From: a virus | DNA: 64,000 nucleotides | Reading direction: 5' to 3' (one strand) | Virus record (IMG/VR): IMGVR_UViG_3300031857_011362 | Coordinates: 60,443 to 124,442 of that record | Part shown: one piece after another, positions 1 to 64,000 of the stretch | How positions within the stretch are numbered: position 1 is the stretch's first letter | Layout: each line of letters opens with the position of its first letter | Translations under genes and position numbers: made by a program | Notes under the pieces: model-generated | What the model was told of the DNA's origin: nothing | The model's input: the letters and a program-made list of their open reading frames with translations, nothing else | Databases searched by the model: none

Positions 1-1797
1 ATCGCGGCCGCCACTGCCTTCCACAATGAACCCAAAGAAAAAAGATTAAAATATGTTAAAGAATATTATGAATGTGCGTCTGATGGTCATTTTACTCTCG
101 CTACTCCTGTGCTCGCTGGCCTCGGTACTACAACTAAACAGTTCAGCAGTTGTGTGCTTATTAGCAGTGACGATACCCTTGATTCGATATTCGCCTCAGG
201 AGAAATGATGGCAAAGTATGCTAGCAAACGTGCTGGCATTGGATTAGAGTTAGGGCGCATTCGCCCACTAGGAGCCGCCATTCGTAATGGAGAAATCAAA
301 CACACAGGCATGATTCCTTTCTTAAAGAAGTGGTTTGGTGATCTACGTAGTTGCAGTCAAGGTGGTGTTCGCAATGCATCCTGCACAGTTACATTCCCAG
401 TATGGCACTATCAATTTGAAGACCTTATTGTGTTAAAGAACAATCAAGGCACAGAAGAAACACGTGTGCGTCAAATGGATTACTCTGTTGTAGTCAACAA
501 GATGTTCTGGAATCGTTATCGTAACAACGAAAATATTACATTGTTTGATCCACACGAAGTTCCTGATTTGTATGAAGCATATTACAGAGACAGTGAAGAA
601 TTTGAGAAACTGTATAAAAAATATGAACAAGATAAGACAAAGAAAAAGAAGGTACTACCCGCGGTTGAAATATTCAAAAATGGAATACTTAAAGAACGCA
701 CTGATACTGGCAGAATTTATCTTGTCAATATCGACAACGTTATCAATCAGGGCCCGTTCGACACAAAACTTGATCCAATATATCAATCAAACCTATGCCA
801 AGAGATACTTTTACCCACCCGTCCTTTCCAGAGAATTGAAGACGAAAAGGGCAGAATTGCTCTTTGCACTCTTGGTAGCATAAACTGGGGAGCATTCAAA
901 ACCCCACAAGAAATGCGTAAAGCATGTCGTGTATTAGTACGTAGCTTAAGTAATTTGTTAACCTATCAAGACTTTCTATCAATACAAAGTAAACTGGCTA
1001 ACTTAGATTTTGAACCGTTAGGTGTTGGTATTACTAACTTAGCTTACTGGCATGCACGTAAGAGTTTCAAGTATGGTGAAGCAGATGCACTAGCAGAAGT
1101 CAAGCGTTGGATGGAACATCAAGCATACTACCTCACTGAGATGAGCGTAGAACTAGCACAAGAAAAAGGTGCGTGTAAACGCAGTGAACATACGTATTAT
1201 GGCAAGGGAGTATTTCCTTGGGAACGTAGAAATCCCGGAGTCAATGAACTAACAGATTTTACTCCTAGTGCAAATTTAGACTGGGAAGTCTTGCGCCAAA
1301 ATCTATTGAAGTATGGCATTAGAAATGCTACACTAATGGCAGTAGCACCAGTTGAAAGTTCAAGCGTTGTATTGAATAGTACAAATGGTATTGAGATGCC
1401 AATGGAATTGATTAGTGTTAAGGAAAGCAAAGCTGGATCGTTTGTACAAGTAGTACCAGAATACAGACGATTAAAGAATCGATATCAACTAATGTGGGAT
1501 CAAAAAGACTGTGTAGAGTATTTAAAAACTAGTGCAGTATTGGCAGTATACATTGACCAATCACTATCAACAAATACGTTCTATAACCCTGCATTCTTTG
1601 ATCAAGGTAAAGTACCTGGCACATTGATTGCTAAGAACTTGATGCTAGCATATAAGTGGGGAATCAAAACTATATATTATAGTTTGATTAACAAAGTAGG
1701 TAGCAAAGCGTCCCTACAAGAAGAAAATAATATTATTCCTTTTGTAAAGTTAGATGCAATAGAAGATGAAGAATACTGTGAAAGTTGTGTATTATGA
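1..1797 (+). CDS. nrdA: Ribonucleoside-diphosphate reductase class Ia alpha subunit (5'-truncated)
   Basis: Frame open from base 1; FSSC, GGVRNASC, QSNLCQE active-site motifs, PVESSS, KTIYY and C-terminal CESC. Confidence 0.97.
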   Translation: MAAATAFHNEPKEKRLKYVKEYYECASDGHFTLATPVLAGLGTTTKQFSSCVLISSDDTLDSIFASGEMMAKYASKRAGIGLELGRIRPLGAAIRNGEIKHTGMIPFLKKWFGDLRSCSQGGVRNASCTVTFPVWHYQFEDLIVLKNNQGTEETRVRQMDYSVVVNKMFWNRYRNNENITLFDPHEVPDLYEAYYRDSEEFEKLYKKYEQDKTKKKKVLPAVEIFKNGILKERTDTGRIYLVNIDNVINQGPFDTKLDPIYQSNLCQEILLPTRPFQRIEDEKGRIALCTLGSINWGAFKTPQEMRKACRVLVRSLSNLLTYQDFLSIQSKLANLDFEPLGVGITNLAYWHARKSFKYGEADALAEVKRWMEHQAYYLTEMSVELAQEKGACKRSEHTYYGKGVFPWERRNPGVNELTDFTPSANLDWEVLRQNLLKYGIRNATLMAVAPVESSSVVLNSTNGIEMPMELISVKESKAGSFVQVVPEYRRLKNRYQLMWDQKDCVEYLKTSAVLAVYIDQSLSTNTFYNPAFFDQGKVPGTLIAKNLMLAYKWGIKTIYYSLINKVGSKASLQEENNIIPFVKLDAIEDEEYCESCVL

Positions 1798-2894
1798 GTA
1801 AAGAACAATATAATTTAAGTAAGCAAACAAACTACCTCAAGCGTACAATGTTTTTAGACCCAGCCGGTCCTGTAACAGTACAACGTTTTGAAGAAGTTAA
1901 GTACCCTCGCATTGCCAAGTATGAAGAAACAGCACGTGGCTTCTTTTGGGTGCCCGAAGAGATTTCGTTGACTAAAGATAAAATGGATCACAAAGATTCC
2001 AGTGATGCTATCAAGCATATTTTTACTAGCAACCTACTAAGACAAACAGCCTTAGACAGTATTCAAGGTCGTGCACCTAGTCAAGTGTTTAGTCCTGTAA
2101 TCAGTATACCTGAACTTGAAGCACTAGTGGGTAACTGGAGTTTCTTTGAGACTAACATTCACAGTAAGTCATACAGTCATATCATTCGCAATGTATATGG
2201 TGTACCTAAAGAAGAATTCAACAAGATACATGATACAAAAGAGATTATTGACATGGCTGCTAGCATCGGTAGATACTATGAAGCACTACATCAACTTAAT
2301 TGTTTAAAAGAAACAGGTTCTGAAGTATCAGAACGTGAACACATTAAAGCTATTTGGATGGCACTACATGCAAGTTATGCATTAGAAGCATTTAGATTTA
2401 TGGTAAGTTTTGCAACAAGTCTTGCTATGGTAGAGAATCGAATTTACATTGGTAACGGAAACATTATCTCCTTGATCCTGCAAGATGAGTTGCTTCACGC
2501 TGAGTGGACAGCATGGTTGATTAATAACGTGACTAAGGATGATACTAGATTTGCTTCTATTGTAGAAGAATGTCGTGTCGAAGTGTATGCATTGTATATG
2601 GAAGTTATTAAAGAAGAAAAAGAGTGGGCCGAGTATCTATTCAGTAAGGGTGTAGTAATTGGCTTGAATGCAGAGATATTAAAAGACTTTGTAGACTTTA
2701 CTGCATTTACTCGTTTGAAAGAAATTGGTATCAAGTACACGGAAAACTATCCTAAGCATAGTCCTATCCCATGGTTCAACAAGCACGTTAATTTAAATAA
2801 AAAACAGGCCGCGCTCCAGGAGACAGAAAGTACATCCTATGTAATAGGGGTAATGTCAGATACAGTTAATTATGATGAGTTGCCAATTCTATGA
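1794..2894 (+). CDS. nrdB: Ribonucleotide reductase beta subunit
   Basis: [19 protein letters not shown] (radical Tyr), EAFRF, QDELLH di-metal ligands, C-terminal QETE..SY. Confidence 0.97.
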
Positions 2895-3430
2895 CGACAA
2901 TTATCAAAATGATACCTCTTCATTGCATTTGAGCCACCTTCTAGCTCACAGTGTGGGCAAGTAGTTTTAAGTTTTGACCCTAATTTTTTGCCCTTCAATA
3001 TATTAGGCAACCCTTTATTCCAAGCAACATATCCTCTAGCCTTAGGACTAGCTAATCTAGCAGCCACAACATTCGCAATGTGCTCTGGTGATTTTTTACG
3101 GCCAGTAAGTTGTTTACTTGCATTGGATTTAAATTCATCGGACCTAATACATCCGGTACCTCCTTCGCCACCGTCTGTCATATTGTGAAGTATCCCGTTA
3201 CCCAAGTCTTTACGACCGTACCATTTGATATAACGTCTTTCTAATGCAAAAGCGCCTAGCTCAGATAGATTTTTCTCTAAAAAAACAATCCTACGTAGAT
3301 CCTTAGGTGTATGTACTCCACCTCTCTTGGTACGATGTGATTGAAATGCTCTGCTATCTTTACCCTTACCAATGTAGTAGGGTTTGCCGTCTTTTCTTAT
3401 ATAGGCGTAGACATAATATGCTAAATACAT
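2870..3430 (-). CDS. GIY-YIG homing endonuclease with basic NUMOD-like tail
   Basis: [28 protein letters not shown]; paralog of 39472..40008. Confidence 0.85.
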
Positions 3431-3559
3431 TGCTGATTGCTCCCTTAAAGCGTTAGAGTAGTTAGGAACTCCAATTCCGTGAACTACACTAATATTTATG
3501 CCATTATCATTGATAATGATAGGTATATCGTGTATAATATAAAATTATAAAGGAAAAAT

Positions 3560-3790
3560 ATGACAGCAATCATATGGAGTAAGTACCACTGCCCTTATTG
3601 CGACCAAGCAAAGGCATTACTAACTAGTAAGGGTATCCAATTTGAAGAAAAGAAAATTGGTGATGGATACACCAAAGAAGAATTATTAGAAGCTGTACCA
3701 ACAGCCAGAACAGTCCCGCAGATTTTCCTAGACGGAGAATTGATCGGTGGGTTCAATGAACTCAAAACAAAATTAAAAGAAAGCGCATAA
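3560..3790 (+). CDS. Glutaredoxin
   Basis: CPYC, TVPQIF, IGGF motifs; next to nrdAB. Confidence 0.92.
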   Translation: MTAIIWSKYHCPYCDQAKALLTSKGIQFEEKKIGDGYTKEELLEAVPTARTVPQIFLDGELIGGFNELKTKLKESA

Positions 3791-4098
3791 TGCTACAAAT
3801 AGCCCTAGAACCAAATACAGTATATACATTTAAATTAAACAGCGGAGAAGAACTTATTGCTAAAGTAAGATTGTCCGGTGGTGATTGGATTCACATTGAA
3901 GAACCCGTTTCTATTGCACCAATGCAACAGGGTATGCAAATGATCCCTAGCGTGTTTACCGCAGATCCGAAGGCTGAATTCAAGCTAAATACTAATAGTA
4001 TTGCAATAGTTGCAACTACAGATGATAGCTTAAAGATGAAATATTTAGAAGCTACAACAGGTATTAAAGTACCTGACAAGAAAATTGTATTAGGATAA
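3790..4098 (+). CDS. Hypothetical protein (possible Sm-like fold)
   Basis: Coupled ORF; FKL.SGEELIAK start. Confidence 0.6.
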   Translation: MLQIALEPNTVYTFKLNSGEELIAKVRLSGGDWIHIEEPVSIAPMQQGMQMIPSVFTADPKAEFKLNTNSIAIVATTDDSLKMKYLEATTGIKVPDKKIVLG

Positions 4099-4099
4099 T

Positions 4100-4381
4100 A
4101 TGCCAGCATTAAGTCGTGTAGGAGATCAGAATCAGCCCGGTGGAGCAATTGTCCGCGGCGCCGATTCAGTGTATGCGAATGGAATCCGTGTTGGATTACA
4201 TGTTAGCACCATCACTCCTCACGCACCCTGGGGTAGACCACATCCACCACACAAATCAGCAACCACTACCGAAGGTAGTCCTACTGTGTTTGCAGAAGGT
4301 GCACCTGTTCTTAGAGTAGGGTCAGGAAACAGTTGCGGTCATAGTATCGTACAAGGTAGTCCTGATGTATTTGTGCCATGA
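4100..4381 (+). CDS. PAAR-domain spike tip protein (T4 gp5.4-like)
   Basis: SRVGD, VYANG, His residues, VLRVG..SCGH..GSPDVF. Confidence 0.85.
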   Translation: MPALSRVGDQNQPGGAIVRGADSVYANGIRVGLHVSTITPHAPWGRPHPPHKSATTTEGSPTVFAEGAPVLRVGSGNSCGHSIVQGSPDVFVP

Positions 4382-7014
4382 GTTTAACCGGTAAATATTC
4401 TCCCCTTAACTTAAACAGTTTAGGGTCTTTTGTTCAGAACCAAGGCTTACGCATCAACGCAGTTGCACAAAGTCATATGGGAACTAGTAACTCCCTATCT
4501 AATTATGTAATGGGATCTACTACACAAGGTACTGTATTGCGTATGTTGGTGTTGAGTATTAGAGCAGGATTCTTAAACAGTAACCTGACTGTCTATAATA
4601 ATTTAATTTCAATAGGCTCTACTTCTATCCCAGCATTGGGTGACAGCAAACCACCTGAATATACTAGAACAGCATCACTTAATCCTTACCCTAATGCAGT
4701 ACCTTACACAAGTGAGTATACTAGTTTCGGATGGTTACGTATTATACCGTTACAAGCACATTATGAATTTTATATAAACAACGGATCATACACTGATTTC
4801 TTGTTCACGTTTAATATGGCTCATGGATTTATTAGTCAGTCAAACAAAGCGATTGATGCAATGAATGCATCAGATACATACTTAGATGGTGCATATAGCA
4901 ATATGAACGACCTAGTAACTGCTGATTTTTCGGGAGTTACCTTAGCATTGTTCTTTTGGGGGCAAGACTTAATTGCATCCGGTAGAAGTATTGACTTGCA
5001 TAATATCGATAAGTTCGGTAGCCCTGTAGTATTATTAAGAACGTTATTTAAAACTAAGTCACTTACTAAAGCGGTAAATCTAGCATTACTAGCAGCCGGT
5101 TTTTCTTCTGATGAAATAGATTCTCTTGTTGCAGGGGCAGAGCCTAGTACTGACCAGCAGAAAAAACTATATAGCGCATACTGTATTGTTATGGGTATAG
5201 ACCTTGTTGAAGTTATGATAGGTTTGAATTGTCAAACCAAAGGAGTAAGAACACTTGCAGATTTATTAGATCCAAAGTATTTGTTCCCAAATAGTTATGC
5301 TACACTAACGTCACCTACATACAATGGTGTACCGGGCCCTACTAATAGTAAAACTTATTACCTAATATATACTGCCGGCGAAGTAACTTCTTACATAGTA
5401 AACAACTATGGTGAGAGCTTAAAAATAATTTTACCAGAGTCATTAGCTTCTGCGTGTGATGCATTTTCTACGACAATGTTACAAATTAAAAACATCAAGT
5501 CAATGGATATTGAAAGATTTAGTCAAGTAGTACAAAATTTAGAAACAGTATCTGATCTAGGAGTTAATGGTACAAATGTCCCTGCAAATCAACCTATTAG
5601 AAATACCACACTGCCACTTATTGCATTAGGCAATGGCGAAAAAGGTAGATATACTACTTGTGATTTCTTTGGAGCAATGTCAGGTCTCTCGTATGATTGG
5701 CGAATATTAGAAGGGTATATTAAGAGTTTACAAACTGCAAAGTTGTTTAAAATATACAATGAACTGTACTTAGCAATAACTTGGAAACAAGCTACATTCA
5801 ATGTAACTACGGAACAAAGAGCAGTTGAAACAAGTCCTGATTCAGGCGTATACACATGGCAGTATAGAATCAACAGCACTACTATAACTGATTCAGGCGG
5901 CGGTTATGGAAGAAACGGAGCCCCGGGCCCGGGTGGCGATTACACCTTCTCTGATGGTACTCTTGCTAGTTCCGGTGGTGCACTTCTTACTTGTAATCCT
6001 GACACTAATCCTAGTAATGCACCAAGTACATATGGTAGAATAGTAAATTTAAATTTATCATCCATACCCGGATCATGGGTGACTTATGGTACAGGTGGAT
6101 CAACTCCTGCTAATCCCGGAATTCAATATCGTTTACAGGCACCACCTGTAACATATATTAGTTATCCTTATACTGGTGGAACTAACTCTCCTTTTGGTAC
6201 AGCTGGATGGCCTACTATGAACAGTGTGGTTCAATCTTTAATAAATGATGCTAACACTGAGATTGCATCTATTGCAACCAACAATCCTGCATTAATGGTA
6301 ACAGCTAATAACTTATACAATGTATTCGGCAAACACATGAGATTAGAACAGAATGCTAGAAGTCTAGGATTAAGACAAGAAAAATATTTACCTGACCTAG
6401 ATACTACTGTCACTGAGATATATGGATTCATGGAAAGTTTGAATGGCTATGCTACTCAGACAGAAAAATGGGGTCCTGTACAAAACTTAGAAGCCATAAC
6501 TGATACTTCTAAAGTGGGAGGTAACAGTATGATTGGTAGTATGCGTGAAGTACGTAATGCGCATAGACTAGGATTGACCGGAGCTGAACAAGACAATGAG
6601 GTTGGTATTGAGAAATTATCATTGCCTAGAGTCAACGGTTCAATACCAACCACTACCAAAACAGATCCTGTAACAGGTAATACTATTACAGTACCACTAA
6701 TCACTACTAGCCCTCTGATTGGTCTGCCTATCATAACGGGCGGTCCTGGACCAGTTGGTCCACCGTGGGGAGATGTTATAACAGGTTCAAGCAATAATGA
6801 AACAACACCAAATGATTCAGACATTGCTTCACCGTATCCGGTCATTAACCCAAATACAGGTAATCCGAATACATCGCCGTGGACTACATTAGTCCCATCA
6901 TCGATAGATTTAATTAATATTACTGATATCGTAAAACCGTCAATTATTACGCCGTCTCAGGCAATCGATGAAGTTGTGTTATGTAACTGCGATTGCTGGG
7001 ATCATATAATCTAA
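4378..7014 (+). CDS. Large hypothetical protein, probably virion structural
   Basis: 878-aa ORF coupled to PAAR gene; Gly/Thr/Pro/Asn-rich segments. Confidence 0.55.
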   Translation: MSLTGKYSPLNLNSLGSFVQNQGLRINAVAQSHMGTSNSLSNYVMGSTTQGTVLRMLVLSIRAGFLNSNLTVYNNLISIGSTSIPALGDSKPPEYTRTASLNPYPNAVPYTSEYTSFGWLRIIPLQAHYEFYINNGSYTDFLFTFNMAHGFISQSNKAIDAMNASDTYLDGAYSNMNDLVTADFSGVTLALFFWGQDLIASGRSIDLHNIDKFGSPVVLLRTLFKTKSLTKAVNLALLAAGFSSDEIDSLVAGAEPSTDQQKKLYSAYCIVMGIDLVEVMIGLNCQTKGVRTLADLLDPKYLFPNSYATLTSPTYNGVPGPTNSKTYYLIYTAGEVTSYIVNNYGESLKIILPESLASACDAFSTTMLQIKNIKSMDIERFSQVVQNLETVSDLGVNGTNVPANQPIRNTTLPLIALGNGEKGRYTTCDFFGAMSGLSYDWRILEGYIKSLQTAKLFKIYNELYLAITWKQATFNVTTEQRAVETSPDSGVYTWQYRINSTTITDSGGGYGRNGAPGPGGDYTFSDGTLASSGGALLTCNPDTNPSNAPSTYGRIVNLNLSSIPGSWVTYGTGGSTPANPGIQYRLQAPPVTYISYPYTGGTNSPFGTAGWPTMNSVVQSLINDANTEIASIATNNPALMVTANNLYNVFGKHMRLEQNARSLGLRQEKYLPDLDTTVTEIYGFMESLNGYATQTEKWGPVQNLEAITDTSKVGGNSMIGSMREVRNAHRLGLTGAEQDNEVGIEKLSLPRVNGSIPTTTKTDPVTGNTITVPLITTSPLIGLPIITGGPGPVGPPWGDVITGSSNNETTPNDSDIASPYPVINPNTGNPNTSPWTTLVPSSIDLINITDIVKPSIITPSQAIDEVVLCNCDCWDHII

Positions 7015-7075
7015 TCCAAAACAATTGACATTAACCCTTACATAGTGTATTCTATGTATAGAAAAAGGAGTGTAT

Positions 7076-7696
7076 ATGAAAAATATAGCCCTAAATCCCA
7101 CTAAGATATTTGCAATATTATTAGTCGTATTTACACTTATCGTAGTGCTTAGTAACACCAGTATAGAACCAGAACCAGAACCAGAACCAGAAAAAATTGC
7201 AGAAGTTGTAGAAGCCAAACCAGTTGACAACAAACAATTAAAATGTTTAGCTGAAAATATATTCTATGAAGCCCGAGGCGAAAGTATTACTGGAAAGGCA
7301 GCAGTAGCTAGAGTAGTAATGAATAGAGTAAACCACGGTTTTGCTAGTACTCCTTGCAACGTGATATACCAAGTAACAATGGTAACCAAGATTAATGAAG
7401 AAACATTAGATGAATACAAAGTTAGACTTTGCCAGTTTAGTTGGGTATGCGAGAACAGACAAAAAATAAACGTCAACGACCCTAAATATATACAAGCAAT
7501 GGATATTGCATATCAAGTGTTAGCGTATGATGCATACCATGATGTATTACCTAGAAGTGCATTATTCTTTCATAACTTGACCGTTGATCCGTTCTGGCCA
7601 TATAAACAAGTAGCAAGAATAGGTAATCATATTTTTTATAGTAAACAGAAAGTAAAACAAAATGATAAGCAGAAGTCCTCAGAGAGGAACATTTAG
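7076..7696 (+). CDS. SleB/Hydrolase_2-family cell wall hydrolase with N-terminal membrane anchor
   Basis: CLAENIFYEARGES, VA.VVMNRV, CQFSW, IGNHIFY; RBS AAGGAG; hydrophobic N-terminus. Confidence 0.88.
   Translation: MKNIALNPTKIFAILLVVFTLIVVLSNTSIEPEPEPEPEKIAEVVEAKPVDNKQLKCLAENIFYEARGESITGKAAVARVVMNRVNHGFASTPCNVIYQVTMVTKINEETLDEYKVRLCQFSWVCENRQKINVNDPKYIQAMDIAYQVLAYDAYHDVLPRSALFFHNLTVDPFWPYKQVARIGNHIFYSKQKVKQNDKQKSSERNI
7166..7192 (+). repeat. (GAACCA)4 tandem repeat encoding an (EP)n linker
   Basis: Direct reading. Confidence 0.9.
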
Positions 7697-7697
7697 T

Positions 7698-8228
7698 ATG
7701 GAACGTTATGAGAAAAAACTCATAGAAGATCCACAGGATGAAACTGCACGTTCTATGATAGAGTATTTTAAAACTAGTACTCAACATAAACTAGATTTAG
7801 AAGAAACTGATGAGTGGCGCATTGATAATATGGAATATGATTTGCGAACCAGCGAACTTATCATAGAGAAGTGCAATGATAGTATCTATGCGCAACATCT
7901 CTATGCCGCAATGTGCAACAATGAATTTATTAAAAACGATGTGTGGCCTATATTATCAGACAAACGATGGGGTTGTTCATGGAGATACGCTGGTGGAATA
8001 GTTGCTGACATACGACAAGAGGGTGATTATATTGACTGGTACTGTAGCGGCATACGTAACAACGAAGACCTAACTGACGAAGAATATAACCAGCTTAGTA
8101 GAGAAGCACAAGAAAAGTATTTGGAAACTAAAGCCAGTGTAGCCGAAAGCGTAGTGACTGATGAAATACGAAAAGATTTGTTATCAATTGGGTGGCTTGT
8201 AGTAGATTCGGACAACCAAGACTACTAA
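7698..8228 (+). CDS. Hypothetical protein
   Basis: Acidic ORF with SWRYAGG.VAD..EGDY.DWYCSG motif. Confidence 0.65.
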   Translation: MERYEKKLIEDPQDETARSMIEYFKTSTQHKLDLEETDEWRIDNMEYDLRTSELIIEKCNDSIYAQHLYAAMCNNEFIKNDVWPILSDKRWGCSWRYAGGIVADIRQEGDYIDWYCSGIRNNEDLTDEEYNQLSREAQEKYLETKASVAESVVTDEIRKDLLSIGWLVVDSDNQDY

Positions 8229-8239
8229 ATATAGTTATG

Positions 8240-8271
8240 TGTCAACGGAAACGTCCTCTGAGGCGTTATAT
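8240..8271 (+). promoter_or_regulatory. Conserved regulatory motif, copy 1 (TGTCAACGGAAACGTC-N6-GGCGTTATAT)
   Basis: 26 of 32 nt identical to 63385..63416; both copies precede secreted small proteins. Confidence 0.6.
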
Positions 8272-8292
8272 TAGTATGACTAGGAGAATGTT

Positions 8293-8598
8293 ATGAAAAA
8301 ATTTATATTTGCACTATTGTTATTATTGGCTAGCGTTCCCGCTTTTGCTCAACATCATTTTCGCTATCATGGTCACGGACACGGCCATCAGCGTGGTGGA
8401 TGGGGTTTGGGACAAGTTGTTGGTGGTGCTATAGTGGGTGCAGTCATATACGATATCTACAATAGACCTCTCGTAGTTCAACAACCACAAGTAGTTATTC
8501 AACAACAGCCTGTAATACAAAGTCAAAACTGTACGCCGTGGACTGAAACTTATCACTCTGATGGCACTATCACACGTACTAGAACTTGTCAGCAATAA
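8293..8598 (+). CDS. Small secreted His/Gly/Gln-rich protein
   Basis: Signal peptide ending PAFA; HGHGHGH, glycine-zipper-like GGAIVGA; RBS AGGAG. Confidence 0.75.
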   Translation: MKKFIFALLLLLASVPAFAQHHFRYHGHGHGHQRGGWGLGQVVGGAIVGAVIYDIYNRPLVVQQPQVVIQQQPVIQSQNCTPWTETYHSDGTITRTRTCQQ

Positions 8599-8651
8599 AT
8601 ATTTTGGTTACTGTATTTTGCTATAAATTATAGTAACTGAGAGATTTTTTA

Positions 8652-9506
8652 ATGTCAACTGAAGAAGAAATTCAACAAACCATCGATTCAATGAAGGATT
8701 CACTGCTACTTACTGATAGTAGAGTGGGAGTCTTTTTGGTATATAGAAATGATAACACTGTAAGTAAGTCAATTGACATGTACGGTGAATACTGCCAAGC
8801 AGAAATTAACATAATTAAGCAATACTTACCCGATGATACTAGTCAATATATCGATATAGGTACTAACGTTGGATATCATTTAGTAGCGGTGCATAAAGAA
8901 ACAAACTGTAATGCACTGGGATTTGAACCCAATCCTAAGCATTTTGCAGTAGCATCTTACAACAGCAAAGACTACCCTAAAATTCAAATTATCAACGCTG
9001 GCGCTAGTAATAAAAAATCTGAACGTGTTTTAAAAGATTTCGACCCCGAAGTAAAATCTAACTACGGTGATATACATATCACTAATAGTAGCGAAGGCAT
9101 TCCTGTTAGAATGCTTACCTTAGATAATGTAGAACTTGCCCACTGTAACGTTATCAAAATTGACGTAGAAGGGCATGAGTTTGAAGCACTACAAGGATGT
9201 GTTAAGACTATCAGCAAATTCAGACCTGTTATCTTTTATGAAGCAATGGAATGGGATGTTTGGAATAACTGCCAACAGTTTTTAGAAGCTAGAAAATACA
9301 AACAATATTGGGTAGCTTGCAGAACTAAGCCTATTGCAGAAACATTTAAACATAGTGATGAAAACCCATTTGAAGACAGCACCGTAGCTAACATTTTAGC
9401 AGTACCGGCTGAATTAGCACAACCAGACTACTTAGTTGAAGTAGTCCCGGGTGAGGGATTTATGACATGTTTCGAACGCTATAAAAAAATTAAGATACTA
9501 TTTTGA
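8652..9506 (+). CDS. FkbM-family methyltransferase
   Basis: IDIGTNVGY, FEPNP, IKIDVEGHE..L.G..KTI..FRP. Confidence 0.88.
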   Translation: MSTEEEIQQTIDSMKDSLLLTDSRVGVFLVYRNDNTVSKSIDMYGEYCQAEINIIKQYLPDDTSQYIDIGTNVGYHLVAVHKETNCNALGFEPNPKHFAVASYNSKDYPKIQIINAGASNKKSERVLKDFDPEVKSNYGDIHITNSSEGIPVRMLTLDNVELAHCNVIKIDVEGHEFEALQGCVKTISKFRPVIFYEAMEWDVWNNCQQFLEARKYKQYWVACRTKPIAETFKHSDENPFEDSTVANILAVPAELAQPDYLVEVVPGEGFMTCFERYKKIKILF

Positions 9507-9519
9507 TATAGTAACTACC

Positions 9520-10134
9520 ATGCAAATAGACACAGACCATTTACATCATTGGATGAGAGCTATTCGTGGTAGTAAAGATCCTTTAAGAACAATGGATGCG
9601 TTTTGGAACGGTCAAATAAAAAGCAAAGAGTGGTTAATAGATAGTTTAGATTTTGTCATTCGACCCTATATCAATAAAACAGTACTGTCAATAGACATTC
9701 ACGGCGGCTGGGTTGGAGTACTAGCCAGCATGTTGTTTCAAAGTAACCTACACATATCAACTATTCGTAATATAGATATTGACCCTGATTGTCAAGATAT
9801 AGCTCACACTATGAATCAGCTAGAAACTCATGCAGGAAGATTTCGTGCTATTACTGCTGATATGTGTGTAATTAGGTCAGATGCAGATATTGTCATAAAC
9901 ACTAGCTGTGAACATATATCACAAGATGCGTATGAATTATGGTTGTCTGGAATTAGGAACGACAGTTTGATAGTTCTGCAAAGTAATAATTACTCAATAC
10001 CAGAACATGTTCGGATTGCTAATAGCCTGGCAGAATTTAAGAGGCAGGCATGTATAGAAAATATATTATATACCGGTGAACTTGATTTGCCCCTGTATAA
10101 AAGATACATGATTATAGGAAAAAAGTATGTTTAA
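9520..10134 (+). CDS. Class I SAM-dependent methyltransferase-like protein
   Basis: IHGGWVG, IDIDP, DIVINTSCEH. Confidence 0.65.
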   Translation: MQIDTDHLHHWMRAIRGSKDPLRTMDAFWNGQIKSKEWLIDSLDFVIRPYINKTVLSIDIHGGWVGVLASMLFQSNLHISTIRNIDIDPDCQDIAHTMNQLETHAGRFRAITADMCVIRSDADIVINTSCEHISQDAYELWLSGIRNDSLIVLQSNNYSIPEHVRIANSLAEFKRQACIENILYTGELDLPLYKRYMIIGKKYV

Positions 10135-11218
10135 ATTCTCTGAGTTAAAAACTTTGCACATAGAGCTAACATCACGTTGTCAAGCTAGTTGCCCTATGTG
10201 TGCAAGAAACTATCATTCGGGACAAGAAAATACAAACTTACCTTTAGATGAAATTTCCGTAGATGATTTCAAAAGTATAGTTAATACAGAAGTGCTTTCT
10301 CAAATAGAATACATTTATTTTTGTGGTAACTACGGAGATCCGATAATATCTAACAACTTATTAGAGATAGTCTCTTATTGCAAAAGTCAGAAAGAAAACA
10401 TCAAGTTAGGAATACACACTAATGGTAGTGCAAGAACACCTGACTGGTGGAGTAAATTAGCAACGATATTGCCAACGGAACACAGTGTGCATTTTGCCTT
10501 AGATGGACTTGCTGACACTCATCACTTATACAGAGTAGGTACTAGCTTTGATAAAATTTTAGAAAATGCTAAGGCATTTATATCTGCAGGTGGACGTGCT
10601 GAATGGGTTTTCTTATCCTTCAAGCATAACGAACATCAAGTTGAAACAGCCAGACAGATGGCAAAAGATTTAGGGTTTGAAAAATTTACTCATAAAGCAA
10701 CTAGTAGATTTTTAGAAAAGCCGTGGTTAGATGTTATGAATGCGCAGGGTGAAGTATTATATAAAATTGAACCACCATCTGAGCATAAGATAACTTTCAT
10801 ACACCCTGATATTATCAAGTCTTATAAAAAGGTAGTCGAGACGGCATCCATCAACTGCAAAGCAATAAATACTAAATCATTGTATATTGATGCATTTAAG
10901 AATTTATGGCCCTGTTGTTGGATAGGAATGATACCGTATACTTATAGTAAGCCTGCAGATATTGTACATGAATATCAAACTGAACAGGCTAATGTTATTA
11001 ATGAACTAGTAACATCTATTGGGGGTTATGATTCAATAGACCTTCTTAAAAATTCAGTGAAGACAATTTTAGAAAACCCTGATTGGTCAACCGTGTGGGA
11101 GAAGTATTGGAATACACATAGTCTAGCAACATGCGCTAAGATATGTGGTACATTCCCAGAAAAAATAATCACACAATATGACGAACAATTTATCAAAGTA
11201 GAATCATTTAATGAGTAA
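10127..11218 (+). CDS. Radical SAM protein with C-terminal SPASM/twitch-like Cys
   Basis: CQASCPMC, GNYGDP, WPCCW, CAKIC. Confidence 0.9.
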   Translation: MFKFSELKTLHIELTSRCQASCPMCARNYHSGQENTNLPLDEISVDDFKSIVNTEVLSQIEYIYFCGNYGDPIISNNLLEIVSYCKSQKENIKLGIHTNGSARTPDWWSKLATILPTEHSVHFALDGLADTHHLYRVGTSFDKILENAKAFISAGGRAEWVFLSFKHNEHQVETARQMAKDLGFEKFTHKATSRFLEKPWLDVMNAQGEVLYKIEPPSEHKITFIHPDIIKSYKKVVETASINCKAINTKSLYIDAFKNLWPCCWIGMIPYTYSKPADIVHEYQTEQANVINELVTSIGGYDSIDLLKNSVKTILENPDWSTVWEKYWNTHSLATCAKICGTFPEKIITQYDEQFIKVESFNE

Positions 11219-12623
11219 CATATATTGGCTACAACCAGAAGATAACCTGTTAGGTAAATGGCAACGCAAAGTCGCAGACATATCAGGCAGCAATACCTTT
11301 TGTATCCTGCCCTGGATTCATTTTGCCACACGACCTAACGGCGATATGAGGCTGTGCTGTGGTTCTAATTCTAGTGGTGCAGGGTCAGACCATGAGATTG
11401 GATTAGTAAAGAATGAGGCCGGATCTCCTGCTAACTTTGGCAGCGAGACTCCCATGAGTGCATGGAACAATAGCTATATGCGTTCTGTTAGAACAACAAT
11501 GCTTAACGGTGAGATTCCTAGAAGCTGTACCAAATGCTTTGATGAAGAATCAAACGGTGTGGCTAGCAAGAGAATGTGGGAGTCTGGTACATGGATACAA
11601 GATGGTCTGGATGTTAAAGAACTTATCAAGCAAACAGAAGAAGACGGAACAGTTCCTGAAAAGCTATTATACTTAGACCTAAGATTAGGTCATAACTGTA
11701 ATATCAAATGTATTATGTGTAGCCCGCATGATTCGAGTAGATGGGTACAAGATTACAAAAAAGTGTTTCCTATACTTAAGTCACCTGAAATTAAATCTCA
11801 ACTGAGTTGGAATGAAGAATCATTCAATAACAAGTGGCACGAAAATCCAGACTTTTGGAAAGAGATGTATGCGCAAATCCCTAACTTAAAGCAAGTATAT
11901 TTTGCTGGTGGCGAACCTCTAATGATTAAAGAGCATAAGTTGTTCTTAGAGGAAATTGTTCGTCAAGGTTATGCTGATAAGATTCTAATTAGATACAACT
12001 CTAATGGATTGTTACTAGATGATAGCATTATTAAACTGTGGGAGAAGTTTAGAAAAGTTAAGTTTGCATGTAGTCAGGATATGTTTGGAGACAGAAACCA
12101 CTATATCAGATACCCAACAGAGTGGGACATTGTGGAAGAGAAGCTAGATATACTAGATAACACACAGGACAACATTGAAGTAAGCATTGCTACCGCGATA
12201 CAAATTTTAAACGTCAAGAAACTACCCGAGTTTGCTAAGTGGAAGATTCAAAAGAATTTTAAGAAAATAAACAAAGCAACTGTCATGGACGAGTCTGATG
12301 CAGGTGGTGGAATCTTTAACATGCATTTTGTTTATATCCCCACGTTTCTAAGTGTCAAAATATTGCCCGAAAAAGACAAGCAAGAAGTAAGAGAAATCTA
12401 CTCAGAGTTTAAGACTTGGCTGTGGGATAACTATAGACAAGACGATAACTTTTGGCATCATAACCCATATGGATGGAAACGTTGGCAAGCTGTATTGGAT
12501 TTTATGGACAGTGAAGACCATACTCATTTACTGCCGGCGTTCAAAGAGTATATAGAGACTATGGACAGTGTTAGGGGGAATAGTTTCAAAGAAACGTTCC
12601 CTGAGTTAAGTCACTTGATTTAA
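11211..12623 (+). CDS. Radical SAM protein with N-terminal twitch-like domain
   Basis: CILPW..RLCC..CTKC then CNIKCIMC, FAGGEP. Confidence 0.9.
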   Translation: MSNIYWLQPEDNLLGKWQRKVADISGSNTFCILPWIHFATRPNGDMRLCCGSNSSGAGSDHEIGLVKNEAGSPANFGSETPMSAWNNSYMRSVRTTMLNGEIPRSCTKCFDEESNGVASKRMWESGTWIQDGLDVKELIKQTEEDGTVPEKLLYLDLRLGHNCNIKCIMCSPHDSSRWVQDYKKVFPILKSPEIKSQLSWNEESFNNKWHENPDFWKEMYAQIPNLKQVYFAGGEPLMIKEHKLFLEEIVRQGYADKILIRYNSNGLLLDDSIIKLWEKFRKVKFACSQDMFGDRNHYIRYPTEWDIVEEKLDILDNTQDNIEVSIATAIQILNVKKLPEFAKWKIQKNFKKINKATVMDESDAGGGIFNMHFVYIPTFLSVKILPEKDKQEVREIYSEFKTWLWDNYRQDDNFWHHNPYGWKRWQAVLDFMDSEDHTHLLPAFKEYIETMDSVRGNSFKETFPELSHLI

Positions 12624-13508
12624 CTTTGTCAATGGTATATCTGCCGCGCACGTACAGTAATTCCTATCACAGATAACGGGCCCGGTGGGTATAACGAACG
12701 AGTTGGTATATATATTTCCTAATGTTCCACCAACTCTACACGTAGCCCGATGTACGTCACCGTCCCAGTTAATCATTAAACTTTCTAATCCTGCATTGCA
12801 ATGCCAACCTTTATATTGATTTAAATGCTTTTTAATCACATCATTGGCATGCATCATTAGTTCACGGTCCTTGTATATCAATACAGTATTAGGTTCTACT
12901 GTACTACTCTTACTCAGTATCCAATCTAAGTCGTTTTGGTCATACTTCATATCATCAAACAAATCGTGGTCACCTTCAGTCCAACGTATCCTACGTATAC
13001 CGTGATTAATAGTATGGTGCTCTAATAAGCCCGCCGCCGTCTTTACTTCTCGCATATGATTATGATGAGCCATAACATTAACTAACACGTGAGTGTGCAT
13101 AACAGTTTCATGGACAGCTTTGATAGTGTATAATACATTTAACCAATCATATTCAAAGTGTAGTGAGAACACCCATTGGTCTACTTGCTGAGATGTATAC
13201 CAGCTATCCTTTCTAGTTCCATTAGTAGTAATACTAAGCCAAAAGCCCTTACTCTTAATATATGCTATGAGTTCTTCTATACGAGGATGTACGCATGGTT
13301 CACCACCAGTTAAACTTAAGCGAATAGGTTTTTCTAAGTCACATAATCTATCTACAGTTGCCTTAAGTAGTTCAATATCGGTATGGGGACTAGAATTATC
13401 GTGTATAACTGACGGACAATAACTACAGTCATAGTTACAGCGTTTCCCTATGTTCCATTCAATCTTAATACTGTCCTGATGATTCCATCGACTTTTAACT
13501 TTATGCAT
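12606..13508 (-). CDS. Radical SAM protein
   Basis: CNYDCSYC, TGGEP, C-terminal CNAG..C..C..CTC. Confidence 0.9.
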   Translation of the reverse strand: MHKVKSRWNHQDSIKIEWNIGKRCNYDCSYCPSVIHDNSSPHTDIELLKATVDRLCDLEKPIRLSLTGGEPCVHPRIEELIAYIKSKGFWLSITTNGTRKDSWYTSQQVDQWVFSLHFEYDWLNVLYTIKAVHETVMHTHVLVNVMAHHNHMREVKTAAGLLEHHTINHGIRRIRWTEGDHDLFDDMKYDQNDLDWILSKSSTVEPNTVLIYKDRELMMHANDVIKKHLNQYKGWHCNAGLESLMINWDGDVHRATCRVGGTLGNIYTNSFVIPTGPVICDRNYCTCAADIPLTKLNQVT

Positions 13509-14754
13509 AGGGCTTAAACTCTGGAATCACTGTTAATAAACTTTGGTTACGACTACTATCTAGTTCATAGTTAAATGATAAAAAATCTTGCCACAAGTGA
13601 TGTTGATCCTTTGCACGTAAGTAATTGATATTGTCTTTTATCTGTTGCTGTGTTACCTTTTCTAGTATGGGGTGCTTAACAACATTACTAAATGTGTGGA
13701 CTTTTTTACTGACTGTTTCAAGACGTTGTATAGCTAATTCTTTGAGTTCATGTGGTAACACTTGTGCTGAAAGACAATTGGGATAGCTGACACGATGACT
13801 ATAGAACACAATATTCATCTTATTGATAAAATAGTCAATGCATTCAGCTGCCTGCAGTATATTACCTGCTTGTGCTGTAAACGCACCCACTACACGACTT
13901 ACATTGGTTATTGTTTGAATTTCTTTTATATTTCTTTCTACCTCAGTAAAGTCACCGTTGCCTCTTATGTAGTCATACACATCGTTGATTCCATCTAGAC
14001 TAACATTAACTGCAATGCTTCTAAAGTGTGGCCAATAATCATGTATTGTGCGTCCCTTACTGATACCAAGTGTGGTCCCGTTAGTAGCATATTTGAGTTC
14101 AATGTTTTTACCATATGGTTTTAACATGTCTAGTATCTTATAATGTTGCGGGTCCATTAATGGCTCACCACCTGCAAATTCTACTCGCCTAAAGTGTGGT
14201 AGTAATTTTTCAAAGCTAGCCCACCAGTTGTCAGTGTCATCAAATGCACCTATATACTTGCCGGGCTTGTTTACCAATGATTCAATTGTGGGTACTAAAA
14301 AGTTATTTTCTTTTTTATAAAAGGGTACAACTTTATCCCAATCCGTCCAATTAGTGCTATCTAATGGATTGCACATGCGACATTTCAAGTTGCATAGATT
14401 GTTAAGTTTAATTTCCATCGTAGGAAATGTGAAGGGCAGTATTTCTTGTAGAGGCGTATCTGGATACAAGTTGATTCGTGCTTCGGGAATGACTCCATTA
14501 ATATGTCGCTGACGTAGACTTTCTACGCCCTGATCTTCTAAATCAAAGCAAGGCTTGCATACCTCAGGACGTTCTCCACACAGTACTTGCCTACGAACAA
14601 GTTGCATTGTATCATTATTCCAAATTTCTTCTAGTGTGTTATCTGCTATATTACCAATTGGTGCACTACGACAACAGACTTTAACTGCCCCATCTTCACG
14701 TGTAGCTAGCCCGGTAAAAGGATGCATACAAAACGTTTTACTTTGATTGTTCAA
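13501..14754 (-). CDS. Radical SAM protein with N-terminal twitch-like domain
   Basis: CMHPF..KVCC..CKPC then CNLKCRMC, FAGGEP; TTG start inferred. Confidence 0.88.
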   Translation of the reverse strand: MNNQSKTFCMHPFTGLATREDGAVKVCCRSAPIGNIADNTLEEIWNNDTMQLVRRQVLCGERPEVCKPCFDLEDQGVESLRQRHINGVIPEARINLYPDTPLQEILPFTFPTMEIKLNNLCNLKCRMCNPLDSTNWTDWDKVVPFYKKENNFLVPTIESLVNKPGKYIGAFDDTDNWWASFEKLLPHFRRVEFAGGEPLMDPQHYKILDMLKPYGKNIELKYATNGTTLGISKGRTIHDYWPHFRSIAVNVSLDGINDVYDYIRGNGDFTEVERNIKEIQTITNVSRVVGAFTAQAGNILQAAECIDYFINKMNIVFYSHRVSYPNCLSAQVLPHELKELAIQRLETVSKKVHTFSNVVKHPILEKVTQQQIKDNINYLRAKDQHHLWQDFLSFNYELDSSRNQSLLTVIPEFKPYA

Positions 14755-15439
14755 TTGCCCACTCTCTTTCCTTACACCAAAAACATGTATTACACAACGG
14801 AACATATTGTCCTGTTATGTAATTTTTATAATTTAAATCGTCAAACACGCCTTCACAACTTCTAGTTAGTTCAAACAGTTCTAGTAAGTTTTGCTTTCTA
14901 TACTCAGTTAGTATTTCTTTCTTTTCTAAGAATCTAAAAGGATGAATGGCAAGTTTACCCATATGAGTAGTATACTCTAAATGCTTATTGTACTCCGTGG
15001 GGTCAATGTCTCTAGTATGCATCCCGTCAAATTCTACAGCTTTTGGATTTCGTGTCACCGCGTTATAATATACGTCAATGTCATGTGAATAGCATATGTA
15101 TTCAGCAAAAGAACGTAACTCAATATTATCGCCGCTGACTGTCTTTCCATATTCGTCAGTTAGAGTGGGTCCTAAGGCTCCCCACTCCATTTCTGGCGGG
15201 ATAAAGTTTTCATGCCTAAACATCTTAACGTTAGGAAACTTAATCTGTAACCAATTATATATACCAAGAGCATCATTTCTTTGCCAGGGCTTTGTTTTCC
15301 AGCATCTGACATGTGATATTATATGTAGTTCTTGATTGGTTATTTGCTGACATATGAGAAATGCTAGCAATGCACTATCGGCACCACCACTTAGACTAAT
15401 AGATATCTTGTTCCAACTATTATCAAAGTGAATATTCAT
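14738..15439 (-). CDS. QueC-like PP-loop ATP pyrophosphatase
   Basis: SLSGGADS PP-loop, TRSC..CNTCFWC Zn-type Cys cluster. Confidence 0.75.
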   Translation of the reverse strand: MNIHFDNSWNKISISLSGGADSALLAFLICQQITNQELHIISHVRCWKTKPWQRNDALGIYNWLQIKFPNVKMFRHENFIPPEMEWGALGPTLTDEYGKTVSGDNIELRSFAEYICYSHDIDVYYNAVTRNPKAVEFDGMHTRDIDPTEYNKHLEYTTHMGKLAIHPFRFLEKKEILTEYRKQNLLELFELTRSCEGVFDDLNYKNYITGQYVPLCNTCFWCKEREWAIEQSK

Positions 15440-15478
15440 GTATATATTTATTAGCTACCTTACAGTCTTATAAATAAT

Positions 15479-16165
15479 ATGATGCTTAAAGAATTAAATC
15501 ACACTGTACCAAAAGATATTCTAGATAAAGCCATGGCAGAATTTTCTTATAGTGACTTTAAGACACCTATTAATGAGCCCACTGGTAACTTTTTCTATAG
15601 TCCATGGACTATTAGACCAGAGTTTAAAGATACTGTATGGGAATATATCTTACAAACTCTGCCCTATTCAATTGGGGAAGCAAGATTAATAAACTTAAAA
15701 TACGGAACATGCTATCAAAGTCATGCTGATATAGATGATAGATATCATTTAAACATACAGGGTGACATTTCTGCACTGATTAATTTAGAGACAAACACAA
15801 TGTATCCTGTAACTACAGATGGTAAATGGTACGAAATGGATGCGTCAAATAGACACAGCGCCGCAAACTTTGGATATGTAGAAAGAATACAGTTGGTAGT
15901 TAGAAAGCTGTTAAACAAGAATGATATATCAAATCCAACAATGATTGTTATAAAGAGTAAAACGGATAATGAATTTAGCAATAGATTTCTATTCGATAAT
16001 CAGATAAGCGGAGTTCTCAACAGCTACAACAAAAACAATATTATTACAGATTTCAATCCTACTAGCAAAGAAGTCAGACTCTGTATTAATTCAGATTACA
16101 TTAGTGAATTAGAATCTAAAATGTCTGAAAACTTCTATATAGAACATATCAAGGAACAACAATGA
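15479..16165 (+). CDS. Asp/Asn beta-hydroxylase-like 2OG-Fe(II) oxygenase
   Basis: SHAD..RYHL..HSAAN..R..LV. Confidence 0.7.
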   Translation: MMLKELNHTVPKDILDKAMAEFSYSDFKTPINEPTGNFFYSPWTIRPEFKDTVWEYILQTLPYSIGEARLINLKYGTCYQSHADIDDRYHLNIQGDISALINLETNTMYPVTTDGKWYEMDASNRHSAANFGYVERIQLVVRKLLNKNDISNPTMIVIKSKTDNEFSNRFLFDNQISGVLNSYNKNNIITDFNPTSKEVRLCINSDYISELESKMSENFYIEHIKEQQ

Positions 16166-16854
16166 TTAACAATACCGGATGGGAATATATTTACAAATTA
16201 ACGAACGGCTACCCCTGTTCTACTAATGTACTATATACTCCTACTACGAATGCACAACGTGACCGAATGTGTATGCACTTTTCCACATATTCTCCTGAAT
16301 ATATGACTGGTAGTTGCGTACCACGATCAGATGAGCTTATGGACTCATTCTTTCAACGTGAATTAAAGTATTTAAGTCTATTTCAGGGTCAAGCCTGGTG
16401 TCCTGAAATATATGAAGTTGATGCAACTGAGAGAAAGATTCTAGTAGAGTTTAATGGCGAAAGTTTAAACTGGCCTGTATATACTGAGGGTAGAGATTTA
16501 AATCATGAATTCCCGTCATGGAAAGAAGACTTGTACAATATTATTAAAAGTATTCATGATTTGGGTTATCATAAGGCATCTATATATCCCCATTGCTTCT
16601 TCTATACAAAGACTAACCAGCTTAAAATGGTAGACTATTATGCAACATTAGATAAAAATGACACAAGAATGCATAAAAGCCTTATTGAGCCAATCATTGG
16701 TGTAGATAGTCAGCAACGTTTTATAGAAGTTAAAGACGGTGATTACTATGAAATGGCAGATCACTTTAAGAATTCAATGAAGACTTGGATTAAATGGCCG
16801 GACGATCCTTTACCAGAATTCTATGATAGAATTATTCAAGGAATTTCAACATGA
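16162..16854 (+). CDS. Protein-kinase-like fold protein, catalytic loop degenerate
   Basis: RELKYL, PEIY, IH.LGYH..SIYP, MVDY; paralog of 22336..23019. Confidence 0.5.
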   Translation: MINNTGWEYIYKLTNGYPCSTNVLYTPTTNAQRDRMCMHFSTYSPEYMTGSCVPRSDELMDSFFQRELKYLSLFQGQAWCPEIYEVDATERKILVEFNGESLNWPVYTEGRDLNHEFPSWKEDLYNIIKSIHDLGYHKASIYPHCFFYTKTNQLKMVDYYATLDKNDTRMHKSLIEPIIGVDSQQRFIEVKDGDYYEMADHFKNSMKTWIKWPDDPLPEFYDRIIQGIST

Positions 16855-17402
16855 CACCAGTTAATGCAGAATATATAACAGTCGATGTACCCTTTGACTG
16901 GGCTAGTATATTAGACAGTTTAAAAGATAAAGAGGGTGTTGACATAACACCTGATCCTAGCATTTGGAGAATGGAAGTTCCTGCATACACTGAGATATTA
17001 AATATCTGGAAAGATGCAAATTACAAACTTGATTCTGTCAAATGGACTAACTATTACCCGGGCGAACATTACGATACGGGCGATATTGACGAAACACTAT
17101 GTAAGATACTTAATGTACAATTAAGACGTAGTTGGATAAGTAGAATTGATCCGGGTTATTCAGCACCCTGGCATTGGGATGTTGAAGATGACCCGGAAGA
17201 AGTGGGTGATGCACTACGATATACTGTATTCTTGGGAGACGCTAAATTAGGACATATCTTTATATTAGGTGAAGAAGATTACTTTTTCAATGTTAAACAC
17301 GGAACAATGATTAAGTGGAATAGATATGATGAGTGGCATATAGGAATGAATGCAGGATTAGTTCCTAAATATATGTATCACCTTAAAGCTAAACGTCTTT
17401 AA
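16851..17402 (+). CDS. 2OG-Fe(II) oxygenase-like protein
   Basis: PWHWD..WHIGMN. Confidence 0.7.
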   Translation: MTPVNAEYITVDVPFDWASILDSLKDKEGVDITPDPSIWRMEVPAYTEILNIWKDANYKLDSVKWTNYYPGEHYDTGDIDETLCKILNVQLRRSWISRIDPGYSAPWHWDVEDDPEEVGDALRYTVFLGDAKLGHIFILGEEDYFFNVKHGTMIKWNRYDEWHIGMNAGLVPKYMYHLKAKRL

Positions 17403-17940
17403 GCATTCTCCACTTGCTTAATCTATTGTTATTTACTTTATCTACATAAATTAAAGGTATATCAATATTAGACTCAATGATGAATTTAATTGTTTCAACA
17501 ATATCATCGGGGTCTATTTTGACATCTTCTTCTACTCCAAATCTTTGAAACCCGCTGGTTATTAAGTGTGTAGTTTTTATATGTTCGCTAGCTAATTCTA
17601 AGCTAGCATTTCTTATAGACAGTTTTTCATTACCAGTCACTGGATCAAGGTGTTTCCACTCGTCAAATTCTAATATAGTTCCTATACTAATGATATGTCC
17701 GTTGTCTAATATACTAGCAACATCACGTAATGCTCTTTCTTGAAACCCCAATTCAATCTGTGAATGATTAATAAACACATTAAATTCTTTAACTATATTA
17801 AGAAATCTATTATATCCTTCAACTGTTTTTAAATCATACCCCGTAGTTCTACTGATAAACACTGTGTCAGGGTAATACTTCAACAAACTTTTAGTGATGC
17901 CACCGTGATTAGGATCACCTGTGCATATAATCTTAGTCAT
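17389..17940 (-). CDS. Short-chain dehydrogenase/reductase-like protein
   Basis: N-terminal TG..GG, VFINHS, IISIG. Confidence 0.55.
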   Translation of the reverse strand: MTKIICTGDPNHGGITKSLLKYYPDTVFISRTTGYDLKTVEGYNRFLNIVKEFNVFINHSQIELGFQERALRDVASILDNGHIISIGTILEFDEWKHLDPVTGNEKLSIRNASLELASEHIKTTHLITSGFQRFGVEEDVKIDPDDIVETIKFIIESNIDIPLIYVDKVNNNRLSKWRMLKDV

Positions 17941-18457
17941 ATAATGTAATTTGCAAGGTATATCTTACTGTATAGCTAATGTTAACACACCCGTGAATGC
18001 ATTCAGGGTCACTCCATTCAAAGATATCACCTGCTTTATAGTTAGTTGCTAGAAAGTCATCAAACATGAATATATGCCCGGGTACATAGTCTTGTAAAAA
18101 CATAGAATAACGTACAGGGTTCTTTACGCCTATTAAATGAGGATCAATGTGCATAGTTTGCATTTGTCCGGGTAATAATTTGATAAACCACCAGTGCATA
18201 TGAGTTCTAGACTCGGGTACTATAGGCATAGTAACCGGGAAGTCTTGCATATCTTTGCTTCTAGAATTAAATTGTTGGAAATACGGAGTGCTAGTTTCAA
18301 AGAAAGGTCTAGCAGTTTCTCTGAATATATCTAGTGTTGGGTGCCCCGTCCATCTTTCAGGTTGCCATACGGGAATTGTATCACCCTTTTTATCTGCTAG
18401 ATGATTCATTAAATCACTGGTTATCCAGGCTTTATCATTGTTAACGTAATTGAACAT
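17933..18457 (-). CDS. 2OG-Fe(II) oxygenase-like protein
   Basis: MHID..IHGCVN..RY.LQ. Confidence 0.7.
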   Translation of the reverse strand: MFNYVNNDKAWITSDLMNHLADKKGDTIPVWQPERWTGHPTLDIFRETARPFFETSTPYFQQFNSRSKDMQDFPVTMPIVPESRTHMHWWFIKLLPGQMQTMHIDPHLIGVKNPVRYSMFLQDYVPGHIFMFDDFLATNYKAGDIFEWSDPECIHGCVNISYTVRYTLQITLYD

Positions 18458-18966
18458 TATGTGTAATATTGAAAATTTAGTGTATAGCGTGGAATGCCCA
18501 TACTTATATTAAATGCACCATGACGGTCGGACTCGTTAGTATACTCAAACACATCGCCCGCTTTATAGTCTTTGATAAAATCATGTTCTATGATAAAAAT
18601 ATGTCCTTCAACATAGTCTTGTAACGGCATCCAAAATCGTCTAACAGTCATATCTGCTAAGTGATTCTGCGGTGCATGGTCTTTGTGAAACGGTATGAAA
18701 TTGCCACAACCCATCTTAACAAACCACCAATCAGTGTGTTCACTTAGACCTAGTGGTGGTGTTAGTTTAAACGGAAAGCTACGACTCTCATAACTCTCCC
18801 AAAAGGTATCTTCTAGTTTATATCCATAACCTCTTAGCTTATCTAGTGGATTACCAGATCCATACTCTTTTGGATCAATTCTAGGATGTTTCTCTCCGTT
18901 GTTATTACTTAGATAGTCTATCCACTGTGGATTAATCCAATCTTTAAAATTTCCTATATATTCCAT
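18457..18966 (-). CDS. 2OG-Fe(II) oxygenase-like protein
   Basis: FHKD..RHGAFN..RY. Confidence 0.7.
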   Translation of the reverse strand: MEYIGNFKDWINPQWIDYLSNNNGEKHPRIDPKEYGSGNPLDKLRGYGYKLEDTFWESYESRSFPFKLTPPLGLSEHTDWWFVKMGCGNFIPFHKDHAPQNHLADMTVRRFWMPLQDYVEGHIFIIEHDFIKDYKAGDVFEYTNESDRHGAFNISMGIPRYTLNFQYYT

Positions 18967-19769
18967 TAGTATGTCTCCAAATGATCTATGCCTAATTTTT
19001 TACGAAAGTCTTCAGTAAACTTACCGTCGATTCGTAGTCCATAACTCTGTTCCATAATACGCTCTCCGCCATGCCAGTCTGTATCATTCCACCAGGCTGC
19101 ACGTGTATTCAAATATGTTTTATCTTTGTTCTCTGGATCCCATAGATAAAAGGCTTTCTTAGTGTTAGGGCGTACATGTATAAATTCATTACGATGTGGC
19201 TTAACTATATTAACTCCGTTCTTAGCATCTAAGTCTCTGTGTTCAAATGGGATACCATCATGTTCACAGTGAAAGAATATAACACGACCAATGTCTTCAA
19301 ACACTGGACCAACTAAACTCTCGACCCATTTGACTACGTTAGGAAAGTATTGAGCCTCAGGTGTAAGTTTGCGCACTGCTGTTCTATCATCCCATGAACC
19401 TTCTTCCCATAAATAGTAGTATATATACGGGTCATACGCACCCATACTCATTTTTAAGTATCGTGTAAATATGTTTCGTTCTTGGAAGTTTTTAAAGTCC
19501 TTAGGCATTACTTCTAATCCTGCAATTTTAATAGGGTCAGTGTCGGGTAGCTTCATAAACTCTTGCATTGACTCGTAGATCGGTTTCCAATGAATCCTGT
19601 AGCTCATTTTCTCAAAGGTAAAGCCGGGTTCCATCCACGTTCCTTCTTTTGCAAACATTCTTGCTTCTGCAAATCCTTTGTATATCTCTGGTTGCATTTT
19701 ATCAAATGCATTCATATCTAGATATGAAGTCATATCGATATATGGTTGATTGTTAATACCTTTAATCAT
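18966..19769 (-). CDS. 2OG-Fe(II)/cupin oxygenase-like protein
   Basis: EHRD..WHGG..LRIDG. Confidence 0.55.
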   Translation of the reverse strand: MIKGINNQPYIDMTSYLDMNAFDKMQPEIYKGFAEARMFAKEGTWMEPGFTFEKMSYRIHWKPIYESMQEFMKLPDTDPIKIAGLEVMPKDFKNFQERNIFTRYLKMSMGAYDPYIYYYLWEEGSWDDRTAVRKLTPEAQYFPNVVKWVESLVGPVFEDIGRVIFFHCEHDGIPFEHRDLDAKNGVNIVKPHRNEFIHVRPNTKKAFYLWDPENKDKTYLNTRAAWWNDTDWHGGERIMEQSYGLRIDGKFTEDFRKKLGIDHLETY

Positions 19770-21232
19770 AATTTCCAACTTAATTTTTTATATTTGTAAT
19801 TTGTAATGAATCTATTCATATTGTCAGACTCATCATTACACCATTTAATCTTAATAATATCAGCAACATTATTAGTATTGTGCTCAATAAACCCTGATAC
19901 GAAGTTAAACCCAGTGCAATTAAAATTATCCGAGAACACAATGTCGTAGAAATTCTGCATAATGTCAATAGCAGTTAATTGATCCATACCGTCATGCTCC
20001 CAAATAGTGACTTCTTCTAGTCCGGGATAAAAGCTAATGATATCTGGTTTCTTATCTACCTTTTTCTTTCTTATACCGTACTTTTCTAAGTTCTTAGAAA
20101 ACTCACTTAGATTAGACATTTGTGAATTATACTCTGGTATTTCTAAGTACCATGATGTAACACTTTGATCTTGCCAATTTTGCACACACCAGTCAATACC
20201 ATCTTGAAACGTTTCTGGAGTTTCCTTAGGTAATCCGCAAATAAGACTGACAGTACCTCGATACATATTATGCGGTTCAAAGAAGTTTCTTGCATCAAGT
20301 AGTCCTTGTTTAAGTTTGACAGGATTCATTCCCTTACCTATAATTTTCCCGGCTTGATGATTAAATGTTTCTACTCCGTAAAAATGTCCACCAAGTCCCA
20401 TAGCTAACATTTTGTCCCAGTGACTGCGTTGATTTACTAACAAGTCAGCTCTCATAAATGCCATAAACCATGGTTTAAAATTCAAACTGGATACAGCATC
20501 AGAATACTTTTCAATTTTCTCTATACGGTCATTGAATGTTTCGTCTGCAATAGTATAGTTTTTAACACCCCATTCATCGTAATTAAACATTAATTCATCT
20601 TTAATATCGTCTCTGGATCTAGAAGTATCTTCTTTAACTCCCAATATTGGAAAATTACAGAAATCACATTTGAACTTACAGCCACGACTCGTTTCAATAG
20701 TAAGCATTTCAAACGATTCAATAAAGTCTCGTTTCTCATGTGTGTTTCTGTATGTAGGTAGATTCCATGCAGGAAAGTTATGTAGTGCTCTAATTACTTT
20801 TCTACCTTGATAATCTTCAAACTGTAATCCAGTGTGAAATATCAGATTTCCTGAGATATGTCTACATAACTCTAGCATTGCAACTTCTCCAAAGCTGTCT
20901 ACCCAGTAGTCAATGTTTTGTGCAGGTGTAATTAAACATCCGTGACCACCCAGTATCGTTGGGATGTTTGGATAAGTTTCTTTAAGCCATTTAGTAAAGT
21001 TATTAGTGTCTTCCGGCCACCAATTAATAAACGAACTAAATCCAAAGAATTTAGTATTAGAATTAACTCTGCTACGAACAAATTCTTTTAGTTCATCAAG
21101 TGTAAACTCAATAGCAAAGTCAAGTACTTCAATATCCCAGTTACTGGCTCTTAGATAAGAAGCTATACGATGTGCACCGGTCCCCCTGTGCCCACGCTCT
21201 TTTCTGTAACTAAACATTAACCCGTGATGCAT
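19766..21232 (-). CDS. Cobalamin-binding (class B-like) radical SAM protein
   Basis: N-terminal B12-binding-like domain (GFSS..ILGGHG), SRGCKFKCDFC, ADETF, GVET. Confidence 0.8.
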   Translation of the reverse strand: MHHGLMFSYRKERGHRGTGAHRIASYLRASNWDIEVLDFAIEFTLDELKEFVRSRVNSNTKFFGFSSFINWWPEDTNNFTKWLKETYPNIPTILGGHGCLITPAQNIDYWVDSFGEVAMLELCRHISGNLIFHTGLQFEDYQGRKVIRALHNFPAWNLPTYRNTHEKRDFIESFEMLTIETSRGCKFKCDFCNFPILGVKEDTSRSRDDIKDELMFNYDEWGVKNYTIADETFNDRIEKIEKYSDAVSSLNFKPWFMAFMRADLLVNQRSHWDKMLAMGLGGHFYGVETFNHQAGKIIGKGMNPVKLKQGLLDARNFFEPHNMYRGTVSLICGLPKETPETFQDGIDWCVQNWQDQSVTSWYLEIPEYNSQMSNLSEFSKNLEKYGIRKKKVDKKPDIISFYPGLEEVTIWEHDGMDQLTAIDIMQNFYDIVFSDNFNCTGFNFVSGFIEHNTNNVADIIKIKWCNDESDNMNRFITNYKYKKLSWKL

Positions 21233-22293
21233 TACACTAACCTATATTGTTCAGGTACCGTATCTAATAAAGGTAATTTATTATTAACTAATCTATCACG
21301 CAATAACACTTGATGCACCAATGGCGATATTGGCATGCCGGGCAACATATCAGCCCAAGACTCAGTTTGTGTTTCTACTAAGTCAAGTGTTTTGATATCA
21401 GGCCATTGTATTAGTTTAACTAATACTCCGTTGATTTCTACAGGGTAATGAGCACGAATTCCCAGTTCGGGTCTAGGATTAAATGTCCAATTATTCTTTT
21501 CTGCTATGGTACGACTATTTTTCACTAAATCACTCATAAACATCTTATCCTGTACAGGACTTCTTCCAATCTCGGTGCCTACACGTATACGATACATTTT
21601 GCAATATTGTTTTTCTTTGTTAAATTTCTGTATTTCTTCTAAGCAATACTCTAATTGGTGATATCCTTCAAGCGTATAGCTAATGTTCTTTATTGACATG
21701 TTTCTAGCTTTACAATTTTCAATACCTTGTATTTGTTTTCGTCTAACAGTGTGACCCTGATAATCCGGATGATTTAATCCAAATGTAAAGTGAACATTAT
21801 TAAATTCTGTAAATTCATCAATGTATTCTTCTTTACTAAGTCTAACGCCGTTAGTCAAAATCATGATAGGTCTTATAGATACTTCATTGATTGCACGAAT
21901 AAGATCGGGTAAATCTTCTCTAACTGTGGGTTCAGCACCCATTAATACAACAGATTGGTTACCGGGCCAGTTCTTAATCTGAGCTATAATGCTTTCAATG
22001 CTTGGGTCTTTGCTGGTACTGTCGGGCAATTGATAACAATGCGGGCATGTTAAATTGCATCTATTTGTTATATCCAAGCATATAGCATCTAAGAATGTTT
22101 TTAATTCACGTTTTGGATACTGATAATTTAAATAAAATTCTGAGTCAGGATCAACTAAATGTGTCTCTCCGATATGATTTGGGCATTTCTTTTTCAAGTA
22201 CACTCTACCATCTTTTTCAAATAACTCAGCAGGTATATGTTTACTGCATGTAGTACATAAACTAGTGGTGTGGTGTATGTGATTGATTGTCAT
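21232..22293 (-). CDS. Radical SAM protein with N-terminal CxxC..CPxH module
   Basis: CTTC..CPNH, CNLTCPHC, GAEPT, TNG. Confidence 0.85.
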   Translation of the reverse strand: MTINHIHHTTSLCTTCSKHIPAELFEKDGRVYLKKKCPNHIGETHLVDPDSEFYLNYQYPKRELKTFLDAICLDITNRCNLTCPHCYQLPDSTSKDPSIESIIAQIKNWPGNQSVVLMGAEPTVREDLPDLIRAINEVSIRPIMILTNGVRLSKEEYIDEFTEFNNVHFTFGLNHPDYQGHTVRRKQIQGIENCKARNMSIKNISYTLEGYHQLEYCLEEIQKFNKEKQYCKMYRIRVGTEIGRSPVQDKMFMSDLVKNSRTIAEKNNWTFNPRPELGIRAHYPVEINGVLVKLIQWPDIKTLDLVETQTESWADMLPGMPISPLVHQVLLRDRLVNNKLPLLDTVPEQYRLV

Positions 22294-22335
22294 ATATTAT
22301 TTATGTTCTATGTCTAACCTTATAAATATTATGCA

Positions 22336-23019
22336 ATGAACTATCAATATTATTATAACAACGTCCCGGGTGTTGGGTTAACTAGAAACAATTTAATCTA
22401 TACCAGTCTTATTTCTGACGATAAAAAGACATTTGTACAATGGTACTACAATGATTCTGTATATCATGCTGGACAAAATGAAGTAATTGATTCAGATAAA
22501 ATGGAAGAAAAATGGCAACGGGAAGTAAAGTATTTGTCTTTAATGAGAGACCAACACCCTGACTTAGTACCCAAAATCAATGACATAGATTACGCCAATA
22601 AAAAAATCTATTTAAGTATAGATGGTATTGATTTTTGGAATCGTGCTGAATGCTCATCTGATAATTATGATAATGTATTACCTGATTGGCAAGAACAAAT
22701 GCTTGAGATTTTTAATGCTCATAAAGCCTTAGGTGTACACAAATATTCAATGCATCCTAGTAGTTACTTTATAGTAGACGGTCAGCTTAAAAGTTTCAAT
22801 TACTTTTTCACATACCATAATACAGAACCCTGTGTTAGTGTAAAGGATGTTCAAAGTCATATACACAGTAATAGACAAGTAGAAATACGTAAGCATTTAG
22901 AAAGTTTAGGAATTGAATGGGATGTGCCGCAACCATGGCCATTAATGGATAAATTATGTTGGAACAGTTTTAGAACTAATTACCCTGAAGACTTCATTAC
23001 TAAGGCTTTAAATGTATAG
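22336..23019 (+). CDS. Protein-kinase-like fold protein, catalytic loop degenerate
   Basis: REVKYL, VPKI, HK.LGVH..SMHP; paralog of 16162..16854. Confidence 0.5.
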   Translation: MNYQYYYNNVPGVGLTRNNLIYTSLISDDKKTFVQWYYNDSVYHAGQNEVIDSDKMEEKWQREVKYLSLMRDQHPDLVPKINDIDYANKKIYLSIDGIDFWNRAECSSDNYDNVLPDWQEQMLEIFNAHKALGVHKYSMHPSSYFIVDGQLKSFNYFFTYHNTEPCVSVKDVQSHIHSNRQVEIRKHLESLGIEWDVPQPWPLMDKLCWNSFRTNYPEDFITKALNV

Positions 23020-23563
23020 AATTGTTCCTTTTTCGGACGATTTAGATTTAGAAGAATTTTATATTAAAGCTCTTGCCCGAGGCTATAAAAACAACAGTAG
23101 TAAATTCTGGATTAAAGATTGCTTTCGCAACGAACAGAGTAGTCAAACTTGGATACTATATTATAATAGTAACCCGGTTGGGTCTGTCGTAGCACACACG
23201 TTCCCCGAGATGGGCTCTAAATCATACAGAATAGCGGCTAGAACCTGTGTGCTTACTGATGATATACCCACGCCGTCATTAAGAACAAGAAATCAAATTA
23301 TCACACATCAACATGCTACTGCGCAGTTTTTAATTCCGTCATGCATTGAATGGGCAGGTAAAGAAAATGATTTGTATATTACTTCCAACAACCTAGAAAG
23401 TGGAAGTCAAAGACTAGTACACAACATATATTTTCCTTCTATGGCTAAATCAGGGCAAGTAACCCGTATTTGTGAACTAGAGTATCGAGGATCTATGCAA
23501 ACAGTTTGGAAATTATGTGTAGATAGATTCTATGAAGAACTTAACAAACACCCTAGATGGTAG
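23012..23563 (+). CDS. GNAT-like acetyltransferase
   Basis: ILYY..PVG..AH..RIAARTCV topology. Confidence 0.45.
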   Translation: MYRIVPFSDDLDLEEFYIKALARGYKNNSSKFWIKDCFRNEQSSQTWILYYNSNPVGSVVAHTFPEMGSKSYRIAARTCVLTDDIPTPSLRTRNQIITHQHATAQFLIPSCIEWAGKENDLYITSNNLESGSQRLVHNIYFPSMAKSGQVTRICELEYRGSMQTVWKLCVDRFYEELNKHPRW

Positions 23564-24151
23564 TTAGATAGTTAAATTTAGATTATAGATATCGTCAAAT
23601 TGATCGGTATCACACACAATAATTATGTGTGCTCTAGTCACATGACCGCAATTTATAGTTCCGTGTCTTTGCTTAACATCTAGTATATAAGCACTGCCCG
23701 GATACATATGATCGAACCCATAGTCAGTTACCCACCAATGTGTCTCGTCTGCGATAATTGGAATATGTATTTTAATTTTGTTTTCTTGGTCAGTGTGAGG
23801 GGTTACTATGGTAGCTGGCGGGGCAATAGCTACAATACTTCTGTGTGCTGTAGGAAATGACTCAATTGCTTTAGCCGCCCAATCTACGCAACATCCGGTG
23901 TTTTTGTATAGTTTATAATCCCCTACTGTATTGTTTTCAAATGCATGATATGTTTGATTGACGTTCTCATATATAGTTTGAAGTCCCCAGCCGTATGCTT
24001 GATGGTCTGCCCACGGATTTTCACATGCACATCCTCCCATACCCACCCACTTTTGACTTTGAAATTCATTTTCTAAACGCTTGTAGAAGTTTAGTGCGGC
24101 ATCAACGTCAATAACAATGTTTGGTATTTTCGTAATCGTTTTTCTTTGCAT
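23564..24151 (-). CDS. Asp/Asn beta-hydroxylase-like oxygenase
   Basis: PHTD..KIHIPI..RHGTIN..RAHI. Confidence 0.78.
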   Translation of the reverse strand: MQRKTITKIPNIVIDVDAALNFYKRLENEFQSQKWVGMGGCACENPWADHQAYGWGLQTIYENVNQTYHAFENNTVGDYKLYKNTGCCVDWAAKAIESFPTAHRSIVAIAPPATIVTPHTDQENKIKIHIPIIADETHWWVTDYGFDHMYPGSAYILDVKQRHGTINCGHVTRAHIIIVCDTDQFDDIYNLNLTI

Positions 24152-24159
24152 GTTAAATC

Positions 24160-24717
24160 CTAATGTAAATCTACCCAAACTCCGTTTGCATAACCTTGGA
24201 ATTTGTGAGTATCATCATTGTACACAATCATTCCGTTTTTGGGTTGTATACTATTTATAGACAAAGTACTTTGTTCGATGCATTGAACCATTTTAGTTTC
24301 AAACCCACCGTCTTTATTGAATCTCCAGCCCCTATAATCGTCTAATATCTCACCCTGCCCGTCGCCTGCACCAACAAGGATACTTAAACTACTTGCGGGT
24401 GCATTGTCGGTTTTGTCAGCAGTGGGATCCATTCTTGAAAGTAGTGACACTAGACTTTTGCTAATGTCATCGTTATTTTCGTTAGAATAAGTAGTGAAAC
24501 TCAACGTTACGCCATAGTCACCCGGGTGTAGTGCCTCAGGTTCGTCAATAGTTCCACGCACTGCATGTATCTCGACCCTAGGCTTATCGCCTCCTGCAAC
24601 ACCAACCATACGCACTACTCTATTACTATTAGACTGTAATATGACCCCTTTGTCTGTGCTTACAGTCAAATGCTGGTCATTGGCATTAATAACATCTACT
24701 GATATTTCTTTTTTCAT
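24160..24717 (-). CDS. Hypothetical protein with phage virion-type C-terminal motif
   Basis: Ends NGMIVYN..KFQGYANG.W.DLH. Confidence 0.5.
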   Translation of the reverse strand: MKKEISVDVINANDQHLTVSTDKGVILQSNSNRVVRMVGVAGGDKPRVEIHAVRGTIDEPEALHPGDYGVTLSFTTYSNENNDDISKSLVSLLSRMDPTADKTDNAPASSLSILVGAGDGQGEILDDYRGWRFNKDGGFETKMVQCIEQSTLSINSIQPKNGMIVYNDDTHKFQGYANGVWVDLH

Positions 24718-25370
24718 ACCAACACTTCATGGTTATGGTATTTGCCAGTTACATTTTGTTCTATGCAAGCCTTGTCAAACTTTTGTTTCCATTCATCAGT
24801 GCAGTCTAGTCGATGAATGATTAAGTGAAATCTATCCTCATTGCTATTATTGATAACCGAATGAGGGTAATGTATGTTCATCACATACGATTTCCCGGGT
24901 TCCATAAACAATGTTTCTTTATCTCCCCACTGCCATAAACAGTCTACGGGATTACTAAGGCTTATGTTTGTGTTATCTAATAGTGGTACCCTAGAATCCA
25001 TGTGTTCTGAGATATAACCACCGGCTTCTACTAACATAAATCTAACTCTACCAAACATGTTGCTAGGGAAACGATTTTTAACAAAGTCTACAGTGACAGG
25101 ACATTGCTTAGATAATTCTGTCCACTGCATATCTTTCACTACTTCTTCAATATCGGTATATCCGTAGTCTTTCCAATGCCCCGACTTATGTTCATCTAGT
25201 CCGTGTAATACAAGACTGCGCCAGCCTTTATGGTCATAACTTCCGGGTCTGTGTGTCACAAAATGTTCTTTAAGTGCCTTAGCCTCAGCTAGCATACCCA
25301 AATAGTCTATGTCAAAATCTAAGATAAGATATTTGGAATCTGATATGAAATAGTCTTTGAGTAGGGTCAT
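24714..25370 (-). CDS. Asp/Asn beta-hydroxylase-like oxygenase
   Basis: RVRFM..GGYI.EHMD..PHSVIN..RFHLII. Confidence 0.8.
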   Translation of the reverse strand: MTLLKDYFISDSKYLILDFDIDYLGMLAEAKALKEHFVTHRPGSYDHKGWRSLVLHGLDEHKSGHWKDYGYTDIEEVVKDMQWTELSKQCPVTVDFVKNRFPSNMFGRVRFMLVEAGGYISEHMDSRVPLLDNTNISLSNPVDCLWQWGDKETLFMEPGKSYVMNIHYPHSVINNSNEDRFHLIIHRLDCTDEWKQKFDKACIEQNVTGKYHNHEVLV

Positions 25371-25402
25371 TAATTTTATTCTCTTATCAATATTTATTAA
25401 AT

Positions 25403-26809
25403 ATGCGTATGCTACAGAAAATTCACACCAACCACCATGCAAAATCGATATTAATTTGCATACATGATATTTTAAATGATTGTCAATCTGATTGGTCAAG
25501 AGAGATAGCTAAAAATTTATCCGACTATATGGTTAATCGTTTCTTAAAATACGGTTATGATGTGTGTATAGGAACCGATGAAAATGAATTATTGAGCCAT
25601 GGATTAGACCAATATAGTCATGCTGTCATTATAGCTACTGGTACTAGCCCTAAGTTGTCGGATAGACTGATAGGTGCAATAGAAGACAAGTGTATGGAAG
25701 ATTTTTACCTAGCAGGACATGTATTAGATAGAAAAGAAAAGTATTTTGAACTACACCATCAATTCTATATAGTAAATTTAAAAACCCATGCTGAGTTAGG
25801 ATGCCCAATTATTGGTGATGTATCTGATAATACACATACCTTAACTAAACCCATATCAGATAGTAATGATGATTATATTGCCCAAGTACTGAAATGTGGC
25901 ACAGAAGACTACTCATACTCTGGGGTTATGCATGGTTGGAATATATTATCTACTGCATTAGAACATAATAAACCTATTATTGATTTGGGCAATGATATAC
26001 GAAACAACAAGAAATATTTCTATTATGAATACGACCATGTATTTTTAAAAGAGTCTACGTCTTTATATTACAATCAGTATTTCTTCAATAACTTTGTAGT
26101 CCCGTTCAACAGCGATAGATTAAGCGAAAACTTAGTATTTGAAGGACCAATAGAACAATATATAACTTTAGGTACAGGTATTAATTGGGTTGAAAATCTA
26201 CACAAGGTTGGCTTTACAGAATCTACCGTTGTGTATTTTACAGATATCAATCCATTGGTTTTACAATTTATGCAGTCTATGGTAAAAGAATGGGACGGGG
26301 AAGATTATGTAGATTTTTACATGTCAAAGAATTTTATAATCCCAAATAATATTCAGTATGATTATGATAGCTATATGGAACAAACTAGAAGCCAATGGCT
26401 TGCATTCAGAGTTAATAATCCCGACTGGTTGACTAAATGGAATAATATACGCGGTCTTACTTTCAAATTCATATCTATTGATTACATGAGTGAATACAAC
26501 TTTGATTGGTTTGATAGTAACAAAAAAACAATTTTTAATGCCAGTGATATGTTTGACCATGTCCCGGTTATCTTTCAGCAAAGTATGAAGTATAGAATAG
26601 CGGCAGAGAATCGCTTTATTACTAGGCTTCAAGAAAAAGATCCCAACTTATACTTACTTTGGACAAGTCGAGCCTGCACTGAGTTTATGAAAACTAGTGA
26701 TGCCCCTAAGTTTCAAACAATATGTGAAGTTAATGTAGTTGACATAGAACAAATTGTTCGACCATATTGGCATAAGGACGATTGGAATACATTAAGACCA
26801 TTGGTCTAA
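25403..26809 (+). CDS. Hypothetical protein
   Basis: 468-aa ORF; function not recognised. Confidence 0.65.
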   Translation: MRMLQKIHTNHHAKSILICIHDILNDCQSDWSREIAKNLSDYMVNRFLKYGYDVCIGTDENELLSHGLDQYSHAVIIATGTSPKLSDRLIGAIEDKCMEDFYLAGHVLDRKEKYFELHHQFYIVNLKTHAELGCPIIGDVSDNTHTLTKPISDSNDDYIAQVLKCGTEDYSYSGVMHGWNILSTALEHNKPIIDLGNDIRNNKKYFYYEYDHVFLKESTSLYYNQYFFNNFVVPFNSDRLSENLVFEGPIEQYITLGTGINWVENLHKVGFTESTVVYFTDINPLVLQFMQSMVKEWDGEDYVDFYMSKNFIIPNNIQYDYDSYMEQTRSQWLAFRVNNPDWLTKWNNIRGLTFKFISIDYMSEYNFDWFDSNKKTIFNASDMFDHVPVIFQQSMKYRIAAENRFITRLQEKDPNLYLLWTSRACTEFMKTSDAPKFQTICEVNVVDIEQIVRPYWHKDDWNTLRPLV

Positions 26810-26813
26810 TGTT

Positions 26814-27485
26814 TTATATTAGTGAAGACTCAACTAAACATTCTTTAATGTCTTTTGCTATTTGTTCATGTGTTAGTGGACCTGGGTGACAATTATCTAA
26901 TGCGTAATCTACAAAATTCCCTACTATTAACTTAATATCCTTATAAGGTATTTTAACGTATTTGGGTTTATAATCTCTTAAGCTGTCATAATCTACAAAG
27001 AAATTATAATGCGGAACATTTATACTAGATAGATATAAATTAGCATGATGTACATGTAACCAAGTCCTCATTATTAAATCAGTGTCATTGTGGGCCAACA
27101 TCCAGTCTTTTGATAGACCATCATGGGCCCAAGATCCAACATGCACTGCCATATCAGCGTGGTCTATTTTTTTACTAAAAAACTCTAACGTCGGGTTGTA
27201 CTTTTCGTGGAATATCATATCCCTACTATGAAAACTCCACATTACCACACATAGTGAGTCATTATTAAAGTTAGTGTTGAGTATTCTATGCAATATTGCA
27301 AGATTGCTAAACCCCGGCCCACTACGGTTGACCATGTTGTATTCTAAATCTTTTGCTAGTAAAGACGGCCACGCATATTGACTACATACTGAGCCAACCG
27401 TATAATCATTACCCTGCTTCATCCAGCAGTCTTCTAAGCCGTGACCGTATGTATATGAATCTCCAAAAGCAAATAGTGTTCTCAT
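26814..27485 (-). CDS. SGNH/GDSL hydrolase-like protein
   Basis: FGDSYTYG, G.SN, D..HPG. Confidence 0.72.
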   Translation of the reverse strand: MRTLFAFGDSYTYGHGLEDCWMKQGNDYTVGSVCSQYAWPSLLAKDLEYNMVNRSGPGFSNLAILHRILNTNFNNDSLCVVMWSFHSRDMIFHEKYNPTLEFFSKKIDHADMAVHVGSWAHDGLSKDWMLAHNDTDLIMRTWLHVHHANLYLSSINVPHYNFFVDYDSLRDYKPKYVKIPYKDIKLIVGNFVDYALDNCHPGPLTHEQIAKDIKECLVESSLI

Positions 27486-28474
27486 AATTTTTCTTTTGGT
27501 ATCTTACTGTCAGCACTAGAGACACATGAAGGTGTAGTACAAATTACCGGTTTGTCAAAGATAGTAAAACCTTTACTTAGTGACCCTAACGGTGTATCAC
27601 TGCAACTATAACTACGTTTTACTTCATCACTGCGTATCACTATGCCCTGATACCCACTATTACACATCCATCCTTCAAACTTGTTGAATCCAAATGCATT
27701 GAATCGTTCTGCTTGATCTAGCCAGTGCACCTTGTTTGTATCATCTATTAGTTTAACTTGTAGTACAGGCTCATCATTTGCCTGTTGAGGAAATCCATTA
27801 CGCATGATTTGTATCATTTCATCAGTATACCCACTAACAACAAAACTAGCAGTAGGATCACTCTGTGGCTTAAGTGTGACATTGATCCCACGTTTATGAA
27901 AACGTTGTAGTCGTTCATAGCTTTCCCAAAAGAATTCAGGAACCATAACTTGATTGACTGTTACATAGACTTGTTCCTGCATCAATGCTAGAATCTTATC
28001 TCCAAACTCGTTCTCTTTGGCAAACTCTGCATGAAAACTAGCAGTTAGGCTTCTACGTTGTAATAGACTAGTAGCTTTATCCCAACGTAGCCACCAATTG
28101 ATACTGGGCGACAGATTGGTAGTCATGTGGACACTTTGATAACCTTCGACTGGACCTTCATCTAAGTGTTGAGTGAGTTCTAGCAAATGCTTATATGCTG
28201 TGGGTTCTCCACCACTAAAGCTCCAGTGAAACTTGTTAAACCCATTACGTCTAGCTTGTTCTTTGATACTGTCAATAGAGTTCTTGTATATTTGTAAATC
28301 TTGATGGTCTGGCACATTGCTATTAGCATATGGCCAGCAATAGCTACAGCTATAATTACAGAATCTTCCAAGTATCCAGCTAACGGTGAATAAGTCCATG
28401 TCAAGCATATTTGCTTGCCCAAACTTAACTATCCTATCGAATGGAATATCACTGAAGTTGTTTTGTGTACTCAT
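27482..28474 (-). CDS. Radical SAM protein
   Basis: CNYSCSYC, SGGEP, CNSG..SC..C..PSC; paralog of 12606..13508. Confidence 0.9.
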   Translation of the reverse strand: MSTQNNFSDIPFDRIVKFGQANMLDMDLFTVSWILGRFCNYSCSYCWPYANSNVPDHQDLQIYKNSIDSIKEQARRNGFNKFHWSFSGGEPTAYKHLLELTQHLDEGPVEGYQSVHMTTNLSPSINWWLRWDKATSLLQRRSLTASFHAEFAKENEFGDKILALMQEQVYVTVNQVMVPEFFWESYERLQRFHKRGINVTLKPQSDPTASFVVSGYTDEMIQIMRNGFPQQANDEPVLQVKLIDDTNKVHWLDQAERFNAFGFNKFEGWMCNSGYQGIVIRSDEVKRSYSCSDTPLGSLSKGFTIFDKPVICTTPSCVSSADSKIPKEKL

Positions 28475-29990
28475 CGTGTAGCCATTCGTAGTTGTTGATT
28501 AGTTTAAGTTTTTCGTTATCGTTTTTGTTTGCTTCGCCATATAGCTTGCCCATCAATGCACCTCGAATTGTCTCACGACCGTATTGTTCTTCAGCACCAA
28601 CACTGCACCACGTGAACAGTCTGTCTAATGTTTCACTTGATTGTTGCCTGTCAATAACTTGGCTAGATAGTTTGACACATTCACGGAAAGCAGTACGCCA
28701 AGAACTAAACTCATCTGTGTTAAACTTGTGTATGTTGCTTATGATGTGTACAGGCTCATACAGTGTGCTAATGCTGGTAGTCATATCTACTTTATCAGTA
28801 CTCATACGCATGGTAGCAAGACGAGGAAGCAGTTTAATTCCACCGTGACCGTATACTAATTTGTTTACAGGATTGATAGAACGAAATACTCTGACAGTAG
28901 GTTGTTCGTAAAACTTCACATCATTGTATACAAAGTTAAAATCATCGTGTATGATTGCATCACCATCTACTACCCAAAAGTAATCAGTCTGACACATCTT
29001 TGCCGCACGTATGTGTGCATTGTGTATACCCTGAACCCCACTCAATACTTTAGTACGGGGGAAACGTTCTTTAACTTTGTTGAAATTTTCTTCTGCTTCG
29101 GGTTCGTTGTTGTGAATGAATACAATATCATACTTTGGGGTATAGTTTACAGGGCTACGTGTTGGGTTAGTAATACGGGTCCTGTAATCACTACATACCC
29201 AACCTTGTAGTGCTATCCCGATGTTATTATCGTTGGTCTTTTCTTTTATCAATATACCTAGTACATTTACTTCTTCTAATAATGTCCCTGGCATTACATT
29301 TGTCATATGCTCAAACAGTTTATCAAGGAATGAAAAATTCTTAACGTTGTTTGAACCGTCCCAGTAATTGACCTTGAGCATAAAGTAAGCTAGTCTTGCA
29401 CCATAAACAGCGTATAGTCCGTTCTCTATATCTTCGCCAATGTGCATCCAACGCCATATCCTATCATAATTACGCCAGTCTATGTTATCATCACGTGTGA
29501 GTTTTATGACTTCACGGAAGCCTGCACGCCATGCTTGTAGTGGGCTAGCATTAATGTGCAAATCGCTACCTATATTGTTTAGTTCTATGTACTTGTTTAA
29601 CACAAAGTCAATGCTATCGTCATCACCGTTTTCGTGTGTACGCATTTCTATGATATGTTTAACAGGCCAGCATTTGATACCACCATTTCCATAACTAGTG
29701 CCATTGACAATGTTATATCCTGCATAGCTTATAACATCCTCATCCGAATACTCTATATCAATATCAGTTGTATAGAAGTCATCTCTGACCCAATTGTCTC
29801 CGTCAATGATGACAACACGGTCAGTTGTTGCTAGTTTAGCACATTCTTTGTGTGCAGTATCACTACCCTCTACCCCATGCACTCTTAGAGCATTTGGGTT
29901 TAGAGTTAATAAATGTTGATAGTTTTCTTCACAGTTTGGTTCATCATAGCTTAGAAACACTGTGGTATAGTCTGAGGGATTAAATCGCAT
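28449..29990 (-). CDS. Tandem two-domain GT-A glycosyltransferase-like protein
   Basis: Two internal repeats, each with GV.G..AH, DGD, YG.GGIK, WR..FRE..KL. Confidence 0.7.
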   Translation of the reverse strand: MRFNPSDYTTVFLSYDEPNCEENYQHLLTLNPNALRVHGVEGSDTAHKECAKLATTDRVVIIDGDNWVRDDFYTTDIDIEYSDEDVISYAGYNIVNGTSYGNGGIKCWPVKHIIEMRTHENGDDDSIDFVLNKYIELNNIGSDLHINASPLQAWRAGFREVIKLTRDDNIDWRNYDRIWRWMHIGEDIENGLYAVYGARLAYFMLKVNYWDGSNNVKNFSFLDKLFEHMTNVMPGTLLEEVNVLGILIKEKTNDNNIGIALQGWVCSDYRTRITNPTRSPVNYTPKYDIVFIHNNEPEAEENFNKVKERFPRTKVLSGVQGIHNAHIRAAKMCQTDYFWVVDGDAIIHDDFNFVYNDVKFYEQPTVRVFRSINPVNKLVYGHGGIKLLPRLATMRMSTDKVDMTTSISTLYEPVHIISNIHKFNTDEFSSWRTAFRECVKLSSQVIDRQQSSETLDRLFTWCSVGAEEQYGRETIRGALMGKLYGEANKNDNEKLKLINNYEWLHDEYTKQLQ

Positions 29991-30016
29991 GACTGTATTT
30001 ATAATGTAAATATGTC

Positions 30017-31375
30017 ATGCTTAAGATTATTAGTTCGCCACCATTTGATGATTATAGTAAAAAACTGTTCTTTCAATTATTCGGTCAAAAGAAAAAATTG
30101 GGTCTGGATAGTGCTAGTTTTATATACTTGTGGACTGGACCATTAACTAATAACAACACCTATTCATACAGCAATTCTATATCGTTTAATACAAACCCTA
30201 CATCATTGCCCAAATTTGTTGATTTTATGTTATCTCATGCACGGATGCTAGCCGGTAAAAAAAGATTTTTTAACTCACGTGATGAAATGTTTTCTTTATA
30301 TCTTGAGTATGTTGGGGTAGATGTTTCACGTGAAATATTTGACCAGTACTATTCTACCTATGTAGAAAGCATCATAGACCGTAGTACAATGGAAGATATG
30401 ATTCAAGAGGCATGCATAAATGACGTTATAGTATTATTTGTCAAAGATCACTTTAGAATAAATTTTAAAAATTCTTGGATTGATCCAATACCCGAACTGG
30501 TTACTTACTTTGCAAATTTGTGTAATTACTTCCCTGATAAAAAATTTATCATTGTTACTAGTTTGGAAAACTTAGATAAAGAACTAAAATCTAGCAATTG
30601 TAAAATAGTGAACATGGGCGGAGATATAACTAATCAGATATCAAGTTATATGAATTTTACCCCTTTGATAGAAAAATCCGCAACTAAGAATTTTATATCA
30701 TTGAACCGAGGAGATAGACCCCATAGGGTGTATCTGGTTTCAAATTTATATGCTAAAAATTTACACAATCACGGGCAGATTAGTTTATTAACCCCGCAGA
30801 ACCCGAATGCAAAACTCAATGAAGCAATTATCTATAACTATAAAAATGACCAAAATTATGAATTATCAAACATTGGTTTCAGTAAGTATGTGGCCGAACA
30901 TAACCATCAGATAGCCGATAGCTATAATATTTACCCTCAGCGTGGTAATGACAATTTACGAAATTTCCAAGATTCTTTACAGAGTAAGTATCTTAATAGT
31001 TATGTGGAATTTGTTTCGGAAACCAGTTTCAATGAAAAGAGCTTTAACATAACGGAAAAAACACTACATTTCATATACGGTTGCAATTATCCTATAATGA
31101 TTTCTAGTCCCGGCGTAGTCAAATTTCTGCGAGAAATGGGAATAGATATGTTTGATGATATAATTGACCATTCATATGATGATATAGAAGATCCTTGTGA
31201 CCGCATAGTCCAGGCTATAAACAAAAATATAAAAATTTTAACTATGGATCTGAATTCTCTACGGAAACAGTGGGAAAATGATAAATACAGAATGGAGCAA
31301 AATATTAAATTTGTCCAGACCAAATTAGCTAAATTCTATCAGGATAGATTTTGGCAACAGATTAAAGGATTATAA
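30017..31375 (+). CDS. Glycosyltransferase-like hypothetical protein
   Basis: LNR..RPHR, FVSET, ITEKT..I, FD.IIDHSYD. Confidence 0.5.
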   Translation: MLKIISSPPFDDYSKKLFFQLFGQKKKLGLDSASFIYLWTGPLTNNNTYSYSNSISFNTNPTSLPKFVDFMLSHARMLAGKKRFFNSRDEMFSLYLEYVGVDVSREIFDQYYSTYVESIIDRSTMEDMIQEACINDVIVLFVKDHFRINFKNSWIDPIPELVTYFANLCNYFPDKKFIIVTSLENLDKELKSSNCKIVNMGGDITNQISSYMNFTPLIEKSATKNFISLNRGDRPHRVYLVSNLYAKNLHNHGQISLLTPQNPNAKLNEAIIYNYKNDQNYELSNIGFSKYVAEHNHQIADSYNIYPQRGNDNLRNFQDSLQSKYLNSYVEFVSETSFNEKSFNITEKTLHFIYGCNYPIMISSPGVVKFLREMGIDMFDDIIDHSYDDIEDPCDRIVQAINKNIKILTMDLNSLRKQWENDKYRMEQNIKFVQTKLAKFYQDRFWQQIKGL

Positions 31376-31376
31376 C

Positions 31377-31979
31377 ATGGTACATTACACACTGATGCAA
31401 GACGCAATCCCTTCAGTATTCAACATTGATTTTCTACAAGCATGTAGTCAAAAATTAGAATATTTTATAGATACTAAAACCCTATTAGGGGGAGAAGCTA
31501 TTCACCCTATTAATGAAATAGATGAAATATTTGATTTATCAAACTCAGAGGAGTTTAAAACTATTGCAGTCAAAATTAATCCATTCAAGCGAGTAGTACT
31601 ACACTATTTTGCATATAATAACTATCCTGCTGAAGAATACTCTGACTCTGAATATTACACTCAATTTACTGATACTGATGATTTTGATAAGTTTGTGGAA
31701 CATTATTTTTCACCAGATAACCTTGAAGGACCGTTAGTGAACTCAAGTGACTACTACTTCACTGACAAGTTGTCGGTTACGTATTTGTTAGAATTTGACA
31801 CTTTTGCCACCGACATAAAACAAATTCCAGAATTCAGTACAGTAGAAAATACTGATTATTTTCACGTAGCTCAAGACTTATCTGCCGATTACCGTAGCTA
31901 TTACACTACACAAGCTACAATTGATAAGGTCGCTCAAGTTTATGCTAAAGACCTTGCCAAATACGGATATACATTCTAA
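31377..31979 (+). CDS. Sulfotransferase-family-like protein
   Basis: NPF.RVV, acidic core, YRSYY..V..VY..DL..YGY. Confidence 0.55.
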   Translation: MVHYTLMQDAIPSVFNIDFLQACSQKLEYFIDTKTLLGGEAIHPINEIDEIFDLSNSEEFKTIAVKINPFKRVVLHYFAYNNYPAEEYSDSEYYTQFTDTDDFDKFVEHYFSPDNLEGPLVNSSDYYFTDKLSVTYLLEFDTFATDIKQIPEFSTVENTDYFHVAQDLSADYRSYYTTQATIDKVAQVYAKDLAKYGYTF

Positions 31980-32013
31980 CAGTAGTCACCAATGGGTGAC
32001 TGTATAAAGTTAC

Positions 32014-32617
32014 GTGATGCTAAACCAACCCAGTCTGGCAATTCTTATTGATTTTTGGAATCCAATAGCAATCAAAAGGGTTAACAATACTATTGAATTT
32101 TTGAGTACCAATGATACTATCAAAACTGTAGTATTATCAACTTATAATTCCCGCTCTGAGTTATTTTTTAATAATACTATTTGGTACCGTAATCGAAAAG
32201 AATGGTATAAAAAATCACCAACATGGGCCCAAAATAAGTCAACGGTAGAAGACACTGCATATATAAAAAACAACAGTTTAAAAAATGTAACCACTGATAC
32301 GCATATACTTCAGTATTATAATTCAAAACAATATCAAATTGCAATGCTCCAGTTACTGGGAACTAGAGTATTATTTGTCTATGCACCCGGAAATAAAAAA
32401 CGTATATATATTTGGTTGTGCATGGGAGGACTGTGTTAAACATAGACCGATTGGTTATTTGGCACTGTCACAGCTACAAAATGTTAACATATTAACTAAT
32501 ACTACTTTAGTAAGTAACATTGCAATGAAACGTCCCGATTTATCTTTAGATCGTGACTGGATCAATGTAGAGGGAAACGTATATAGGTATTTGGGCAACG
32601 AGAAGGTTGACTCTTAA
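32014..32617 (+). pseudogene. Isochorismatase/cysteine-hydrolase-like gene split by a frameshift near 32347
   Basis: ORF 32014..32439 (ILIDFW) continues in +1 frame 32339..32617 (VYIFGCAW.DCV..RPIG). Confidence 0.5.
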
Positions 32618-32635
32618 TCGATATTCTGTTATACT
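32607..32635 (+). promoter_or_regulatory. sigma70-type promoter at start of RNA island
   Basis: TTGACT-N17-TATACT. Confidence 0.7.
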
Positions 32636-32709
32636 TCACATATGAATTAAAAAGTGTAAATAACATATGTTAATTACACTAATTTGAAACCAGGACTAAA
32701 TAACTTACT

Positions 32710-32847
32710 ATGATGAATAAAACTTGTAACACGCTGAAACATATGGGACTATGGCTGTCAATAGCCAGTGTATCCTTTACGCCAGTGTATCCAACAAGTA
32801 TTCGCGGCTTAAATGATAACCAAGAGAGAGGCCCCGGGACTAGGTAA
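32710..32847 (+). CDS. Putative 45-aa leader peptide
   Basis: MMNKTCN...ERGPGTR*; lies between promoter and a strong hairpin. Confidence 0.4.
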   Translation: MMNKTCNTLKHMGLWLSIASVSFTPVYPTSIRGLNDNQERGPGTR

Positions 32848-32875
32848 CAAGTTAACATCATAACTAAAATTATCT

Positions 32876-32908
32876 AACCCCTGGGAAACTAAAAAGTCTC
32901 AGGGGTTT
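32876..32908 (+). terminator. GC-rich hairpin (attenuator/terminator-like)
   Basis: AACCCCTGGG/CTCAGGGGTT 10-bp stem; short U-tail. Confidence 0.55.
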
Positions 32909-32984
32909 CCAGTTAATGAAAGAAGCAAAATAAAAAACACTTGTTTTTTTACTTTTTTGATAAATAAAATGAAGGAATCATTTT

Positions 32985-33359
32985 ATGAACAAAGAACAAA
33001 AAAGCGAGTATGCGAAAGAAAGATATAAAAAGAATAGAGAAAGGTTACTAGAGTATCAGAACAAACGATACAACGAAACATTGGATATCTTCCAGCAATG
33101 GAGAAAAACTTTGAAGTGTTGTAGATGTGAGGAGAATGATGTTGCTTGTTTAGAGTTTCATCATAGCGATCCAGAGACAAAGGAAAATAATGTCGTAAGG
33201 ATGGTATCTCGCAGTGTGAAGTCTGTTATCAAAGAACTCAAAAAATGTGTTGTAGTTTGTGCTAATTGTCATCGCAGGATACATGCGTATGACATAAAAA
33301 CAGACCCTAACACCGAGGATCTAGGAACAAGTTTTGAAAATTTTTTGAAAGAAATTTGA
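32985..33359 (+). CDS. HNH endonuclease
   Basis: CCRC..LEFHH..CVVVCANCHRRIH. Confidence 0.85.
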   Translation: MNKEQKSEYAKERYKKNRERLLEYQNKRYNETLDIFQQWRKTLKCCRCEENDVACLEFHHSDPETKENNVVRMVSRSVKSVIKELKKCVVVCANCHRRIHAYDIKTDPNTEDLGTSFENFLKEI

Positions 33360-33384
33360 CAATAAATGGACAAAAAGATACAAT
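33356..33384 (+). promoter_or_regulatory. sigma70-type early promoter (TTGACAATAAATGG family)
   Basis: TTGACA-N17-TACAAT. Confidence 0.8.
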
Positions 33385-33679
33385 ACAAAACTTCTGAAAC
33401 AAAACGTGATTGGTATTCTACTCACACATTGACGAAGGAACAATACGCACAGTTGATACAAAATAAGATCGACCGTGTAAAGTCTTATCAAGAGGCTACC
33501 AAGAAAGCTAACAAGCTAGCAGGTATCACTTGATAGGCAGCGTGAACAGGCAACGAGAGCCGTAATACAGCGCAAAATGTATAGAATGGGCGGACAGGAA
33601 ACATGAACGAGTGGCGATAACACTCTTAGTAAGACTCCTGGGTAGGGTATCAACCCTATCATGTCGTGTAGCAATACAC

Positions 33680-33767
33680 GGCATTCTAAAACATACGTAG
33701 TGAAACACTTTAGCTTACAACGCTATACCCACACGACTCGGGAGTACTAGGTGTGTTTTAGAATGCC
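33680..33767 (+). ncRNA. Stem-closed structured RNA candidate A
   Basis: 17-bp stem GGCATTCTAAAACATAC/GTGTGTTTTAGAATGCC enclosing three small hairpins. Confidence 0.55.
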
Positions 33768-33769
33768 AC

Positions 33770-34345
33770 TTAAGTATTTGGTGTATTATAGATTCTTTCT
33801 ATATATTTTTTTATATTGTATATGTTAACAGGCTCTATGATCTTAGCATTATGTGACCCCAACAGATTATTGTTTAACAAATATTCATAAGTTAATTCTT
33901 CGTCAAATTTTATAGCTAAGTCATTGATTAATTTATCATTTTTGTTTATTATATCGATTGATTTTCTAACCGAATCAGCTAGAAATTTTACTGTATATTT
34001 TTCACCTCGGGCAAGACTATTCTTTGAGTTCCATATTGTTGTCATCTCGGCTACATAGTAGCTAGCAATTTGTTCAATTTTATTTTCTCTGGTCAATTTT
34101 ATTTTATAACAATCGCTGTTTAAAATTTCTTGATAAAGTAAATGTTTATCAATTTGGTCAGGCATAAATTTTACTACAAATGGTTCGTTATTTACAAACA
34201 ACTTTTCTAAAAGATTGTATTCTTCTTCATAAAGATGCGGTTCAGGAAAACATTTGGCTTCATTGTCTTTTGATAATTTGAAAGTGTAGTCACTAGAACC
34301 TGTTCTATAATTTGCCAATAGTAATATACGATTTTTTGTTGTCAT
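33770..34345 (-). CDS. Stf0-like sulfotransferase
   Basis: YRTGSS PSB-like loop, F.EP, KLTREN..QIASY. Confidence 0.65.
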   Translation of the reverse strand: MTTKNRILLLANYRTGSSDYTFKLSKDNEAKCFPEPHLYEEEYNLLEKLFVNNEPFVVKFMPDQIDKHLLYQEILNSDCYKIKLTRENKIEQIASYYVAEMTTIWNSKNSLARGEKYTVKFLADSVRKSIDIINKNDKLINDLAIKFDEELTYEYLLNNNLLGSHNAKIIEPVNIYNIKKYIERIYNTPNT

Positions 34346-34383
34346 TCGATATTTAGTTATTGTCTTTCAACCACGTTAATAAT

Positions 34384-34460
34384 GCGACCTTAGCTCAGAT
34401 GGATAGAGCACCAGGCTACGAACTTGGGGGTCAGGAGTTCGAATCTCTTAGGTCGCACCA
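34384..34460 (+). tRNA. trnR: tRNA-Arg(ACG)
   Basis: Cloverleaf, loop CTACGAA, CCA. Confidence 0.95.
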
Positions 34461-34462
34461 AT

Positions 34463-34537
34463 GGATGTATAACACAGCGGTAGTGTATCTCCTTCATACG
34501 GAGCAGGTCAGTAGTTCAAATCTACTTACATCCACCA
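34463..34537 (+). tRNA. trnM: tRNA-Met(CAT), identity uncertain
   Basis: Cloverleaf, loop TTCATAC, CCA. Confidence 0.85.
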
Positions 34538-34545
34538 AACAATAT

Positions 34546-34622
34546 AGCCTCATAGCTCAGTTGGTTAGAGCACCGTCTTGATAAGGCGGGGGTCCTGTGT
34601 TCGAGTCACAGTGAGGCTACCA
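34546..34622 (+). tRNA. trnI: tRNA-Ile(GAT)
   Basis: Cloverleaf, loop TTGATAA, CCA. Confidence 0.95.
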
Positions 34623-34629
34623 AATTTAT

Positions 34630-34703
34630 TCCCGGATTGTGTAATGGTAGCACAACAGACTTTGACTCTGTTAGCCTAGGTTCGATCCCTAGTCCGGGTG
34701 CCA
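34630..34703 (+). tRNA. trnQ: tRNA-Gln(TTG)
   Basis: Cloverleaf, loop CTTTGAC, CCA. Confidence 0.95.
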
Positions 34704-34705
34704 GT

Positions 34706-34864
34706 TTATGGGATAGACGATAGGTTCGAGTCCCTGTCAATCTAGTCACAGTGGGGTTAACTGTGATGACACTATAGTATGATTGATGGGTGTATAAACT
34801 TGCCTATACGAGACAATCTAACGAGGCTTATTAACAATAAGATAGTTAGGCGCCCAATCTATAA
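34706..34864 (+). ncRNA. Multibranched structured RNA candidate
   Basis: TCAATC/GATTGA, TCACAGT/ACTGTGA, GGGTGT/GCGCCC, GTATA/TATAC, CTAAC/GTTAG stems. Confidence 0.45.
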
Positions 34865-34870
34865 GGAGTT

Positions 34871-35242
34871 ATGATGTTAAAACAATTTACTATTGATGAA
34901 AAATTTATATGTGATGTTACTGTTAGAACTGAATTCGATTTAGTCAAAGATAGAAACAATCCCACATATGATGATCTTATCAAAGTCCTTAAAGGATGGG
35001 ATAAGATGACTAGCACTAGTAACAAAGACCACGATGAATTTACCAAGTTACGTAATCAATTAGAAGAACTGGGTTATATCAAAATTGAACGTGGATGGTG
35101 GAACGGTGACAGAGTATTAAAATCGTTCAAGTTAAACGAATGGACTTTTCGTAAAGGACATAAATTTTCTTGTGCGGCAGCAATGAACAACAGTATTCAT
35201 TGTGCTAGAAAATTCGGATGGAAGACTATTTCATCTTTATAA
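34871..35242 (+). CDS. Hypothetical protein
   Basis: RBS AAGGAG, 123-aa ORF. Confidence 0.65.
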   Translation: MMLKQFTIDEKFICDVTVRTEFDLVKDRNNPTYDDLIKVLKGWDKMTSTSNKDHDEFTKLRNQLEELGYIKIERGWWNGDRVLKSFKLNEWTFRKGHKFSCAAAMNNSIHCARKFGWKTISSL

Positions 35243-35245
35243 TAT

Positions 35246-35321
35246 GGTGTTGGTAGCTCAATGGTAGAGCAACGGATTGTGATTCCGTTGGTTGTGGGTT
35301 CGAGTCCCATCCTTCACCCCA
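35246..35321 (+). tRNA. trnH: tRNA-His(GTG)
   Basis: G-1, C73, loop TTGTGAT, CCA; two U-U mismatches in acceptor stem. Confidence 0.92.
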
Positions 35322-35325
35322 ATAT

Positions 35326-35401
35326 GCAACTTTAGCTGATGTGGTCATAGCGGCGGTCTGAAGAACCGTTGAACGTGGTTCGATCCCACGAGGTTGCACC
35401 A
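35326..35401 (+). tRNA. trnF: tRNA-Phe(GAA)
   Basis: Cloverleaf, loop CTGAAGA, CCA. Confidence 0.93.
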
Positions 35402-35406
35402 GACAT

Positions 35407-35493
35407 GCCCCCATAGACAAATTGGCAAAGTCACTCTCCTCAAAAGGGAGTATCTTAAAGGAAATCTGAGTTCGAATCTCAGTGGGGGCACCA
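35407..35493 (+). tRNA. trnL: tRNA-Leu(CAA)
   Basis: Long variable arm, loop CTCAAAA, CCA. Confidence 0.92.
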
Positions 35494-35497
35494 ATAG

Positions 35498-35526
35498 TTG
35501 ACAACAAACACATTTTGTGTTATGAT
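35498..35526 (+). promoter_or_regulatory. sigma70-type promoter
   Basis: TTGACA-N17-TATGAT. Confidence 0.7.
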
Positions 35527-35533
35527 ATATTAA

Positions 35534-35608
35534 GGGTCTTTAGTTCAATGGATAGAATGCCATGCTTCGAACTTGGAGATGTGGGTTCGATTCCTGCAAG
35601 ACCCGCCA
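35534..35608 (+). tRNA. trnR: tRNA-Arg(TCG)
   Basis: Cloverleaf, loop CTTCGAA, CCA. Confidence 0.88.
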
Positions 35609-35654
35609 ATACGTGTTAAATACTAATAGTGACAAAGCAGAAAAGGAGTACATA

Positions 35655-36215
35655 ATGGCTGTTCTAGCACTAGATATCTCAGGAGTTCCCCGGCAGTGGA
35701 TCTCAAATGATGACGCAATTACCTATAAAGCAAAAGATGCCATCGCATGGTCAATGGGGAATATTGTGGCTAGATATCGCGGTGGTATTCAAAATGACGG
35801 CACATTAAGTTACTTAGAAGCATCTAGTATCATTGCTATCAAAGGTCACGGATTTAATCCATACAAACATGCATGTGTCGCACTAAGTAACAAAACATTG
35901 TTTGGTCGTGATAGACATGTGTGTGCTTACTGTGGTGAACAGTTTCCTAATTACCATATGTTAAGTCGTGACCACATTGTTCCGAAGAGCAAAGGTGGTG
36001 AAAACACTTGGATGAACGTAGTTACCGCATGTAAAGATTGCAACAGTAATAAAGGTCATAAAAGTTTGAAGGAAGTGCGTATGGAATTATTGTATGCACC
36101 TTATGTACCTAATCATTACGAGAATATGATTCTACAACATAGAACAATTCTCGCAGACCAAATGGAATACTTGTTAGCAGGTGTTCCCAAGCATAGTAGA
36201 ATTCTCCTAAGCTAG
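35655..36215 (+). CDS. HNH endonuclease (McrA-like family)
   Basis: RD..VCAYCG..DHIVPKSKGG..W.NVVTAC..CN..KG; RBS AAGGAG. Confidence 0.9.
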   Translation: MAVLALDISGVPRQWISNDDAITYKAKDAIAWSMGNIVARYRGGIQNDGTLSYLEASSIIAIKGHGFNPYKHACVALSNKTLFGRDRHVCAYCGEQFPNYHMLSRDHIVPKSKGGENTWMNVVTACKDCNSNKGHKSLKEVRMELLYAPYVPNHYENMILQHRTILADQMEYLLAGVPKHSRILLS

Positions 36216-36234
36216 AAAGATATCACAATGAGGC

Positions 36235-36274
36235 TTGACAAAAAAGTTTTGTTGTGATATACTCTCTATAAATA
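36235..36274 (+). promoter_or_regulatory. Tandem sigma70 promoter plus T4-like late promoter
   Basis: TTGACA-N17-TATACT (36235-36263) then TATAAATA (36267-36274). Confidence 0.7.
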
Positions 36275-36360
36275 TTCAAGTCAGTTCCGAGATGACATTA
36301 AAAATGTCGGCTACTCAATCGTCAACGGAAAGAGTGTAAGGTCACAGTTGAAAGTTTTTC

Positions 36361-36435
<75 letters not shown>

Positions 36436-36442
36436 AAATTAT

Positions 36443-36518
36443 TCTCCTATAGCTCAGTCGGTAGAGCGTTTGACTGTTAATCAAAATGTCCGTGGTTCGA
36501 GCCCACGTAGGGGAGCCA
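36443..36518 (+). tRNA. trnN: tRNA-Asn(GTT)
   Basis: Cloverleaf, loop CTGTTAA, CCA. Confidence 0.95.
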
Positions 36519-36537
36519 AATTTATAATGGAGTAAGT

Positions 36538-36732
36538 ATGTTAGTAAGTAATAACGCAGGTTATAAATTGTATTGTGAAGTGCGCAAACTTGACGTACAC
36601 CCACAAGACAATCATGTACGTATATTCACCACATATGACTGGTCTAAAAATCCGGAAGCAGAACAAAACAAAATTGAGTTGTTCCTTAGTGACATTGAAC
36701 TTGATGCACTTAGGAAGGCACTTGCATCATGA
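36538..36732 (+). CDS. Hypothetical protein
   Basis: RBS GGAG, 64-aa ORF. Confidence 0.55.
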   Translation: MLVSNNAGYKLYCEVRKLDVHPQDNHVRIFTTYDWSKNPEAEQNKIELFLSDIELDALRKALAS

Positions 36733-37314
36733 TTGGATCATTAACTGCCATTCTTCTAAACTAAAGTGGTAGTCTTCTAAGGTTTCTAACATTTTTGCAA
36801 AAACTATCAATGTTCTTCTATGAGTGGTTAATTCATTTTGACGTTGAGTAATTTTTTCTTCTACTAGGGTTTTTAGTAAATTCTCACCCTCTTTTTTCAT
36901 TTTGATTTTTTGAGCAATGGTGTTTAACTTTTTTATTGTGTTATTACATTCTAGTATGACATTGTTTGCTTGATGTTGTGCCTGATGAATGTCAACTTTC
37001 ATTCTTAAAATCAAATCATCAACATCAGGATTTATATGTTGAGTAAAATGAGTTATCATATTAGACAGTCTAGTGTATACCTCATTGTCAATATTTGTAT
37101 CGTCATAATGTTCACCGGTAGAATCGTAATGGGCACGTTTTGTAGGATCACCTAGTGTTTCATAAGCTAATTTAATTCGTTTGAATTTTTCTTCATTTCC
37201 ACCTGGCCTGTCTGGGTGATGAATTTGTGCTAGAATTCTATATTTTTGTTTGATTTCTTCGGAAGTACAATTTTTAGGTAATTCTAGTTCATCATATAAG
37301 GTAGGTTGTTCCAT
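36727..37314 (-). CDS. J-domain (DnaJ-like) protein
   Basis: LY..LEL..EEIK..YR.LA..HHPDR..F..I..AYE.L.DP. Confidence 0.88.
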   Translation of the reverse strand: MEQPTLYDELELPKNCTSEEIKQKYRILAQIHHPDRPGGNEEKFKRIKLAYETLGDPTKRAHYDSTGEHYDDTNIDNEVYTRLSNMITHFTQHINPDVDDLILRMKVDIHQAQHQANNVILECNNTIKKLNTIAQKIKMKKEGENLLKTLVEEKITQRQNELTTHRRTLIVFAKMLETLEDYHFSLEEWQLMIQS

Positions 37315-37326
37315 ACGAATATTTAT

Positions 37327-37401
37327 CTGGGGTTAATATAATGGATAATATAGTTGCCTTCTAAGCAATCAATACAGGTTCGATTCCTGTACCCCGGACC
37401 A
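37327..37401 (+). tRNA. trnR: tRNA-Arg(TCT)
   Basis: Cloverleaf, loop CTTCTAA, CCA. Confidence 0.92.
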
Positions 37402-37405
37402 GAAT

Positions 37406-37434
37406 TTGACAATAAATGGATTTGGCTATACAAT
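37406..37434 (+). promoter_or_regulatory. sigma70-type early promoter (TTGACAATAAATGG family)
   Basis: TTGACA-N17-TACAAT. Confidence 0.8.
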
Positions 37435-37462
37435 AGCATCTTAATTACTTGAAAGGTACTTT

Positions 37463-37996
37463 ATGTTAGATAAAATTCAATCTTTAATTGACGCTGGAAA
37501 CACTGTAGTTTATCAATGCATCAGATACAATTATGCTTTTGTAATTGAACGTGTTATTACACCTGATGACAATGATCTATCTATTGGGTTTAAACATCGT
37601 GGCACTTTTACTAGGCCCGAGCAGTCCGCGGGCAAACAAAGTGTTGGCACTATGAAATCAGTGGCAAAAATGTTCTTAGTTCAAACTGGCGAAAAAGAGT
37701 ATGAAGTATTTGATACTGAAAAAAATTATCGTAGCGGCAAACGCATTGAAAAATGTGCTGACTATGATAAAGTTCGTGCTTTATATGAGACACAAGTTGT
37801 TCACACATTCACATTCAAACACAATGTGGGCCGTAAAGTAATTGATCGTTCAATGTCATATATATGTCTGCCTGATACAAAAATCCCAGACCCACTGAAT
37901 GAAAGCAATTTTACGTCAAACTATAATATCAATGATATCATTGATTTTAAGTATCTGGGCACTAAGTCTATCATTGAGCATGAGAACGAAATTTGA
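37463..37996 (+). CDS. Hypothetical protein flanked by identical promoter repeats
   Basis: 177-aa ORF, RBS AAGG. Confidence 0.65.
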   Translation: MLDKIQSLIDAGNTVVYQCIRYNYAFVIERVITPDDNDLSIGFKHRGTFTRPEQSAGKQSVGTMKSVAKMFLVQTGEKEYEVFDTEKNYRSGKRIEKCADYDKVRALYETQVVHTFTFKHNVGRKVIDRSMSYICLPDTKIPDPLNESNFTSNYNINDIIDFKYLGTKSIIEHENEI

Positions 37997-38021
37997 CAAT
38001 AAATGGAGCCTATGATACAAT
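37993..38021 (+). promoter_or_regulatory. sigma70-type early promoter (TTGACAATAAATGG family)
   Basis: TTGACA-N17-TACAAT. Confidence 0.8.
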
Positions 38022-38085
38022 CATAGCATGAGTTGAGAAAAAGAGTTAGTTGGTGAAGTTAGTGATAACGACACAAACAAAGTTC

Positions 38086-38114
38086 TTGACAATAAATGGT
38101 AAAGGTTTTATAAT
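38086..38114 (+). promoter_or_regulatory. sigma70-type early promoter (TTGACAATAAATGG family)
   Basis: TTGACA-N17-TATAAT perfect consensus. Confidence 0.85.
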
Positions 38115-38153
38115 AGACACATAGCAACAAACGATAGAGTCAGTTGTAAAACA

Positions 38154-38169
38154 GTTCTTTAAAATTTAG
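38154..38169 (+). promoter_or_regulatory. boxA-like antitermination motif
   Basis: GTTCTTTAAAATTTAG downstream of a promoter. Confidence 0.55.
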
Positions 38170-38199
38170 AATTCATATATCCCTGTTAAGTTCAGGGCT

Positions 38200-38412
38200 C
38201 TATATGAAAATACATTAAGGTCACCTAATCCGTTAGGTAGGTCTATGAGGTCAGCCGGTGGACGACGCCGGGTCGCATAGGATACAAGAAGCGTACCGAC
38301 AATAGTAATATTGTTTAACGTGACGGGAAGTTAGGCAGTAATGACAGAAACAACGATCCAGTAGACGGTACTGGTAGATACAGTTTAAGTTCCTTAATGT
38401 TTTTTCATATAG
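38200..38412 (+). ncRNA. Stem-closed structured RNA candidate B
   Basis: 20/21-bp closing stem; internal ACCTAA/TTAGGT, CTATG/CATAG, CCGG/CCGG, ACAAT/ATTGT, CCAGTA/TACTGG. Confidence 0.6.
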
Positions 38413-38415
38413 TGT

Positions 38416-38570
38416 AAAACTATTATTAAGTGTTATCAAGGTATCGTGTATGGACCCATACACTATTCGGGCCTAACTGTGCGAGGAACAGGTCCTGATA
38501 TAACTGCTATTCGCTTGTCAGTGCTAGCTACATTTTTGACAAATTGGTAGATAATACTTAATAATATTTT
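38416..38570 (+). ncRNA. Stem-closed structured RNA candidate C
   Basis: 17+4-bp closing stem; internal GTGTATG/CATACAC, GGGCCT/AGGTCC, TTGTCA/TGACAA. Confidence 0.55.
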
Positions 38571-38573
38571 TAT

Positions 38574-38649
38574 GCTCGGTTCATCTAGCGGCCTAGGATA
38601 GTGCCCTTTCACGGCATTCACACGGGTTCAAATCCCGTACCGAGCTCCA
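38574..38649 (+). tRNA. trnE: tRNA-Glu(TTC)
   Basis: Cloverleaf, loop CTTTCAC, CCA. Confidence 0.94.
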
Positions 38650-38924
38650 GTATCCCGTTACTACTTTCGTTAAAGTAGCGTTTGATTAGCGATAGAGATC
38701 CGGTGGCAGAAAACCGTAAGCGCAAGCGATGAATCACATCCTGCAGGCTCTGATAGGCAGAATCTCAACTGCACACAGACTTTGAATAAATGGAGATGGA
38801 CAGAGTAACTGCTCAATTAAGGGCTTGTGTGGAAACAAGTAGCTTATACTAATTTTTTGAGTTACATCGCCCTGATACTTCTCTCAGTAATGAGACACTA
38901 GGTCTTGCAACCGTAACTCATCTT

Positions 38925-39010
38925 GGAGATGTAGGAAAATTGGTAACCCCAGGAGACTGTAAATCTTCCGCCTTATGGCACTACTGGTTCAACTCCAGTC
39001 GTCTCCACCA
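38925..39010 (+). tRNA. trnY: tRNA-Tyr(GTA)
   Basis: Long variable arm, loop CTGTAAA, CCA. Confidence 0.94.
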
Positions 39011-39017
39011 AGAATAT

Positions 39018-39094
39018 GCACCGTTAGCGCAGTTGGTTAGCGCACCGCCCTGTCACGGCGGGGGTCAGGGGTTCGAGTCCCCTACGGTGCGCCA
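39018..39094 (+). tRNA. trnD: tRNA-Asp(GTC)
   Basis: Cloverleaf, loop CTGTCAC, CCA. Confidence 0.95.
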
Positions 39095-39097
39095 AGT

Positions 39098-39303
39098 TTT
39101 GTTAGAGTGTTAGCAAGAGAAAGACACACTACTATGGATTCTTCGAAGGTCCTTGTAGTGTAGAGCAGAGAGCGGGGTCAGTACCCGTCTAAGAGCATAA
39201 TGGAATGCACTGGTTAAGTATCCCAAGTGACGTACCGAGTCCCGGTCGACTTTATTACACGGGTGAATGATGTCTATAACTATGGAGATATTACTTTAAC
39301 AAA
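39098..39303 (+). ncRNA. Stem-closed structured RNA candidate D
   Basis: 12-bp closing stem TTTGTTAGAGTG/TACTTTAACAAA; internal ACACTAC/GTAGTGT with CTTCGAAG hairpin, GCGGG/CCCGT. Confidence 0.5.
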
Positions 39304-39311
39304 TTTAATAT

Positions 39312-39399
39312 GGAGTATTGGCCGAGCGGTTAAGGCAATGGATTGCTAATCCATCACTGGGCAACCGGTGGGTAGGTTCGATTCCTACATACTCCGCCA
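39312..39399 (+). tRNA. trnS: tRNA-Ser(GCT)
   Basis: Long variable arm, loop TTGCTAA, G73, CCA. Confidence 0.95.
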
Positions 39400-39403
39400 G
39401 AAC

Positions 39404-40194
39404 GTTCTGAGTGTCTCCGGATACTGTGACCCGCAAAGTAGTAGTATGACCCGTTAGGCATAAATAATAGTATGAAAGAATACTATGTTTATGCCTATTT
39501 GAGAGAAGACGGAACTCCTTACTATATTGGTAAAGGTAAAGAAAGACGTGCCTGGGAGCAACATCGTTCTAACGGAAAAGGAGTTCATACTCCATCTGAT
39601 TATAAACGAATAGTGTTATTATATGAAGATTTAGATGAACCCGCCGCATTTAATTTAGAAACTGAATTGATTTCAAAGTATGGAAGACAAGATTTAGGAA
39701 CAGGTATATTAAAAAATATGACCAATGGTGGCGAAGGATCTGCAGGAACTTCACCAGAAACTAATTGGAAAAAAGGTAGTTCGAAAAGAAGTAAAACGAC
39801 TAGTAGTAAAACTAGACAAAAAATAAGCAAAGCAAATAAAAATCGTGATTACCCAAACAATCATACCGAGGAAGTTAGACAAAAGTTAAGCGAGACAACA
39901 AAGAAATCTTGGGAAACAAGACCGAGAACAATGTCCGAAGAACAAAAGAAAAAGATATCAGACGCCGCAAAAGAACGCTGGCGTTTGAGGAAGAACCCGC
40001 CCAGGTAACGCTGGGCTAGTCTGATCCAGACGAAGGAGAAGTAAGTTCGTAACTTACGGGTGGTAGTCTTTAAACCCAAAGGCCGCTGGCAATGCGAGAA
40101 CGGTCCCTGTCGGGAAGCGGGTGGAAGGAGTGTGTGATGGGTATGATAGCGTCATATCTTTCTGTACTATAATTACCGCCGGGGGATGCAGAGC
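39404..40194 (+). ncRNA. Large ornate RNA candidate enclosing a GIY-YIG ORF
   Basis: 5' GTTCTG-A-GTGTCTCCGG pairs with 3' CCGGGGGATGC-AGAGC; many GC-rich hairpins at 39995-40194. Confidence 0.5.
39472..40008 (+). CDS. GIY-YIG homing endonuclease with NUMOD3-like repeats
   Basis: YVYAY..TPYYIGKG, LETELI, NMTNGGEG, repeated S.E.KKKIS; own CATAAATA late motif. Confidence 0.88.
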   Translation: MKEYYVYAYLREDGTPYYIGKGKERRAWEQHRSNGKGVHTPSDYKRIVLLYEDLDEPAAFNLETELISKYGRQDLGTGILKNMTNGGEGSAGTSPETNWKKGSSKRSKTTSSKTRQKISKANKNRDYPNNHTEEVRQKLSETTKKSWETRPRTMSEEQKKKISDAAKERWRLRKNPPR

Positions 40195-40278
40195 ATATTG
40201 AAGCACATTAAAGATAGGGTAGTAGCGGTTCATATGAACCTTAGTACATACCGAGGTAGTTAGTGTGTTTCAATATGC
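40193..40278 (+). ncRNA. Stem-closed structured RNA candidate F
   Basis: 18-bp stem GCATATTGAAGCACATTA/TAGTGTGTTTCAATATGC. Confidence 0.55.
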
Positions 40279-40284
40279 TTTTAT

Positions 40285-40360
40285 GTAGGTGTGTACTGAA
40301 AGGCTAGGTAGCGGATTGCAAATCCGTGCTATGCAGGTTCGAATCCTGTCACCTACTCCA
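40285..40360 (+). tRNA. trnC: tRNA-Cys(GCA)
   Basis: Cloverleaf, loop TTGCAAA, U73, CCA. Confidence 0.93.
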
Positions 40361-40463
40361 AATTTTTTAACAAAGGAAACGATATGAAGCGCAGTAAGCG
40401 ATAGTGTCGTCATAGACTTCCGTAGGTCTATGATTGGCACGTAAAATCAAACATACGACTTAT

Positions 40464-40540
40464 GGAAGTATAGCTCAACTGGCTAGAGCAACCGGCTTTT
40501 AACCGGTAGGTTCAGGGTTCAAGTCCCTGTGCTTCTACCA
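40464..40540 (+). tRNA. trnK: tRNA-Lys(TTT)
   Basis: Cloverleaf, loop CTTTTAA, CCA. Confidence 0.95.
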
Positions 40541-40615
40541 TATAAAAACATATTTGACTAAACTCGGGTTCATCCGTGATAGTAATTGCTACTATATCAA
40601 GTGTGTTTCTATATG
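40539..40615 (+). ncRNA. Stem-closed structured RNA candidate G
   Basis: 16/17-bp stem CATATAAAAACATATTT/AAGTGTGTTTCTATATG enclosing two hairpins. Confidence 0.5.
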
Positions 40616-40629
40616 GTATAAATATTTAC

Positions 40630-40818
40630 ATGATAGTTCAATCGATTCATAGCTCTTGGGATATGGTGTACAACCAATATCGCAATACAGAGTTTAAAAC
40701 TCTTGTAGACCCAGTGTCTCATAAGAAAATAATAGAGATTGTTCAATACCTTTATGATAAGACGGGTCAAATAGAACCCACTAATACTAAAGGAAACAAT
40801 GTTGATACCAAAGCGTAA
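40630..40818 (+). CDS. Small hypothetical protein
   Basis: 62-aa ORF directly after TATAAATA motif. Confidence 0.45.
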   Translation: MIVQSIHSSWDMVYNQYRNTEFKTLVDPVSHKKIIEIVQYLYDKTGQIEPTNTKGNNVDTKA

Positions 40819-40821
40819 TAT

Positions 40822-40897
40822 ATCTCGGTAGCTCAATTGGCAGAGCACTGGTCTCCAAAACCAGGGGTTGTAAGTTCGAGGCTTACCCGGGATGCCA
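40822..40897 (+). tRNA. trnW: tRNA-Trp(CCA)
   Basis: Cloverleaf, loop CTCCAAA, G73, CCA. Confidence 0.94.
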
Positions 40898-40905
40898 AAA
40901 ATATT

Positions 40906-40998
40906 GCCCCTGTAGTTTAATGGTTAAAACGGCGGATTTATATCCCGTAAGCAACAGATAATTGGTTCATGTGGGTTCGATTCCCTCCAGGGGTACCA
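40906..40998 (+). tRNA. Atypical 93-nt tRNA with TAT anticodon (Ile?) and 22-nt variable region
   Basis: Acceptor GCCCCTG/CAGGGGT, D arm GTTT/AAAC, loop TTTATAT, T loop TTCGATT, CCA. Confidence 0.75.
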
Positions 40999-41004
40999 AA
41001 CAGT

Positions 41005-41033
41005 TTGACAACATGTAGCAAGTGCTATATAAT
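41005..41033 (+). promoter_or_regulatory. sigma70-type promoter
   Basis: TTGACA-N17-TATAAT. Confidence 0.8.
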
Positions 41034-41044
41034 AAAAGAATGTT

Positions 41045-41121
41045 GCGCTTGTAGCTCAGTTGGTTAGAGCAGAGGACTCATAATCCTTTGGTCGCGGGTT
41101 CAAGTCCCTCCGAGCGCACCA
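41045..41121 (+). tRNA. trnI: tRNA(CAT), probably Ile2 (lysidine type)
   Basis: Loop CTCATAA, C4:G69, overall resemblance to ileX-type tRNAs. Confidence 0.8.
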
Positions 41122-41124
41122 ATT

Positions 41125-41287
41125 ATAATGAGCGTATGAATTCCATTGCATCATTGACATTAGTGAAAAACTTCATTGTCAATTCGTGATTATAAATATC
41201 ACGTGAAAAGATGTAACAGGCGTCATCACTCATTGATAAGTGAATGTGCAGTCCTGATCTAGTGATAGCGTCATACGTGTGCATTAT
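41125..41287 (+). ncRNA. Multibranched structured RNA candidate
   Basis: ATAATG..CGTATGA / TCATACG..CATTAT closure; TGCATC/GATGTA junction with ATTGACA/TGTCAAT and CGTGAT/ATCACG. Confidence 0.5.
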
Positions 41288-41297
41288 GTATTTATAT

Positions 41298-41371
41298 GCG
41301 GGGTTCGTATAGTGGTAATACCTTAGCCTTCCAAGCTAATGCTGACAGTTCGATTCTGTTACCCCGCTCCA
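41298..41371 (+). tRNA. trnG: tRNA-Gly(TCC)
   Basis: Cloverleaf, loop CTTCCAA, U73, CCA. Confidence 0.95.
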
Positions 41372-41379
41372 ATAACAAG

Positions 41380-41435
41380 GCCCAGACCTCTGTGATAACT
41401 AACCGGTAAATGGTTATCATACGTCTGAGTTTTTC
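41380..41435 (+). terminator. Extended hairpin with U-tail
   Basis: CAGAC/GTCTG and TGATAAC/GTTATCA stems followed by T run. Confidence 0.45.
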
Positions 41436-41449
41436 TTACCCTAATATAG

Positions 41450-41498
41450 TTGACAGATATGTATTTCTCTGTTATACTATAGTCTGTTCTTTAAAAAG
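41450..41498 (+). promoter_or_regulatory. sigma70 promoter followed by boxA-like motif
   Basis: TTGACA-N17-TATACT then TGTTCTTTAAAAAG (41485-41498). Confidence 0.7.
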
Positions 41499-41503
41499 TT
41501 AAT

Positions 41504-41587
41504 GCGCAAGTGGTGGAATGGTATACACGATGGTCTTAGAAGCCATTGCCGAAGGGATTGAGAGTTCGAGTCTCTCCTTGCGCACCA
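41504..41587 (+). tRNA. trnL: tRNA-Leu(TAG)
   Basis: Long variable arm, loop CTTAGAA, CCA. Confidence 0.94.
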
Positions 41588-41592
41588 ATATT

Positions 41593-41757
41593 ATGATAAC
41601 AGAATACAAAGTTATAAACGCTACATATGAAGAATTTCATAAAGAAGTAGCAAAGTTATTGTCTGAAGGCTGGCAACCGCAAGGTGGTGTTAGTGTAGTT
41701 CGTAGTTGGTATAGTAATGATCCAACAACTTATTACTTTCAGGCATTTGTTAGATGA
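41593..41757 (+). CDS. Small hypothetical protein (DUF1737-like)
   Basis: V..LL.EGW.PQGGVS..YFQA motif. Confidence 0.55.
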   Translation: MITEYKVINATYEEFHKEVAKLLSEGWQPQGGVSVVRSWYSNDPTTYYFQAFVR

Positions 41758-41807
41758 TTTTAACTGAAAATTTCGTCTACCGCATAAATACATCATAGGA
41801 GACTATT

Positions 41808-42410
41808 ATGTATTGTGATTATGGATGCGGTCAAGAATCATCTTTCAAATTGAAGAATGGTAAAAATTGTTGTGCTACGAGAACAGCAAGTTGCCCTGAA
41901 CAAAAAAGAAAAAATTCAGAAGCAACAAAGAAAGTTTATGATGACGGTAAGAGATTACCGGCAGCTCTGGTATATGAAAATTTATCAGAAGAAGTTAAAA
42001 AACGAATGAATTGGAATAAGGGAAACTTTTCTAATACATTGTTTGTTTATAATGGTGTAGGTAATCATAAAGCTGTGTTGATTCAAGAAAAAGGTCACCA
42101 GTGTGAAGATTGTAGATTGACTGAATGGAAATCTAAACCTATACCGTTAGAGTTAGAACATGTTGATGGTGACAACAAAAATAACACAAGAGAAAATCTT
42201 AAGTTGTTATGTTGTAATTGTCATGCTTTGACTCCAACTTGGAGAGGTAGAAATATTAATTCAGGTAAAGTTAAAGTAAGTGACCAAGAACTATTGACAG
42301 CATTGCAAGAATGTAGTAATATACGTCAAGCATTGCAGAAAGTGGGGTTATCTCCGAAAGGTGGTAACTACCAAAGAGCAAATAAATTAAATGCGACCTT
42401 GGTGAAATAG
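41808..42410 (+). CDS. HNH endonuclease overlapping tRNA-Leu 5' end
   Basis: CEDC..LELEHVDGD..NN..ENL..LCCNCHA; RBS AGGAG; CATAAATA upstream. Confidence 0.9.
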   Translation: MYCDYGCGQESSFKLKNGKNCCATRTASCPEQKRKNSEATKKVYDDGKRLPAALVYENLSEEVKKRMNWNKGNFSNTLFVYNGVGNHKAVLIQEKGHQCEDCRLTEWKSKPIPLELEHVDGDNKNNTRENLKLLCCNCHALTPTWRGRNINSGKVKVSDQELLTALQECSNIRQALQKVGLSPKGGNYQRANKLNATLVK

Positions 42411-42690
42411 GTAGACACAAGAGACTTGAGAGTAAAATTTGAGTGCCCTAGTGGAAATGCTAGGAGTAGAACCCGTCAAATTCGGTGAAGGCTGTAAAAT
42501 GCTAATACCGAGCGAAGCCTAAGTAGAAATACTTTTGAACGTGTAGAGACTAGACGGCGGGCATCTAAAGCAGTAATGCTATGATGAAGGTATAGTCCAG
42601 ACCACAAAACTGTAAAGGTAGTGAAAACTATAGTGGTAAGAAAATCTCTCGCCGAAAGGCATCCCGGTTCGATTCCGGGAGGTCGCACCA
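42393..42690 (+). tRNA. trnL: tRNA-Leu(TAA) interrupted by a group I intron (exons 42393-42427, 42641-42690)
   Basis: Spliced arm AGAGA-CTT^AAAA-TCTCT, acceptor GCGACCT/AGGTCGC, long variable arm, CCA. Confidence 0.92.
42428..42640 (+). mobile_element. Group I self-splicing intron (trnL-UAA/IC3-like), 213 nt, no ORF
   Basis: P1 CTT/GAG with U-G, P2 CCTAG/CTAGG, P3 CCGTC/GACGG, P4 TTCGGT/ACCGAG, P7 GACTA/TAGTC, terminal G. Confidence 0.92.
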
Positions 42691-42696
42691 GAATTT

Positions 42697-42770
42697 GGGG
42701 GATTGATGTAATGGGAGCCTGGGACCTTTGCAAGGTTTTCGTGGGAGTTCGATTCTCCCATCCTCCACCA
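42697..42770 (+). tRNA. trnA: tRNA-Ala(TGC)
   Basis: G3:U70 pair, loop TTTGCAA, CCA. Confidence 0.92.
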
Positions 42771-42801
42771 AATACGATAAATACTGCATAGAGGAAACAA
42801 T

Positions 42802-42975
42802 ATGCAATTAAAAGTCTTTATCAATGATAAACTGTATAAAACGGTAACAGTACCGGGAGAAACATATAATCCTAATTTCATCTGGCCTGAAATAGAAGCT
42901 GACAGAGATTCAGGATTATTGACAACATTTAATCTAAACAAAGGTTTATCAATTCGCTACGAAAAAGTAGCATAA
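42802..42975 (+). CDS. Small hypothetical protein
   Basis: RBS GAGG, 57 aa, GATAAATA upstream. Confidence 0.5.
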   Translation: MQLKVFINDKLYKTVTVPGETYNPNFIWPEIEADRDSGLLTTFNLNKGLSIRYEKVA

Positions 42976-42982
42976 CAGTTTA

Positions 42983-43058
42983 CGCGGGGAGGGCCCGGTC
43001 ACCACTTCGGTCTCATAAGCCAGGAGCATCGGCAGTTCAAATCTGTCCCCCGCATCCA
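42983..43058 (+). tRNA. trnM: Divergent initiator-like tRNA-fMet(CAT)
   Basis: CGCGGGG/CCCCGCA with C1:A72 mismatch, loop CTCATAA, aberrant D arm, CCA. Confidence 0.75.
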
Positions 43059-43072
43059 AATAGGAAAATTAT

Positions 43073-43222
43073 ATGCCAATGTATGAAACGACAGTTCGCA
43101 CACCACAGGGTGAAATTAAAGATAAAGTCTTTGCACCAAATGTACAAGAAGCTAAAAAGCTACTTGAACAACGTCATGGTCCACGAAACGTTCCATATAT
43201 ACCGCATATAATACCAAGTTAA
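43073..43222 (+). CDS. Small hypothetical protein
   Basis: RBS AGGA, 49 aa. Confidence 0.5.
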   Translation: MPMYETTVRTPQGEIKDKVFAPNVQEAKKLLEQRHGPRNVPYIPHIIPS

Positions 43223-43224
43223 TT

Positions 43225-43301
43225 CGGAGTGTAGAACAGCCCGGTAGTTCGCATCGTTTGGGACGATGAGGTCCAAGGTTCGAATCCTTGTACTCCGACC
43301 A
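43225..43301 (+). tRNA. trnP: tRNA-Pro(TGG)
   Basis: Cloverleaf, loop TTTGGGA, CCA. Confidence 0.95.
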
Positions 43302-43324
43302 ATTTTTTAAAAAGGAAAAATAGT

Positions 43325-43486
43325 ATGACATGTAGAGGTTATGACCCAAAAGCCGTTAAAATCGGTAAGTTAGTAAAGATAGCAGGATCTTCGATTCTTG
43401 ATCCACACAAACGTGGTGATTTTTTTCGTAGCTATACTAAGGTTGCGCAAGAAAATTTGCGTTCCGGTGGTAGAAAAGAAAAGTAA
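43325..43486 (+). CDS. Small basic hypothetical protein
   Basis: RBS AAGGA, 53 aa. Confidence 0.5.
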   Translation: MTCRGYDPKAVKIGKLVKIAGSSILDPHKRGDFFRSYTKVAQENLRSGGRKEK

Positions 43487-43496
43487 TTTTTAAAAG

Positions 43497-43571
43497 GCAT
43501 CGTTAGCTCAGGGGTAGAGCGTCTCCTTTACACGGAGAGGGTCCGCGGTTCGAAACCGTGACGATGTACCA
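43497..43571 (+). tRNA. trnV: tRNA-Val(TAC)
   Basis: Cloverleaf, loop TTTACAC, CCA. Confidence 0.95.
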
Positions 43572-43577
43572 AATACA

Positions 43578-44741
43578 ATGAGTAATTACATACCCTTACC
43601 ACAAACAATATCAGCTTTGCCTATGGCAGGGTGTGAGTGGTATTGGTATGACATTTACGATATAATAAATTCATCTATATACAGAGAGAACTTATTCAAT
43701 AGTGTTGGTAGTTCTGCTAAAGATTATTTTTTGTTTCGAAAAGGAACAACCATGCGTGGATCGTACAGTAGATATGATAGACTTGACTTTCCGCAAAAAT
43801 TACTGACAAACAGTGTTTATTGTATCCAACCTGATTTATCGGATACATGTGCTACATCATTTGAAACCATTACTAATAATAGAGCATTGATACTATTAGA
43901 AGTTGCAAAAAAATACAGGCAAGTTTTTTTATTTTATAGCGGCGGACTTGATAGTACTACTATACTATGCTCTCTGTTAAAAAATTGGGGTAGTCAAGAC
44001 TTAGCTAGAATTACATTGGTTATGAATCAATATTCAATAGATGAAAATAAAAACTTTTATGAAAATTTTATTCAGAATAAATTTACTACCGTTAGCACAA
44101 CTGATTATTTTAGCAATAGATTAATGAACAATGAATCGCTGTATATTACAGGTGACCTCGGTGGTGCTCTAATGAATAGTGATAACTCTGACGTTACTAA
44201 AATATTTTCAAAAACATATAATAAACCCTGGAAGTCTAACGTAGATAGTATACTTAAATATTTTACTGATAATTCTACAACTGCAAACGGCATTAAAACG
44301 TTTGAAAAGATAACACAAACCTTTGACAAGCTACACTATGAAGTTGAATCAATTAACGATTTCTTTTGGTGGGTCAATTTCAATTGGGGTTGGGATATAG
44401 AATTGTATTACGCTATTTGGTACTGGAGACTTTCACCCGAAACTGATACAAAAGATTTTTTAGAAAAAAATCTGTTCTTGTGGTTTAATACTATGGAATA
44501 TCAAGTATGGGCCATCACTAATAGTGAACCGAAGATAGGTGATTTGGTTAGTATGGACAAACTACCTATGAAAAAATATATTTACGATTTTAATAATGAT
44601 CGTGATTATTTTTTGTATAAAAAAGATGAGGCCTCAGTTTCAAAAAATAAATCGTTAATAACTACGAGGCTCTGCGGGGTCGATAGTAATTATAACATTT
44701 ATTATCGCAAGCTAAATAATAGTATACCTTCAAGGAAATAA
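43578..44741 (+). CDS. PP-loop ATP pyrophosphatase (asparagine-synthetase/QueC-like)
   Basis: FYSGGLDST PP-loop, YITGD.GG. Confidence 0.7.
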   Translation: MSNYIPLPQTISALPMAGCEWYWYDIYDIINSSIYRENLFNSVGSSAKDYFLFRKGTTMRGSYSRYDRLDFPQKLLTNSVYCIQPDLSDTCATSFETITNNRALILLEVAKKYRQVFLFYSGGLDSTTILCSLLKNWGSQDLARITLVMNQYSIDENKNFYENFIQNKFTTVSTTDYFSNRLMNNESLYITGDLGGALMNSDNSDVTKIFSKTYNKPWKSNVDSILKYFTDNSTTANGIKTFEKITQTFDKLHYEVESINDFFWWVNFNWGWDIELYYAIWYWRLSPETDTKDFLEKNLFLWFNTMEYQVWAITNSEPKIGDLVSMDKLPMKKYIYDFNNDRDYFLYKKDEASVSKNKSLITTRLCGVDSNYNIYYRKLNNSIPSRK

Positions 44742-44743
44742 TC

Positions 44744-45049
44744 ATGAGCTACCAAATTACAATAACTTTCAAAAAAACTACAGAGACTCCGGAAAATGCA
44801 TTCAGTACTATTCCGATTCGTGAACCTAATGAAAATGTTACACAAGCACAAATTACTGCATTAGATAGTGCTTATCCGCACCAATTTGAAATGCGTATGA
44901 TACAGGATCAACTAACGATCACTTATACATATAACTCAAAAGAAGATTATGACGCAGTAGTTAATCATGCTGTTACTCAGGATTTACGTACAAGACGATT
45001 AGCTTGGGCGGAACTCAATAAAGTTACAATCTCTACAAGAGAAGTGTAA
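44744..45049 (+). CDS. Hypothetical protein
   Basis: RBS AAGGA, 101 aa. Confidence 0.6.
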   Translation: MSYQITITFKKTTETPENAFSTIPIREPNENVTQAQITALDSAYPHQFEMRMIQDQLTITYTYNSKEDYDAVVNHAVTQDLRTRRLAWAELNKVTISTREV

Positions 45050-45055
45050 TTAATT

Positions 45056-45131
45056 GCGGCTGTAGCTCAGTTGGTAGAGCATCACGTTGCCAACGTGAAT
45101 GTCACCGGTTCGAACCCGGTTAGCCGCTCCA
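45056..45131 (+). tRNA. trnG: tRNA-Gly(GCC)
   Basis: Cloverleaf, loop TTGCCAA, U73, CCA. Confidence 0.95.
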
Positions 45132-45156
45132 AATTTTTTAACCAAAGAAAGAAACT

Positions 45157-45390
45157 ATGACAGATACAAGAATACAATATTCAAGTGAAGCAGCCGTTAC
45201 CATGGTCGAAAACAGATTCGACCTAGTACTCATTGCCTCAACAAGAGTTAGAGAATTAAAGAGTGGCCACAAATCTACACTTGGTAGTAAGAGTGGACCA
45301 GTAACTACGGCACTTCAAGAAATTGAACAAGGTCTAATAGGTCGTGAGTATCTAAAACGAGTTAGAGAAAACGCAAGAGCCGGAAAATAA
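45157..45390 (+). CDS. rpoZ: RNA polymerase omega subunit homolog
   Basis: NRFDLVLIAS.R.REL..G..V.TALQEIE.G. Confidence 0.88.
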   Translation: MTDTRIQYSSEAAVTMVENRFDLVLIASTRVRELKSGHKSTLGSKSGPVTTALQEIEQGLIGREYLKRVRENARAGK

Positions 45391-45395
45391 TATAT

Positions 45396-45485
45396 GGAAG
45401 ATAGGCTGCATGGCGCGGACACGGTCTTGAAAACCGTCCCACTTATGATGAATAGGTGACAGTTCGATTCTGTTATCTTCCTCCA
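45396..45485 (+). tRNA. trnS: tRNA-Ser(TGA), atypical D arm
   Basis: GGAAGAT/ATCTTCC, loop CTTGAAA, long variable arm, CCA. Confidence 0.85.
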
Positions 45486-45502
45486 AATTCTATTAATGAA
45501 AA

Positions 45503-46090
45503 TTATTGACTAACTTCGGTTAGTGTCGCTGCAAGCTCGATAAAACCATATTGATAATCTTTTAATAAAACTATCATATGTTCAAGTGTTTCTTTCCGAT
45601 GTTGAAAGTTTTTTAAATCTTTGTTGCGAGTTGATAGTTGAGTTTCTAAAAATCCTAAAAGAAGATTTTCTTCTTGTGGATTTTTATGTATCAATTTTTT
45701 CTTTGCAACATTCAGATTTACAATCTGTTGATTACATTGTGCTATGCTCAATTCATTTCGAGTTAACTCTCCGTTAACTTCATAACGCATAGTGTCTATT
45801 AAATTTGCATGGTGTAAATCAATATTAGCAATTACGGTAAAGAAAACGTTAGCTAGTTGTGAAATTGCCTCAGCCCCTACATTTAGGGATTCTGCGGTAG
45901 AGTTAGTTTCATCATATAATTTCCTGCGACTTGGGTCAATTAAAACCTCGTATGCAAATTTTATTCGTTGAAATTTTTCAGTATTTCCTCCTTTATCGGG
46001 ATGGTGTATATTAGCTAAATGACGATATTGGTGTTTGATTTCTTCAATCGTGCAATTTCTGGGTAATTCTAGTTCTTCATAAAGAGTCAT
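45503..46090 (-). CDS. J-domain (DnaJ-like) protein
   Basis: HHPDKGG..F..I..AYEVL.DP; paralog of 36727..37314. Confidence 0.88.
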   Translation of the reverse strand: MTLYEELELPRNCTIEEIKHQYRHLANIHHPDKGGNTEKFQRIKFAYEVLIDPSRRKLYDETNSTAESLNVGAEAISQLANVFFTVIANIDLHHANLIDTMRYEVNGELTRNELSIAQCNQQIVNLNVAKKKLIHKNPQEENLLLGFLETQLSTRNKDLKNFQHRKETLEHMIVLLKDYQYGFIELAATLTEVSQ

Positions 46091-46253
46091 ACTAGTATTT
46101 AGTTTGTCCAAATAAGTAGTAAACATTAGCGATGAATGTTATAATTTATGTTAACAATAAAGTAAAGTGAAATGACTACAGCAATTTAAAAAATTCTAAA
46201 GTAAAATACCCATAGAAAGCGGTTGTAGAACAGTAGCAGACATTATTAATTAT

Positions 46254-47048
46254 ATGAAAATTTTAATCACAGGCACCACAGGTTTTATAGGCAGTAATGC
46301 AGTAAAGCACTTTGAATCAAATCATACAATTGACTGTTACGAATGGTCAAATGAGAAACCAATCATAAGCAATTATGATTGGGTTCTCCACTTCGGTGCC
46401 ATATCTAGTACTACTGAACGTGATGTAGAAAAGATTATGCGACAAAATCTAGACTTTAGTTGCTGGTTACTAAGCGAATGCAATCGTACAGGAGCCAACT
46501 TACAATATAGTAGTAGTGCTAGCGTATACGGCATGACCAGAAGTTTTGTAGAGACAGATCCAGTTTCACCGCAAAGTCCATATGCATGGAGCAAGTATTT
46601 GTTTGAGCGTCATGTCAAACAAACTAAACTAGACATTATTGCACAAGGATTTAGATACTTCAATGTATATGGGCCGGGAGAAGATCATAAGGGAAAACAA
46701 GCTAGCCCATATCATCAATTCACACAACAAGCAATAAACAACGGTGTCATTAAGTTATTCGAAAACAGTAACCTCTATCTTAGAGATTTTGTGCCTGTTA
46801 GCAGTATAATAGACATACATGAAAAATTCTTGTCTGTTAAAAATTCAGGTGTATGGAATATCGGTACCGGAGTTACTAAGAGTTTTTTAGATGTTGCCAC
46901 TGAAGTTATACAAAAACACCCGGCACGAATAGAATATATACCAATGCCTTATATACTAAAACAAAGCTATCAGACATACACCTGTGCAGACCTAACGCAC
47001 TTACATGAGACATTAAATGAAAACAATATTTGTAAATGGTACATTTGA
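46254..47048 (+). CDS. hldD: ADP-L-glycero-D-manno-heptose 6-epimerase-like
   Basis: TG..GFIG, GAISSTTE.D, YSSSA.VYG, YA.SK, FRYFNVYGP.E..KG. Confidence 0.85.
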   Translation: MKILITGTTGFIGSNAVKHFESNHTIDCYEWSNEKPIISNYDWVLHFGAISSTTERDVEKIMRQNLDFSCWLLSECNRTGANLQYSSSASVYGMTRSFVETDPVSPQSPYAWSKYLFERHVKQTKLDIIAQGFRYFNVYGPGEDHKGKQASPYHQFTQQAINNGVIKLFENSNLYLRDFVPVSSIIDIHEKFLSVKNSGVWNIGTGVTKSFLDVATEVIQKHPARIEYIPMPYILKQSYQTYTCADLTHLHETLNENNICKWYI

Positions 47049-47415
47049 TTTACTACACCCGGGTCACCTTGTACTACTAAATACGGCACGAAGCATGGGT
47101 GACTATCTAATAGTTGCTATTGATAGCGACCGCCGCGTCAAGGAATTGAAGGGAGATGATCGGCCAATAAATTCTCAACAGGACAGACAAACCTTGCTAA
47201 GTAATATAAAAGTAGTAGATTTAGTTGACATATTTGACACTGATGAAGAACTAATTGAATTGATCAAACTATACAAACCTGATATCATGCTTAAGGGCAG
47301 TGATTGGAAAGGTAAGCCTATTATAGGTGAAAGCTACTGCAAGAAGATAGAATATTATGACAGAATTGAAGAATACTCAACCACCAAAACGATTCAACGT
47401 ATTACTAATAGGTGA
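47017..47415 (+). CDS. Cytidylyltransferase-family nucleotidyltransferase (HldE domain II-like)
   Basis: NGTFDLLHPGH, DSD..V..LKG..RPIN, KGSD. Confidence 0.88.
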   Translation: MKTIFVNGTFDLLHPGHLVLLNTARSMGDYLIVAIDSDRRVKELKGDDRPINSQQDRQTLLSNIKVVDLVDIFDTDEELIELIKLYKPDIMLKGSDWKGKPIIGESYCKKIEYYDRIEEYSTTKTIQRITNR

Positions 47416-48136
47416 TAGTTGTGTTGATGAATATTGTTATGGTACAATTGATAGATTAAGTCCTGAGGCGCCTATACCTGTATTAAAGTTTGTCACTACC
47501 GCTAGTAACCCGGGCATGGCGGCAAATGTAAAAGAGAACTTACTGGCATTCGGTTTAGATGTTGACTTTGTAACCAACAACGAGCAAATTACTAAAACTC
47601 GCTATGTTGAAATTAAATCAGGCCAGCACTTGTTGAGGGTCGACACCGATACTGAATTGCTTCCGTGGAGAGGTCACGTACCGTTCCCCCTAACAGATTA
47701 TGATGCAATAGTTATATCAGATTATAATAAAGGCTTTGTTACTTACGAGGTAATTGAAAAATTAAGAATCGATTTTCAAGGCCCTATCTTTGTTGACACT
47801 AAGAAACAAGACTTAGCACGATTCAGTGGTTGTTACGTTAAAATTAATGAATCAGAATACAAGGTAAGCACCAGTCAGTGTGAGACACTGATTGTTACAA
47901 AAGGTGGTAAGGGTGCAATGTACAAAGATATACTATATGCTACGGTTAAACAAGATGTAGTTGATGTATGTGGTGCAGGGGATACCTTTCTGGCTGCATT
48001 GACCTATGAATTCTTAAACACAAATTGCATAGTACAAGCCATAGACTTTGCTAATAAGTGTTCAGCTATTACTGTTGGTCACCGAGGTGTGTATGCATTA
48101 TCATACGAAGACATACAGAAAGTTACATCAAAATGA
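47357..48136 (+). CDS. PfkB-family sugar kinase (HldE domain I-like)
   Basis: GD..VD.Y..G..RLSPEAPIP, ISDYNKG, DVCGAGDTF. Confidence 0.88.
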   Translation: MTELKNTQPPKRFNVLLIGDSCVDEYCYGTIDRLSPEAPIPVLKFVTTASNPGMAANVKENLLAFGLDVDFVTNNEQITKTRYVEIKSGQHLLRVDTDTELLPWRGHVPFPLTDYDAIVISDYNKGFVTYEVIEKLRIDFQGPIFVDTKKQDLARFSGCYVKINESEYKVSTSQCETLIVTKGGKGAMYKDILYATVKQDVVDVCGAGDTFLAALTYEFLNTNCIVQAIDFANKCSAITVGHRGVYALSYEDIQKVTSK

Positions 48137-48489
48137 GATTAGAAGGCTTTGTAGAGAAGGGTTGGGGTTCAGAATTTATTTTTGCTACCAATGACAAGTA
48201 CTGCGGCAAGCTATTGAAATTTAATACTGGTTCTAAATTCAGTATGCACTTTCATGCTGAGAAAGATGAAACGTGGTATGTGTTAAGTGGGAAGTTCCTG
48301 ATAAAGTGGATAGACACTATTAATGCAAAACAGTACGAAGAAGAAATATCAGAAGGCGCGGCTTGGCGTAACATGCCATTGTCCCCGCATCAAGTCATAT
48401 GCATTGAAGAGGGAATATTAATTGAGGTAAGTACACCCGATTCAGTGGAAGACAATTACCGAGTATTGCCCGGAGACAGTCAAGCATGA
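48133..48489 (+). CDS. Cupin-domain protein (sugar isomerase-like)
   Basis: KGWG, SMHFH..KDETWYV, PHQ..EVSTP. Confidence 0.75.
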   Translation: MRLEGFVEKGWGSEFIFATNDKYCGKLLKFNTGSKFSMHFHAEKDETWYVLSGKFLIKWIDTINAKQYEEEISEGAAWRNMPLSPHQVICIEEGILIEVSTPDSVEDNYRVLPGDSQA

Positions 48490-48788
48490 AATATATTGTT
48501 GACATTGACGGAACCATTTGCACCAATACATTTGGAGACTATTCGTCTGCTGAACCATATGTTGAAAGAATCAAACGCTTCAATCAGCTATTCGATGAAG
48601 GCCACGAGATTCACTATTGGACTGCCCGTGGTAGTACCAGCAAAGTAGATTGGACTTCCCTCACACAACAACAGATTGCTAATTGGGAAGTAAAATATAC
48701 AAGTATTAAATTGGGTAAACCATCATACGACATTTGGATAGATGATAAAGCTACCAACTCAGAGATTTTTTTCAAGCAAGCGCCTTAG
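48486..48788 (+). CDS. HAD-family phosphatase-like protein
   Basis: VDIDGTI, WTARG, KPSYD.WIDD. Confidence 0.75.
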   Translation: MKYIVDIDGTICTNTFGDYSSAEPYVERIKRFNQLFDEGHEIHYWTARGSTSKVDWTSLTQQQIANWEVKYTSIKLGKPSYDIWIDDKATNSEIFFKQAP

Positions 48789-48858
48789 ACGAACATTCGC
48801 ATACCTTACGTTCTTTATTATATTACTTAGACTATATTTGAGCAACTAGGGCGTTTAT

Positions 48859-48887
48859 TTGACAAATATCCTACACTATGCTATAAT
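48859..48887 (+). promoter_or_regulatory. sigma70-type promoter
   Basis: TTGACA-N17-TATAAT. Confidence 0.8.
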
Positions 48888-48907
48888 AGTATCAACAGGA
48901 GAAAATT

Positions 48908-49522
48908 ATGCCAGCTGTATTCTTAGTCAGCGACACCCACTTTGGGCATGTAGGCGTTTGTAAATTCACAAACAAAGATGGTGCTAAAATGCGTCCATGG
49001 ACTGATCCGGATGAGATGGATGAAGAAATGGTTAAGCGTTGGAACGAAACTGTTCGACCTAACGACAAAGTTTATCATTTAGGTGATGTGGTTATTAACC
49101 GCAAAGCAATGAAAACACTGTCACGTTTGAACGGTGATAAAGTATTGATTCGCGGTAACCATGATATCTTCCGTGATGATGAGTATAGAGAACACTTCCG
49201 TGAACTACGTGCTTATCATGTAATGAATGGTATGATATTAAGTCATATCCCAATCCATGAGGCATCGTTGGGTCGTTTTGGAACTAACATCCACGGGCAC
49301 TTACATGCAAATCGTGTAATGAAAAAAGCCTGGGTTGACAAAGTTAGTATGCATGATCCTAGACCATACATAATTGAAGAAGAAGTAGTTGACCCAAGGT
49401 ATCATTGCGTATGCGTTGAGCATACTAACTTTAGACCCATACTGTTCGAGGATGTTATCAAACGTATTGAAGCAGAAGGTGGGAGTGTTGGGTTTAAGAA
49501 TGGCAACGGTCCTACTATGTAA
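48908..49522 (+). CDS. Calcineurin-like metallophosphoesterase
   Basis: SDTHFGH, LGD, GNHD, SH.P, HGHLH. Confidence 0.9.
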   Translation: MPAVFLVSDTHFGHVGVCKFTNKDGAKMRPWTDPDEMDEEMVKRWNETVRPNDKVYHLGDVVINRKAMKTLSRLNGDKVLIRGNHDIFRDDEYREHFRELRAYHVMNGMILSHIPIHEASLGRFGTNIHGHLHANRVMKKAWVDKVSMHDPRPYIIEEEVVDPRYHCVCVEHTNFRPILFEDVIKRIEAEGGSVGFKNGNGPTM

Positions 49523-49532
49523 TAAATAATCA

Positions 49533-50294
49533 ATGAAAAACTTTTTAATTTCATTACTACTATCGCCACTGATAGCTATGGCTACTACGAATACAATTGT
49601 TTACAATGTAACTAGTAACCAAGTTATCAGTGGCGACCTCATTGAAAAAAAGGTTAGTATTGCAAGCATTAGTAAATTGATGACTGTTTACACTGTATTG
49701 ACACAAAATCAACCATTGAATGAAAAGTTAACTGTTAAAAGTAACAAAGTACCTAATACTAGAATTAGTAAAGGAATGGTGTTGACCAGACATGACCTTC
49801 TTAAATTAGCACTAGTTGGCAGTGATAATCTAGCGGCAGTAACACTATCTGAAAACTATCCGGGCGGAAGAATCAAATTCATTGAAGAAATGAATCACAA
49901 TGCAAGGGCACTTGGAATGGTCAACAGTGGATTTGTCGAGCCGACCGGACTAAGCCCCATGAACTACAGTACCATCCAAGATGTTATTAGATTAACCACA
50001 GTTGTTAGTAGTTTTGAGATTGTCCAATTAGCGGCACAATCTCACGGGGAAGTAACTCAGTATTCCAAAGGTAAAAAGAATGCTAAATTTTCTAGCAACC
50101 CAACTAGTAAGTACTTTGGGCAACAGGGCATTATTGCTATCAAAACTGGATTCACTAAGGCCGCGGGATTTTGCATTACAATGTTAGTTAACGTTAACAA
50201 TCAGTTATACAACATAACCGTTCTGGGTGCAAAGACAAAACAAGAACGAGAGACACTCATCAACCAATCTTTGGACATTATTTATCGCATATAA
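49533..50294 (+). CDS. Peptidase S11 D-Ala-D-Ala carboxy/endopeptidase
   Basis: Signal peptide; SxxK (SISK), SDN, KTGFT..AG.C. Confidence 0.9.
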   Translation: MKNFLISLLLSPLIAMATTNTIVYNVTSNQVISGDLIEKKVSIASISKLMTVYTVLTQNQPLNEKLTVKSNKVPNTRISKGMVLTRHDLLKLALVGSDNLAAVTLSENYPGGRIKFIEEMNHNARALGMVNSGFVEPTGLSPMNYSTIQDVIRLTTVVSSFEIVQLAAQSHGEVTQYSKGKKNAKFSSNPTSKYFGQQGIIAIKTGFTKAAGFCITMLVNVNNQLYNITVLGAKTKQERETLINQSLDIIYRI

Positions 50295-50332
50295 TATGCG
50301 TATTTAATGCACGAAGTATAAATACATTTACT

Positions 50333-50836
50333 ATGCTACACTTCATCAAAGACCTCACACACCAACTACTTAGCTTTATTAAAGATGATCCTGTACGCCC
50401 TGAAATCCCTGCTGATTTTAGAGTTAGTAATGGTAGAATGGTAGCGGCATTAACTGATGATACCGAAGAGACAAATCCTGAAGCAATGGTGTGTATTAGC
50501 TTTCATGATTTTGTACCACAGGATGTTAATGATTTGAGTAGTACTACAGTAGTTCCAACTACCGCAGTATTCTATACTATCTGGAGTTATAAAGCAGGTA
50601 AGGGCAGAGAGTTATTGATTGGCGCAGTCAGAGAAATTCAAAAATCCCATCCTAGCGTAACACGATTTGTAACACTAAGTCCTAAAACTGAAATGGCCAG
50701 ACGATTCCATTTAAAAAATGGTGCTATTGTTTTCCGTGAAAATATAGATACTGTTAATTATGAATATGCTCAGTCGGTTCATAAGGAAGAAACTGATAAT
50801 GGAAATAAAGTATTATTACCAGAACAATCAGTATAG
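50333..50836 (+). CDS. Hypothetical protein (GNAT-like)
   Basis: FYTIWSY..G.GRELL, VTLSP..ARRFH..NGA. Confidence 0.5.
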   Translation: MLHFIKDLTHQLLSFIKDDPVRPEIPADFRVSNGRMVAALTDDTEETNPEAMVCISFHDFVPQDVNDLSSTTVVPTTAVFYTIWSYKAGKGRELLIGAVREIQKSHPSVTRFVTLSPKTEMARRFHLKNGAIVFRENIDTVNYEYAQSVHKEETDNGNKVLLPEQSV

Positions 50837-51236
50837 TCATAATCACGAAACTATAATAACTCTATTTGCAAATAGAGTATCCAAGATAATAGAGTTACCT
50901 GAATCATTGGAAGTATGTTTATACCCATTACCAAATAATGTTTATGGCGGGATAGATATGAATCATGTTAATCGAATCGGCATTAACTATGATTTACCAT
51001 TAGAGTTAATACCTAAAATACTTACACATGAGTTAATACATGTTAATCAAAAACATACTGGTATATTAACTATTAAGTCAAATGGAATGTGTTATTGGCA
51101 TGGCATTCCCTATACTAAAAAACTACCTGAGGAAATGAGTTATGAAGAATATAATAATCTACCATGGGAACTTGATGTTGCTAAAAAACAACAGGAAATC
51201 TATCTAAAAGCCCTAGACTTAGTTAGTGAACACTAA
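50799..51236 (+). CDS. HExxH metallopeptidase-like protein
   Basis: THELIHV.Q..PWE. Confidence 0.7.
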   Translation: MEIKYYYQNNQYSHNHETIITLFANRVSKIIELPESLEVCLYPLPNNVYGGIDMNHVNRIGINYDLPLELIPKILTHELIHVNQKHTGILTIKSNGMCYWHGIPYTKKLPEEMSYEEYNNLPWELDVAKKQQEIYLKALDLVSEH

Positions 51237-51254
51237 CTTAATAATCTCGAAAAT

Positions 51255-51283
51255 TTGACAATAAATGGGTTCGGGTATATAAT
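51255..51283 (+). promoter_or_regulatory. sigma70-type early promoter (TTGACAATAAATGG family)
   Basis: TTGACA-N17-TATAAT. Confidence 0.85.
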
Positions 51284-51289
51284 ACATAC

Positions 51290-51628
51290 ATGAACTCGAA
51301 AAACAACCGCAAACGTAGAACTGATCGTAATCAAGTTATCTATTACATCCAAGATGTAGTGACACTTGACTACTACATCGGCTTGACTGCTATGTGCTTT
51401 GCAGGCAATGTTCGCAAGACACTTACCCGTCGTATGCAAAAACATATGCAACGTGCCTTGACAGAAAACAAAAACTGGGGTCTGAGTCGTGCTTTGCGTG
51501 AACAAGGCGCCGAGCGTTTTGTATTCGGAGTCGTTGAAGTTGTCCGAGGTAAAAGTCCTGCTCATGCACGTGAGACAGAATTAATCAACAGTTTACAACC
51601 TGCACTTAACACATTTGGAGTAAAGTAA
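51290..51628 (+). CDS. Small GIY-YIG domain protein
   Basis: VIYYI..YYIG..R..H..E..LIN..P.LN. Confidence 0.7.
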   Translation: MNSKNNRKRRTDRNQVIYYIQDVVTLDYYIGLTAMCFAGNVRKTLTRRMQKHMQRALTENKNWGLSRALREQGAERFVFGVVEVVRGKSPAHARETELINSLQPALNTFGVK

Positions 51629-51852
51629 TGAACACACAAATTGAAAAATTAATTAACGATACAGTACAAATTTTGGATCGTGATCCTTTGAGTCAATCTG
51701 AGGACACTTATAGTATTCTACTAAAGTTTACGCAAGCCCTTGCTACTGAACTGGGTGAAATCGTAGTTCAAGATCCTGTCAAAGATGGTGTTCGTATGTA
51801 CTTTGATGAAAAGATCGCCCGTTATGTAATTAAGAAAAGTGTAGGACTGTAA
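51628..51852 (+). CDS. Hypothetical protein
   Basis: Coupled ORF. Confidence 0.55.
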   Translation: MNTQIEKLINDTVQILDRDPLSQSEDTYSILLKFTQALATELGEIVVQDPVKDGVRMYFDEKIARYVIKKSVGL

Positions 51853-51936
51853 AATGCAAGCATATATTAATTTGTGTATCGTAATGTTACCCGTCATTGT
51901 GATGGGTCTAGCAATTATTATAAAGGATGGTTTCTA

Positions 51937-52164
51937 ATGAAGTTGAATGATATCTTACAATGGGTAGGTGCAGTATTCATTATCATTGGACACGTTTGTA
52001 ATTCACTAGGTCCTGATGCATACCCCTACAACATTGTAGCATTCACATTAGGTACTATTATGTTTATGACTTGGACTATTCGTGTAAAGAATCGTCCTCA
52101 ATTGGTTGTCAATATGGTGGCAATCGTAACATGTTTGATAGGTCTTGTTAAGGCTTATAGTTAA
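51937..52164 (+). CDS. Small membrane protein
   Basis: Three hydrophobic segments, RBS AAGGA. Confidence 0.6.
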   Translation: MKLNDILQWVGAVFIIIGHVCNSLGPDAYPYNIVAFTLGTIMFMTWTIRVKNRPQLVVNMVAIVTCLIGLVKAYS

Positions 52165-52174
52165 GGAGTATAGT

Positions 52175-52456
52175 ATGAGAGACGGATATGGAGTATGCCC
52201 TGTTTGTAACGGGACTTGTCAAGTTGAATTGACAGAACAAGAAAAAAGTTATTCTTGGAATAAAGATATGACACATCGTAGTTGTCACAATTGCGGAGGT
52301 CAGTATATGTACAGTACCGCTAAGGGTGAAGTACGATTAAACAATGAAGGTGTGCCTTGTACACATAGTTATACAAGTACCAACGACGGCCGTTGTTTAA
52401 CAGGTTACACGTGTAAACATTGTGGAGATCGTTATCAAATTGACTCAGGAGATTGA
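52175..52456 (+). CDS. Zn-finger protein
   Basis: CPVC, CHNC, CKHC; RBS AAGGAG. Confidence 0.6.
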   Translation: MRDGYGVCPVCNGTCQVELTEQEKSYSWNKDMTHRSCHNCGGQYMYSTAKGEVRLNNEGVPCTHSYTSTNDGRCLTGYTCKHCGDRYQIDSGD

Positions 52457-52460
52457 TCTG

Positions 52461-52889
52461 ATGGAATATAAAATTGAATCATCGAATGTAAAAATACAAA
52501 AGTTTTTAGAATCTCTTATGCCTTCGTTTATTAAACAGTTAGGACTTACTAATAGCAAACGTGCGGTTCTAGTAAAAGTTACCAAAGACTTAGACAAAAA
52601 TTTTCAAGGTTCTACAATGAACATTGAAGTAGCAGACTGTATGATAGTATTAATCAAACCACCAAAACGGCTTACTCCTATGAGCTTGATAGATATGTCG
52701 GGCACACTAGCACATGAAATGGTACACGTTAAACAATTGGCTAAAGGTCAAATGAAACTTCTTCCGAATGAAGTTAGGATGTGGAAAGGTAAACGCTACA
52801 GTAAAAAAACAAAGTACTTAGACATGCCTTGGGAAATTGATGCATTTTCTAAACAAGAACTGCTATTACGTAGAGCACTAGAGCTATAA
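52461..52889 (+). CDS. HExxH metallopeptidase-like protein
   Basis: AHEMVHVKQ..PWEIDA. Confidence 0.7.
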   Translation: MEYKIESSNVKIQKFLESLMPSFIKQLGLTNSKRAVLVKVTKDLDKNFQGSTMNIEVADCMIVLIKPPKRLTPMSLIDMSGTLAHEMVHVKQLAKGQMKLLPNEVRMWKGKRYSKKTKYLDMPWEIDAFSKQELLLRRALEL

Positions 52890-52900
52890 AGGATTATATA

Positions 52901-53083
52901 ATGAAAACTGTTGACACATGGCTTGATGAAAATGATATTGCCCGTTTGTGGAAAGTAATACAGGGGGAACTACCGCATGCGGCAGCATCCTCCGATGAAA
53001 TGGATGAGTTTCTAAAATTGGTAACGCATGTAGCAATGGTAAAGATGGGTGGAGTTGAATATCAAACTTCCACTATACAGTAA
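52901..53083 (+). CDS. Hypothetical protein
   Basis: RBS AAGGA. Confidence 0.5.
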   Translation: MKTVDTWLDENDIARLWKVIQGELPHAAASSDEMDEFLKLVTHVAMVKMGGVEYQTSTIQ

Positions 53084-53091
53084 GGAATGAT

Positions 53092-53511
53092 ATGTTAGAA
53101 TGTTTAATTTTAGGTGATAGTATTGCAGTTGGAGTAGCACAATTTCGTCCTGAATGTGTGGCTTATGCTAAAGGTGGGATTAATTCTCGACAATGGGTAA
53201 ACAGCTACATTACCAAAAACCTGTCAGCAAATACAGTAATTATTAGTTTGGGTAGTAACGACCACATGGGCGTTAAAACTGTAAAGGAGTTGCGTACTAT
53301 GCGGGAACTGACTAAAGCTAAACGTGTGTTTTGGATTTTACCTTCAGGGGTGAACCCAAAGAACAACGTACCAGTGAATGATATTCAACAAATGGTACGG
53401 TTAGTTGCAGACGAATACAGTGATATTGTATTACCTGTTACACGATTACAAGCGGATGGAATACATCCAAGTACAGCTGGCTACAAAGAGTTAGCAAATA
53501 ATACGAGGTAA
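53092..53511 (+). CDS. SGNH hydrolase-like protein
   Basis: GDS, LGSND, DGIHP. Confidence 0.8.
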   Translation: MLECLILGDSIAVGVAQFRPECVAYAKGGINSRQWVNSYITKNLSANTVIISLGSNDHMGVKTVKELRTMRELTKAKRVFWILPSGVNPKNNVPVNDIQQMVRLVADEYSDIVLPVTRLQADGIHPSTAGYKELANNTR

Positions 53512-53516
53512 TTTAA

Positions 53517-53981
53517 ATGTGGATTGAAAATGTAGCGGCGGCAGATATACCTACTAGGTTTCATCATGATGCCGGCGAAAATAGTATGCTAATTAGCATC
53601 GTAGATCCTGCTAGTTGGAGACCAACACCTGCTCACAAGTTTAAAGAAATTCACAATTTTGAATTCTTAGATGTAGAACGTAATGACTTTGTACTTGAGG
53701 AAGCTATGAAATGTAGCCAAGAACAAGCAAACGAATTAGTCCGATTACTACAACATGCCAAAGACAATAGAATGAACGTTGTTGTTCATTGTTATGCAGG
53801 TATATGCCGTAGTGGTGCTGTATGTGAAGTTGGTGTCATGATGGGCTTTGAAGATACCGGAAGATTTCGTAGCCCCAACCTACTTGTCAAGCATCGTATG
53901 ATGAAAGCATTAGGTTGGACATATGATGAAGATGAAAAGCCAAACGTTGATGATTGGCGAACTTTTAGGAATATAGAATGA
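53517..53981 (+). CDS. Protein tyrosine/dual-specificity phosphatase-like protein
   Basis: VHCYAGICRS (CX5R). Confidence 0.8.
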   Translation: MWIENVAAADIPTRFHHDAGENSMLISIVDPASWRPTPAHKFKEIHNFEFLDVERNDFVLEEAMKCSQEQANELVRLLQHAKDNRMNVVVHCYAGICRSGAVCEVGVMMGFEDTGRFRSPNLLVKHRMMKALGWTYDEDEKPNVDDWRTFRNIE

Positions 53982-54286
53982 ACAAGTTTATTAAAGATGG
54001 AATGGTTGCTGTACTAATATCACCCGGCTTCGGTGCAGGATGGTACACATGGAACTATGAGCGTCCTGAAATTCTTTTTGATCCCGGGATAGTAGATTTG
54101 GTTGACCAAAATATGTGGTCTGAATTGGAAACATATGTGACATTGAAGTATCCTGAAATCTACAAAGGTGGTATGGAAGATTTAAGAATAGTGTGGGTAC
54201 CAGAAGGCACTATGTTTAAAATACATGAGTATGATGGTAGTGAATCTATTGAATACAAAGAAAATGACCACTGGATGGTTGCATAG
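53978..54286 (+). CDS. Hypothetical protein
   Basis: SPGFGAGW..I.EYDG.ES. Confidence 0.6.
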   Translation: MNKFIKDGMVAVLISPGFGAGWYTWNYERPEILFDPGIVDLVDQNMWSELETYVTLKYPEIYKGGMEDLRIVWVPEGTMFKIHEYDGSESIEYKENDHWMVA

Positions 54287-54354
54287 AAGTCACTACCCAA
54301 AAGCACTTGATACATAATATCGTTGAGTGCTATAATAGCAATAGAGAAAATCCT

Positions 54355-54633
54355 ATGATCTATTTTAGCTTTAACATTCAAAATCCTCGGTCTAATAAAT
54401 TTAAAAATTTATTTTCTAAAACTGGTCGCCTTATCAAAAATAAATTTTGGGAAATAAGTCTTTACAAAGATCCGGTACTGGTTAGACTAACTGTTGAAAT
54501 TAATTTTCGTAAGGATCATGGCGGAATAGATATGGAAATAGGATTTATGGGATACTCAATCGGTCTACAAATTTATGACAACCGACACTGGGATAATAAA
54601 AAAGCCACATGGGCAAATAATGAAACAAACTAA
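54355..54633 (+). CDS. Hypothetical protein
   Basis: ORF after TTGATA-N18-TATAAT. Confidence 0.5.
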   Translation: MIYFSFNIQNPRSNKFKNLFSKTGRLIKNKFWEISLYKDPVLVRLTVEINFRKDHGGIDMEIGFMGYSIGLQIYDNRHWDNKKATWANNETN

Positions 54634-54853
54634 AGAAGAAATCATTCATATGATGTGTTTGGAGTATAGACATGATTTTGGACTACGAAAATCAGATAAT
54701 TCTAATCCATTAGAATCAGGAATGACTGAAAAGGATGCCAAAGTACTTTACAAAGTAATGGAGTTCATATACAATGAACTTATAAAATTACATGAATCAA
54801 GAAAACTCAAAGGAAAACCAAATGAACCTAAAAGACGTAAACGAAAATTTTGA
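54620..54853 (+). CDS. Hypothetical protein
   Basis: Coupled ORF. Confidence 0.5.
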   Translation: MKQTKEEIIHMMCLEYRHDFGLRKSDNSNPLESGMTEKDAKVLYKVMEFIYNELIKLHESRKLKGKPNEPKRRKRKF

Positions 54854-55334
54854 ACATCGTATCACTGGTGGTAGCGAATACACTTGGAACTGTTATGGTC
54901 CTAACGCCCGTTATTTAGATTACGAAAGTAACTATGGAACGGGATCTTGCATCTTTGATTCTCAGACACAGGAAATTTACGAAGTGTCCGTCGAGGTCAA
55001 GGAGTCAGACAATCGCCCTTATCGATGGTTGAATCCTGACACTAAACAAGTTATGTTTGACGAGGCTTCTTATCGCAATGTGGATTGTGACATGGCATGG
55101 GATAACATCAAGTGGGTTGATCTGGAAACTGAACAAGACTTTTTAGAAAAAGCAAATGCTATTTTTAAAGGTCAACCATATGATACACGTGTTAGTGTAC
55201 CACTAGATTTGAATGATGAGGAGTTGTTTGCTATGATGAAGCTAGCGCATCAACGAGATATCACTCTTAATCAATTGATGGTAGAAGTATTGCAAGCCGC
55301 AATTGATAGTAATAAGCAAGAACAACATGAATAA
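54822..55334 (+). CDS. Hypothetical protein, possible C-terminal ribbon-helix-helix
   Basis: L..AH.RDITLNQL..EVL. Confidence 0.55.
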   Translation: MNLKDVNENFEHRITGGSEYTWNCYGPNARYLDYESNYGTGSCIFDSQTQEIYEVSVEVKESDNRPYRWLNPDTKQVMFDEASYRNVDCDMAWDNIKWVDLETEQDFLEKANAIFKGQPYDTRVSVPLDLNDEELFAMMKLAHQRDITLNQLMVEVLQAAIDSNKQEQHE

Positions 55335-55617
55335 CATTTTAAATGGAATTTTTACTTGGATCAAAGATGATTACAAAACTAACAGATTTCGTTTTTTTAT
55401 TGAAGTTTTGGCTTGGGCAATTTCAATTGGCTGTAGCATTGCGATGGCTTTCACTGTACCCAATCCACCTCTTCTTTACTTGTATCCTGCTTGGATTGCT
55501 GGCTGTGCTATGTATGCTTGGGCTAGTTTTACTAGGAAATCATTTGGGATGCTTGCTAACTACATATTGTTAACAACCATTGATACGATAGGTTTAACTA
55601 GGATGCTAATACAATGA
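55327..55617 (+). CDS. Membrane protein
   Basis: Three hydrophobic segments. Confidence 0.6.
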   Translation: MNNILNGIFTWIKDDYKTNRFRFFIEVLAWAISIGCSIAMAFTVPNPPLLYLYPAWIAGCAMYAWASFTRKSFGMLANYILLTTIDTIGLTRMLIQ

Positions 55618-56081
55618 AAACTTGGACAGTTGAATTACAAGACGATCCCGAAACAGGTGATTGTATTTTAGAGTTTCCGCCCGATATGCTAGCAGAAACG
55701 GGTTGGAAAGAGGGTGATGTATTACAATGGCATGATAACAAAGATGGATCATTTACTATGACAAAAAAAGAAACACAATGGGTATTAGTTGAGGCGATAA
55801 GCACATTCCGTCAACGTTACATGGTTGAAGTTCCAACAGGTACTGATGACTATGGTAAAGATAAAAGTGAGTGGGCACTAGATACTGTCACTATGAATGA
55901 GGCACAGGAATTTAGCCAAGAACACATTGGTGAACAAATCATTAGCCATCGTATCGTCACAAAAGACGAAGCCTTGACTTTATGTGATAAGGATAATGAT
56001 TATTGCAGTTCGTGGTCCGAAGAGCAAAAAGTAAATTCATTTTTTACACCCTGGAAAGAAAAAAATGGCACGAGCGATTGA
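55614..56081 (+). CDS. AbrB/MazE-like N-terminal domain protein
   Basis: L..P..L..GWKEGD.L.W. Confidence 0.55.
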   Translation: MKTWTVELQDDPETGDCILEFPPDMLAETGWKEGDVLQWHDNKDGSFTMTKKETQWVLVEAISTFRQRYMVEVPTGTDDYGKDKSEWALDTVTMNEAQEFSQEHIGEQIISHRIVTKDEALTLCDKDNDYCSSWSEEQKVNSFFTPWKEKNGTSD

Positions 56082-56388
56082 AATGACACATACTAAAACT
56101 GGTATCGTCAAGCAAGGATATATCGGTTTTAGTTATAGTTACTTTTTCTTAGGAATCTTTAGTCTTGGCTGGGTCGTGCCACTCTATCGTGGCAACTTAG
56201 TTATGGCATTGATTTGTCTTATTTTTCACATGTTTACTTTGCCGTTGTGGATGTTAACTGCACTATTGTTTGGTGTGTTATTTAACAAATTTTACACACT
56301 GAGACTTATTGAAGAAGGTTACCGATTCACCGATAGTGACGAAGAATTGGTTGCACGTGCTAAAACAATTTTGGGAGTAACGAAATGA
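56065..56388 (+). CDS. Membrane protein
   Basis: GFS.S.FF..W.VPL.RG, hydrophobic helices. Confidence 0.6.
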   Translation: MARAIEMTHTKTGIVKQGYIGFSYSYFFLGIFSLGWVVPLYRGNLVMALICLIFHMFTLPLWMLTALLFGVLFNKFYTLRLIEEGYRFTDSDEELVARAKTILGVTK

Positions 56389-56720
56389 CAGAAACACTTA
56401 ATTGGATCAACACCGATGTTAAAGTTACCGATGAACTTGAACCAAAATTACACAAGTGGTTGAAGGGTGTATTGGTATCTACGCCAGTAACCGTTACTTT
56501 TACAAAAGTTGATGGTACTGTACGTGTAATGAAATGCACATTGGAATCTGAAAAGATTCCTAAAGTTGAGATTAAAGAAGATGCAAAGCCACGCAAACAA
56601 TCTGACAGTACAAAGGCACTACGTGTGTTTGACTTAGAAAAGAAAGAATGGCGTAGCTTTACAATTAAAAATATTAAACGCATTGAATTTACGATTGGTG
56701 GGGAAGATGGTACGGTATGA
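56385..56720 (+). CDS. DUF2693/WYL-like SH3-fold phage protein
   Basis: VTFTKVDGT.R.M.CT..VFDLEK..WRSF. Confidence 0.65.
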   Translation: MTETLNWINTDVKVTDELEPKLHKWLKGVLVSTPVTVTFTKVDGTVRVMKCTLESEKIPKVEIKEDAKPRKQSDSTKALRVFDLEKKEWRSFTIKNIKRIEFTIGGEDGTV

Positions 56721-56937
56721 TGAAACATGTGCAGTGAAATGCGTTGACAACGGAGAAACAGTTACGGCTGATATCTTAGACCACAAACCACAATTATTGT
56801 TAAGCGTAAGTCTAAACAAAAGTATCAAAATGATCCTCAAATATTCCCCGAAGAATGACGAGTATCAAGGCGATCTATACGGTAGAACTTTTGTTTCTAA
56901 AGGCCCAAAGGGCAAGCACTACACTACCGGACGATAA
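56707..56937 (+). CDS. Hypothetical protein
   Basis: Coupled ORF. Confidence 0.5.
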   Translation: MVRYDETCAVKCVDNGETVTADILDHKPQLLLSVSLNKSIKMILKYSPKNDEYQGDLYGRTFVSKGPKGKHYTTGR

Positions 56938-56939
56938 AT

Positions 56940-56968
56940 TTGACAATAAATACCCATTGTGCTATACT
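56940..56968 (+). promoter_or_regulatory. sigma70-type promoter
   Basis: TTGACA-N17-TATACT. Confidence 0.75.
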
Positions 56969-56975
56969 ATGGGTT

Positions 56976-57131
56976 ATGAAAAGACAAATACTATCATTCA
57001 AAATTGAACAACCCAAACATCGGGTTCATCGTGTGTTGTTTTCTGACAACACACCTTTTAAGCCTAAGGTTGTACAATCTAAGGTTCAGTACCGTCGTAA
57101 AGACAAGCATCCTAACCGCACCGAAATTTGA
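56976..57131 (+). CDS. Small basic protein, ArfA-like
   Basis: LF..PF..KVV..K..YRRK.KH. Confidence 0.45.
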   Translation: MKRQILSFKIEQPKHRVHRVLFSDNTPFKPKVVQSKVQYRRKDKHPNRTEI

Positions 57132-57156
57132 CATTTAATGGTGTTGGCTATACAAT
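57128..57156 (+). promoter_or_regulatory. sigma70-type promoter
   Basis: TTGACA-N17-TACAAT. Confidence 0.78.
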
Positions 57157-57185
57157 AGAGTCTTATTCAATCAAAAGGAGTTCTT

Positions 57186-57473
57186 ATGAACATCAAGCAA
57201 ATTAATACTGCTATCATGCAGGGTGACTTTACTAATGAAGAATTGAACAGCATCACCGATGCAATTCGTTTTGCACGTGCCCAACTAGTGGTGCGTAATA
57301 AATCGGTATTGACAATCGGATCCAAGGTTACGTTTACAAGTTCTACACGGGGCACAATGGTTGGCTCTGTTAAAAAAATCAATCGTAAGTTTATCTTAGT
57401 TGATACGCAAGCCCCCGGCTCATTCACTAGTGGTGTTTGGAAAGTACCCGCTAGTATGTTGACACTTGTATAA
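57186..57473 (+). CDS. Hypothetical protein (possible SH3/KOW-like C-terminus)
   Basis: RBS AAGGAG; G.KV.F..G.V.KIN.K..WKVP. Confidence 0.6.
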   Translation: MNIKQINTAIMQGDFTNEELNSITDAIRFARAQLVVRNKSVLTIGSKVTFTSSTRGTMVGSVKKINRKFILVDTQAPGSFTSGVWKVPASMLTLV

Positions 57474-57482
57474 GGAACAATC

Positions 57483-57695
57483 ATGGAAAAGATTGCAGGT
57501 GTAGTTGGTGTAGTTGTCCTAGGTATTATGGGCTTGCTAGCTCTCAGTTTCTTGTTGAGTTGGCCGGTGTATATGCTTTGGAATGGTTGTTTAGTTGGTG
57601 CTATTGCAGGTGTTAGTGAGGTGTCTTGGTTGCAGGCATGGGGACTGACAGTGCTATGTGGCTTTTTGTTTAAATCTAATGTGAGTAAATCGTAA
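57483..57695 (+). CDS. Small membrane protein
   Basis: Two hydrophobic helices, RBS AAGGA. Confidence 0.6.
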   Translation: MEKIAGVVGVVVLGIMGLLALSFLLSWPVYMLWNGCLVGAIAGVSEVSWLQAWGLTVLCGFLFKSNVSKS

Positions 57696-57859
57696 TGAGT
57701 AAAATGGCAGACTTGGAAATCACAATCGAGGAAATGTTGGAAAAGGGCGACCACCCTGCAACAATCTCCGCAGTACTTAATGTTCCAGTAACTTGGGTGT
57801 ATGCAGTATCAGAATACACTGTAGAGGAATTGAGTCCTTTCATAACTGTCAATTCTTGA
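57695..57859 (+). CDS. Small hypothetical protein
   Basis: 54-aa coupled ORF MSKMADLE... Confidence 0.45.
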   Translation: MSKMADLEITIEEMLEKGDHPATISAVLNVPVTWVYAVSEYTVEELSPFITVNS

Positions 57860-57861
57860 AG

Positions 57862-57890
57862 TTGACAACAAATCCTTTTGGCTCTATAAT
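57862..57890 (+). promoter_or_regulatory. sigma70-type promoter
   Basis: TTGACA-N17-TATAAT. Confidence 0.8.
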
Positions 57891-57922
57891 GGCCATAATG
57901 TTCAACAACTTATAGGTAAAAA

Positions 57923-59734
57923 ATGAAGCGAAATAAAACAGCAGTAGCATTAGCAGTTGACGAAATCTCAATTCCCAGTATTGAACCCCTGCAACAAGAA
58001 TATTTGGTAGATAATATTATTGATGCAATAACTAAGTTTTTAAAATCAGTAACAAAAAAAGCCATCGTTGTACAGGCTCCAACTGGTAGTGGTAAAAGTT
58101 TTACTATTACCAATTACACTGCAATTCTCATTGCACAACATTTTAAGAAAATCAAAAATGTTTTCTTTGCGGCACCATCACAAGAATGTGTTGACGAGCC
58201 TCTAGAAAGCATGATGAAGTACGATGGTACTTACATCGGTAACAAGCTAGTCAAAGTTTACGACAGTAAGCAATTAAAGTATTCATTAGAAAATGATATT
58301 GATTTGCCGGGTGACATTCGTTATTTCTTTATGACTACACAGTACATGTACGGTCTATATGAAAATTATGATCCTGCAAATCCTGATGACTTTGATTTGA
58401 TGTTGCCTGATCTGATTTTTAATGATGAGGCACATCGTGGTTTAGGTGTACCTGATAAGTCAACTACTAAAGATGACCAAGGAACTACTAATAATAACTG
58501 GGAACCCAAATGGTTTGACATGCAGACTGCAATGATGGATAGTGGTACTGTTGTCATTCACTTGACTGCAACACCTACGCAATCTCAACGTATGAAGACA
58601 TTGGTTGGTGCTGACAAGTACATACAATTACCTACAATGCCTAAATTCAAAGAATCAAACGCATTCACTAAGTTTGAATATCACGGCAATCGTGAAGATT
58701 TGTACGAGACATTAGAAGCCGCTTACAAGACATTTGCGTGGCAAGTTAATGAGATTCGCAATCAACAGATTTTGATTCCACAAGACACTTGGGATTCGGT
58801 GTCGGACAAGATGCCTAAAATGATGCCCGGCATCATTATTAGTTTGGGACGCAACAATGCAGTTAATGGTATTCCAATTGATGCAGTAATGAAAGACGTT
58901 AAGGAGTTTGTCAAACGAATCAATGCGGTATTGTTTGTTTCTACATCTAAGGAAAAACATTTTGATGGTAAGACTATCAAGCGCATGAGTGACGGCATTA
59001 AATTGGCTAATAGCCCTGCTTATCTAAATCGACCGCTTGTAATGGTTGTTGTTGATTCAGGTAAGATGGGTATTAATATTCCTCGATTGATTACAGCAGT
59101 AGTTTGCAAAGTCCCTGCACAACAAAAGATTCATAACAGTTATACACAGTTTGTTGCACGTACTTGTCGTTTGCCTTTCTTCCGAGATCATGAACTGGGA
59201 ATTGAGTTTATTCGCAAAATGAAAGTGTCCGATGAGGTGAAATCTTTGGTGTGTTCTTATTATTCATTATTGTCTACCTCGTTTGCTATTCTTCCGCAAG
59301 ATACTGAACTGATGCAATTAGTAGAAGAATTCTACACAGAAGATACATTTGAAATGATTGATGGCATTGATTACATTCTTAAAGGAGTCTTTGGGGGCAA
59401 AGACCCAAAAAAGTTAGTATCGGGCTTGCGGCTCGCTTTCGACAGAGGACAACTAAACTCGTTGTTTCGAAAGGACCACTGCGAAGCCTGCAAAGGTACT
59501 TGCTTTGAACAAGCAATTAAGGGTTACATCAATCAATATGGAGATGATACTTCTAAGCTAGGTGATTTTATCAATGATTGGAAAACTACATTGCAAGTTG
59601 ACCACATTGATGGTAATCGTTATAATAATGACCCATCTAATCATGCAACAGTATGCCCGAACGTTCACATGTTAAAGACACAACGACAAAAGGATTTTCT
59701 AAACACATACACTTTTGGTAAAGCAAAGGATTGA
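57923..59734 (+). CDS. SF2 (DEAH) helicase fused to C-terminal HNH nuclease
   Basis: APTGSGKS, DEAH, LTATP, GINIP, QFVAR..R; CEAC..QVDHIDG..NN..N..VCPN.H. Confidence 0.82.
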   Translation: MKRNKTAVALAVDEISIPSIEPLQQEYLVDNIIDAITKFLKSVTKKAIVVQAPTGSGKSFTITNYTAILIAQHFKKIKNVFFAAPSQECVDEPLESMMKYDGTYIGNKLVKVYDSKQLKYSLENDIDLPGDIRYFFMTTQYMYGLYENYDPANPDDFDLMLPDLIFNDEAHRGLGVPDKSTTKDDQGTTNNNWEPKWFDMQTAMMDSGTVVIHLTATPTQSQRMKTLVGADKYIQLPTMPKFKESNAFTKFEYHGNREDLYETLEAAYKTFAWQVNEIRNQQILIPQDTWDSVSDKMPKMMPGIIISLGRNNAVNGIPIDAVMKDVKEFVKRINAVLFVSTSKEKHFDGKTIKRMSDGIKLANSPAYLNRPLVMVVVDSGKMGINIPRLITAVVCKVPAQQKIHNSYTQFVARTCRLPFFRDHELGIEFIRKMKVSDEVKSLVCSYYSLLSTSFAILPQDTELMQLVEEFYTEDTFEMIDGIDYILKGVFGGKDPKKLVSGLRLAFDRGQLNSLFRKDHCEACKGTCFEQAIKGYINQYGDDTSKLGDFINDWKTTLQVDHIDGNRYNNDPSNHATVCPNVHMLKTQRQKDFLNTYTFGKAKD

Positions 59735-59765
59735 CTTTTTCTAAATATACGTATATAATAGACAC

Positions 59766-60767
59766 ATGACAACATACGCACTCATCGATACGGCAAACAC
59801 TTTTTTTAGAGCACGCCACGTAGCATCACGTGGTGCTTCCGCAGAAGAAAAGGTAGCACAAGCATTGCATATCACCCTCGCTTCAGTGAACCAAGCGGTC
59901 CAGCGTTATAAGATCGATCACGTTGTCTTCTGCTTAGAGGGTAGATCGTTTCGCCGTGATCTGTACGCACCTTATAAGAGGAATCGTGTAGTTGATGAAC
60001 AATCAGTTACTGAAGAAGAATTGGAAGAGTCACGCCAATTTTGGGAAACGTATCAAGTTTTCACAGATTATATTTCACAGAAAACTAATGCAAGTGTCCT
60101 AAGGCATGAACGTGCTGAAGCCGATGACATGATTGCAAGATTTATCGCACTGCATCCAGCAGATAAACATTTTATCATCTCAACGGACACAGATTATGAC
60201 CAATTAATAACCGACAAAGTTTTTAGATACTCGGGCGTGGCCGGAGAACTTGTAACTCTCACTGGTTATCTCAAAGAGAATGGTCGGCCTGTTATTGATA
60301 AGAAAACTAAAGAGCCTAAACTGTTGGAAGATCCTGAGTACGGTCTCTTTAAAAAATTAGTCAGAGGAGATACATCCGACAATGTACATCCATCATACCC
60401 AGGTGCCAGAGAAAAAGGCACTAAAAACAAAATTGGAATCCGAGAGGCGTTCGAAGATCGTCACAAGCAAGGATTTCATTACAATTCGTTTATGCTTAGC
60501 CGATTTATCGACTATGATGGTAAGGAAGTGCGAGTTAGAGATGCATTTGAGAGGAACCGCACCCTGATTGATCTTACTGCACAACCCCAAGAAATCAAAG
60601 ATGCTGTGGATCAACGTATTCGAGAAAGTGTTCGCACAACTATCACCCCGACCGTCGGTGTACATTTCCTTCGCTTCTGTGGCAAGTATGAGTTGGTGAA
60701 GTTGAGCGAAAAGGCCGAGACCTTCAGTGCATGGTTGAACCGCCCTTACACAGGAGTACTAGCATGA
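59766..60767 (+). CDS. RNase H / 5'-3' exonuclease (T4 rnh-like)
   Basis: LID..N.FFR, YK.NR, EADD.I, STD.DY.QL, GD.SDNV. Confidence 0.9.
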   Translation: MTTYALIDTANTFFRARHVASRGASAEEKVAQALHITLASVNQAVQRYKIDHVVFCLEGRSFRRDLYAPYKRNRVVDEQSVTEEELEESRQFWETYQVFTDYISQKTNASVLRHERAEADDMIARFIALHPADKHFIISTDTDYDQLITDKVFRYSGVAGELVTLTGYLKENGRPVIDKKTKEPKLLEDPEYGLFKKLVRGDTSDNVHPSYPGAREKGTKNKIGIREAFEDRHKQGFHYNSFMLSRFIDYDGKEVRVRDAFERNRTLIDLTAQPQEIKDAVDQRIRESVRTTITPTVGVHFLRFCGKYELVKLSEKAETFSAWLNRPYTGVLA

Positions 60768-61000
60768 ACAAACGATTTGAAGACTTGATGTATCATGCGG
60801 GACTTACTGCACAGGGATGCTGGGATGAATTAGGCACCTATGAACAAGAAGCTATCGAAAAGTTCGCCGAGTTGATTCTAATCGAAGTAACGGACATACT
60901 CTCAACTTATCGTGGTAAGGTGGTGTTTACAGACGGTGCTGAATACAACTATGAGCATCCTATCATTGCTATTAGAAAACATTTCGGAGTTGAAGAATGA
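60764..61000 (+). CDS. Hypothetical protein
   Basis: KFAELI..I.KHFGVE family. Confidence 0.6.
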   Translation: MNKRFEDLMYHAGLTAQGCWDELGTYEQEAIEKFAELILIEVTDILSTYRGKVVFTDGAEYNYEHPIIAIRKHFGVEE

Positions 61001-61194
61001 ACGAACAATTAATTAGTGATTTGGTTGTAGAGACACAACGTCATATGACGGGTAGTGGTAGCAGAGAATTTGTTCAAAAGTTTACTGAATTGATAGTGAA
61101 AGAATGTGGTGTAGCGTTAAGTCCTATGTTGCGTGATATGATTAGTAGAGGTGAAGCGTTTGATTTGGTTAAACAACATTTTGGAGTTGAATAA
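60997..61194 (+). CDS. Hypothetical protein
   Basis: KFTELIV.EC..HFGVE; paralog of preceding gene. Confidence 0.6.
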   Translation: MNEQLISDLVVETQRHMTGSGSREFVQKFTELIVKECGVALSPMLRDMISRGEAFDLVKQHFGVE

Positions 61195-61430
61195 TGGATA
61201 TAGATAAATCAGTGGTATTTTTAGCAGGCAGTGTATTGATTATGTTTGGGTTTGTTATAATTGTTGCAGGTTGTGCAGTAATCAATAATATCTTGCACAA
61301 ATACTGGAAACCTGTTAGAATATTCACATCAGACAGTTGGCAACCTTTTAGTGGAATTCCACGCTATGCAACAGAAGAAGAACTTGCAAAGATTGAACCT
61401 CACATTAACAAACTAGATATTAAAAAATGA
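61194..61430 (+). CDS. Small membrane protein
   Basis: One hydrophobic helix. Confidence 0.55.
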   Translation: MDIDKSVVFLAGSVLIMFGFVIIVAGCAVINNILHKYWKPVRIFTSDSWQPFSGIPRYATEEELAKIEPHINKLDIKK

Positions 61431-61654
61431 CATACACTATTGCTAATAAAACTATTAAAACAATACGTAAGGGCGATGTAGATTTTCATATTCACAATGG
61501 ATTTCTTATGTCGCCACGTGCTGGATTTGAAATTAGTAACAAATGTCCAAGTCAGTATAAATTAATGATTGTAGAAGCTATTAGAAATGGTTGGGTAGAA
61601 CCAGTAGCATACATGAAAGATTCTGAGTACATGTGGGAAAAACTGAAAGACTAA
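61427..61654 (+). CDS. Hypothetical protein
   Basis: Coupled ORF. Confidence 0.55.
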   Translation: MTYTIANKTIKTIRKGDVDFHIHNGFLMSPRAGFEISNKCPSQYKLMIVEAIRNGWVEPVAYMKDSEYMWEKLKD

Positions 61655-61655
61655 T

Positions 61656-61868
61656 ATGAAAGATAAAAACATTCGCATTGATTTAGGTGGCATCACTTCA
61701 ATGCTTGACAGAGAGCAATTTGGCCTGCTCATAGATGCTATGGTAGACAAGTACGTTGAGTTATATGGATTAGATAACTTAATGAATGATGAACCGATTA
61801 AGCCTAAGTATGACTGTGAAAACATTACTGAGGCTAGTGTTTATCTTAAGAAATTTCGATTAAAATGA
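61656..61868 (+). CDS. Hypothetical protein
   Basis: Coupled ORF. Confidence 0.5.
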   Translation: MKDKNIRIDLGGITSMLDREQFGLLIDAMVDKYVELYGLDNLMNDEPIKPKYDCENITEASVYLKKFRLK

Positions 61869-61879
61869 AAAGGGATAAC

Positions 61880-62335
61880 ATGAATCTAATAGCCAAACCA
61901 ATAATAAAAAACCAATATTGGGTTGTAACCGATGGAAAGAAAAAAGTCGGTAACGTAACTGCGGAGGGCAACGGGTTCGATGTAAAGATTGGTAATAATA
62001 TTGAACATTACAATACGACTAAAGCCATTCAAAAAACAAAAAACATAGAATTTACTAAGATAGCTAAAGTAAAATCTAGTGAGCCTCCGTTTGCAGTTTT
62101 TCCAACTGATAGAACTATCATTTATAATAGTGTATTAGATGTGCGAAAAAAGCTACATTTGTACACTACCACACCTAAGAGCAAGTGTTACTATGCGGCC
62201 GGATGGTTCGCTATCAAACAAGGCCATGAATTTGTTAGTATTTTTTGCCCTAAGTACATTTTCATACAGCGTTACGAGTACACTGGCCCTTTTAAGACGG
62301 AAAAAGAGGCAAATAGTAGCATAAATAGTGTATGA
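61880..62335 (+). CDS. Hypothetical protein
   Basis: Coupled ORF, CYYAAGW..CPK motif. Confidence 0.6.
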   Translation: MNLIAKPIIKNQYWVVTDGKKKVGNVTAEGNGFDVKIGNNIEHYNTTKAIQKTKNIEFTKIAKVKSSEPPFAVFPTDRTIIYNSVLDVRKKLHLYTTTPKSKCYYAAGWFAIKQGHEFVSIFCPKYIFIQRYEYTGPFKTEKEANSSINSV

Positions 62336-62520
62336 GCAATATAAAGAAGTTTATCGATAAGATTGTAACCGCAGAAGGCCGTCAGGCCCGTGAAGTGATT
62401 ATGACCCTCAACGATGCCAAAGAACTACGTGATGAGCTTTTGAAGATATTGCTAGACCAACGTGAAAACGTTAAAGAGCCCGAAACAATTCAAGTTGTAA
62501 TGTCGGGAGGAAAATGGTAA
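62332..62520 (+). CDS. Hypothetical protein
   Basis: Coupled ORF. Confidence 0.55.
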   Translation: MSNIKKFIDKIVTAEGRQAREVIMTLNDAKELRDELLKILLDQRENVKEPETIQVVMSGGKW

Positions 62521-62524
62521 AATA

Positions 62525-62818
62525 ATGAGCAGAACACAACCGAAAGTCATACTAGAAATAGTAGATAAAACAAGTTATAAATGTGACCAGATCGTTGAAG
62601 CTGCCGGAATTTGGGCGGTATTTTATGACGGTTGTCCCATCAACTTAAAAAGCCAACACTATTTGGATAGTGAAGCCGTGCCTAAGTATAAAAAGACCAG
62701 TTTCAGTAATCCTGGTCATGCAAGAAACCTGTGTCGTAAACTCAACGCACAATTTAAAAGTGATAAATTTAGTGTTGTGTTTATGAACAACGGCACCAAA
62801 GTTTATCCTGATGAGTAA
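62525..62818 (+). CDS. Hypothetical protein
   Basis: YKKTSFSNPGHA.NL motif. Confidence 0.6.
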   Translation: MSRTQPKVILEIVDKTSYKCDQIVEAAGIWAVFYDGCPINLKSQHYLDSEAVPKYKKTSFSNPGHARNLCRKLNAQFKSDKFSVVFMNNGTKVYPDE

Positions 62819-63209
62819 ACCATCCATCAAGGAATTGATAACACAAGCTGTAGTAGGTCAGATGCCAGATGGCTGGAAAGATTGGACTATAGAAACCGCA
62901 ATGAAAAAATGGTGGCAGACTGGATTACGTGGAGACAGTCTTCGCCTAACTGAAATTGGAGACATGGCTTTCCGATTAGGTGAGATAGAATTCTATCAAT
63001 ATGATTTCACTGCTAAGATAGAAGGTAGCTATCACAACTACATTTTGGAACTAAGTAGGAAAATAAAATGCCCCTACTACCTTGGGGTAAGTAAGAATGA
63101 AGGTAAGAAGAATCAACCATACATTCGACTTTATGACAGCAAAATTGCAATCATGGTGTCCTTGTATGGAAATATTGATTCTTATTTAAAATCACTAAAG
63201 GTAAGATAA
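62811..63209 (+). CDS. Hypothetical protein
   Basis: Coupled ORF. Confidence 0.6.
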   Translation: MSKPSIKELITQAVVGQMPDGWKDWTIETAMKKWWQTGLRGDSLRLTEIGDMAFRLGEIEFYQYDFTAKIEGSYHNYILELSRKIKCPYYLGVSKNEGKKNQPYIRLYDSKIAIMVSLYGNIDSYLKSLKVR

Positions 63210-63379
63210 TGACAGAAAAGAAAAGCCCAAATCCATTCATCAATATGGCACGTGAAGCAAAAGCACGTGATACAAAGATTACACTTGAAAAAGCCGCACA
63301 AATACACAAAATAAAAGCACCAAAACCAAGCAAAGGCTTTGGTGGTGCACCAGTTAGAAAAACTGGGCGAGGCGGCTAA
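63209..63379 (+). CDS. Small basic hypothetical protein
   Basis: 56-aa coupled ORF MTEKKSPNPF...KTGRGG. Confidence 0.45.
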   Translation: MTEKKSPNPFINMAREAKARDTKITLEKAAQIHKIKAPKPSKGFGGAPVRKTGRGG

Positions 63380-63384
63380 ATTCT

Positions 63385-63416
63385 TGTCAACGGAAACGTC
63401 TTCCAAGGCGTTATAT
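63385..63416 (+). promoter_or_regulatory. Conserved regulatory motif, copy 2
   Basis: TGTCAACGGAAACGTC-TTCCAA-GGCGTTATAT; matches 8240..8271. Confidence 0.6.
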
Positions 63417-63464
63417 ATATGTAGATTATGAAATCTACTTCATTAAACTTAAAGGAAACTTAAA

Positions 63465-63752
63465 ATGAAAACATTAGCAATCGCAATCATCGCCTCTTTC
63501 AGTATTGGTTCTGCCTTCGCACAAGCTGCCAAGCAACCCGAAGGTATTGCCAAAACAGCTCCAGTAGCAACTGCACCGGCTGCACCTGCTAAAGCAGAAG
63601 CACCAAAGACTGAAATGAAGTTGGCTAAGAAGAAAGAAGATAAAGAAGCAGAAGCAAAGGCTAAAAAAGACGCCACTAAAAGTGCACCTGCCAAAACAGA
63701 AGCGGCACCTGCAACAACTGCTCCTAAAGCAGACGCCAAGCCAGCCAAGTAA
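63465..63752 (+). CDS. Secreted Ala/Lys/Pro-rich low-complexity protein
   Basis: Signal peptide ending SAFA; APAK/KAEA repeats; RBS AAGGA. Confidence 0.75.
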   Translation: MKTLAIAIIASFSIGSAFAQAAKQPEGIAKTAPVATAPAAPAKAEAPKTEMKLAKKKEDKEAEAKAKKDATKSAPAKTEAAPATTAPKADAKPAK

Positions 63753-64000
63753 ATTAGATGATGACGATAACTATGATATAGTCGATTTAGACTTGCATCG
63801 TGGTTATGGTCGATTAAGGCTAATTCATACTAATTTATGGGATGATGATGCGGAATTACCCAAACACATCACCGATAGATTAGCTATGATTAGAGAGCAG
63901 GCTCTACAAAAATATAGAGAAGTTATGTTATAATTACTCTATAGGTGATAAATACTTGTGAAGTTAGGAGTTCTTCATAAAAACTCAATTTTTAAACACA

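Follow-up and report, generated by a model that had tools for sequence, protein, structure and literature searches.

In chloroviruses, mimiviruses and mycobacteriophages, soluble virus-encoded glycosyltransferases (GTs) and sugar-modifying enzymes decorate virion proteins in the cytoplasm. To our knowledge, these virion glycosylation systems have neither radical SAM enzymes nor an array of Fe/2OG oxygenases. Virus-encoded virion glycosylation is the subject of Freeman et al. (2023), as cited in PMC12801897. Among T4-like aquatic phages, pelagimyophages and cyanomyophages carry a host recognition cluster (HRC), a large plastic region near the tail-fibre genes with glycosyltransferases, radical SAM cassettes and Asp/Asn beta-hydroxylase genes; O-chain modification has been proposed for the GT-rich clusters of pelagimyophages, and no radical SAM genes were reported in the freshwater genomes of that study (PMC7029224). 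Campylobacter phages CP220 and CPt10 have 11-12 radical SAM genes per genome in exchangeable modules whose function is unknown (PMC2853527). Amidinotransferase genes adjoin radical SAM genes in the Campylobacter phages, the CP220 modules included, and in cyanophage S-SCSM2R (PMC12801897; PMC2853527). The DNA of CP220, which has 11 radical SAM genes, carries 100% 7-amido-7-deazaguanine (PMC2853527; 10.1101/2023.04.13.536721).

The locus described here is a strongly conserved 26-kb block (the island) at positions 8652-34345 of the window, the 64,000-nucleotide stretch that was analysed, on a ~350-kb fragment of a giant (jumbo) lake phage. It shares with the HRC its setting and the gene families named above, but it is far richer in radical SAM and oxygenase genes, has only one GT, and does not adjoin the fibre array: between them lie a sulfation cluster (PAPS synthase and sulfotransferase), a PAAR/spike gene, a lysin and a ribonucleotide reductase. 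Its proposed role would share soluble GTs and sugar-modifying enzymes with the virion glycosylation systems, from which it differs in its radical SAM set and Fe/2OG oxygenase array. Like CP220 and CPt10 it is rich in radical SAM genes, but no close sequence kinship to their modules was seen: in a search of 50,697 phage records, other phages gave matches of 23-25% identity only. A tRNA array adjoins the island, and the phage encodes 28 tRNAs of its own.

The island had originally been described from the sequence as a set of tailoring enzymes with no scaffold synthase, transporter or RiPP precursor; this description has held, and the set is coherent and under selection. It contains 30 ORFs of 100 aa or more, which overlap or are separated by tiny gaps, in keeping with the predicted extent and gene density (Table 1; genes are named by their first coordinate). 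Neither a synthase or transporter nor a precursor peptide or RRE domain was found in the island, and no island protein has a membrane segment, so all are soluble. Selection is purifying, dN/dS being 0.015-0.17 for all 26 island genes with a close orthologue.

Table 1. Genes of the island, with positions in the window and the support for each assignment.
Feature	Positions	Strand	Support
FkbM-family SAM methyltransferase	8652..9506	+	PF05050 2.7e-16; TIGR01444 4.2e-18
Core gene, class I SAM methyltransferase (MT) fold, no Pfam family	9520..10134	+	AF2 pLDDT 93.8
Core radical SAM, type '10127'	10127..11218	+	PF04055 5.2e-11
N-terminal-twitch radical SAM, paralogue A	11211..12623	+	NF033640 383 bits vs cut-off 170
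Radical SAM type '12606/27482', Cys-rich C-terminus	12606..13508	-	PF04055 5.9e-12
N-terminal-twitch radical SAM, paralogue B	13501..14805	-	NF033640 314 bits
PP-loop ATP pyrophosphatase, QueC-like from motifs only	14738..15439	-	invariant SGGADS, C195...C216xxC219xxC222
2OG/Fe(II) oxygenase-like	15479..16165	+	PF05118 0.0051; conserved HADID...H; hhalign links
Protein-kinase-like fold (Kdo/RIO/APH type)	16162..16854	+	ESM Atlas features 0.96-0.97
Oxygenase-like, small paralogue family	16851..17402	+	hhalign 99.7-99.8% to 17933 and 18457, 71% to 15479
183-aa protein, Rossmann/SDR-like N-terminal motif only	17389..17940	-	conserved TGxPxHGGI; dN/dS 0.048
Oxygenase-like paralogue	17933..18457	-	BLAST 31% to 18457; hhalign
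Oxygenase-like paralogue	18457..18966	-	BLAST, hhalign paralogy; conserved HxD...H
Divergent 2OG/Fe(II) dioxygenase	18966..19778	-	AF2 pLDDT 83; 2OG-oxygenase fold
B12-binding-domain radical SAM (class B methylase-like)	19766..21232	-	PF04055 1.1e-12, PF02310 1.5e-05
Radical SAM with HMPTM-type N-terminal zinc ribbon (Tes/TrsS-like)	21232..22293	-	PF23545 7.3e-14, PF04055 5.8e-17
Kinase-like paralogue of 16162	22336..23019	+	BLAST 5e-11; hhalign 100%
183-aa protein, weak GNAT lead	23012..23563	+	ESM Atlas 0.95 to viral cluster, 20% of members with PF00583
Asp/Asn-hydroxylase-like oxygenase	23564..24178	-	PF05118 0.0022; hhalign 95.6% to 24714
Non-enzymatic 185-aa protein, fibre-type C-terminal module	24160..24717	-	between two hydroxylase genes
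Aspartyl/asparaginyl beta-hydroxylase family oxygenase	24714..25499	-	PF05118 5.9e-14
468-aa protein, possible methyltransferase	25403..26809	+	PF04672 (Methyltransf_19) 1.3e-4, under cut-off
SGNH/GDSL hydrolase	26814..27485	-	PF00657 0.0015; conserved FGDSxTxG, GxSN, DxxH
Core radical SAM, type '27482'	27482..28474	-	PF04055 1.3e-10
Tandem of two GT2-like domains	28449..29990	-	PF00535 27.6 bits vs cut-off 23.3; halves cross-match
Poorly conserved right arm: 452-aa and 200-aa ORFs and two overlapping ORFs	30017..32617	+	
HNH-like small protein	32985..33359	+	CANCHRRIH motif; weak PF01844
Sulfotransferase-like (weak)	33770..34345	-	PF09037 Stf0 0.0035; NF047724 0.042

HMM and structure annotation recovered all seven expected radical SAM enzymes, each above the Pfam PF04055 cut-off (10127, 11211, 12606, 13501, 19766, 21232 and 27482), and revealed 2OG-oxygenase and methyltransferase folds. 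Both N-terminal-twitch enzymes lie far over the curated NF033640 (N_Twi_rSAM) cut-off and share with that family a radical SAM motif and an N-terminal Cys-rich domain. In 11211 (dN/dS 0.022) the CxxxCxxC motif is invariant and accompanied by an N-terminal Cys cluster, and 13501 matches SPASM over residues 26-86 (4.8e-09). The family, with up to 13 copies per bacterial carrier genome, is a sequence definition only, for which no characterised member was found; the island differs in having two fixed paralogues inside a larger conserved cassette. Genes 12606 and 27482 are paralogues, the former with an STM4011-like C-terminus (5.7e-11). The B12-type enzyme gave weak PhpK/HpnJ-type matches, and 21232 matched NF045702 at 3.9e-28, under the cut-off. 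The best PDB matches of the island's radical SAM enzymes were MoaA, Tes and SkfB at E ~1e-5, along with a weak BlsE-like match of 10127 (0.004); none closely resembles a sugar enzyme that has been characterised.

The remaining assignments are of graded strength. Seven oxygenase-like proteins had been anticipated and seven are retained, most firmly 24714, with weak PF05118 matches for 23564 and 15479; profile-profile comparison (hhalign) connects 23564, 18966, 15479 and 16851/17933/18457, and the HxD...H residues are conserved, as in 16851. The structure of 18966, the most constrained island gene (dN/dS 0.015), was matched by Foldseek to FtmOx1, proline hydroxylase, AlkB and PHD2. The two predicted methyltransferases have become three or four, with 8652 and the fold of 9520 upheld (Foldseek E ~1e-10 to O-/N-methyltransferases and nicotianamine synthase) and 25403 weak. 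The predicted pair of kinase-like proteins was supported by ESM Atlas features, paralogy and structure (TM 0.62-0.67 to kinase families for 16162), and the SGNH hydrolase by its conserved blocks alongside a weak Pfam match. The QueC-like protein kept its motifs, but a QueC HMM gave no match, and other matches, to TtuA, NAD synthase and TilS, are at P-loop level only. Similarly, the SDR call stands as a motif but found no match in Pfam or PHROG, where the weak GNAT lead also had none. The two glycosyltransferases proved to be one protein with two GT2-like halves, and of two sulfotransferases one is a weak Stf0 match, the second, like the predicted cysteine hydrolase, being weak or unverified. 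The right arm had no Pfam or PHROG match and has homologues in at most two loci.

Synteny analysis showed a recurrent core: the MT-fold protein and three radical SAM types are found in over 146 viral contigs of uncultured phages and, together with a GT2-like gene, in chromosomes of Bdellovibrionota (predatory Bdellovibrio-type bacteria). The bacterial core comprises an N_Twi radical SAM, the 10127 and 27482 types, the MT-fold protein and a 265-aa GT2-like protein, whose family is homologous to the C-terminal half of phage 28449 (hhalign 100%, 1.8e-68). The 10127 type was found in 78 viral and 19 of 22 cellular loci, the 27482 type in 78 viral and, at ~48% identity, 18 of 22 cellular loci, and 9520 in 82 of 87 viral loci, its Bdellovibrionota version being fused to an extra N-terminal domain. 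The GT2-like pair is present in 6 of 24 relatives. In G001, a relative of 216 kb, it is 66 kb away from the core; in G002, which is 42% complete, it was not found. Sugar genes accompany the core elsewhere: three GT2 genes and a UDP-galactopyranose-mutase-like flavoenzyme (L104), an NDP-sugar epimerase/dehydratase and a nucleotide-sugar transferase (L129), and an NDP-sugar epimerase inside the G001 island and in 9 of 25 partial relatives. An epimerase is encoded at 46254-47048 in the present phage.

The late-type TAAATA motif that had been noted at the island's mini-operons was found far above chance in a fixed register, 7-14 nt upstream of the start codon in 18 of 146 genes, where 0.6 would be expected. 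Among the genes with the box are seven island transcription units and the RCC1 fibre genes, as well as a GIY-YIG endonuclease and further non-structural genes. There was no overall enrichment of the full T4 octamer TATAAATA (9 found, 10.4 expected). Because island units and RCC1 fibre genes have the same start-proximal ATAAATA box, co-expression with virion genes can reasonably be supposed, and the box supports a putative co-regulation of the island with the fibre genes.

The explanation that we tentatively place first, at somewhat below an even chance, is a phage-encoded pathway, wholly cytoplasmic, in which a sugar-type unit is tailored and then passed on, probably to a virion protein; the sugar substrate, each individual reaction and the acceptor are what we infer. 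A host nucleotide-sugar, or a related sugar-type unit, would be the starting material and be edited stepwise. The radical SAM enzymes would provide C-H chemistry: C-methylation by the B12-type and HMPTM-like enzymes, and epimerisation, dehydrogenation, dehydration, decarboxylation or C-C bond formation by the twitch, 10127 and 27482 types. The seven oxygenases may hydroxylate, the two kinase-like proteins phosphorylate, and the FkbM and MT-fold proteins methylate the unit; the PP-loop enzyme may amidate a carboxylate and the SGNH enzyme remove an acyl group. The tandem GT2-like protein would then move the unit onto its acceptor, and the nearby sulfation cluster may add sulfate. Two findings favour a sugar-type substrate: the core shared with the bacteria includes a GT2-like gene, and relatives have nucleotide-sugar enzymes. 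Sugar tailoring is also a typical role of FkbM methyltransferases, Kdo/APH-type kinases and SGNH esterases. Since the island has no membrane-bound protein, the acceptor is most likely a co-made phage protein (a fibre or other virion protein), a host surface polymer being less likely. Several features speak against a sugar. Four partial genomes yielded neither a sugar nucleotidyltransferase nor a DegT aminotransferase, the island's radical SAM enzymes are not close to characterised sugar enzymes, the GT2-like pair is at times far from the core, and GT2, although the commonest family among 130 bacterial neighbours of the core, accounts for only five, many others being housekeeping genes. SPASM/twitch radical SAM enzymes and PF05118 hydroxylases act more commonly on peptides or proteins, and the flavin halogenase (PF04820) or nitroreductase within the island of relatives matches aromatic or peptide substrates better.

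Direct editing of a virion protein, with no glycan intermediate, is an unlikely alternative. By analogy with proteusin maturation, radical SAM enzymes would epimerise and C-methylate residues, oxygenases hydroxylate Asp, Asn, Pro or Lys, and kinases and methyltransferases alter side chains of a fibre or other virion protein. Polytheonamides are made by many tailoring enzymes acting on one substrate, namely a radical SAM epimerase, B12 radical SAM C-methylases, an Fe/2OG hydroxylase and an N-methyltransferase, and the mix of radical SAM, B12 radical SAM, Fe/2OG and MT enzymes is present in the island too. The auxiliary-cluster domains of SPASM/twitch type, the PF05118 family, the solubility of all island proteins, the halogenase in relative L170 and the 14-18% Thr of the upstream fibre proteins are also consistent with protein editing. 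So is the 185-aa protein in one operon with two flanking hydroxylase genes, whose last 27 residues share 85% identity with the ends of 328-415-aa PF18454 Mtd_N/PF26696 proteins at their C-terminal side; however, it cannot be the core's substrate, because it occurs in only 6 of 87 loci. Against protein editing, searches of the radical SAM enzymes and of four partial genomes revealed no RRE/PqqD domain, a conserved small ORF is absent with no room for one, and neither a protease nor an NHLP leader was found (the control of the leader search was uninformative). The GT2-like gene in the bacterial core also argues for the sugar pathway instead.

That the island makes a diffusible or intracellular small molecule, aminocyclitol/aminoglycoside-like or nucleoside-like, for host shutdown, exclusion of other phages or countering a defence system, appears improbable. 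Aminoglycoside and nucleoside-antibiotic tailoring employs the twitch radical SAM BtrN, the B12 radical SAM GenK, BlsE, APH-type kinases and the Fe/2OG enzyme KanJ. The island's families match these in twitch-type auxiliary cluster, B12-binding and decarboxylase-type radical SAM, with kinases, oxygenases and methyltransferases alongside; the likeness is at superfamily level only (E ~1e-3 to 1e-6, far under cut-offs), the BlsE match being weak. The halogenase or nitroreductase of relatives and the amidinotransferase/radical SAM pairing of S-SCSM2R and the Campylobacter phages would fit, but amidinotransferase-like ORFs in 5 of 25 relatives are weak and under cut-off, and this contig has none. 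Neither an exporter nor an enzyme that could form a scaffold (sugar-phosphate cyclase, NRPS or PKS) was seen, and the promoter box common to fibre genes suits virion assembly better.

That the island alters the host envelope, whether LPS/lipid A, capsule or another surface glycan or lipid, as a superinfection block or release aid is quite improbable, and this option of the original prediction is weakened because the island has no membrane proteins. PF05118 includes the lipid A hydroxylase LpxO. The presence of that family, the Kdo/WaaP-type kinases, the GT2 and SGNH enzymes, the fatty-acid desaturases near the bacterial core and the O-chain proposal for GT-rich clusters would suit it. However, the island also lacks a flippase, polymerase and polyprenyl-phosphate transferase, and its proposed timing fits fibre genes, not early genes.

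Deazaguanine DNA has TGT/DpdA as its signature. Hypermodification of phage DNA or nucleotides (7-deazapurine-type, or a new base or sugar modification), or of the phage's own tRNAs, is very improbable, as had been argued for DNA from the start: the QueC-like motifs, the CP220 precedent, QueD/PTPS (3.6 kb from the G001 island) and FolE in relatives, and the adjoining tRNA array are countered by searches that found no TGT/DpdA in four partial genomes, no QueD or FolE in this contig and no QueC HMM match, by a best QueE score of 39 bits against a cut-off of 206, by tRNA arrays that come within 10 kb of the core in just 2 of 25 relatives and in none of the bacteria, and by the promoter box common to fibre genes.

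Two smaller points concern individual genes. The HNH-like protein is probably a mobile endonuclease outside the pathway, and the true start of gene 25403 is, from its TAAATA register, probably 25409.

The source contig is 124 kb long and 35% complete by CheckV, which puts the full genome of this jumbo phage at roughly 350 kb. Its start encodes a prohead protease and a major head protein (phrog_207 and phrog_138), near which lie large Thr-rich structural and fibre proteins, among them a family of RCC1-type paralogues. Toward the island, the ribonucleotide reductase genes nrdAB are followed by those for a PAAR protein, an 878-aa protein and a cell-wall hydrolase, and the genes directly before the island resemble a spike-tip and lysis module. 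Nearly all genes of the contig lie on the plus strand, and repeated strand switching is confined to the island. The island belongs to a type of phage tailoring island found near fibre genes. It is real and widespread, this copy being one of many, and its substrate is an inferred one.

Features of the window and of two related phage contigs (coordinates are those of the window unless a contig is named; strand in its own column where recorded)
Feature	Coordinates	Strand	Description
ORF after nrdB	2870-3430	-	Small ORF, paralogue of 39472-40008 (61% identity over 90 aa)
Genes directly before the island	4100-8228		PAAR-motif protein, 878-aa protein without family match, Hydrolase_2 cell-wall hydrolase with a hydrophobic N-terminal segment, conserved 188-aa protein
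Island	8652-34345		30 ORFs of at least 100 aa, junctions overlapping or tiny
11211	11211-12623	+	N_Twi radical SAM paralogue
13501	13501-14805	-	N_Twi radical SAM paralogue
ATAAATA boxes, examples	15469-15481, 22321-22338, 29990-30003, 30005-30019		Usual spacing, 4-5 nt to ATG
24160	24160-24717	-	185 aa, without enzyme motifs
24714	24714-25499		True start probably Met44 (~25370), on the strand opposite to 25403
Box overlapping annotated ATG 25403	25398-25411		ATG 25409 restores the usual -11 register
ORF pair	32014-32617		141 and 92 aa, different frames, ~100 nt overlap, no family match
HNH-type endonuclease-like ORF	32985-33359		Right edge of island, CxxC...H...CANCH motifs
tRNA array	34384 (first tRNA)		28 genes, after island
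HNH-type endonuclease-like ORF	35562-36215		Within tRNA array, CxxC...H...CANCH motifs
Small ORF	39472-40008	+	Paralogue of 2870-3430
Epimerase	46254-47048		Outside island
Flavin-dependent halogenase (PF04820)	7319-8902 of phage contig L170		Inserted in the same island
Nitroreductase	4224-4871 of phage contig L169		Inserted in the same island

Seven radical SAM enzymes had been predicted in the island, and exactly seven were identified with Pfam (10127, 11211, 12606, 13501, 19766, 21232 and 27482; genes are named by the start coordinate of the ORF). By sequence, 11211 and 13501 are assigned to the N-terminal-twitch radical SAM family NF033640 (N_Twi), their closest named entity. Both are full-length members, with whole-protein scores of 383.4 and 314.3 bits against a curated cut-off of 170 bits. 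They carry the radical SAM motif CxxxCxxC (invariant C163/C167/C170) and an N-terminal Cys-rich twitch-like domain with invariant C31, C49, C50, C106 and C109, and a SPASM Pfam match spans residues 26-109. No protein above the NF033640 cut-off was found among 14 model genomes, and a literature search for the family by name found no paper. The radical SAM protein 19766 has a B12-binding domain, and 21232 has an HMPTM-type zinc ribbon common to Tes/TrsS-like enzymes. A PDB sequence search with 27482 returned no relative.

The seven predicted oxygenases were also all recovered, with support graded across Pfam, profile-profile comparison, residues and a structural model. The clear PF05118 member is 24714 (5.9e-14), while 23564 and 15479 give weak matches to this family. 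Profile-profile comparison (hhalign over 12 families) connects 23564, 18966 and 15479 with the paralogue trio 16851/17933/18457, and the HxD...H residues are kept in all seven. The AlphaFold model of 18966 (pLDDT 83) matches only 2OG/Fe(II) dioxygenases. The protein 9520 has no Pfam family, and its model (pLDDT 94) adopts a class I SAM methyltransferase fold. The paralogues 16162 and 22336 resemble protein kinases (Kdo/RIO/APH type) in ESM Atlas features and structure, SGNH blocks are retained in 26814, and 28449 consists of two GT2-like domains in tandem (PF00535 at 27.6 bits, cut-off 23.3). The QueC-like protein 14738 shows an invariant SGGADS PP-loop and a C...CxxCxxC tail, but the QueC model is not matched. 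The GNAT, SDR, second sulfotransferase and cysteine hydrolase labels are leads at best. The dark ORFs matched nothing in Pfam at E <= 5 or, for ten of them, in PHROGs, and gave only generic P-loop matches in NCBIfam at E <= 0.1. PDB searches with the PP-loop and methyltransferase-like family profiles yielded nothing useful.

The view of the island as a coherent system under selection is borne out by dN/dS values of 0.015-0.17 for all 26 genes with an orthologue, measured against near relatives at dS of 0.27-1.4. Values are lowest for 18966 and both N_Twi genes. To describe the spread of the island, a set of 87 loci was assembled from 80 retained of 146 relatives found in a viral-contig scan with 11211 and from seven loci found with 19766. 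Six genes are present in most loci (9520 in 82, 10127 in 78, 11211 in 86, 12606 in 80, 13501 in 85 and 27482 in 78), and the PP-loop gene, 15479, 16162 and 16851 each occur in 41-55. From contig to contig the gene order is rearranged, at identities of 60-80%. When 11211 was searched against 5.8 billion proteins, more than 4,000 matches were obtained, the best 120 of which have identities of about 70% or higher and lie on contigs of up to 344 kb. Among 50,697 phage records, megablast with the island DNA found no match, and none of the cultured phages covered encodes a close homologue, the protein search giving only matches of 23-25% identity in Ralstonia and Vibrio jumbo phages. Ten accessory island proteins matched no PHROG family. 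Accessory chemistry differs between phages, since relatives insert a halogenase or a nitroreductase in the same island (Table). An NDP-sugar epimerase lies within the island of a 216-kb relative (G001) and is carried by 9 of 25 partial phage relatives. A GT2-like pair was found in 6 of 24 such relatives, and in G001 it lies 66 kb from the island.

The cellular proteins most similar to 11211 (45-50% identity) come overwhelmingly from MAGs of Bdellovibrionales and Bacteriovoracaceae, on contigs of up to 2.5 Mb. ORF clustering over 22 bacterial loci recovered N_Twi in 21, the 10127 type in 19, the 27482 type in 18, a protein with the 9520 methyltransferase fold as its C-terminal half in 13, and a 265-aa protein in 12. 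By profile comparison (100%, 1.8e-68), the last of these is a homologue of the GT2-like domain that forms the C-terminal half of phage 28449, and a GT-A-type transferase is therefore part of the shared core. One bacterial locus (L104) has three GT2 genes, a UDP-galactopyranose-mutase-like flavoenzyme, a PP-loop enzyme and a hydroxylase beside the core, and another (L129) has an NDP-sugar epimerase/dehydratase, a nucleotide-sugar transferase, a 2OG oxygenase and a PNP/MTA-nucleosidase-type gene. GT2 ranks first among bacterial neighbour families, yet with 5 of 130 this tally is only weakly informative. In bacteria the N_Twi family is patchily distributed yet expanded, and 12 of 61 sampled Bdellovibrionota genomes carry it in up to 13 copies each. 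The genomes of four loci (L093, L104, L129 and L117) each hold 9-14 N_Twi copies above the cut-off, frequently in tandem arrays, and one of these genomes is a 1.2-Mb gammaproteobacterial MAG. A MAG contig of 13 kb labelled 'Neisseriaceae' (L111) is probably a mis-binned phage fragment, because phage-specific genes have homologues on it (28449 at 43% identity, and small ORFs close to the tRNA array). We suspect the same of a 'Crocinitomicaceae' contig (L112) that matches the radical SAM core.

The TAAATA late-type motif noted in the original prediction begins 7-14 nt ahead of the start codon in 18 of 146 genes, where chance predicts 0.64 and none of 200 randomisations gave more than 3. It is preceded by A at 14 of the 18. 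Seven boxed genes head island transcription units and four head RCC1 fibre genes, the latter with the extended box ATAAATACAG(C/T)ATG; the remainder include a GIY-YIG endonuclease gene and a few others. The annotated ATG 25403 overlaps a box, and ATG 25409 is the likelier start of this gene. If it starts there, eight of eleven island units are boxed. Neither the T4-type octamer TATAAATA nor host-type sites are enriched across the window (sigma-70 promoter-like, 76 vs 87; terminator-like, 7 vs 9.8). By analogy with T4-like late promoters, the shared box supports co-expression of the island with virion genes, and at this spacing transcripts from such a promoter would have little or no 5' leader. 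The island genes are intact and strongly constrained, their products are soluble, and they are probably co-regulated with the fibre genes.

What does the island modify? We tentatively prefer a pathway in the cytoplasm, in which the island enzymes would tailor a sugar-type unit and the GT2-like enzyme would pass it on to an acceptor, most probably a phage protein. This reading is favoured by the GT2-like gene in the shared core, by the nucleotide-sugar genes of relatives, by sugar-typical accessory families, by the promoter box common to the fibre genes and by the lack of membrane machinery: no island protein has transmembrane-like segments, and no initiating transferase, flippase, polymerase or exporter of Wzx/Wzy or ABC type was found in the island. 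Against a sugar, no sugar nucleotidyltransferase or DegT aminotransferase was found in four partial genomes, and relatives' islands contain a halogenase or nitroreductase.

Direct editing of proteins is a rather unlikely alternative, to which the SPASM/twitch and PF05118 families lend support. So does 24160, which shares one operon with the two Asp/Asn-hydroxylase-like genes flanking it and has a fibre-type C-terminus. Its C-terminal module ...NGMIVYNDDTHKFQGYANGVWVDLH is common to larger proteins with Mtd_N fibre-type domains, with 85% identity over the last 27 residues. This protein is a candidate substrate or virion adaptor, but its presence in only six loci rules it out as the substrate of the core. 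Collagen-like repeats, which would hint at prolyl or lysyl hydroxylation, are absent from the fibre proteins. As predicted, no synthase, transporter or RiPP precursor was found among the island genes. There is no room for a precursor peptide gene where genes abut or overlap, and no conserved small ORF occurs in the phage or the 22 bacterial loci. The RRE (PqqD-like, PF05402) is absent from the seven radical SAM enzymes and, at E <= 0.1, from four partial genomes, and Pfam found no leader peptidase or transporter family in the island. The NHLP leader search was uninformative because its control gave no signal anywhere. A small-molecule product is improbable, and remodelling of the host envelope is more doubtful still. 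Modification of DNA or tRNA is very improbable: Campylobacter phage CP220 does pair many radical SAM genes with deazaguanine DNA (PMC2853527; 10.1101/2023.04.13.536721), and relatives encode QueD (G001 and G002) and FolE (G001), neither in the island's contig, but DpdA/TGT (PF01702) was not found in G000-G003 (24-59% complete), and neither QueC nor QueE is recognised at family level (best QueE model 39 bits, cut-off 206). tRNA modification as the main idea was rejected, since no more than 2 of 25 relatives have a tRNA array next to the core.

The enzyme set is unmatched by any characterised glycan, RiPP or DNA-modification pathway. Radical-SAM-rich phage islands have been in the literature since 2010, and our search found no report giving a product for one. 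The closest described systems, both uncharacterised, are the host recognition cluster of pelagimyophages and cyanomyophages (PMC7029224) and the radical SAM modules of Campylobacter phages (PMC2853527). The likeness to the former lies in content (glycosyltransferase and radical SAM cassettes), with gene order shuffled among relatives of the island; here, however, about 13 kb separate the island from the end of the fibre array upstream, with ribonucleotide reductase and lysis genes intervening.

In a broader and quite unlikely proposal, a radical-SAM 'glycan editing' system would be common to jumbo phages and predatory Bdellovibrionota. Ordinary sugar decoration of attack structures (phage fibres, predator surface) would be rewritten during or after attachment by C-H chemistry (epimerisation, C-methylation, hydroxylation), as a carbohydrate counterpart to proteusin peptide editing. 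If so, sugars outside known pathways could tune prey or host recognition or hide the particle from defences. The minimal core common to predator chromosomes (the methyltransferase-fold protein, three radical SAM types and the GT2-like protein) is a defined five-gene unit that can be expressed and assayed. Should its product be a new class of radically edited virion sugar, it would bear on host recognition by abundant aquatic phages, on radical SAM enzymology in oxic waters and on how 'auxiliary metabolic genes' in viromes are interpreted.

Several smaller ORFs were noted around the island. Two of them are HNH-type endonuclease-like (Table). The ORF after nrdB is absent from near-identical relatives (L167 and L168), as expected of a mobile homing endonuclease. 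The overlapping ORF pair near the right edge may be a frameshifted or split gene.

Follow-up and report, generated by a model that had tools for sequence, protein, structure and literature searches.

A tRNA island in an uncultured giant lake phage, represented by a 124-kb record that is incomplete (35%), carries structured RNA units, some of which are closed by one shared, conserved stem of about 20 bp that lies flush with tRNA ends, is selected as RNA, matches published RNase III sequence rules and encloses a cargo that turns over from cassette to cassette. As judged from sequence comparison, this carrier stem joins units A, F and G (by covariance model) and B (by homology) only, while units C and D are distinct conserved RNAs, each with its own stem. 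We lean, with modest confidence, towards the shared stems being cut-here adaptors for the host's RNase III, which would part the tRNAs from each other and set free capped small RNAs; what we infer are the cleavage itself, its enzyme and positions, the way in which cargo is exchanged, and any function of the cargo. Positions (Table 1) refer to the window, the whole stretch of 64,000 nucleotides analysed.

Table 1. Units, promoters and neighbouring tRNA genes in the window.
Feature	Position	Strand	Description
Promoter	33356..33384	+	Consensus sigma-70-type TTGACA-17-TACAAT, 11/12 match; upstream of a non-coding stretch ending in unit A
Unit A	33679..33768	+	Family-type, variant stem GGCAUUCUAAAACAUAC / GUGUGUUUUAGAAUGCC; 54-nt cargo
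Two tandem promoters	37993-38021, 38086-38114	+	Consensus, 11/12 and 12/12; upstream of B, C and tRNA-Glu
Unit B	38200..38412	+	181-nt structured cargo; 20-bp stem, one bulge
Unit C	38411..38576	+	Separate conserved RNA; core of ~110 nt; closing stem of 23-26 bp not of the shared family
tRNA-Glu	38574..38649	+	Directly downstream of unit C, which runs into it (ARAGORN and Rfam)
tRNA-Asp	39018..39094	+	Directly upstream of unit D (ARAGORN and Rfam)
Unit D	39098..39303	+	Separate conserved RNA of ~206 nt; 11-bp closing stem; fills the tRNA-Asp/tRNA-Ser gap
tRNA-Ser(GCU)	39312..39399	+	Directly downstream of unit D (ARAGORN and Rfam)
Unit F	40190..40281	+	Family cassette, type-2 stem AUAUUGAAGCACAUU / AGUGUGUUUCAAUAU; 54-nt cargo
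tRNA-Cys	40285..40360	+	Directly downstream of unit F (ARAGORN and Rfam)
tRNA-Lys(UUU)	40464..40540	+	Discriminator and CCA paired into the unit G stem (ARAGORN and Rfam)
Unit G	40536..40618	+	Family cassette, type-1 stem UACCAUAUAAAAACAUAUU / AGUGUGUUUCUAUAUGGUA; 47-nt cargo

The preliminary description listed six units closed by terminal stems of 12-21 bp, and all six lie on the + strand where it placed them; D alone falls short, with a stem of only 11 bp and a weak fold. In a long-range stem scan of the 124-kb record, A, B, C, F and G gave the top five stems (scores 18.5-22.25), none of them further than 7 kb from the tRNA island, and D stayed below threshold. Predicted stems comprised 17+5 bp in A (z = -7.7), 11+9 bp in B (z = -4.0), about 23-26 bp in C (z = -3.9), 22-24 bp in F (z = -8.5) and 9+12 bp flanking one A.C mismatch in G (z = -6.1), and the single-sequence fold of D was weak (z = -1.3). 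The mismatch in G is at +5, with U.G at +11 and +13; the stem of F has G-C at +5, G.U at +8 and U.G at +13. The 33356 promoter gives rise to a non-coding transcript that ends with unit A. The arm similarities first noticed are both present: units A, F and G have GTGTGTTT in their 3′ arms, and these three units and B carry AA(A/G)(C/T)A(C/T)A in the 5′ arm.

The family stem has the consensus ACCAUAU-W-R-AARCACAUU / AGUGUGUUUYW-AUAUGGU over about 20 bp. Covariance model R1 matched G with 61.2 bits (E = 2e-10), F with 57.4 bits (E = 1e-9) and A with 27.7 bits (E = 0.002) on the + strand. The model gave no match to unit B because the cargo of B is too long; its stem (AUAUGAAAAUACAUU / AAUGUUUUUUCAUAU) is a diverged family stem, and a homolog in a related locus, L120, with 80% identity retains the canonical 3′ arm AGUGUGUUUUCAUAU. 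A shared carrier stem with variable cargo, as first suggested, is a widespread family that takes in A, F, G and, by homology, B, and leaves out C and D. In IMG/VR, loci with the stem motif were found on at least 120 contigs; among the matches listed, 115 of 120 loci carried at least three tRNAs, and 114 of 150 motif matches lay within 15 nt of a tRNA and on its strand. The motif is restricted to tRNA arrays and not dispersed across the phage genomes, and the arm GTGTGTTTYWATAT has 140 copies on the tRNA strand vs. 6 on the opposite strand. A search of 596 Gb of prokaryote genomes returned 33 stem-motif matches, of which only 4 are real against the chance baseline, all of them with tRNA arrays, on three short MAG contigs. 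Rfam, a comparison named in the preliminary description, gave no match to any of units A-D, F and G even at E <= 5, nor was a match to the units found in GenBank phages or in the papers searched.

The preliminary description read the G-U pairs as a sign of selection at the RNA level, and several observations agree. On the + strand, G-U outnumbered A-C by 10 to 1 in the five stems (one-sided binomial p ~0.006). Family stem cells were paired in 91.8% of cases vs. 85.1% after shuffling (0 of 500 shuffles reached the observed value) and in 29-56% when slid, and compensatory changes, another of the checks named, were found in the family (double changes at 11 of 20 stem pairs) as well as in C and D. 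Three-state sites occur at +13 (U.G/U-A/C-G) and +5 (A.C/G-C/A-U). The covariance model scored the + strand higher by 5-20 bits, the advantage being about 18.5 for G (42.7 bits on the - strand), 20 for F (37.3 bits) and 5 for A (22.9 bits). Since pairing covaries, G-U far exceeds A-C and the + strand scores higher, selection acts on RNA.

That the units adjoin tRNA ends, as first noted, holds in the window and across the family. The first five bases of unit G (from 40536) are the 3′ end of tRNA-Lys, UACCA, so that G begins inside the ACCA of that tRNA, and F ends 3 nt before tRNA-Cys; family-wide, 111 units begin on the A of the upstream tRNA's CCA. Of 1856 tRNAs, 151 have a stem of 18 nt or more that begins at ACCA, vs. 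13 of 2000 random starts. Among units flush with an upstream tRNA, 87% have GG(U) as their 3′ flank, with or without a following tRNA, and flank covariants ACU|AGU were also found. The shared-stem duplex reaches from the discriminator/CCA of the upstream tRNA as far as the 5′ end of the following tRNA, or close to it.

Within this constant frame, the cargo of 186 units fell into 137 mutually unrelated clusters. The cargo of F recurs in eight homologs and that of G in three. At syntenic sites cargo was unrelated despite 82-92% identical flanks: the site syntenic to unit A in L120 and L035 has an identical stem around unrelated cargo, and in L120 the stem of G follows tRNA-Lys too, but with unrelated cargo. 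Conversely, identical cargo was found beside different tRNAs. Cargo has probably been swapped between cassettes and phages by recombination in the arms. As originally remarked, the cargo has a higher GC content than the sequence around it (49% vs. 40% across family loci). Cargo interiors showed no greater fold stability than control segments (mean z -0.51 vs. -0.39, p = 0.14), and many may therefore be filler.

Units C and D are conserved in their own right. Ten homologs of C gave compensatory changes at 23 of 33 predicted pairs, and its closing helix spans 19-26 bp in the homologs, with at least four different, unrelated sequences. For D, Blastn found homologs in 20 loci; the 11-bp stem (UUUGUUAGAGU/ACUUUAACAAA) is retained and invariant in five relatives, 10 pairs in the inner helices show compensatory changes (five homologs aligned), and the relatives contain an internal T-arm-like GGGUUCGAnUCCC.

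We read the units as processing cassettes that act at the RNA level within polycistronic tRNA/small-RNA transcripts of the phage, each cargo RNA being enclosed in a duplex of about 20 bp made of its own flanks. In the shared-stem family, host RNase III would bind this single-site helix and cut near its centre, beside the conserved defect at +5. After the cut, exonucleases would have about 4 nt to trim from the 3′ end of the upstream tRNA and RNase P a short leader to remove from the downstream one, and the cargo would be free as a small RNA with an 11-bp capping stem and a 2-nt 3′ overhang. With T7 R1.1 as the model, cuts are predicted at 40544/40545 and 40611/40612 in G and at 40199/40200 and 40273/40274 in F. 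Such RNase III-type cutting, already proposed in the preliminary description, fits the length of the stems and published sequence rules: the ideal substrate has 22 bp, cellular substrates mostly have 20 bp or fewer and one site (PMC3867540), and the canonical boxes are UA/UG at db, W at pb2, AU at pb3, and pb4 beside the scissile bond (PMC1540722).

From the cargo side, the family stem reads N-N′, U-A, U.G, A-U, C-G, A-U, C-G, A-U/G.U, A-U, A-U, A.C, and the upper stem of T7 R1.1 reads C-G, U-A, U.G, A-U, C-G, U.G, G-C, G-C, A-U, A-U, followed by a non-Watson-Crick pair. In its inner half, the family stem has the R1.1 distal box U-A, U.G and its spacing, then A-U, C-G; family and R1.1 also agree in A-U, A-U at pb2/pb3 and in a non-Watson-Crick pair beside the predicted scissile bond, and family pairing ends 1-2 bp past db, as in the minimal substrate. 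Like the T7 R sites (R1.1; minimal substrate uR1.1; PMC1540722, PMC3867540), the cassettes are phage hairpins in a polycistronic transcript, with several copies of the same sequence per genome. However, at the T7 sites it is mRNAs that are separated and the loop is small, whereas the 'loop' of the family is a cargo RNA of 30-180 nt; the family helix starts on a tRNA CCA end and differs at pb1; one stem sequence extends over at least 120 phage contigs and at least 137 cargo types; and cleavage, proven for the T7 sites, is a prediction for the family. Several features speak against RNase III: pb1 is A-U or G.U where G-C is preferred, about one third of the stems, including F, have G-C at +5 (= pb4), A and B lack the UA/UG box, and the 11-bp stem of D is too short for the enzyme. 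In E. coli, G-C at pb4 reduces cleavage and does not reduce binding (PMC1540722). The RNase III rules of the phage's host may also differ from those of E. coli.

The stems could instead be protective clamps or insulators, uncut within the duplex, with RNase P and ordinary 3′ processing freeing the units, which we consider unlikely. A long stem would then shield the small RNA from exonucleases and prevent misfolding of the cargo with neighbouring tRNAs. With units flush with tRNA ends, RNase P alone would set their 3′ ends; T5 stable RNAs beside tRNAs are annotated with their long closing stems still present in the mature form, and G-C at pb4 would disfavour cleavage. However, the ACCA of the upstream tRNA lies inside the duplex, so a free CCA end needs an endonucleolytic cut in the 5′ arm; the helix length of unit C (~20-22 bp) survives full sequence replacement and exceeds what stability needs; and the UA/UG box, its spacing and the conserved central mismatch would be purposeless in a simple clamp.

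Binding of the constant stem by a dedicated protein other than RNase III, of phage or host (for example a sequence-specific double-strand RNA nuclease, a modification enzyme or a chaperone), or a role as decoy for RNase III or a double-strand RNA sensor, seems similarly improbable to us. It would account for the near-invariance of the stem, above all of GUGUGUUUC in the 3′ arm, between cassettes whose cargo is unrelated, a conservation stricter than known RNase III requirements (PMC3867540), and for stems with G-C at pb4, which would bind yet resist cleavage in E. coli (PMC1540722). However, no candidate protein was found in the record or related phage genomes: the incomplete (35%) record and four near-complete related genomes contain no RNase III or TROVE/Ro homolog, and the ORFs of the island either encode HNH, GIY-YIG or DnaJ proteins or belong to no family. 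C-type cassettes in the same arrays have stems of the same length and very different sequence, which argues for shape over sequence.

That the units are DNA elements (miniature inverted-repeat mobile elements or recombination hot spots) in AT-rich post-tRNA spacers, with RNA hairpins as a by-product, is very unlikely given their near-constant orientation with the tRNAs, the retention of G.U pairs on the transcribed strand only, with its higher scores, pairing that extends with covariation past ATAT into the tRNA ACCA, and a motif confined to tRNA arrays and without a transposase. Such elements would fit the constant terminal inverted repeats with variable interior, the cargo exchange described above, the self-complementary outer ATAT (compatible with a 2-4 bp target duplication), the frequent ending of tRNA spacers in ATAT or TTAT, and the three HNH genes and one GIY-YIG-like gene of the island, which favour recombination.

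The preliminary description held that the units fit no class, which is too strong given T5 stable RNAs, the RNase III stalks of rRNA operons and T7 R sites. In rRNA operons, the flanks of 16S and 23S rRNA pair into long RNase III stalks, with spacer tRNAs alongside. As here, the flanks of a stable RNA pair over some 20 bp or more in a tRNA-carrying transcript, and the stalks are cut to release the RNA (PMC3867540, PMC8708148); unlike the stalks, the family has diverse, exchangeable cargo of 30-200 nt and a constant, portable, tRNA-flush stem. The stable RNAs of T5 (RNAIII, RNAI, RNA2H, RNAIV, RNA1-3, RNAX; AY543070), of unknown function, likewise lie amid phage tRNAs and HNH genes. Their own ends fold into closing stems (16 bp in RNAIII, ~19 bp in RNA2H, ~12 bp in RNAIV), and RNAIII is flush with tRNA-His. 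The T5 region showed no sequence similarity and no match to model R1 at E < 0.9, and, unlike the family, T5 lacks a constant stem common to its RNAs. RNA C and RNA D (species 1 and 2) of the T4 tRNA cluster are stable RNAs of unknown function with paired ends, co-transcribed and co-processed with tRNAs; unlike the family, they are two fixed genes without a shared carrier stem or cargo diversity. In murid gammaherpesvirus 68, tRNA-like units are followed by pre-miRNA hairpins freed by tRNA 3′ processing. There too, stem-loops of ~60-80 nt come right after tRNA-type units and tRNA processing helps their release, whereas the system is a eukaryotic one (RNase Z, Dicer) and lacks a constant stem sequence.

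Overall, in the RNase III reading the constant stem would not only mark a cut between tRNA and cargo but also be a portable adaptor. Its strict conservation exceeds the known needs of RNase III and may be due instead to a dedicated binding protein or to copy-and-paste spread.

The preliminary description had pointed to at least six units closed by long terminal stems. When every ungapped stem with a loop of 20-300 nt was scored across the whole 124-kb record, the best five long-range stems, clustered within 7 kb, were exactly those of units A, B, C, F and G. The observation is confirmed, with the one reservation that the stem of unit D has only 11 bp. On the plus strand of these five stems G-U pairs outnumber A-C mismatches by 10:1, against about 1:1 expected of a DNA palindrome that had decayed symmetrically, which bears out the suggestion that the G-U pairs favour selection at the RNA level. 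The arm motifs said to be shared among units are present as described. The first reading, of one carrier-stem family that fits no class, is partly supported: A, F and G match a covariance model (CM) of the shared stem, R1, and B joins them through a homolog at locus L120 of a relative, 80% identical, that has the canonical 3′ arm, whereas C and D are separate RNA families. R1 misses B itself because its cargo, the RNA enclosed by the stem, is 181 nt long. No other scoring match was obtained with R1 over the 64-kb window, and minus-strand scores were lower by 5-20 bits (about 18.5 for G, 20 for F, 5 for A).

Stem-closed units and other features in and around the tRNA island (window positions; units and tRNA genes are all on the plus strand; z, single-sequence fold stability score)
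Feature	Position	Stem (bp)	Fold z	R1 (bits; E)	Homologs
Unit A	33679-33768		-7.7	27.7; 0.002 (marginal)	
Unit B	38200-38412		-4.0		
Unit C	38411-38576	23-26	-3.9		18 loci
Unit D	39098-39303	11	-1.3 (weak)		20 loci
Unit F	40190-40281	22	-8.5	57.4; 1e-9	
Unit G	40536-40618	21	-6.1	61.2; 2e-10	
28 tRNA genes	34384-45485				
HNH genes	32985-33359; 35655-36215; 41808-42410				
GIY-YIG/NUMOD3-like gene	39472-40008				
ORF beside the units	37463-37996				
Promoter	33356				
Non-coding, probable structured RNA gene	33392-33679				11 loci
Conserved intergenic RNA	34704-34870				7 loci
Promoter-like match in C helix	38533-38545				
Structured non-tRNA RNA	38650-38924				34 loci
Split conserved structured RNA	39400-39471 + 40009-40192				24 loci
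Conserved intergenic RNA	40361-40463				17 loci
Region of group I intron match	42393-42690				
Rfam group I intron match	42424-42615				

The tRNA genes of the island are interspersed with consensus sigma-70-type promoters and with ORFs (three HNH, one GIY-YIG-like, two DnaJ-domain), and since CheckV estimates the 124-kb record, of which the window is the latter half, to be 35% complete, the phage is a jumbo phage. Its lake origin is taken from the RNA runs, the record's metadata being no source for it. None of units A-G matched a known family in Rfam 15 at the gathering threshold or at E <= 5; the interval searched, 33000-46500, gave only tRNAs, a single group I intron and some chance-level matches that overlap tRNAs or coding sequence. 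Neither ARAGORN nor RF00005 called any of the units as a tRNA.

The protein of the ORF beside the units had no relatives in IMG/VR. Relatives of the shared stem were sought there with a degenerate pattern of both arms separated by a 30-60-nt gap. The pattern matches at least 120 loci; among the matches listed, 115 of 120 loci have three or more tRNAs, and 114 of 150 matches lie within 15 nt of a tRNA and are oriented as the tRNAs are. In 596 Gb of prokaryote genomes the same pattern picked out 33 stretches, only four of them real, on three short MAG contigs with 9-21 tRNAs that are probably binned phage DNA; the remainder were AT-rich chance matches or an unrelated repeat. The family is therefore specific to uncultured phages. 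Searches of 50,697 GenBank phage records (megablast and blastn) with the island and with unit G alone returned just tRNA or chance-level arm matches, and a 23-nt arm match in a 735-kb uncultured phage was set aside as chance, with no tRNAs nearby and no CM match. No description of the family was found in the full-text literature searched.

The consensus helix, uaCCAUAUAaAAACACAUU ... AGUGUGUUUcUAUAUGGua, comprises about 20 bp around the variable cargo. Numbered from the A of the upstream tRNA's CCA (position 0), the conserved part spans -3 to +15/16, or 19-20 bp, in 186 unique units among the matches listed; part of this conservation was imposed by the search pattern itself, which left -3 to -1, +14 and +15 free. 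From -3 the pairs are A-U, C-G, C-G, A-U, U-A, A-U, U-A and W-W′, followed at +5 by A.C (86 of the 186 listed units), G-C (59) or A-U (28). From +6 they are A-U, A-U, A-U/G.U, C-G, A-U, C-G and A-U, and then, among the same units, U.G at +13 (137/186), U-A at +14 (168/186) and N-N′ at +15, beyond which pairing drops to background. Pairing was tested on an alignment of 60 sequences, in which each cargo type is represented once and from which R1 was also built: 91.8% of cells were paired, compared with 85.1% in shuffles (0 of 500 as high) and 29-56% in slid controls, and changes on both sides were seen in 11 of the 20 stem pairs.

The stem is anchored on tRNAs. Among the matches listed, AUAU shares its first A with the end of a tRNA's CCA in 111 units, and the next tRNA begins one base past the stem in 54. 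Where a tRNA lies flush upstream and none downstream, GG(U) persists as the 3′ flank in 87%, and flank variants of the ACU|AGU type covary, which argues that the duplex deliberately takes in the ACCA of the tRNA. A motif-free test found an 18-nt stem starting from ACCA in 151 of 1856 tRNAs vs. 13 of 2000 random starts; about one-third of these have other stem sequences, mostly around larger cargos. In the window, the stem of G begins in the ACCA of tRNA-Lys and that of F stops 3 nt before tRNA-Cys, in agreement with the earlier statement that units abut tRNA ends. Unit A is flush with no tRNA; it forms the end of a non-coding transcript bordering the array.

Cargos are diverse. Clustering the cargos of the 186 units gives 137 clusters, of which 109 are singletons (among the matches listed), with a mean cargo length of 48 nt and a GC content of 49% vs. 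40% for the loci; their folding energies were not more extreme than those of control segments. A tRNA T-arm motif (GGUUCGAAUCC-like) directly precedes the 3′ arm in 12 of 137 cargo types, where 1.9 would be expected (loci L002, L003, L029, L064, L066, L096 and L101 among others), and such cargos resemble tRNAs whose "acceptor" helix has 20 bp. Cargo is replaced at syntenic sites while the stem is kept. For example, the site of A in L120 and L035, with flanks 81-82% identical, has the same stem around unrelated cargos of 31 and 47 nt; the L120 cassette past tRNA-Lys has the stem of G and a different cargo; and L002 and L012, whose flanks are 92% and 87% identical, hold unrelated cargos of 65 and 34 nt. 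One cargo can also adjoin different tRNAs. No antisense targets of the cargos were found in the phage's own genome, where they matched the cassettes themselves, their homologs, and three chance-level stretches of 15-17 nt. Three HNH genes and one GIY-YIG/NUMOD3-like endonuclease gene are located within the 12-kb RNA island or next to it, a setting that recalls the tRNA region of T5, and they probably drive the recombination observed among the cassettes.

On balance we lean, if only slightly, towards reading the units as putative host RNase III processing adaptors, which would divide up the tRNA operon and set free small RNAs with capped ends. An idealised E. coli RNase III substrate has 22 bp, and cellular substrates usually have at most 20 bp and one target site (PMC3867540). 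The stem lengths of the shared family, F, G and C are in keeping with a helix of about 20-22 bp that would offer a single target site; D, at 11 bp, falls short of it. The optimal distal box is U-A then U.G, and the proximal box consists of pb1 G-C, pb2 W, pb3 A-U and pb4 W, the last adjoining the scissile bond. In E. coli, G-C at pb4 acts as a catalytic antideterminant, suppressing cleavage and not binding, and natural T7 R1.1 has U.C there (PMC1540722). Mismatches at the site can confine cutting to one strand (PMC3867540; PMC1540722). Read from the loop in the T7 genome, the upper stem of R1.1 is C-G, U-A, U.G, A-U, C-G, U.G, G-C, G-C, A-U, A-U; read from the cargo, the family stem is N-N′, U-A, U.G, A-U, C-G, A-U, C-G, A-U/G.U, A-U, A-U, then A.C/G-C/A-U. 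In the same 11-bp register the two have in common the distal box, the next two pairs, pb2, pb3 and a helix defect at pb4, that is, 6 of 10 pairs plus the defect, and they differ at pb1 and two middle pairs. Family pairing stops 1-2 bp past the distal box, as in a minimal substrate. F and G have both distal-box pairs, placed so that pb4 falls 11 bp from where the helix meets the loop; A (C-G, then a mismatch) and B (U-A, U-A) are without a U-A/U.G box. Throughout the family pb2 (+7) and pb3 (+6) are A-U in nearly all units, and pb1 (+8) is A-U or G.U, not the preferred G-C. Position +5 corresponds to pb4, so the 59 listed units with G-C there have the antideterminant pair, against 86 with A.C and 28 with A-U.

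Cleavage would occur 5′ of +5 and, on the other arm, 2 nt past its partner; the predicted cuts are at 40544/40545 and 40611/40612 in G and at 40199/40200 and 40273/40274 in F, and would leave 2-nt 3′ overhangs. The upstream tRNA would then be left with a 4-nt trailer (UAUA or UAUU) and the downstream RNA with a leader, some 6 nt long or longer, for RNase P to remove, and the released cargo would be capped by 11 bp. An RNase III gene (PF14622) was not found in this record, estimated to be 35% complete, or in four near-complete relatives, so the enzyme would be that of the host. We infer cut register, trailer, leader, cap and host enzyme from the sequence.

Three rival readings are less likely. 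The stem could be a protective clamp that stays uncut, or the site of a dedicated binding protein; Pfam and PHROGs searches of the island ORFs returned only HNH, GIY-YIG/NUMOD3 and DnaJ, with no RNA-binding candidate. The Ro60/TROVE domain (PF05731) was likewise not found in this 35%-complete record or in four near-complete relatives, and YrlA (RF02553) gave sub-threshold matches on tRNAs only, none on A-G. A mobile element acting at the DNA level, similar to a MITE, fares less well. The outer ATAT is self-complementary, so a target duplication could hide in the sequence, but pairing runs past ATAT into ACCA/UGGU with covariation, the 3′ arm GTGTGTTTYWATAT lies on the tRNA strand 140 times vs. 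6 times on the opposite strand (among the matches listed), and copies occur only in tRNA arrays. Integron attC-like, CRISPR-repeat-like and retron-like readings were rejected: the arms form an inverted pair around the cargo, there are no direct repeats, and integrase, Cas and reverse transcriptase genes are absent.

The claim that the units fit no class has to be narrowed. In the T5 record (L156), eight "stable RNAs with unknown functions" are listed alongside tRNAs and HNH genes. Closing stems form from the ends of RNAIII (16 bp, directly adjoining tRNA-His), RNA2H (about 19 bp) and RNAIV. Over 30 kb of T5 covering all the stable RNAs, R1 gave no match better than E = 0.95, and the likeness is in architecture only. 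The closing stem of T5 RNAIII (AY543070 30284-30389), CAAUUGAAAAUUCG / CGAGUUUUCAAUUG, contains AUUGAA / UUUCAAU, also seen in the type-2 stem of F; the registers differ and the CM gave no match. The architecture thus has a precedent in T5, itself unexplained, whereas a constant portable stem with hundreds of cargos has none.

Units C and D are conserved in their own right. Among the loci listed, ten homologs of C were aligned, and compensatory changes were present in 23 of 33 predicted pairs of the core. The closing helix measures 19-26 bp in every homolog and has at least four unrelated sequences, indicating that the conserved feature is its length, about two helical turns. Inside this helix, TTGACA followed 18 nt on by AATAAT makes an 11/12 promoter match just upstream of tRNA-Glu; TTGACAAAT is kept in most C homologs, and the RNA helix and a promoter may therefore overlap. 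In D the 11-bp stem is invariant and the inner helices covary among the loci listed, and relatives have a T-arm-like hairpin inside it.

Other conserved RNAs lie nearby. The structured RNA between tRNA-Glu and tRNA-Tyr has homologs 82-92% identical in the loci listed and no Rfam match. Another is split into halves by the GIY-YIG-like ORF; a contig from an RNA run links 39435 to 40058 via 24 other letters, so relatives would have this RNA without the endonuclease gene. The intergenic stretch with the group I intron match (57.4 bits) has a copy 90% identical in L120; ARAGORN calls no tRNA there, and an HNH gene lies directly upstream. Upstream of A, the non-coding stretch that follows the promoter is up to 85% identical among loci, and this conservation makes it probably another structured RNA gene. 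The conserved RNA preceding tRNA-Lys ends as a 13-bp hairpin just before that gene.

Four lake metatranscriptome runs contain up to 48% of the sampled words of the island. These runs are stored as contigs, which carry no starts, ends, strand or level, and they therefore speak neither for nor against discrete RNAs; contigs ending at 38354-38361 in B and low depth over G were discounted on the same ground. The structured RNA between tRNA-Glu and tRNA-Tyr falls in bins of top summed word depth in contigs of two of the four runs, a depth that sums all organisms. Illumina adapter occurs exactly at 39117, 39280 and 38792 in contigs of three RNA runs, the first two positions being inside D. They hint at frequent fragment ends, possibly RNA ends, about 9-13 nt inside its closing stem, though too faintly to build on.

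In annotations, phage tRNA arrays usually appear as tRNAs separated by junk spacers. Here the spacers contain a large family of RNA modules specific to phages, which combine a single constant stem with at least 137 different inserts on about 120 contigs listed, and the window holds several separate conserved RNAs as well, C and D among them. If the stems are RNase III sites, they would explain how dense, almost spacerless arrays of 20-35 tRNAs mature in giant phages, and would supply explicit, testable cut sites. The stem could also lend itself to compact constructs that free defined RNAs from polycistronic transcripts. Should the cargos have functions, they would form a large unexplored reservoir of phage small RNAs whose exchange resembles that of gene cassettes. 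A bolder proposal, which we consider improbable when all its parts are taken together, casts the constant stem as a universal RNA "socket": an adaptor, portable and gated by RNase III, with which these phages would express, cap and rapidly swap hundreds of small structured RNAs. Cargo would be exchanged between cassettes and co-infecting phages by arm recombination and be engaged in an arms race, for instance by decoying or inhibiting host defences that target tRNAs or sense RNA, tRNA-like cargos included. If so, tRNA operons would carry the RNA equivalent of a gene-cassette system. For a 50-year-old question, the role of the non-tRNA stable RNAs in the tRNA regions of T4 and T5, a much larger comparative data set becomes available.

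Follow-up and report, generated by a model that had tools for sequence, protein, structure and literature searches.

The locus lies on the plus strand of the window, by which we mean the whole stretch of 64,000 nucleotides that was analysed, and consists of a 5' stub, an endonuclease gene and a complete structured RNA gene, in that order. The upstream neighbour is a tRNA-Ser(GCU) gene (39312..39399, identified with ARAGORN), which is followed by the stub (39401..39435, 35 nt), recognised by a partial covariance-model match as the orphaned 5' end of a "type-1" RNA allele. The stub contains hairpin A (39406-39421, loop UGUC) and hairpin B (39424-39436, loop GACCC). A second, older stub (39439..39453) consists of the 5' half and the loop of a type-2 hairpin B (TAGTATGACCCG). 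It was identified by comparing the junctions of the four endonuclease-bearing loci with natural type-2 alleles, and it is located at the same site in all four of them (the window, L003, L004 and L117). Downstream of it is a start-codon hairpin (39455..39497; dG -20.5 kcal/mol, z -6.7) that contains the motif CATAAATA (39459-39466), and a gene of 178 aa (39472..40008) for a predicted Seg-like GIY-YIG homing endonuclease. An ORF of 178 aa and a promoter motif had been pointed out in an earlier note on this DNA, and both were confirmed. The stop codon of the gene, TAA (40006-40008), is placed within loop A' of the complete RNA copy (39994..40195), which overlaps the final 15 nt of the ORF and has its own hairpins A', B' and C'. 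This copy was found by cmsearch (178.8 bits, E 5e-49, model positions 1-198) using a covariance model built from ORF-less relatives of the RNA.

The RNA copy starts with the helices A' (39999-40016), B' (40019-40031) and C' (40041-40057), followed by the junction GGGUGGU (40058-40064), the helices D (40066-40083) and E (40084-40096), helix L (40103-40120 with 40176-40187), which encloses helix G (about 40127-40168), and the 3' tail GCAGAGCA (40188-40195). All conserved elements of the family are thereby present in 39994-40195, namely the helices A-E, L and G, the kissing loop between hairpins A and C and the pseudoknot between loop B and the junction. Covariation gives strong support to this fold, which comprises seven helices, one kissing loop and one pseudoknot: 98.5% of the paired cells can pair, as compared to 84.6% in shuffles and 36-46% in slid controls, and compensatory changes were observed in 28 pairs. 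The 3' flank folds with z = -4.6 relative to shuffles, which agrees with the helix-rich flanks described in the earlier note, and four of the helices listed there covary in the relatives: GCCCAG/CTGGGC (A'), GTCTG/CAGAC (B'), GTAAGT/ACTTAC (C') and TATGA/TCATA (distal part of G).

The kissing loop occurs with different pair sets, which are GUC/GAC, AUC/GAU or GUU/GAC in type-1 alleles and ACG/CGU in all type-2 alleles. The window contains the latter, with the ACG of loop A' (GUAACG, 40005..40010) pairing with the CGU of loop C' (40047-40051). In the pseudoknot, the ACCC of loop B covaries with the downstream copy's GGGU (40058-40061); loop B' of the window is GAUCC, and its pairing with GGGU is still G.U-compatible. 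Position 64 covaries with loop B (29) and also with loop D (77), and a second compensatory pair, 31:62, favours loop B over a pairing of loop D with GGY. The contact of loop D is perhaps a base triple, or else part of an alternative fold. The covariance alignment of the window contains five non-standard pairs, one in helix G and four in a three-pair end helix (3-5/103-105). The latter, CGU (3-5)/ACG (103-105), was dropped from the fold, since both strands are missing in type-2 and divergent members. A local hairpin UCCC/GGGA was ruled out by compensatory changes in L182, L193, L155 and L205, which favour the long-range helix L. The idea of a kink-turn in helix G was rejected because its UGAU/UGAU internal loop is not universal.

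The RNA is an uncatalogued family of knotted RNAs of about 200 nt (~198 nt) and is encoded within tRNA arrays on well over 150 contigs of uncultivated phages, mostly from freshwater. The exact core 26-mer is present in >117 IMG/VR contigs, where the majority of copies contain no ORF and measure about 190-200 nt, and a second scan added 51 more copies that were more divergent. A tRNA gene on the same strand ends at most 5 nt before the RNA start in 48 of 82 loci, and the next tRNA starts 2-18 nt after the RNA end in 30 of 84. In the ORF-less syntenic alleles L012, L113 and L091, the RNA begins 1-2 nt past tRNA-Ser(GCU). In large uncultivated freshwater phages, the RNA takes up a "tRNA slot" of the array, and tRNA-processing enzymes probably free it from the array transcript. 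Within the window, the tRNA-Leu(UAA) gene also holds a true group I intron, which adjoins an HNH endonuclease gene.

Searches of Rfam 15 with the window region, ORF-less loci and one isolated copy gave no family match for the RNA at E <= 10 and returned just tRNAs, the tRNA-Leu intron and noise, in keeping with the earlier note, which had seen no signature of a group I or group II intron, RNase P or tmRNA. A blastn search against 50,697 phage records gave no match covering the RNA; the freshwater cyanophage S-SRM01 contains a related endonuclease and no match to the RNA covariance model. The 18-nt 3' motif had 26 matches in the bacterial and archaeal genomes of 185,579 species, which is about the number expected by chance, and none of these fitted the covariance model. 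A literature search with core sequence strings also gave no match. Metatranscriptome contigs from lakes contain the family in great abundance: across four runs, the depth of RNA core words reaches 32,789, as compared to about 120 over the 5' part of the endonuclease gene, where the contig depths pool many related phages and may include DNA. Our low-confidence guess is that the RNA is stable and trans-acting and binds a host or phage factor connected with tRNA, with translation or with the evasion of defence.

The endonuclease protein matches PHROG 314, "homing endonuclease" (E 2e-14), and is 37% identical to annotated Seg-like endonucleases. The GIY-YIG class is recognised by N-terminal GIY and YIG motifs located about 10-11 residues apart; the corresponding motifs YVY (residues 5-7) and YIG (18-20) are invariant in six relatives. 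The residues R26, E63 and N82 are also invariant in this alignment, and we take them to correspond to R27, E75 and N90 of I-TevI. An AlphaFold2 model had a pLDDT of 61 overall and 74-84 in the N-terminal domain (64-84 for residues 1-70). The top Foldseek matches of this model in the PDB are all GIY-YIG domains (UvrC 1yd6 and 1ycz, and PD-T4-3; probability 1.0, E 4e-3, TM 0.5 on the target), and the model suggests a GIY-YIG alpha/beta fold for residues 1-80. The Pfam GIY-YIG model gave no match at E <= 0.1, Pfam NUMOD3 scored 18.5 bits, which is under its cut-off of 20.4, and phmmer with the protein against PDB sequences gave no useful match. The ORF is intact and constrained, with dN/dS values of 0.09-0.17 (~0.1) that indicate purifying selection. 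The gene is predicted to encode a free-standing Seg-like GIY-YIG homing endonuclease.

The start codon of the gene is buried in the hairpin, where the region of CATAAATA pairs with codons 5-8, and the stem is kept in L003, L004 and L117. The motif is also found upstream of the two other endonuclease genes in the window, in which it is not enriched (6 found versus 7 expected). Expression may follow a T4 pattern, in which read-through transcripts would hide the start codon in the hairpin, and transcripts from the candidate late-type promoter CATAAATA in its 5' arm would be unable to form it. An exact 610-nt RNA-library contig runs from tRNA-Ser through the stub into the beginning of the gene, and parts of the ORF have no RNA-library cover. 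No splice-like joints were seen in the RNA-library contigs, which could miss rare forms.

The boundaries of the inserted segment were obtained by comparison with the empty allele L055, to which homology ends at 39435 and restarts at 40055 (blastn). The cassette between these breakpoints (39436..40054, 619 nt) contains the endonuclease gene and a type-2 5' domain (hairpins A' and B', the junction and C'), and it replaces 22 nt of the recipient, which correspond to the junction between hairpins B and C (GAUGAGAAGU) and the 5' part of hairpin C. A metatranscriptome contig departs from the window at 39435 and runs on as an ORF-less allele, and the positions 39435 and 40055 recur as loose ends of RNA-library contigs. 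The coordinates of the unit proposed in the earlier note agree with the homology boundaries in related contigs, and the ORF-less alleles that it had suggested looking for are numerous and contain its two flanks as one contiguous RNA. The gene shows a presence/absence polymorphism in one and the same slot: the RNA between tRNA-Ser(GCU) and tRNA-Cys comes with the gene in the window and L117, and lacks it in L012, L113 and L091. The gene was seen at only a few of the roughly 150 RNA loci, namely the window, L003/L079, L004/L105 and L117. Another four alleles, L048, L049, L057 and L104, are deletion remnants in which the first 13 codons are fused to the last codons.

The endonuclease-linked RNA copies are mosaics, in which identity drops sharply at RNA position ~60. 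At positions 1-60, they are 70-85% identical among themselves and at most 66% identical to any endonuclease-free allele in the first set of 95 copies, in which the endonuclease-free alleles were all type-1 except L019 and L048. At positions 61-185, they are mostly 96-100% identical to endonuclease-free alleles, with a different partner for each locus, although positions 130-185 of L004 have no close match among these alleles. The stubs include three different type-1 loop-A types. The sequence GAUGAGAAGU is present in 67 of the 77 distinct endonuclease-free alleles of the first, type-1-dominated set, as compared to none of the six linked alleles. Type-2 alleles without the endonuclease are common and located directly after tRNAs, which rules out that the type-2 5' domain is a creation of the endonuclease. 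Since such alleles are common and the RNA family is generally mosaic, part of the chimerism could be due to ordinary recombination. The left junction is nearly identical in all four endonuclease-bearing loci, and the invasions were perhaps few, with one founding event followed by homologous exchange.

We consider it probable, with odds of roughly three to one, that the interval represents a mobile endonuclease cassette together with the RNA gene that it invaded. The cassette would have displaced the 22 nt of a type-1 allele, left the hairpins A and B of the recipient as a dead stub, and regenerated a chimeric full-length RNA gene downstream, in which the type-2 5' domain is joined to the 3' two-thirds of the recipient. 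The endonuclease ORF runs into the 5' end of this RNA and stops at a UAA that is already present in loop A' of natural type-2 alleles. Because loops A' and C' move together, the kissing contact between them (ACG/CGU) would stay matched in any recipient. The enzyme would cut type-1 alleles that lack the endonuclease, close to hairpin C or to the conserved junction, and repair would copy the cassette from the endonuclease-bearing genome during mixed infection. Cassette alleles have neither an intact GAUGAGAAGU nor a type-1 hairpin C and would therefore be immune.

A passive origin, in which the RNA gene was partially duplicated in tandem and an immobile endonuclease that does not target the RNA gene came by chance to lie between the copies, appears unlikely to us. 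It would fit the almost identical left junctions, which are compatible with one ancestral event, and an RNA family that recombines freely in any case. However, the cassette is found in at least four backgrounds that differ in their stub loop types, 3' parts and flanking tRNAs, the ORF is under purifying selection, empty sites and remnant-bearing sites both exist, and the cassette allele is present in the DNA runs of many lake studies.

The earlier note had correctly recognised a structured RNA and an intact GIY-YIG gene, and its suggestion of an RNA invaded by a homing endonuclease agrees with the cassette model for an RNA of roughly 200 nt. It had placed the ORF in a loop of a single RNA. On such an arrangement, 39401-39455 and 40009-40195 would fold together as an RNA of ~790 nt, the ORF would form a giant loop and the stub hairpins would serve the RNA. 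When all 885 nt are folded together, the minimum-free-energy structure does contain pairs between 39411-39418 and the sequence near 40180, and the stub hairpins are mostly intact in four out of four loci. However, this closing helix is absent from the centroid fold and fails the covariation analysis, since both strands of the proposed pairing of about 16 bp (39404-20 with 40179-94) are engaged in other covarying helices: the 5' strand in the local helix A, with compensatory changes in five of five pairs, and the 3' strand in helix L, where it pairs with 40103-40120 and shows many compensatory changes. Two further pairings proposed there are likewise contradicted. For GGTGG-TAGT/ACTA-TTACC, the CCGC pairs with the GCGG of helix L and the TAGT varies uncompensated, and instead of ACCCG(C/T) pairing with (G/A)CGGGT across the ORF, it is the loop-B pseudoknot with 40058-40061 that covaries. 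Furthermore, the downstream copy is complete, with its own A', B' and C', loop A of the stub (GUC type) is unable to kiss loop C' (CGU) while loop A' (ACG) can, and this 5' domain also occurs in natural type-2 RNAs that have no stub. A single RNA that encloses the ORF is in our assessment distinctly improbable.

The physical linkage of the two genes, with the end of the ORF overlapping the 5' end of the RNA, might also suggest a functional partnership, in which the endonuclease would be guided or activated by the RNA or would process it, as in the HEARO/IscB omega RNA systems. GIY-YIG and NUMOD enzymes recognise DNA through protein. An RNA-dependent nuclease, which the earlier note had brought up, is very improbable in view of the handful of loci, among the roughly 150 that encode the RNA, in which the gene is present. 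The overlap is incidental, since in L224, L227 and L260 an unrelated ORF of ~97 aa likewise extends into the 5' end of the RNA. We give the least credence to a self-splicing (group I/II) or otherwise excised intron with the endonuclease as its ORF, for although phage endonuclease genes are frequently intron-borne and the tRNA-Leu(UAA) gene of the window has a true group I intron adjoining the HNH endonuclease gene, the short region has no Rfam intron match at E <= 10 (RF00028, core P3-P9/P7) where the tRNA-Leu intron scores 57 bits, no joints were seen in the RNA-library contigs, and the RNA interrupts no gene, as in ORF-less relatives it is preserved in full as a free-standing unit flanked by tRNAs. 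The non-intron reading of the earlier note is thereby borne out.

Introns, inteins and gene splitting are known means by which homing endonucleases preserve invaded protein genes. At this locus the invaded gene encodes a folded RNA, and it seems to be preserved by another route, as the cassette brings a replacement domain with co-travelling tertiary partners. Should this be confirmed, it would add to the means by which selfish nucleases are known to spare their hosts and provide a specific pair of nuclease and target to study. The locus is also a natural "experiment" indicating that the 5' domain of the RNA is a separable module, and evidence that the RNA gene is sufficiently conserved to be used as a homing site. 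The RNA itself merits attention as a knotted molecule that is absent from Rfam, abundant in lake RNA and represented by an exact 26-mer in over a hundred phage contigs, and the locus adds a much better supported fold, with a kissing loop of three interchangeable pair sets. A bolder proposal, which we hold to be doubtful, is that the RNA belongs to a new functional class, either a ribozyme or an RNA acting on tRNA, translation or host defence, that it is among the most abundant phage transcripts in lakes, and that the cassette acts as a domain-swap device of natural origin, which maintains the function of the RNA because it brings both partners of the A'/C' kissing loop to each allele that it invades.

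Judged by locus and enzyme class, with the activity of the present enzyme being predicted, the closest analogue appears to be SegB of phage T4, a free-standing GIY-YIG homing endonuclease in a phage tRNA gene cluster (PMC2330249). In both cases, a GIY-YIG enzyme is encoded inside a phage tRNA array, the target is the conserved sequence of a structural-RNA gene and the gene is spread along with flanking RNA genes (both predicted here), and the gene is absent at the same locus in relatives. The present gene differs in that it is located within a structured-RNA gene other than a tRNA, overlapping its 5' end, and in that the co-transferred segment is a replacement domain of the same RNA, with a stub left behind. 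According to work attributed to Gott et al. in 1988, expression of I-TevI is reportedly controlled by a late promoter and a hairpin that hides the ribosome-binding site. Similarly, the strong hairpin at our locus (z -6.7) buries the start codon and contains a T4-late-like NATAAATA motif in its 5' arm, and the GIY-YIG enzyme has a C-terminal NUMOD-type region, although the NUMOD3 match is under the cut-off. Unlike I-TevI, the gene is not in an intron, and its promoter is putative, the motif not being enriched in the window.

The T4 stable RNAs C and D (rnaC and rnaD; species 1 and 2) are non-tRNA molecules encoded in the tRNA cluster. By this description they resemble the RNA studied here, which is also encoded between tRNAs and presumably cut out by tRNA-processing enzymes, but is larger (~198 nt), knotted, and far more conserved and widespread. 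GOLLD and ROOL are ornate phage RNAs of 600-900 nt (Rfam; PMC12286853). They share with the present RNA an ornate structure, a phage-borne location, often beside tRNAs, and an occurrence in lake samples. However, they are 3-4 times larger, nothing points to multimeric cages for the present RNA, and their Rfam models do not match it, which excludes the membership considered in the earlier note. In the nrdA gene of Aeromonas phage Aeh1, the free-standing endonuclease mobE splits the host gene, which still works. Both there and at the locus studied here, a mobile gene is located inside an essential or conserved gene, whose function is kept through the architecture of the insertion. The difference is that the preserved gene in our case is a folded RNA, to which a whole tertiary-contact module, including both kissing loops, is supplied.

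The source record of the window is a 124-kb IMG/VR virus with a completeness estimate of 35%, and the window originates from a large uncultivated phage. ARAGORN identified 28 tRNAs in an array across 34.3-45.5 kb of the window, and the interval 39404-40194 is located between a tRNA-Ser(GCU) (39312-39399) and a tRNA-Cys (40285-40360). The 178-aa ORF (39472-40008) and the CATAAATA motif (39459-39466) reported here in an earlier note are both present, and the flanks are as densely structured as it described, with a folding z-score of -4.6 relative to shuffled sequences for the 3' flank. A search of 39095-40290 against Rfam 15 (E <= 10) retrieved only the tRNA-Ser. A protein-based search identified the same ORF in two related viral contigs, L003 (97% identity) and L004 (86%); conservation extends over the two flanks as far as the proposed boundaries of the unit, while the DNA outside is unrelated. 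Several hairpins show compensatory changes among the three sequences.

The covariance model R1, which represents a tRNA-array RNA of about 198 nt, places a full copy of this RNA at 39994-40195 (178.8 bits, model positions 1-198) and gives a weak partial match, solid for hairpins A and B only, at 39401-39435, here called the stub. The locus consists of the stub, the endonuclease gene and a full RNA gene, and the ORF is therefore not enclosed by a single RNA of about 250 nt, as had been proposed. The last 15 nt of the ORF are the first 15 nt of the RNA, and the stop codon is located in loop A'. Compared with L055, an allele that lacks the endonuclease gene, the homology ends at 39435 and restarts at 40055, such that a cassette of 619 nt replaces 22 nt, made up of the junction GAUGAGAAGU together with the 5' portion of hairpin C. 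RNA-library contigs also have loose ends at these two positions, and one such contig extends from the tRNA-Ser through the stub into an ORF-less allele. The slot between tRNA-Ser(GCU) and tRNA-Cys contains the RNA without the gene in L012, L113 and L091, and is filled in the window and in L117. The earlier observation is thus real and partly confirmed: an RNA gene, not an intron, has been invaded by a homing endonuclease, and the first reading was right in spirit and wrong in architecture.

The interest of the locus lies chiefly in the RNA family. An exact 26-nt core string is present in more than 117 viral contigs among the matches listed, and in nearly all of these the counterparts of the window's two ORF flanks adjoin each other and form a unit of 190-200 nt. 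The check suggested in the earlier note thus has a positive outcome: the flanks belong to one RNA in ORF-less alleles. No Rfam family was matched by the ORF-less copies, which typically start 1-3 nt past the CCA of a tRNA. A same-strand tRNA is located at most 5 nt upstream of the RNA start in 48 of 82 loci, and the next tRNA starts 2-18 nt past the RNA end in 30 of 84 loci. Because of this close spacing on both sides, the RNA occupies a tRNA slot, and its ends would be set by tRNA processing. A long near-perfect hairpin just 3' of the RNA tail (40193-40281), outside the family model, is also found 3' of the RNA in many other contigs (e.g. L013, L016, L017, L026).

The fold was derived from 42 aligned ORF-less copies (alignment A3), from which R1 was built, followed by R1-aligned sets of 95 hits (A5) and later 70 more diverse hits (A7). 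In A5, 98.5% of the cells are paired, as compared to 84.6% in column shuffles and 36-46% with slid partners, and 28 pairs show compensatory changes. The fold contains hairpins A, B (loop GACCC), C, D and E, and a long helix L, in which GUCCCU..CG..GCGG is paired with CCGC-CG-RGGGAY near the 3' end, capped by a variable hairpin G. Helix L is proven by multiple double changes in L182, L193, L155, L205 and divergent members, which excludes a local UCCC/GGGA hairpin. Mutual-information analysis located a kissing contact between loops A and C, formed by GUC/GAC, AUC/GAU or GUU/GAC or, in alleles of a second class, by ACG/CGU, and a pseudoknot in which loop B (ACCC) pairs with the GGGU of the junction that follows hairpin C. 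The pseudoknot has two independent compensatory pairs (29:64, A:U to G:C; 31:62, C:G to A:U), and position 64 also covaries with a purine in loop D. Some variants (L031-L034, L051, L061, L064, L091, L092, L187 and others) contain 50-80 extra nt, forming added hairpins, after the GGGUGGU junction and before hairpin D, as well as variable expansions of hairpin G.

In contigs from four lake metatranscriptome runs of four studies, the summed word depth of the RNA core was 268 to 32,789, whereas the 5' part of the endonuclease gene had a depth of about 120 and its 3' half was not covered. The loose ends at 40055 indicate that most of these contigs represent ORF-less type-1 alleles, the first of the two allele classes. 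One contig has a sequencing adapter abutting ...CGCAGAG, the conserved 3' end of the RNA, and no joints were seen in the contigs of the four runs. Since the depths sum contigs of related phages and DNA carry-over is possible, the evidence that the RNA is a very abundant stable transcript is good but not conclusive. Between tRNA-Asp and tRNA-Ser, a further small RNA (39113-39280) has an RNA-library contig depth of 120-736 and no Rfam match; sequencing adapters directly adjoin positions 39113/39117 and 39280, suggesting a discrete species of about 168 nt.

The 178-aa protein matches PHROG 314 "homing endonuclease" (E 2e-14) and is 30-40% identical to annotated Seg-like homing endonucleases and cyanophage proteins. 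Alignment with its relatives shows no variation in the GIY, YIG, Arg, Glu and Asn columns, the top PDB matches to the predicted N-terminal fold are all GIY-YIG domains, and the only Pfam match is a sub-threshold NUMOD3. Intact copies at four loci are 76-97% identical, with dN/dS values of 0.09-0.17, and the allele is present in DNA runs of many lake studies. In contigs L048, L049, L057 and L104, all that is left of the gene is a fusion of its first 13 codons to its last ones, a decay stage expected in the homing cycle. This remnant lies some 60 nt 5' of the RNA and apparently arose when the DNA between two TTGAG(A)GAAGA repeats was deleted; its upstream neighbor is a protein gene, not a tRNA.

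Other endonuclease genes are also present in the window. A second GIY-YIG gene (2870-3430, minus strand; 186 aa, 56% identity over the catalytic domain) is situated between ribonucleotide reductase small-subunit-like and glutaredoxin-like genes and overlaps the 3' end of the former. A free-standing HNH endonuclease ORF (41808-42410) ends inside the 5' exon of a tRNA-Leu(UAA) (42393-42690) missed by ARAGORN, which a group I intron of 213 nt (42428-42640; Rfam, 57 bits) interrupts between U34 and A35; the joined exons form a clean 85-nt tRNA-Leu(UAA), and a similar intron match occurs in L032. CATAAATA precedes both genes (at 3493-3500 for the former), although it is not enriched overall. In a 603-aa ORF (57923-59734), the N-terminal part has a helicase-like match (PHROG 16) and the C-terminal end matches an HNH endonuclease (PHROG 14736).

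The RNA copies linked to the gene are chimeric. Over positions 1-60, they share 70-85% identity with one another but no more than 66% with any allele without the endonuclease among the 95 copies of the first set; apart from L019 and L048, these endonuclease-free alleles are type-1. Over positions 61-185, identity to endonuclease-free alleles is mostly 96-100%, and the matching allele differs from locus to locus; the last third in L004 (positions 130-185) lacks a close match. The stubs 5' of the gene represent three different type-1 loop-A types. The 5' domain in the cassette belongs to a common natural class, type 2, with loop A' GUAACG, junction GAAGGAGAAGU and loop C' UUCGU, and a further scan showed that type-2 alleles usually follow directly after a tRNA and lack the endonuclease. 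The idea that the endonuclease created this domain was dropped, as type-2 alleles are common without the gene. Since loops A' and C' are both inside the cassette, the ACG/CGU contact is matched in every chimera, whereas the GUC-type loop of the stub could not pair with loop C'. In all four loci, a second small stub, the 5' half and loop of the type-2 hairpin B, is located between the type-1 stub and the gene, which suggests that invasion occurred in successive rounds. The ORF reads on into the RNA up to the UAA of loop A', as does an unrelated ORF of about 97 aa in L224 (1877-2170), L227 (634-924) and L260 (11597-11887), which starts with MNNRDREILLIAQEECAEV... and ends with ...EPNPPR, the same C-terminal tail as in the endonuclease.

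The intact GAUGAGAAGU is present in 67 of 77 distinct endonuclease-free alleles from the first, type-1-dominated set and in none of the six linked alleles; these two sets of alleles also have different versions of hairpin C. Judged from these sequences, the homing target is likely a type-1 allele. The start codon of the gene is buried in a hairpin (-20.5 kcal/mol, z-score -6.7) with CATAAATA in its 5' arm. Expression of I-TevI in T4 is controlled by a late promoter and a hairpin, and by analogy the gene may be controlled in the same manner.

The RNA has no catalogued relative, and its likeness to T4 rnaC and rnaD, GOLLD and ROOL is by analogy only. The closest analogue of the invader is T4 SegB, a GIY-YIG homing endonuclease encoded in a cluster of tRNA genes; it has a conserved tRNA motif within its site and drags neighboring RNA genes along (PMC2330249). 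In contrast to SegB, the host gene is here a folded RNA other than a tRNA, the endonuclease gene overlaps the 5' end of this RNA, and a whole structural module is co-transferred that rebuilds the gene and leaves a stub behind.
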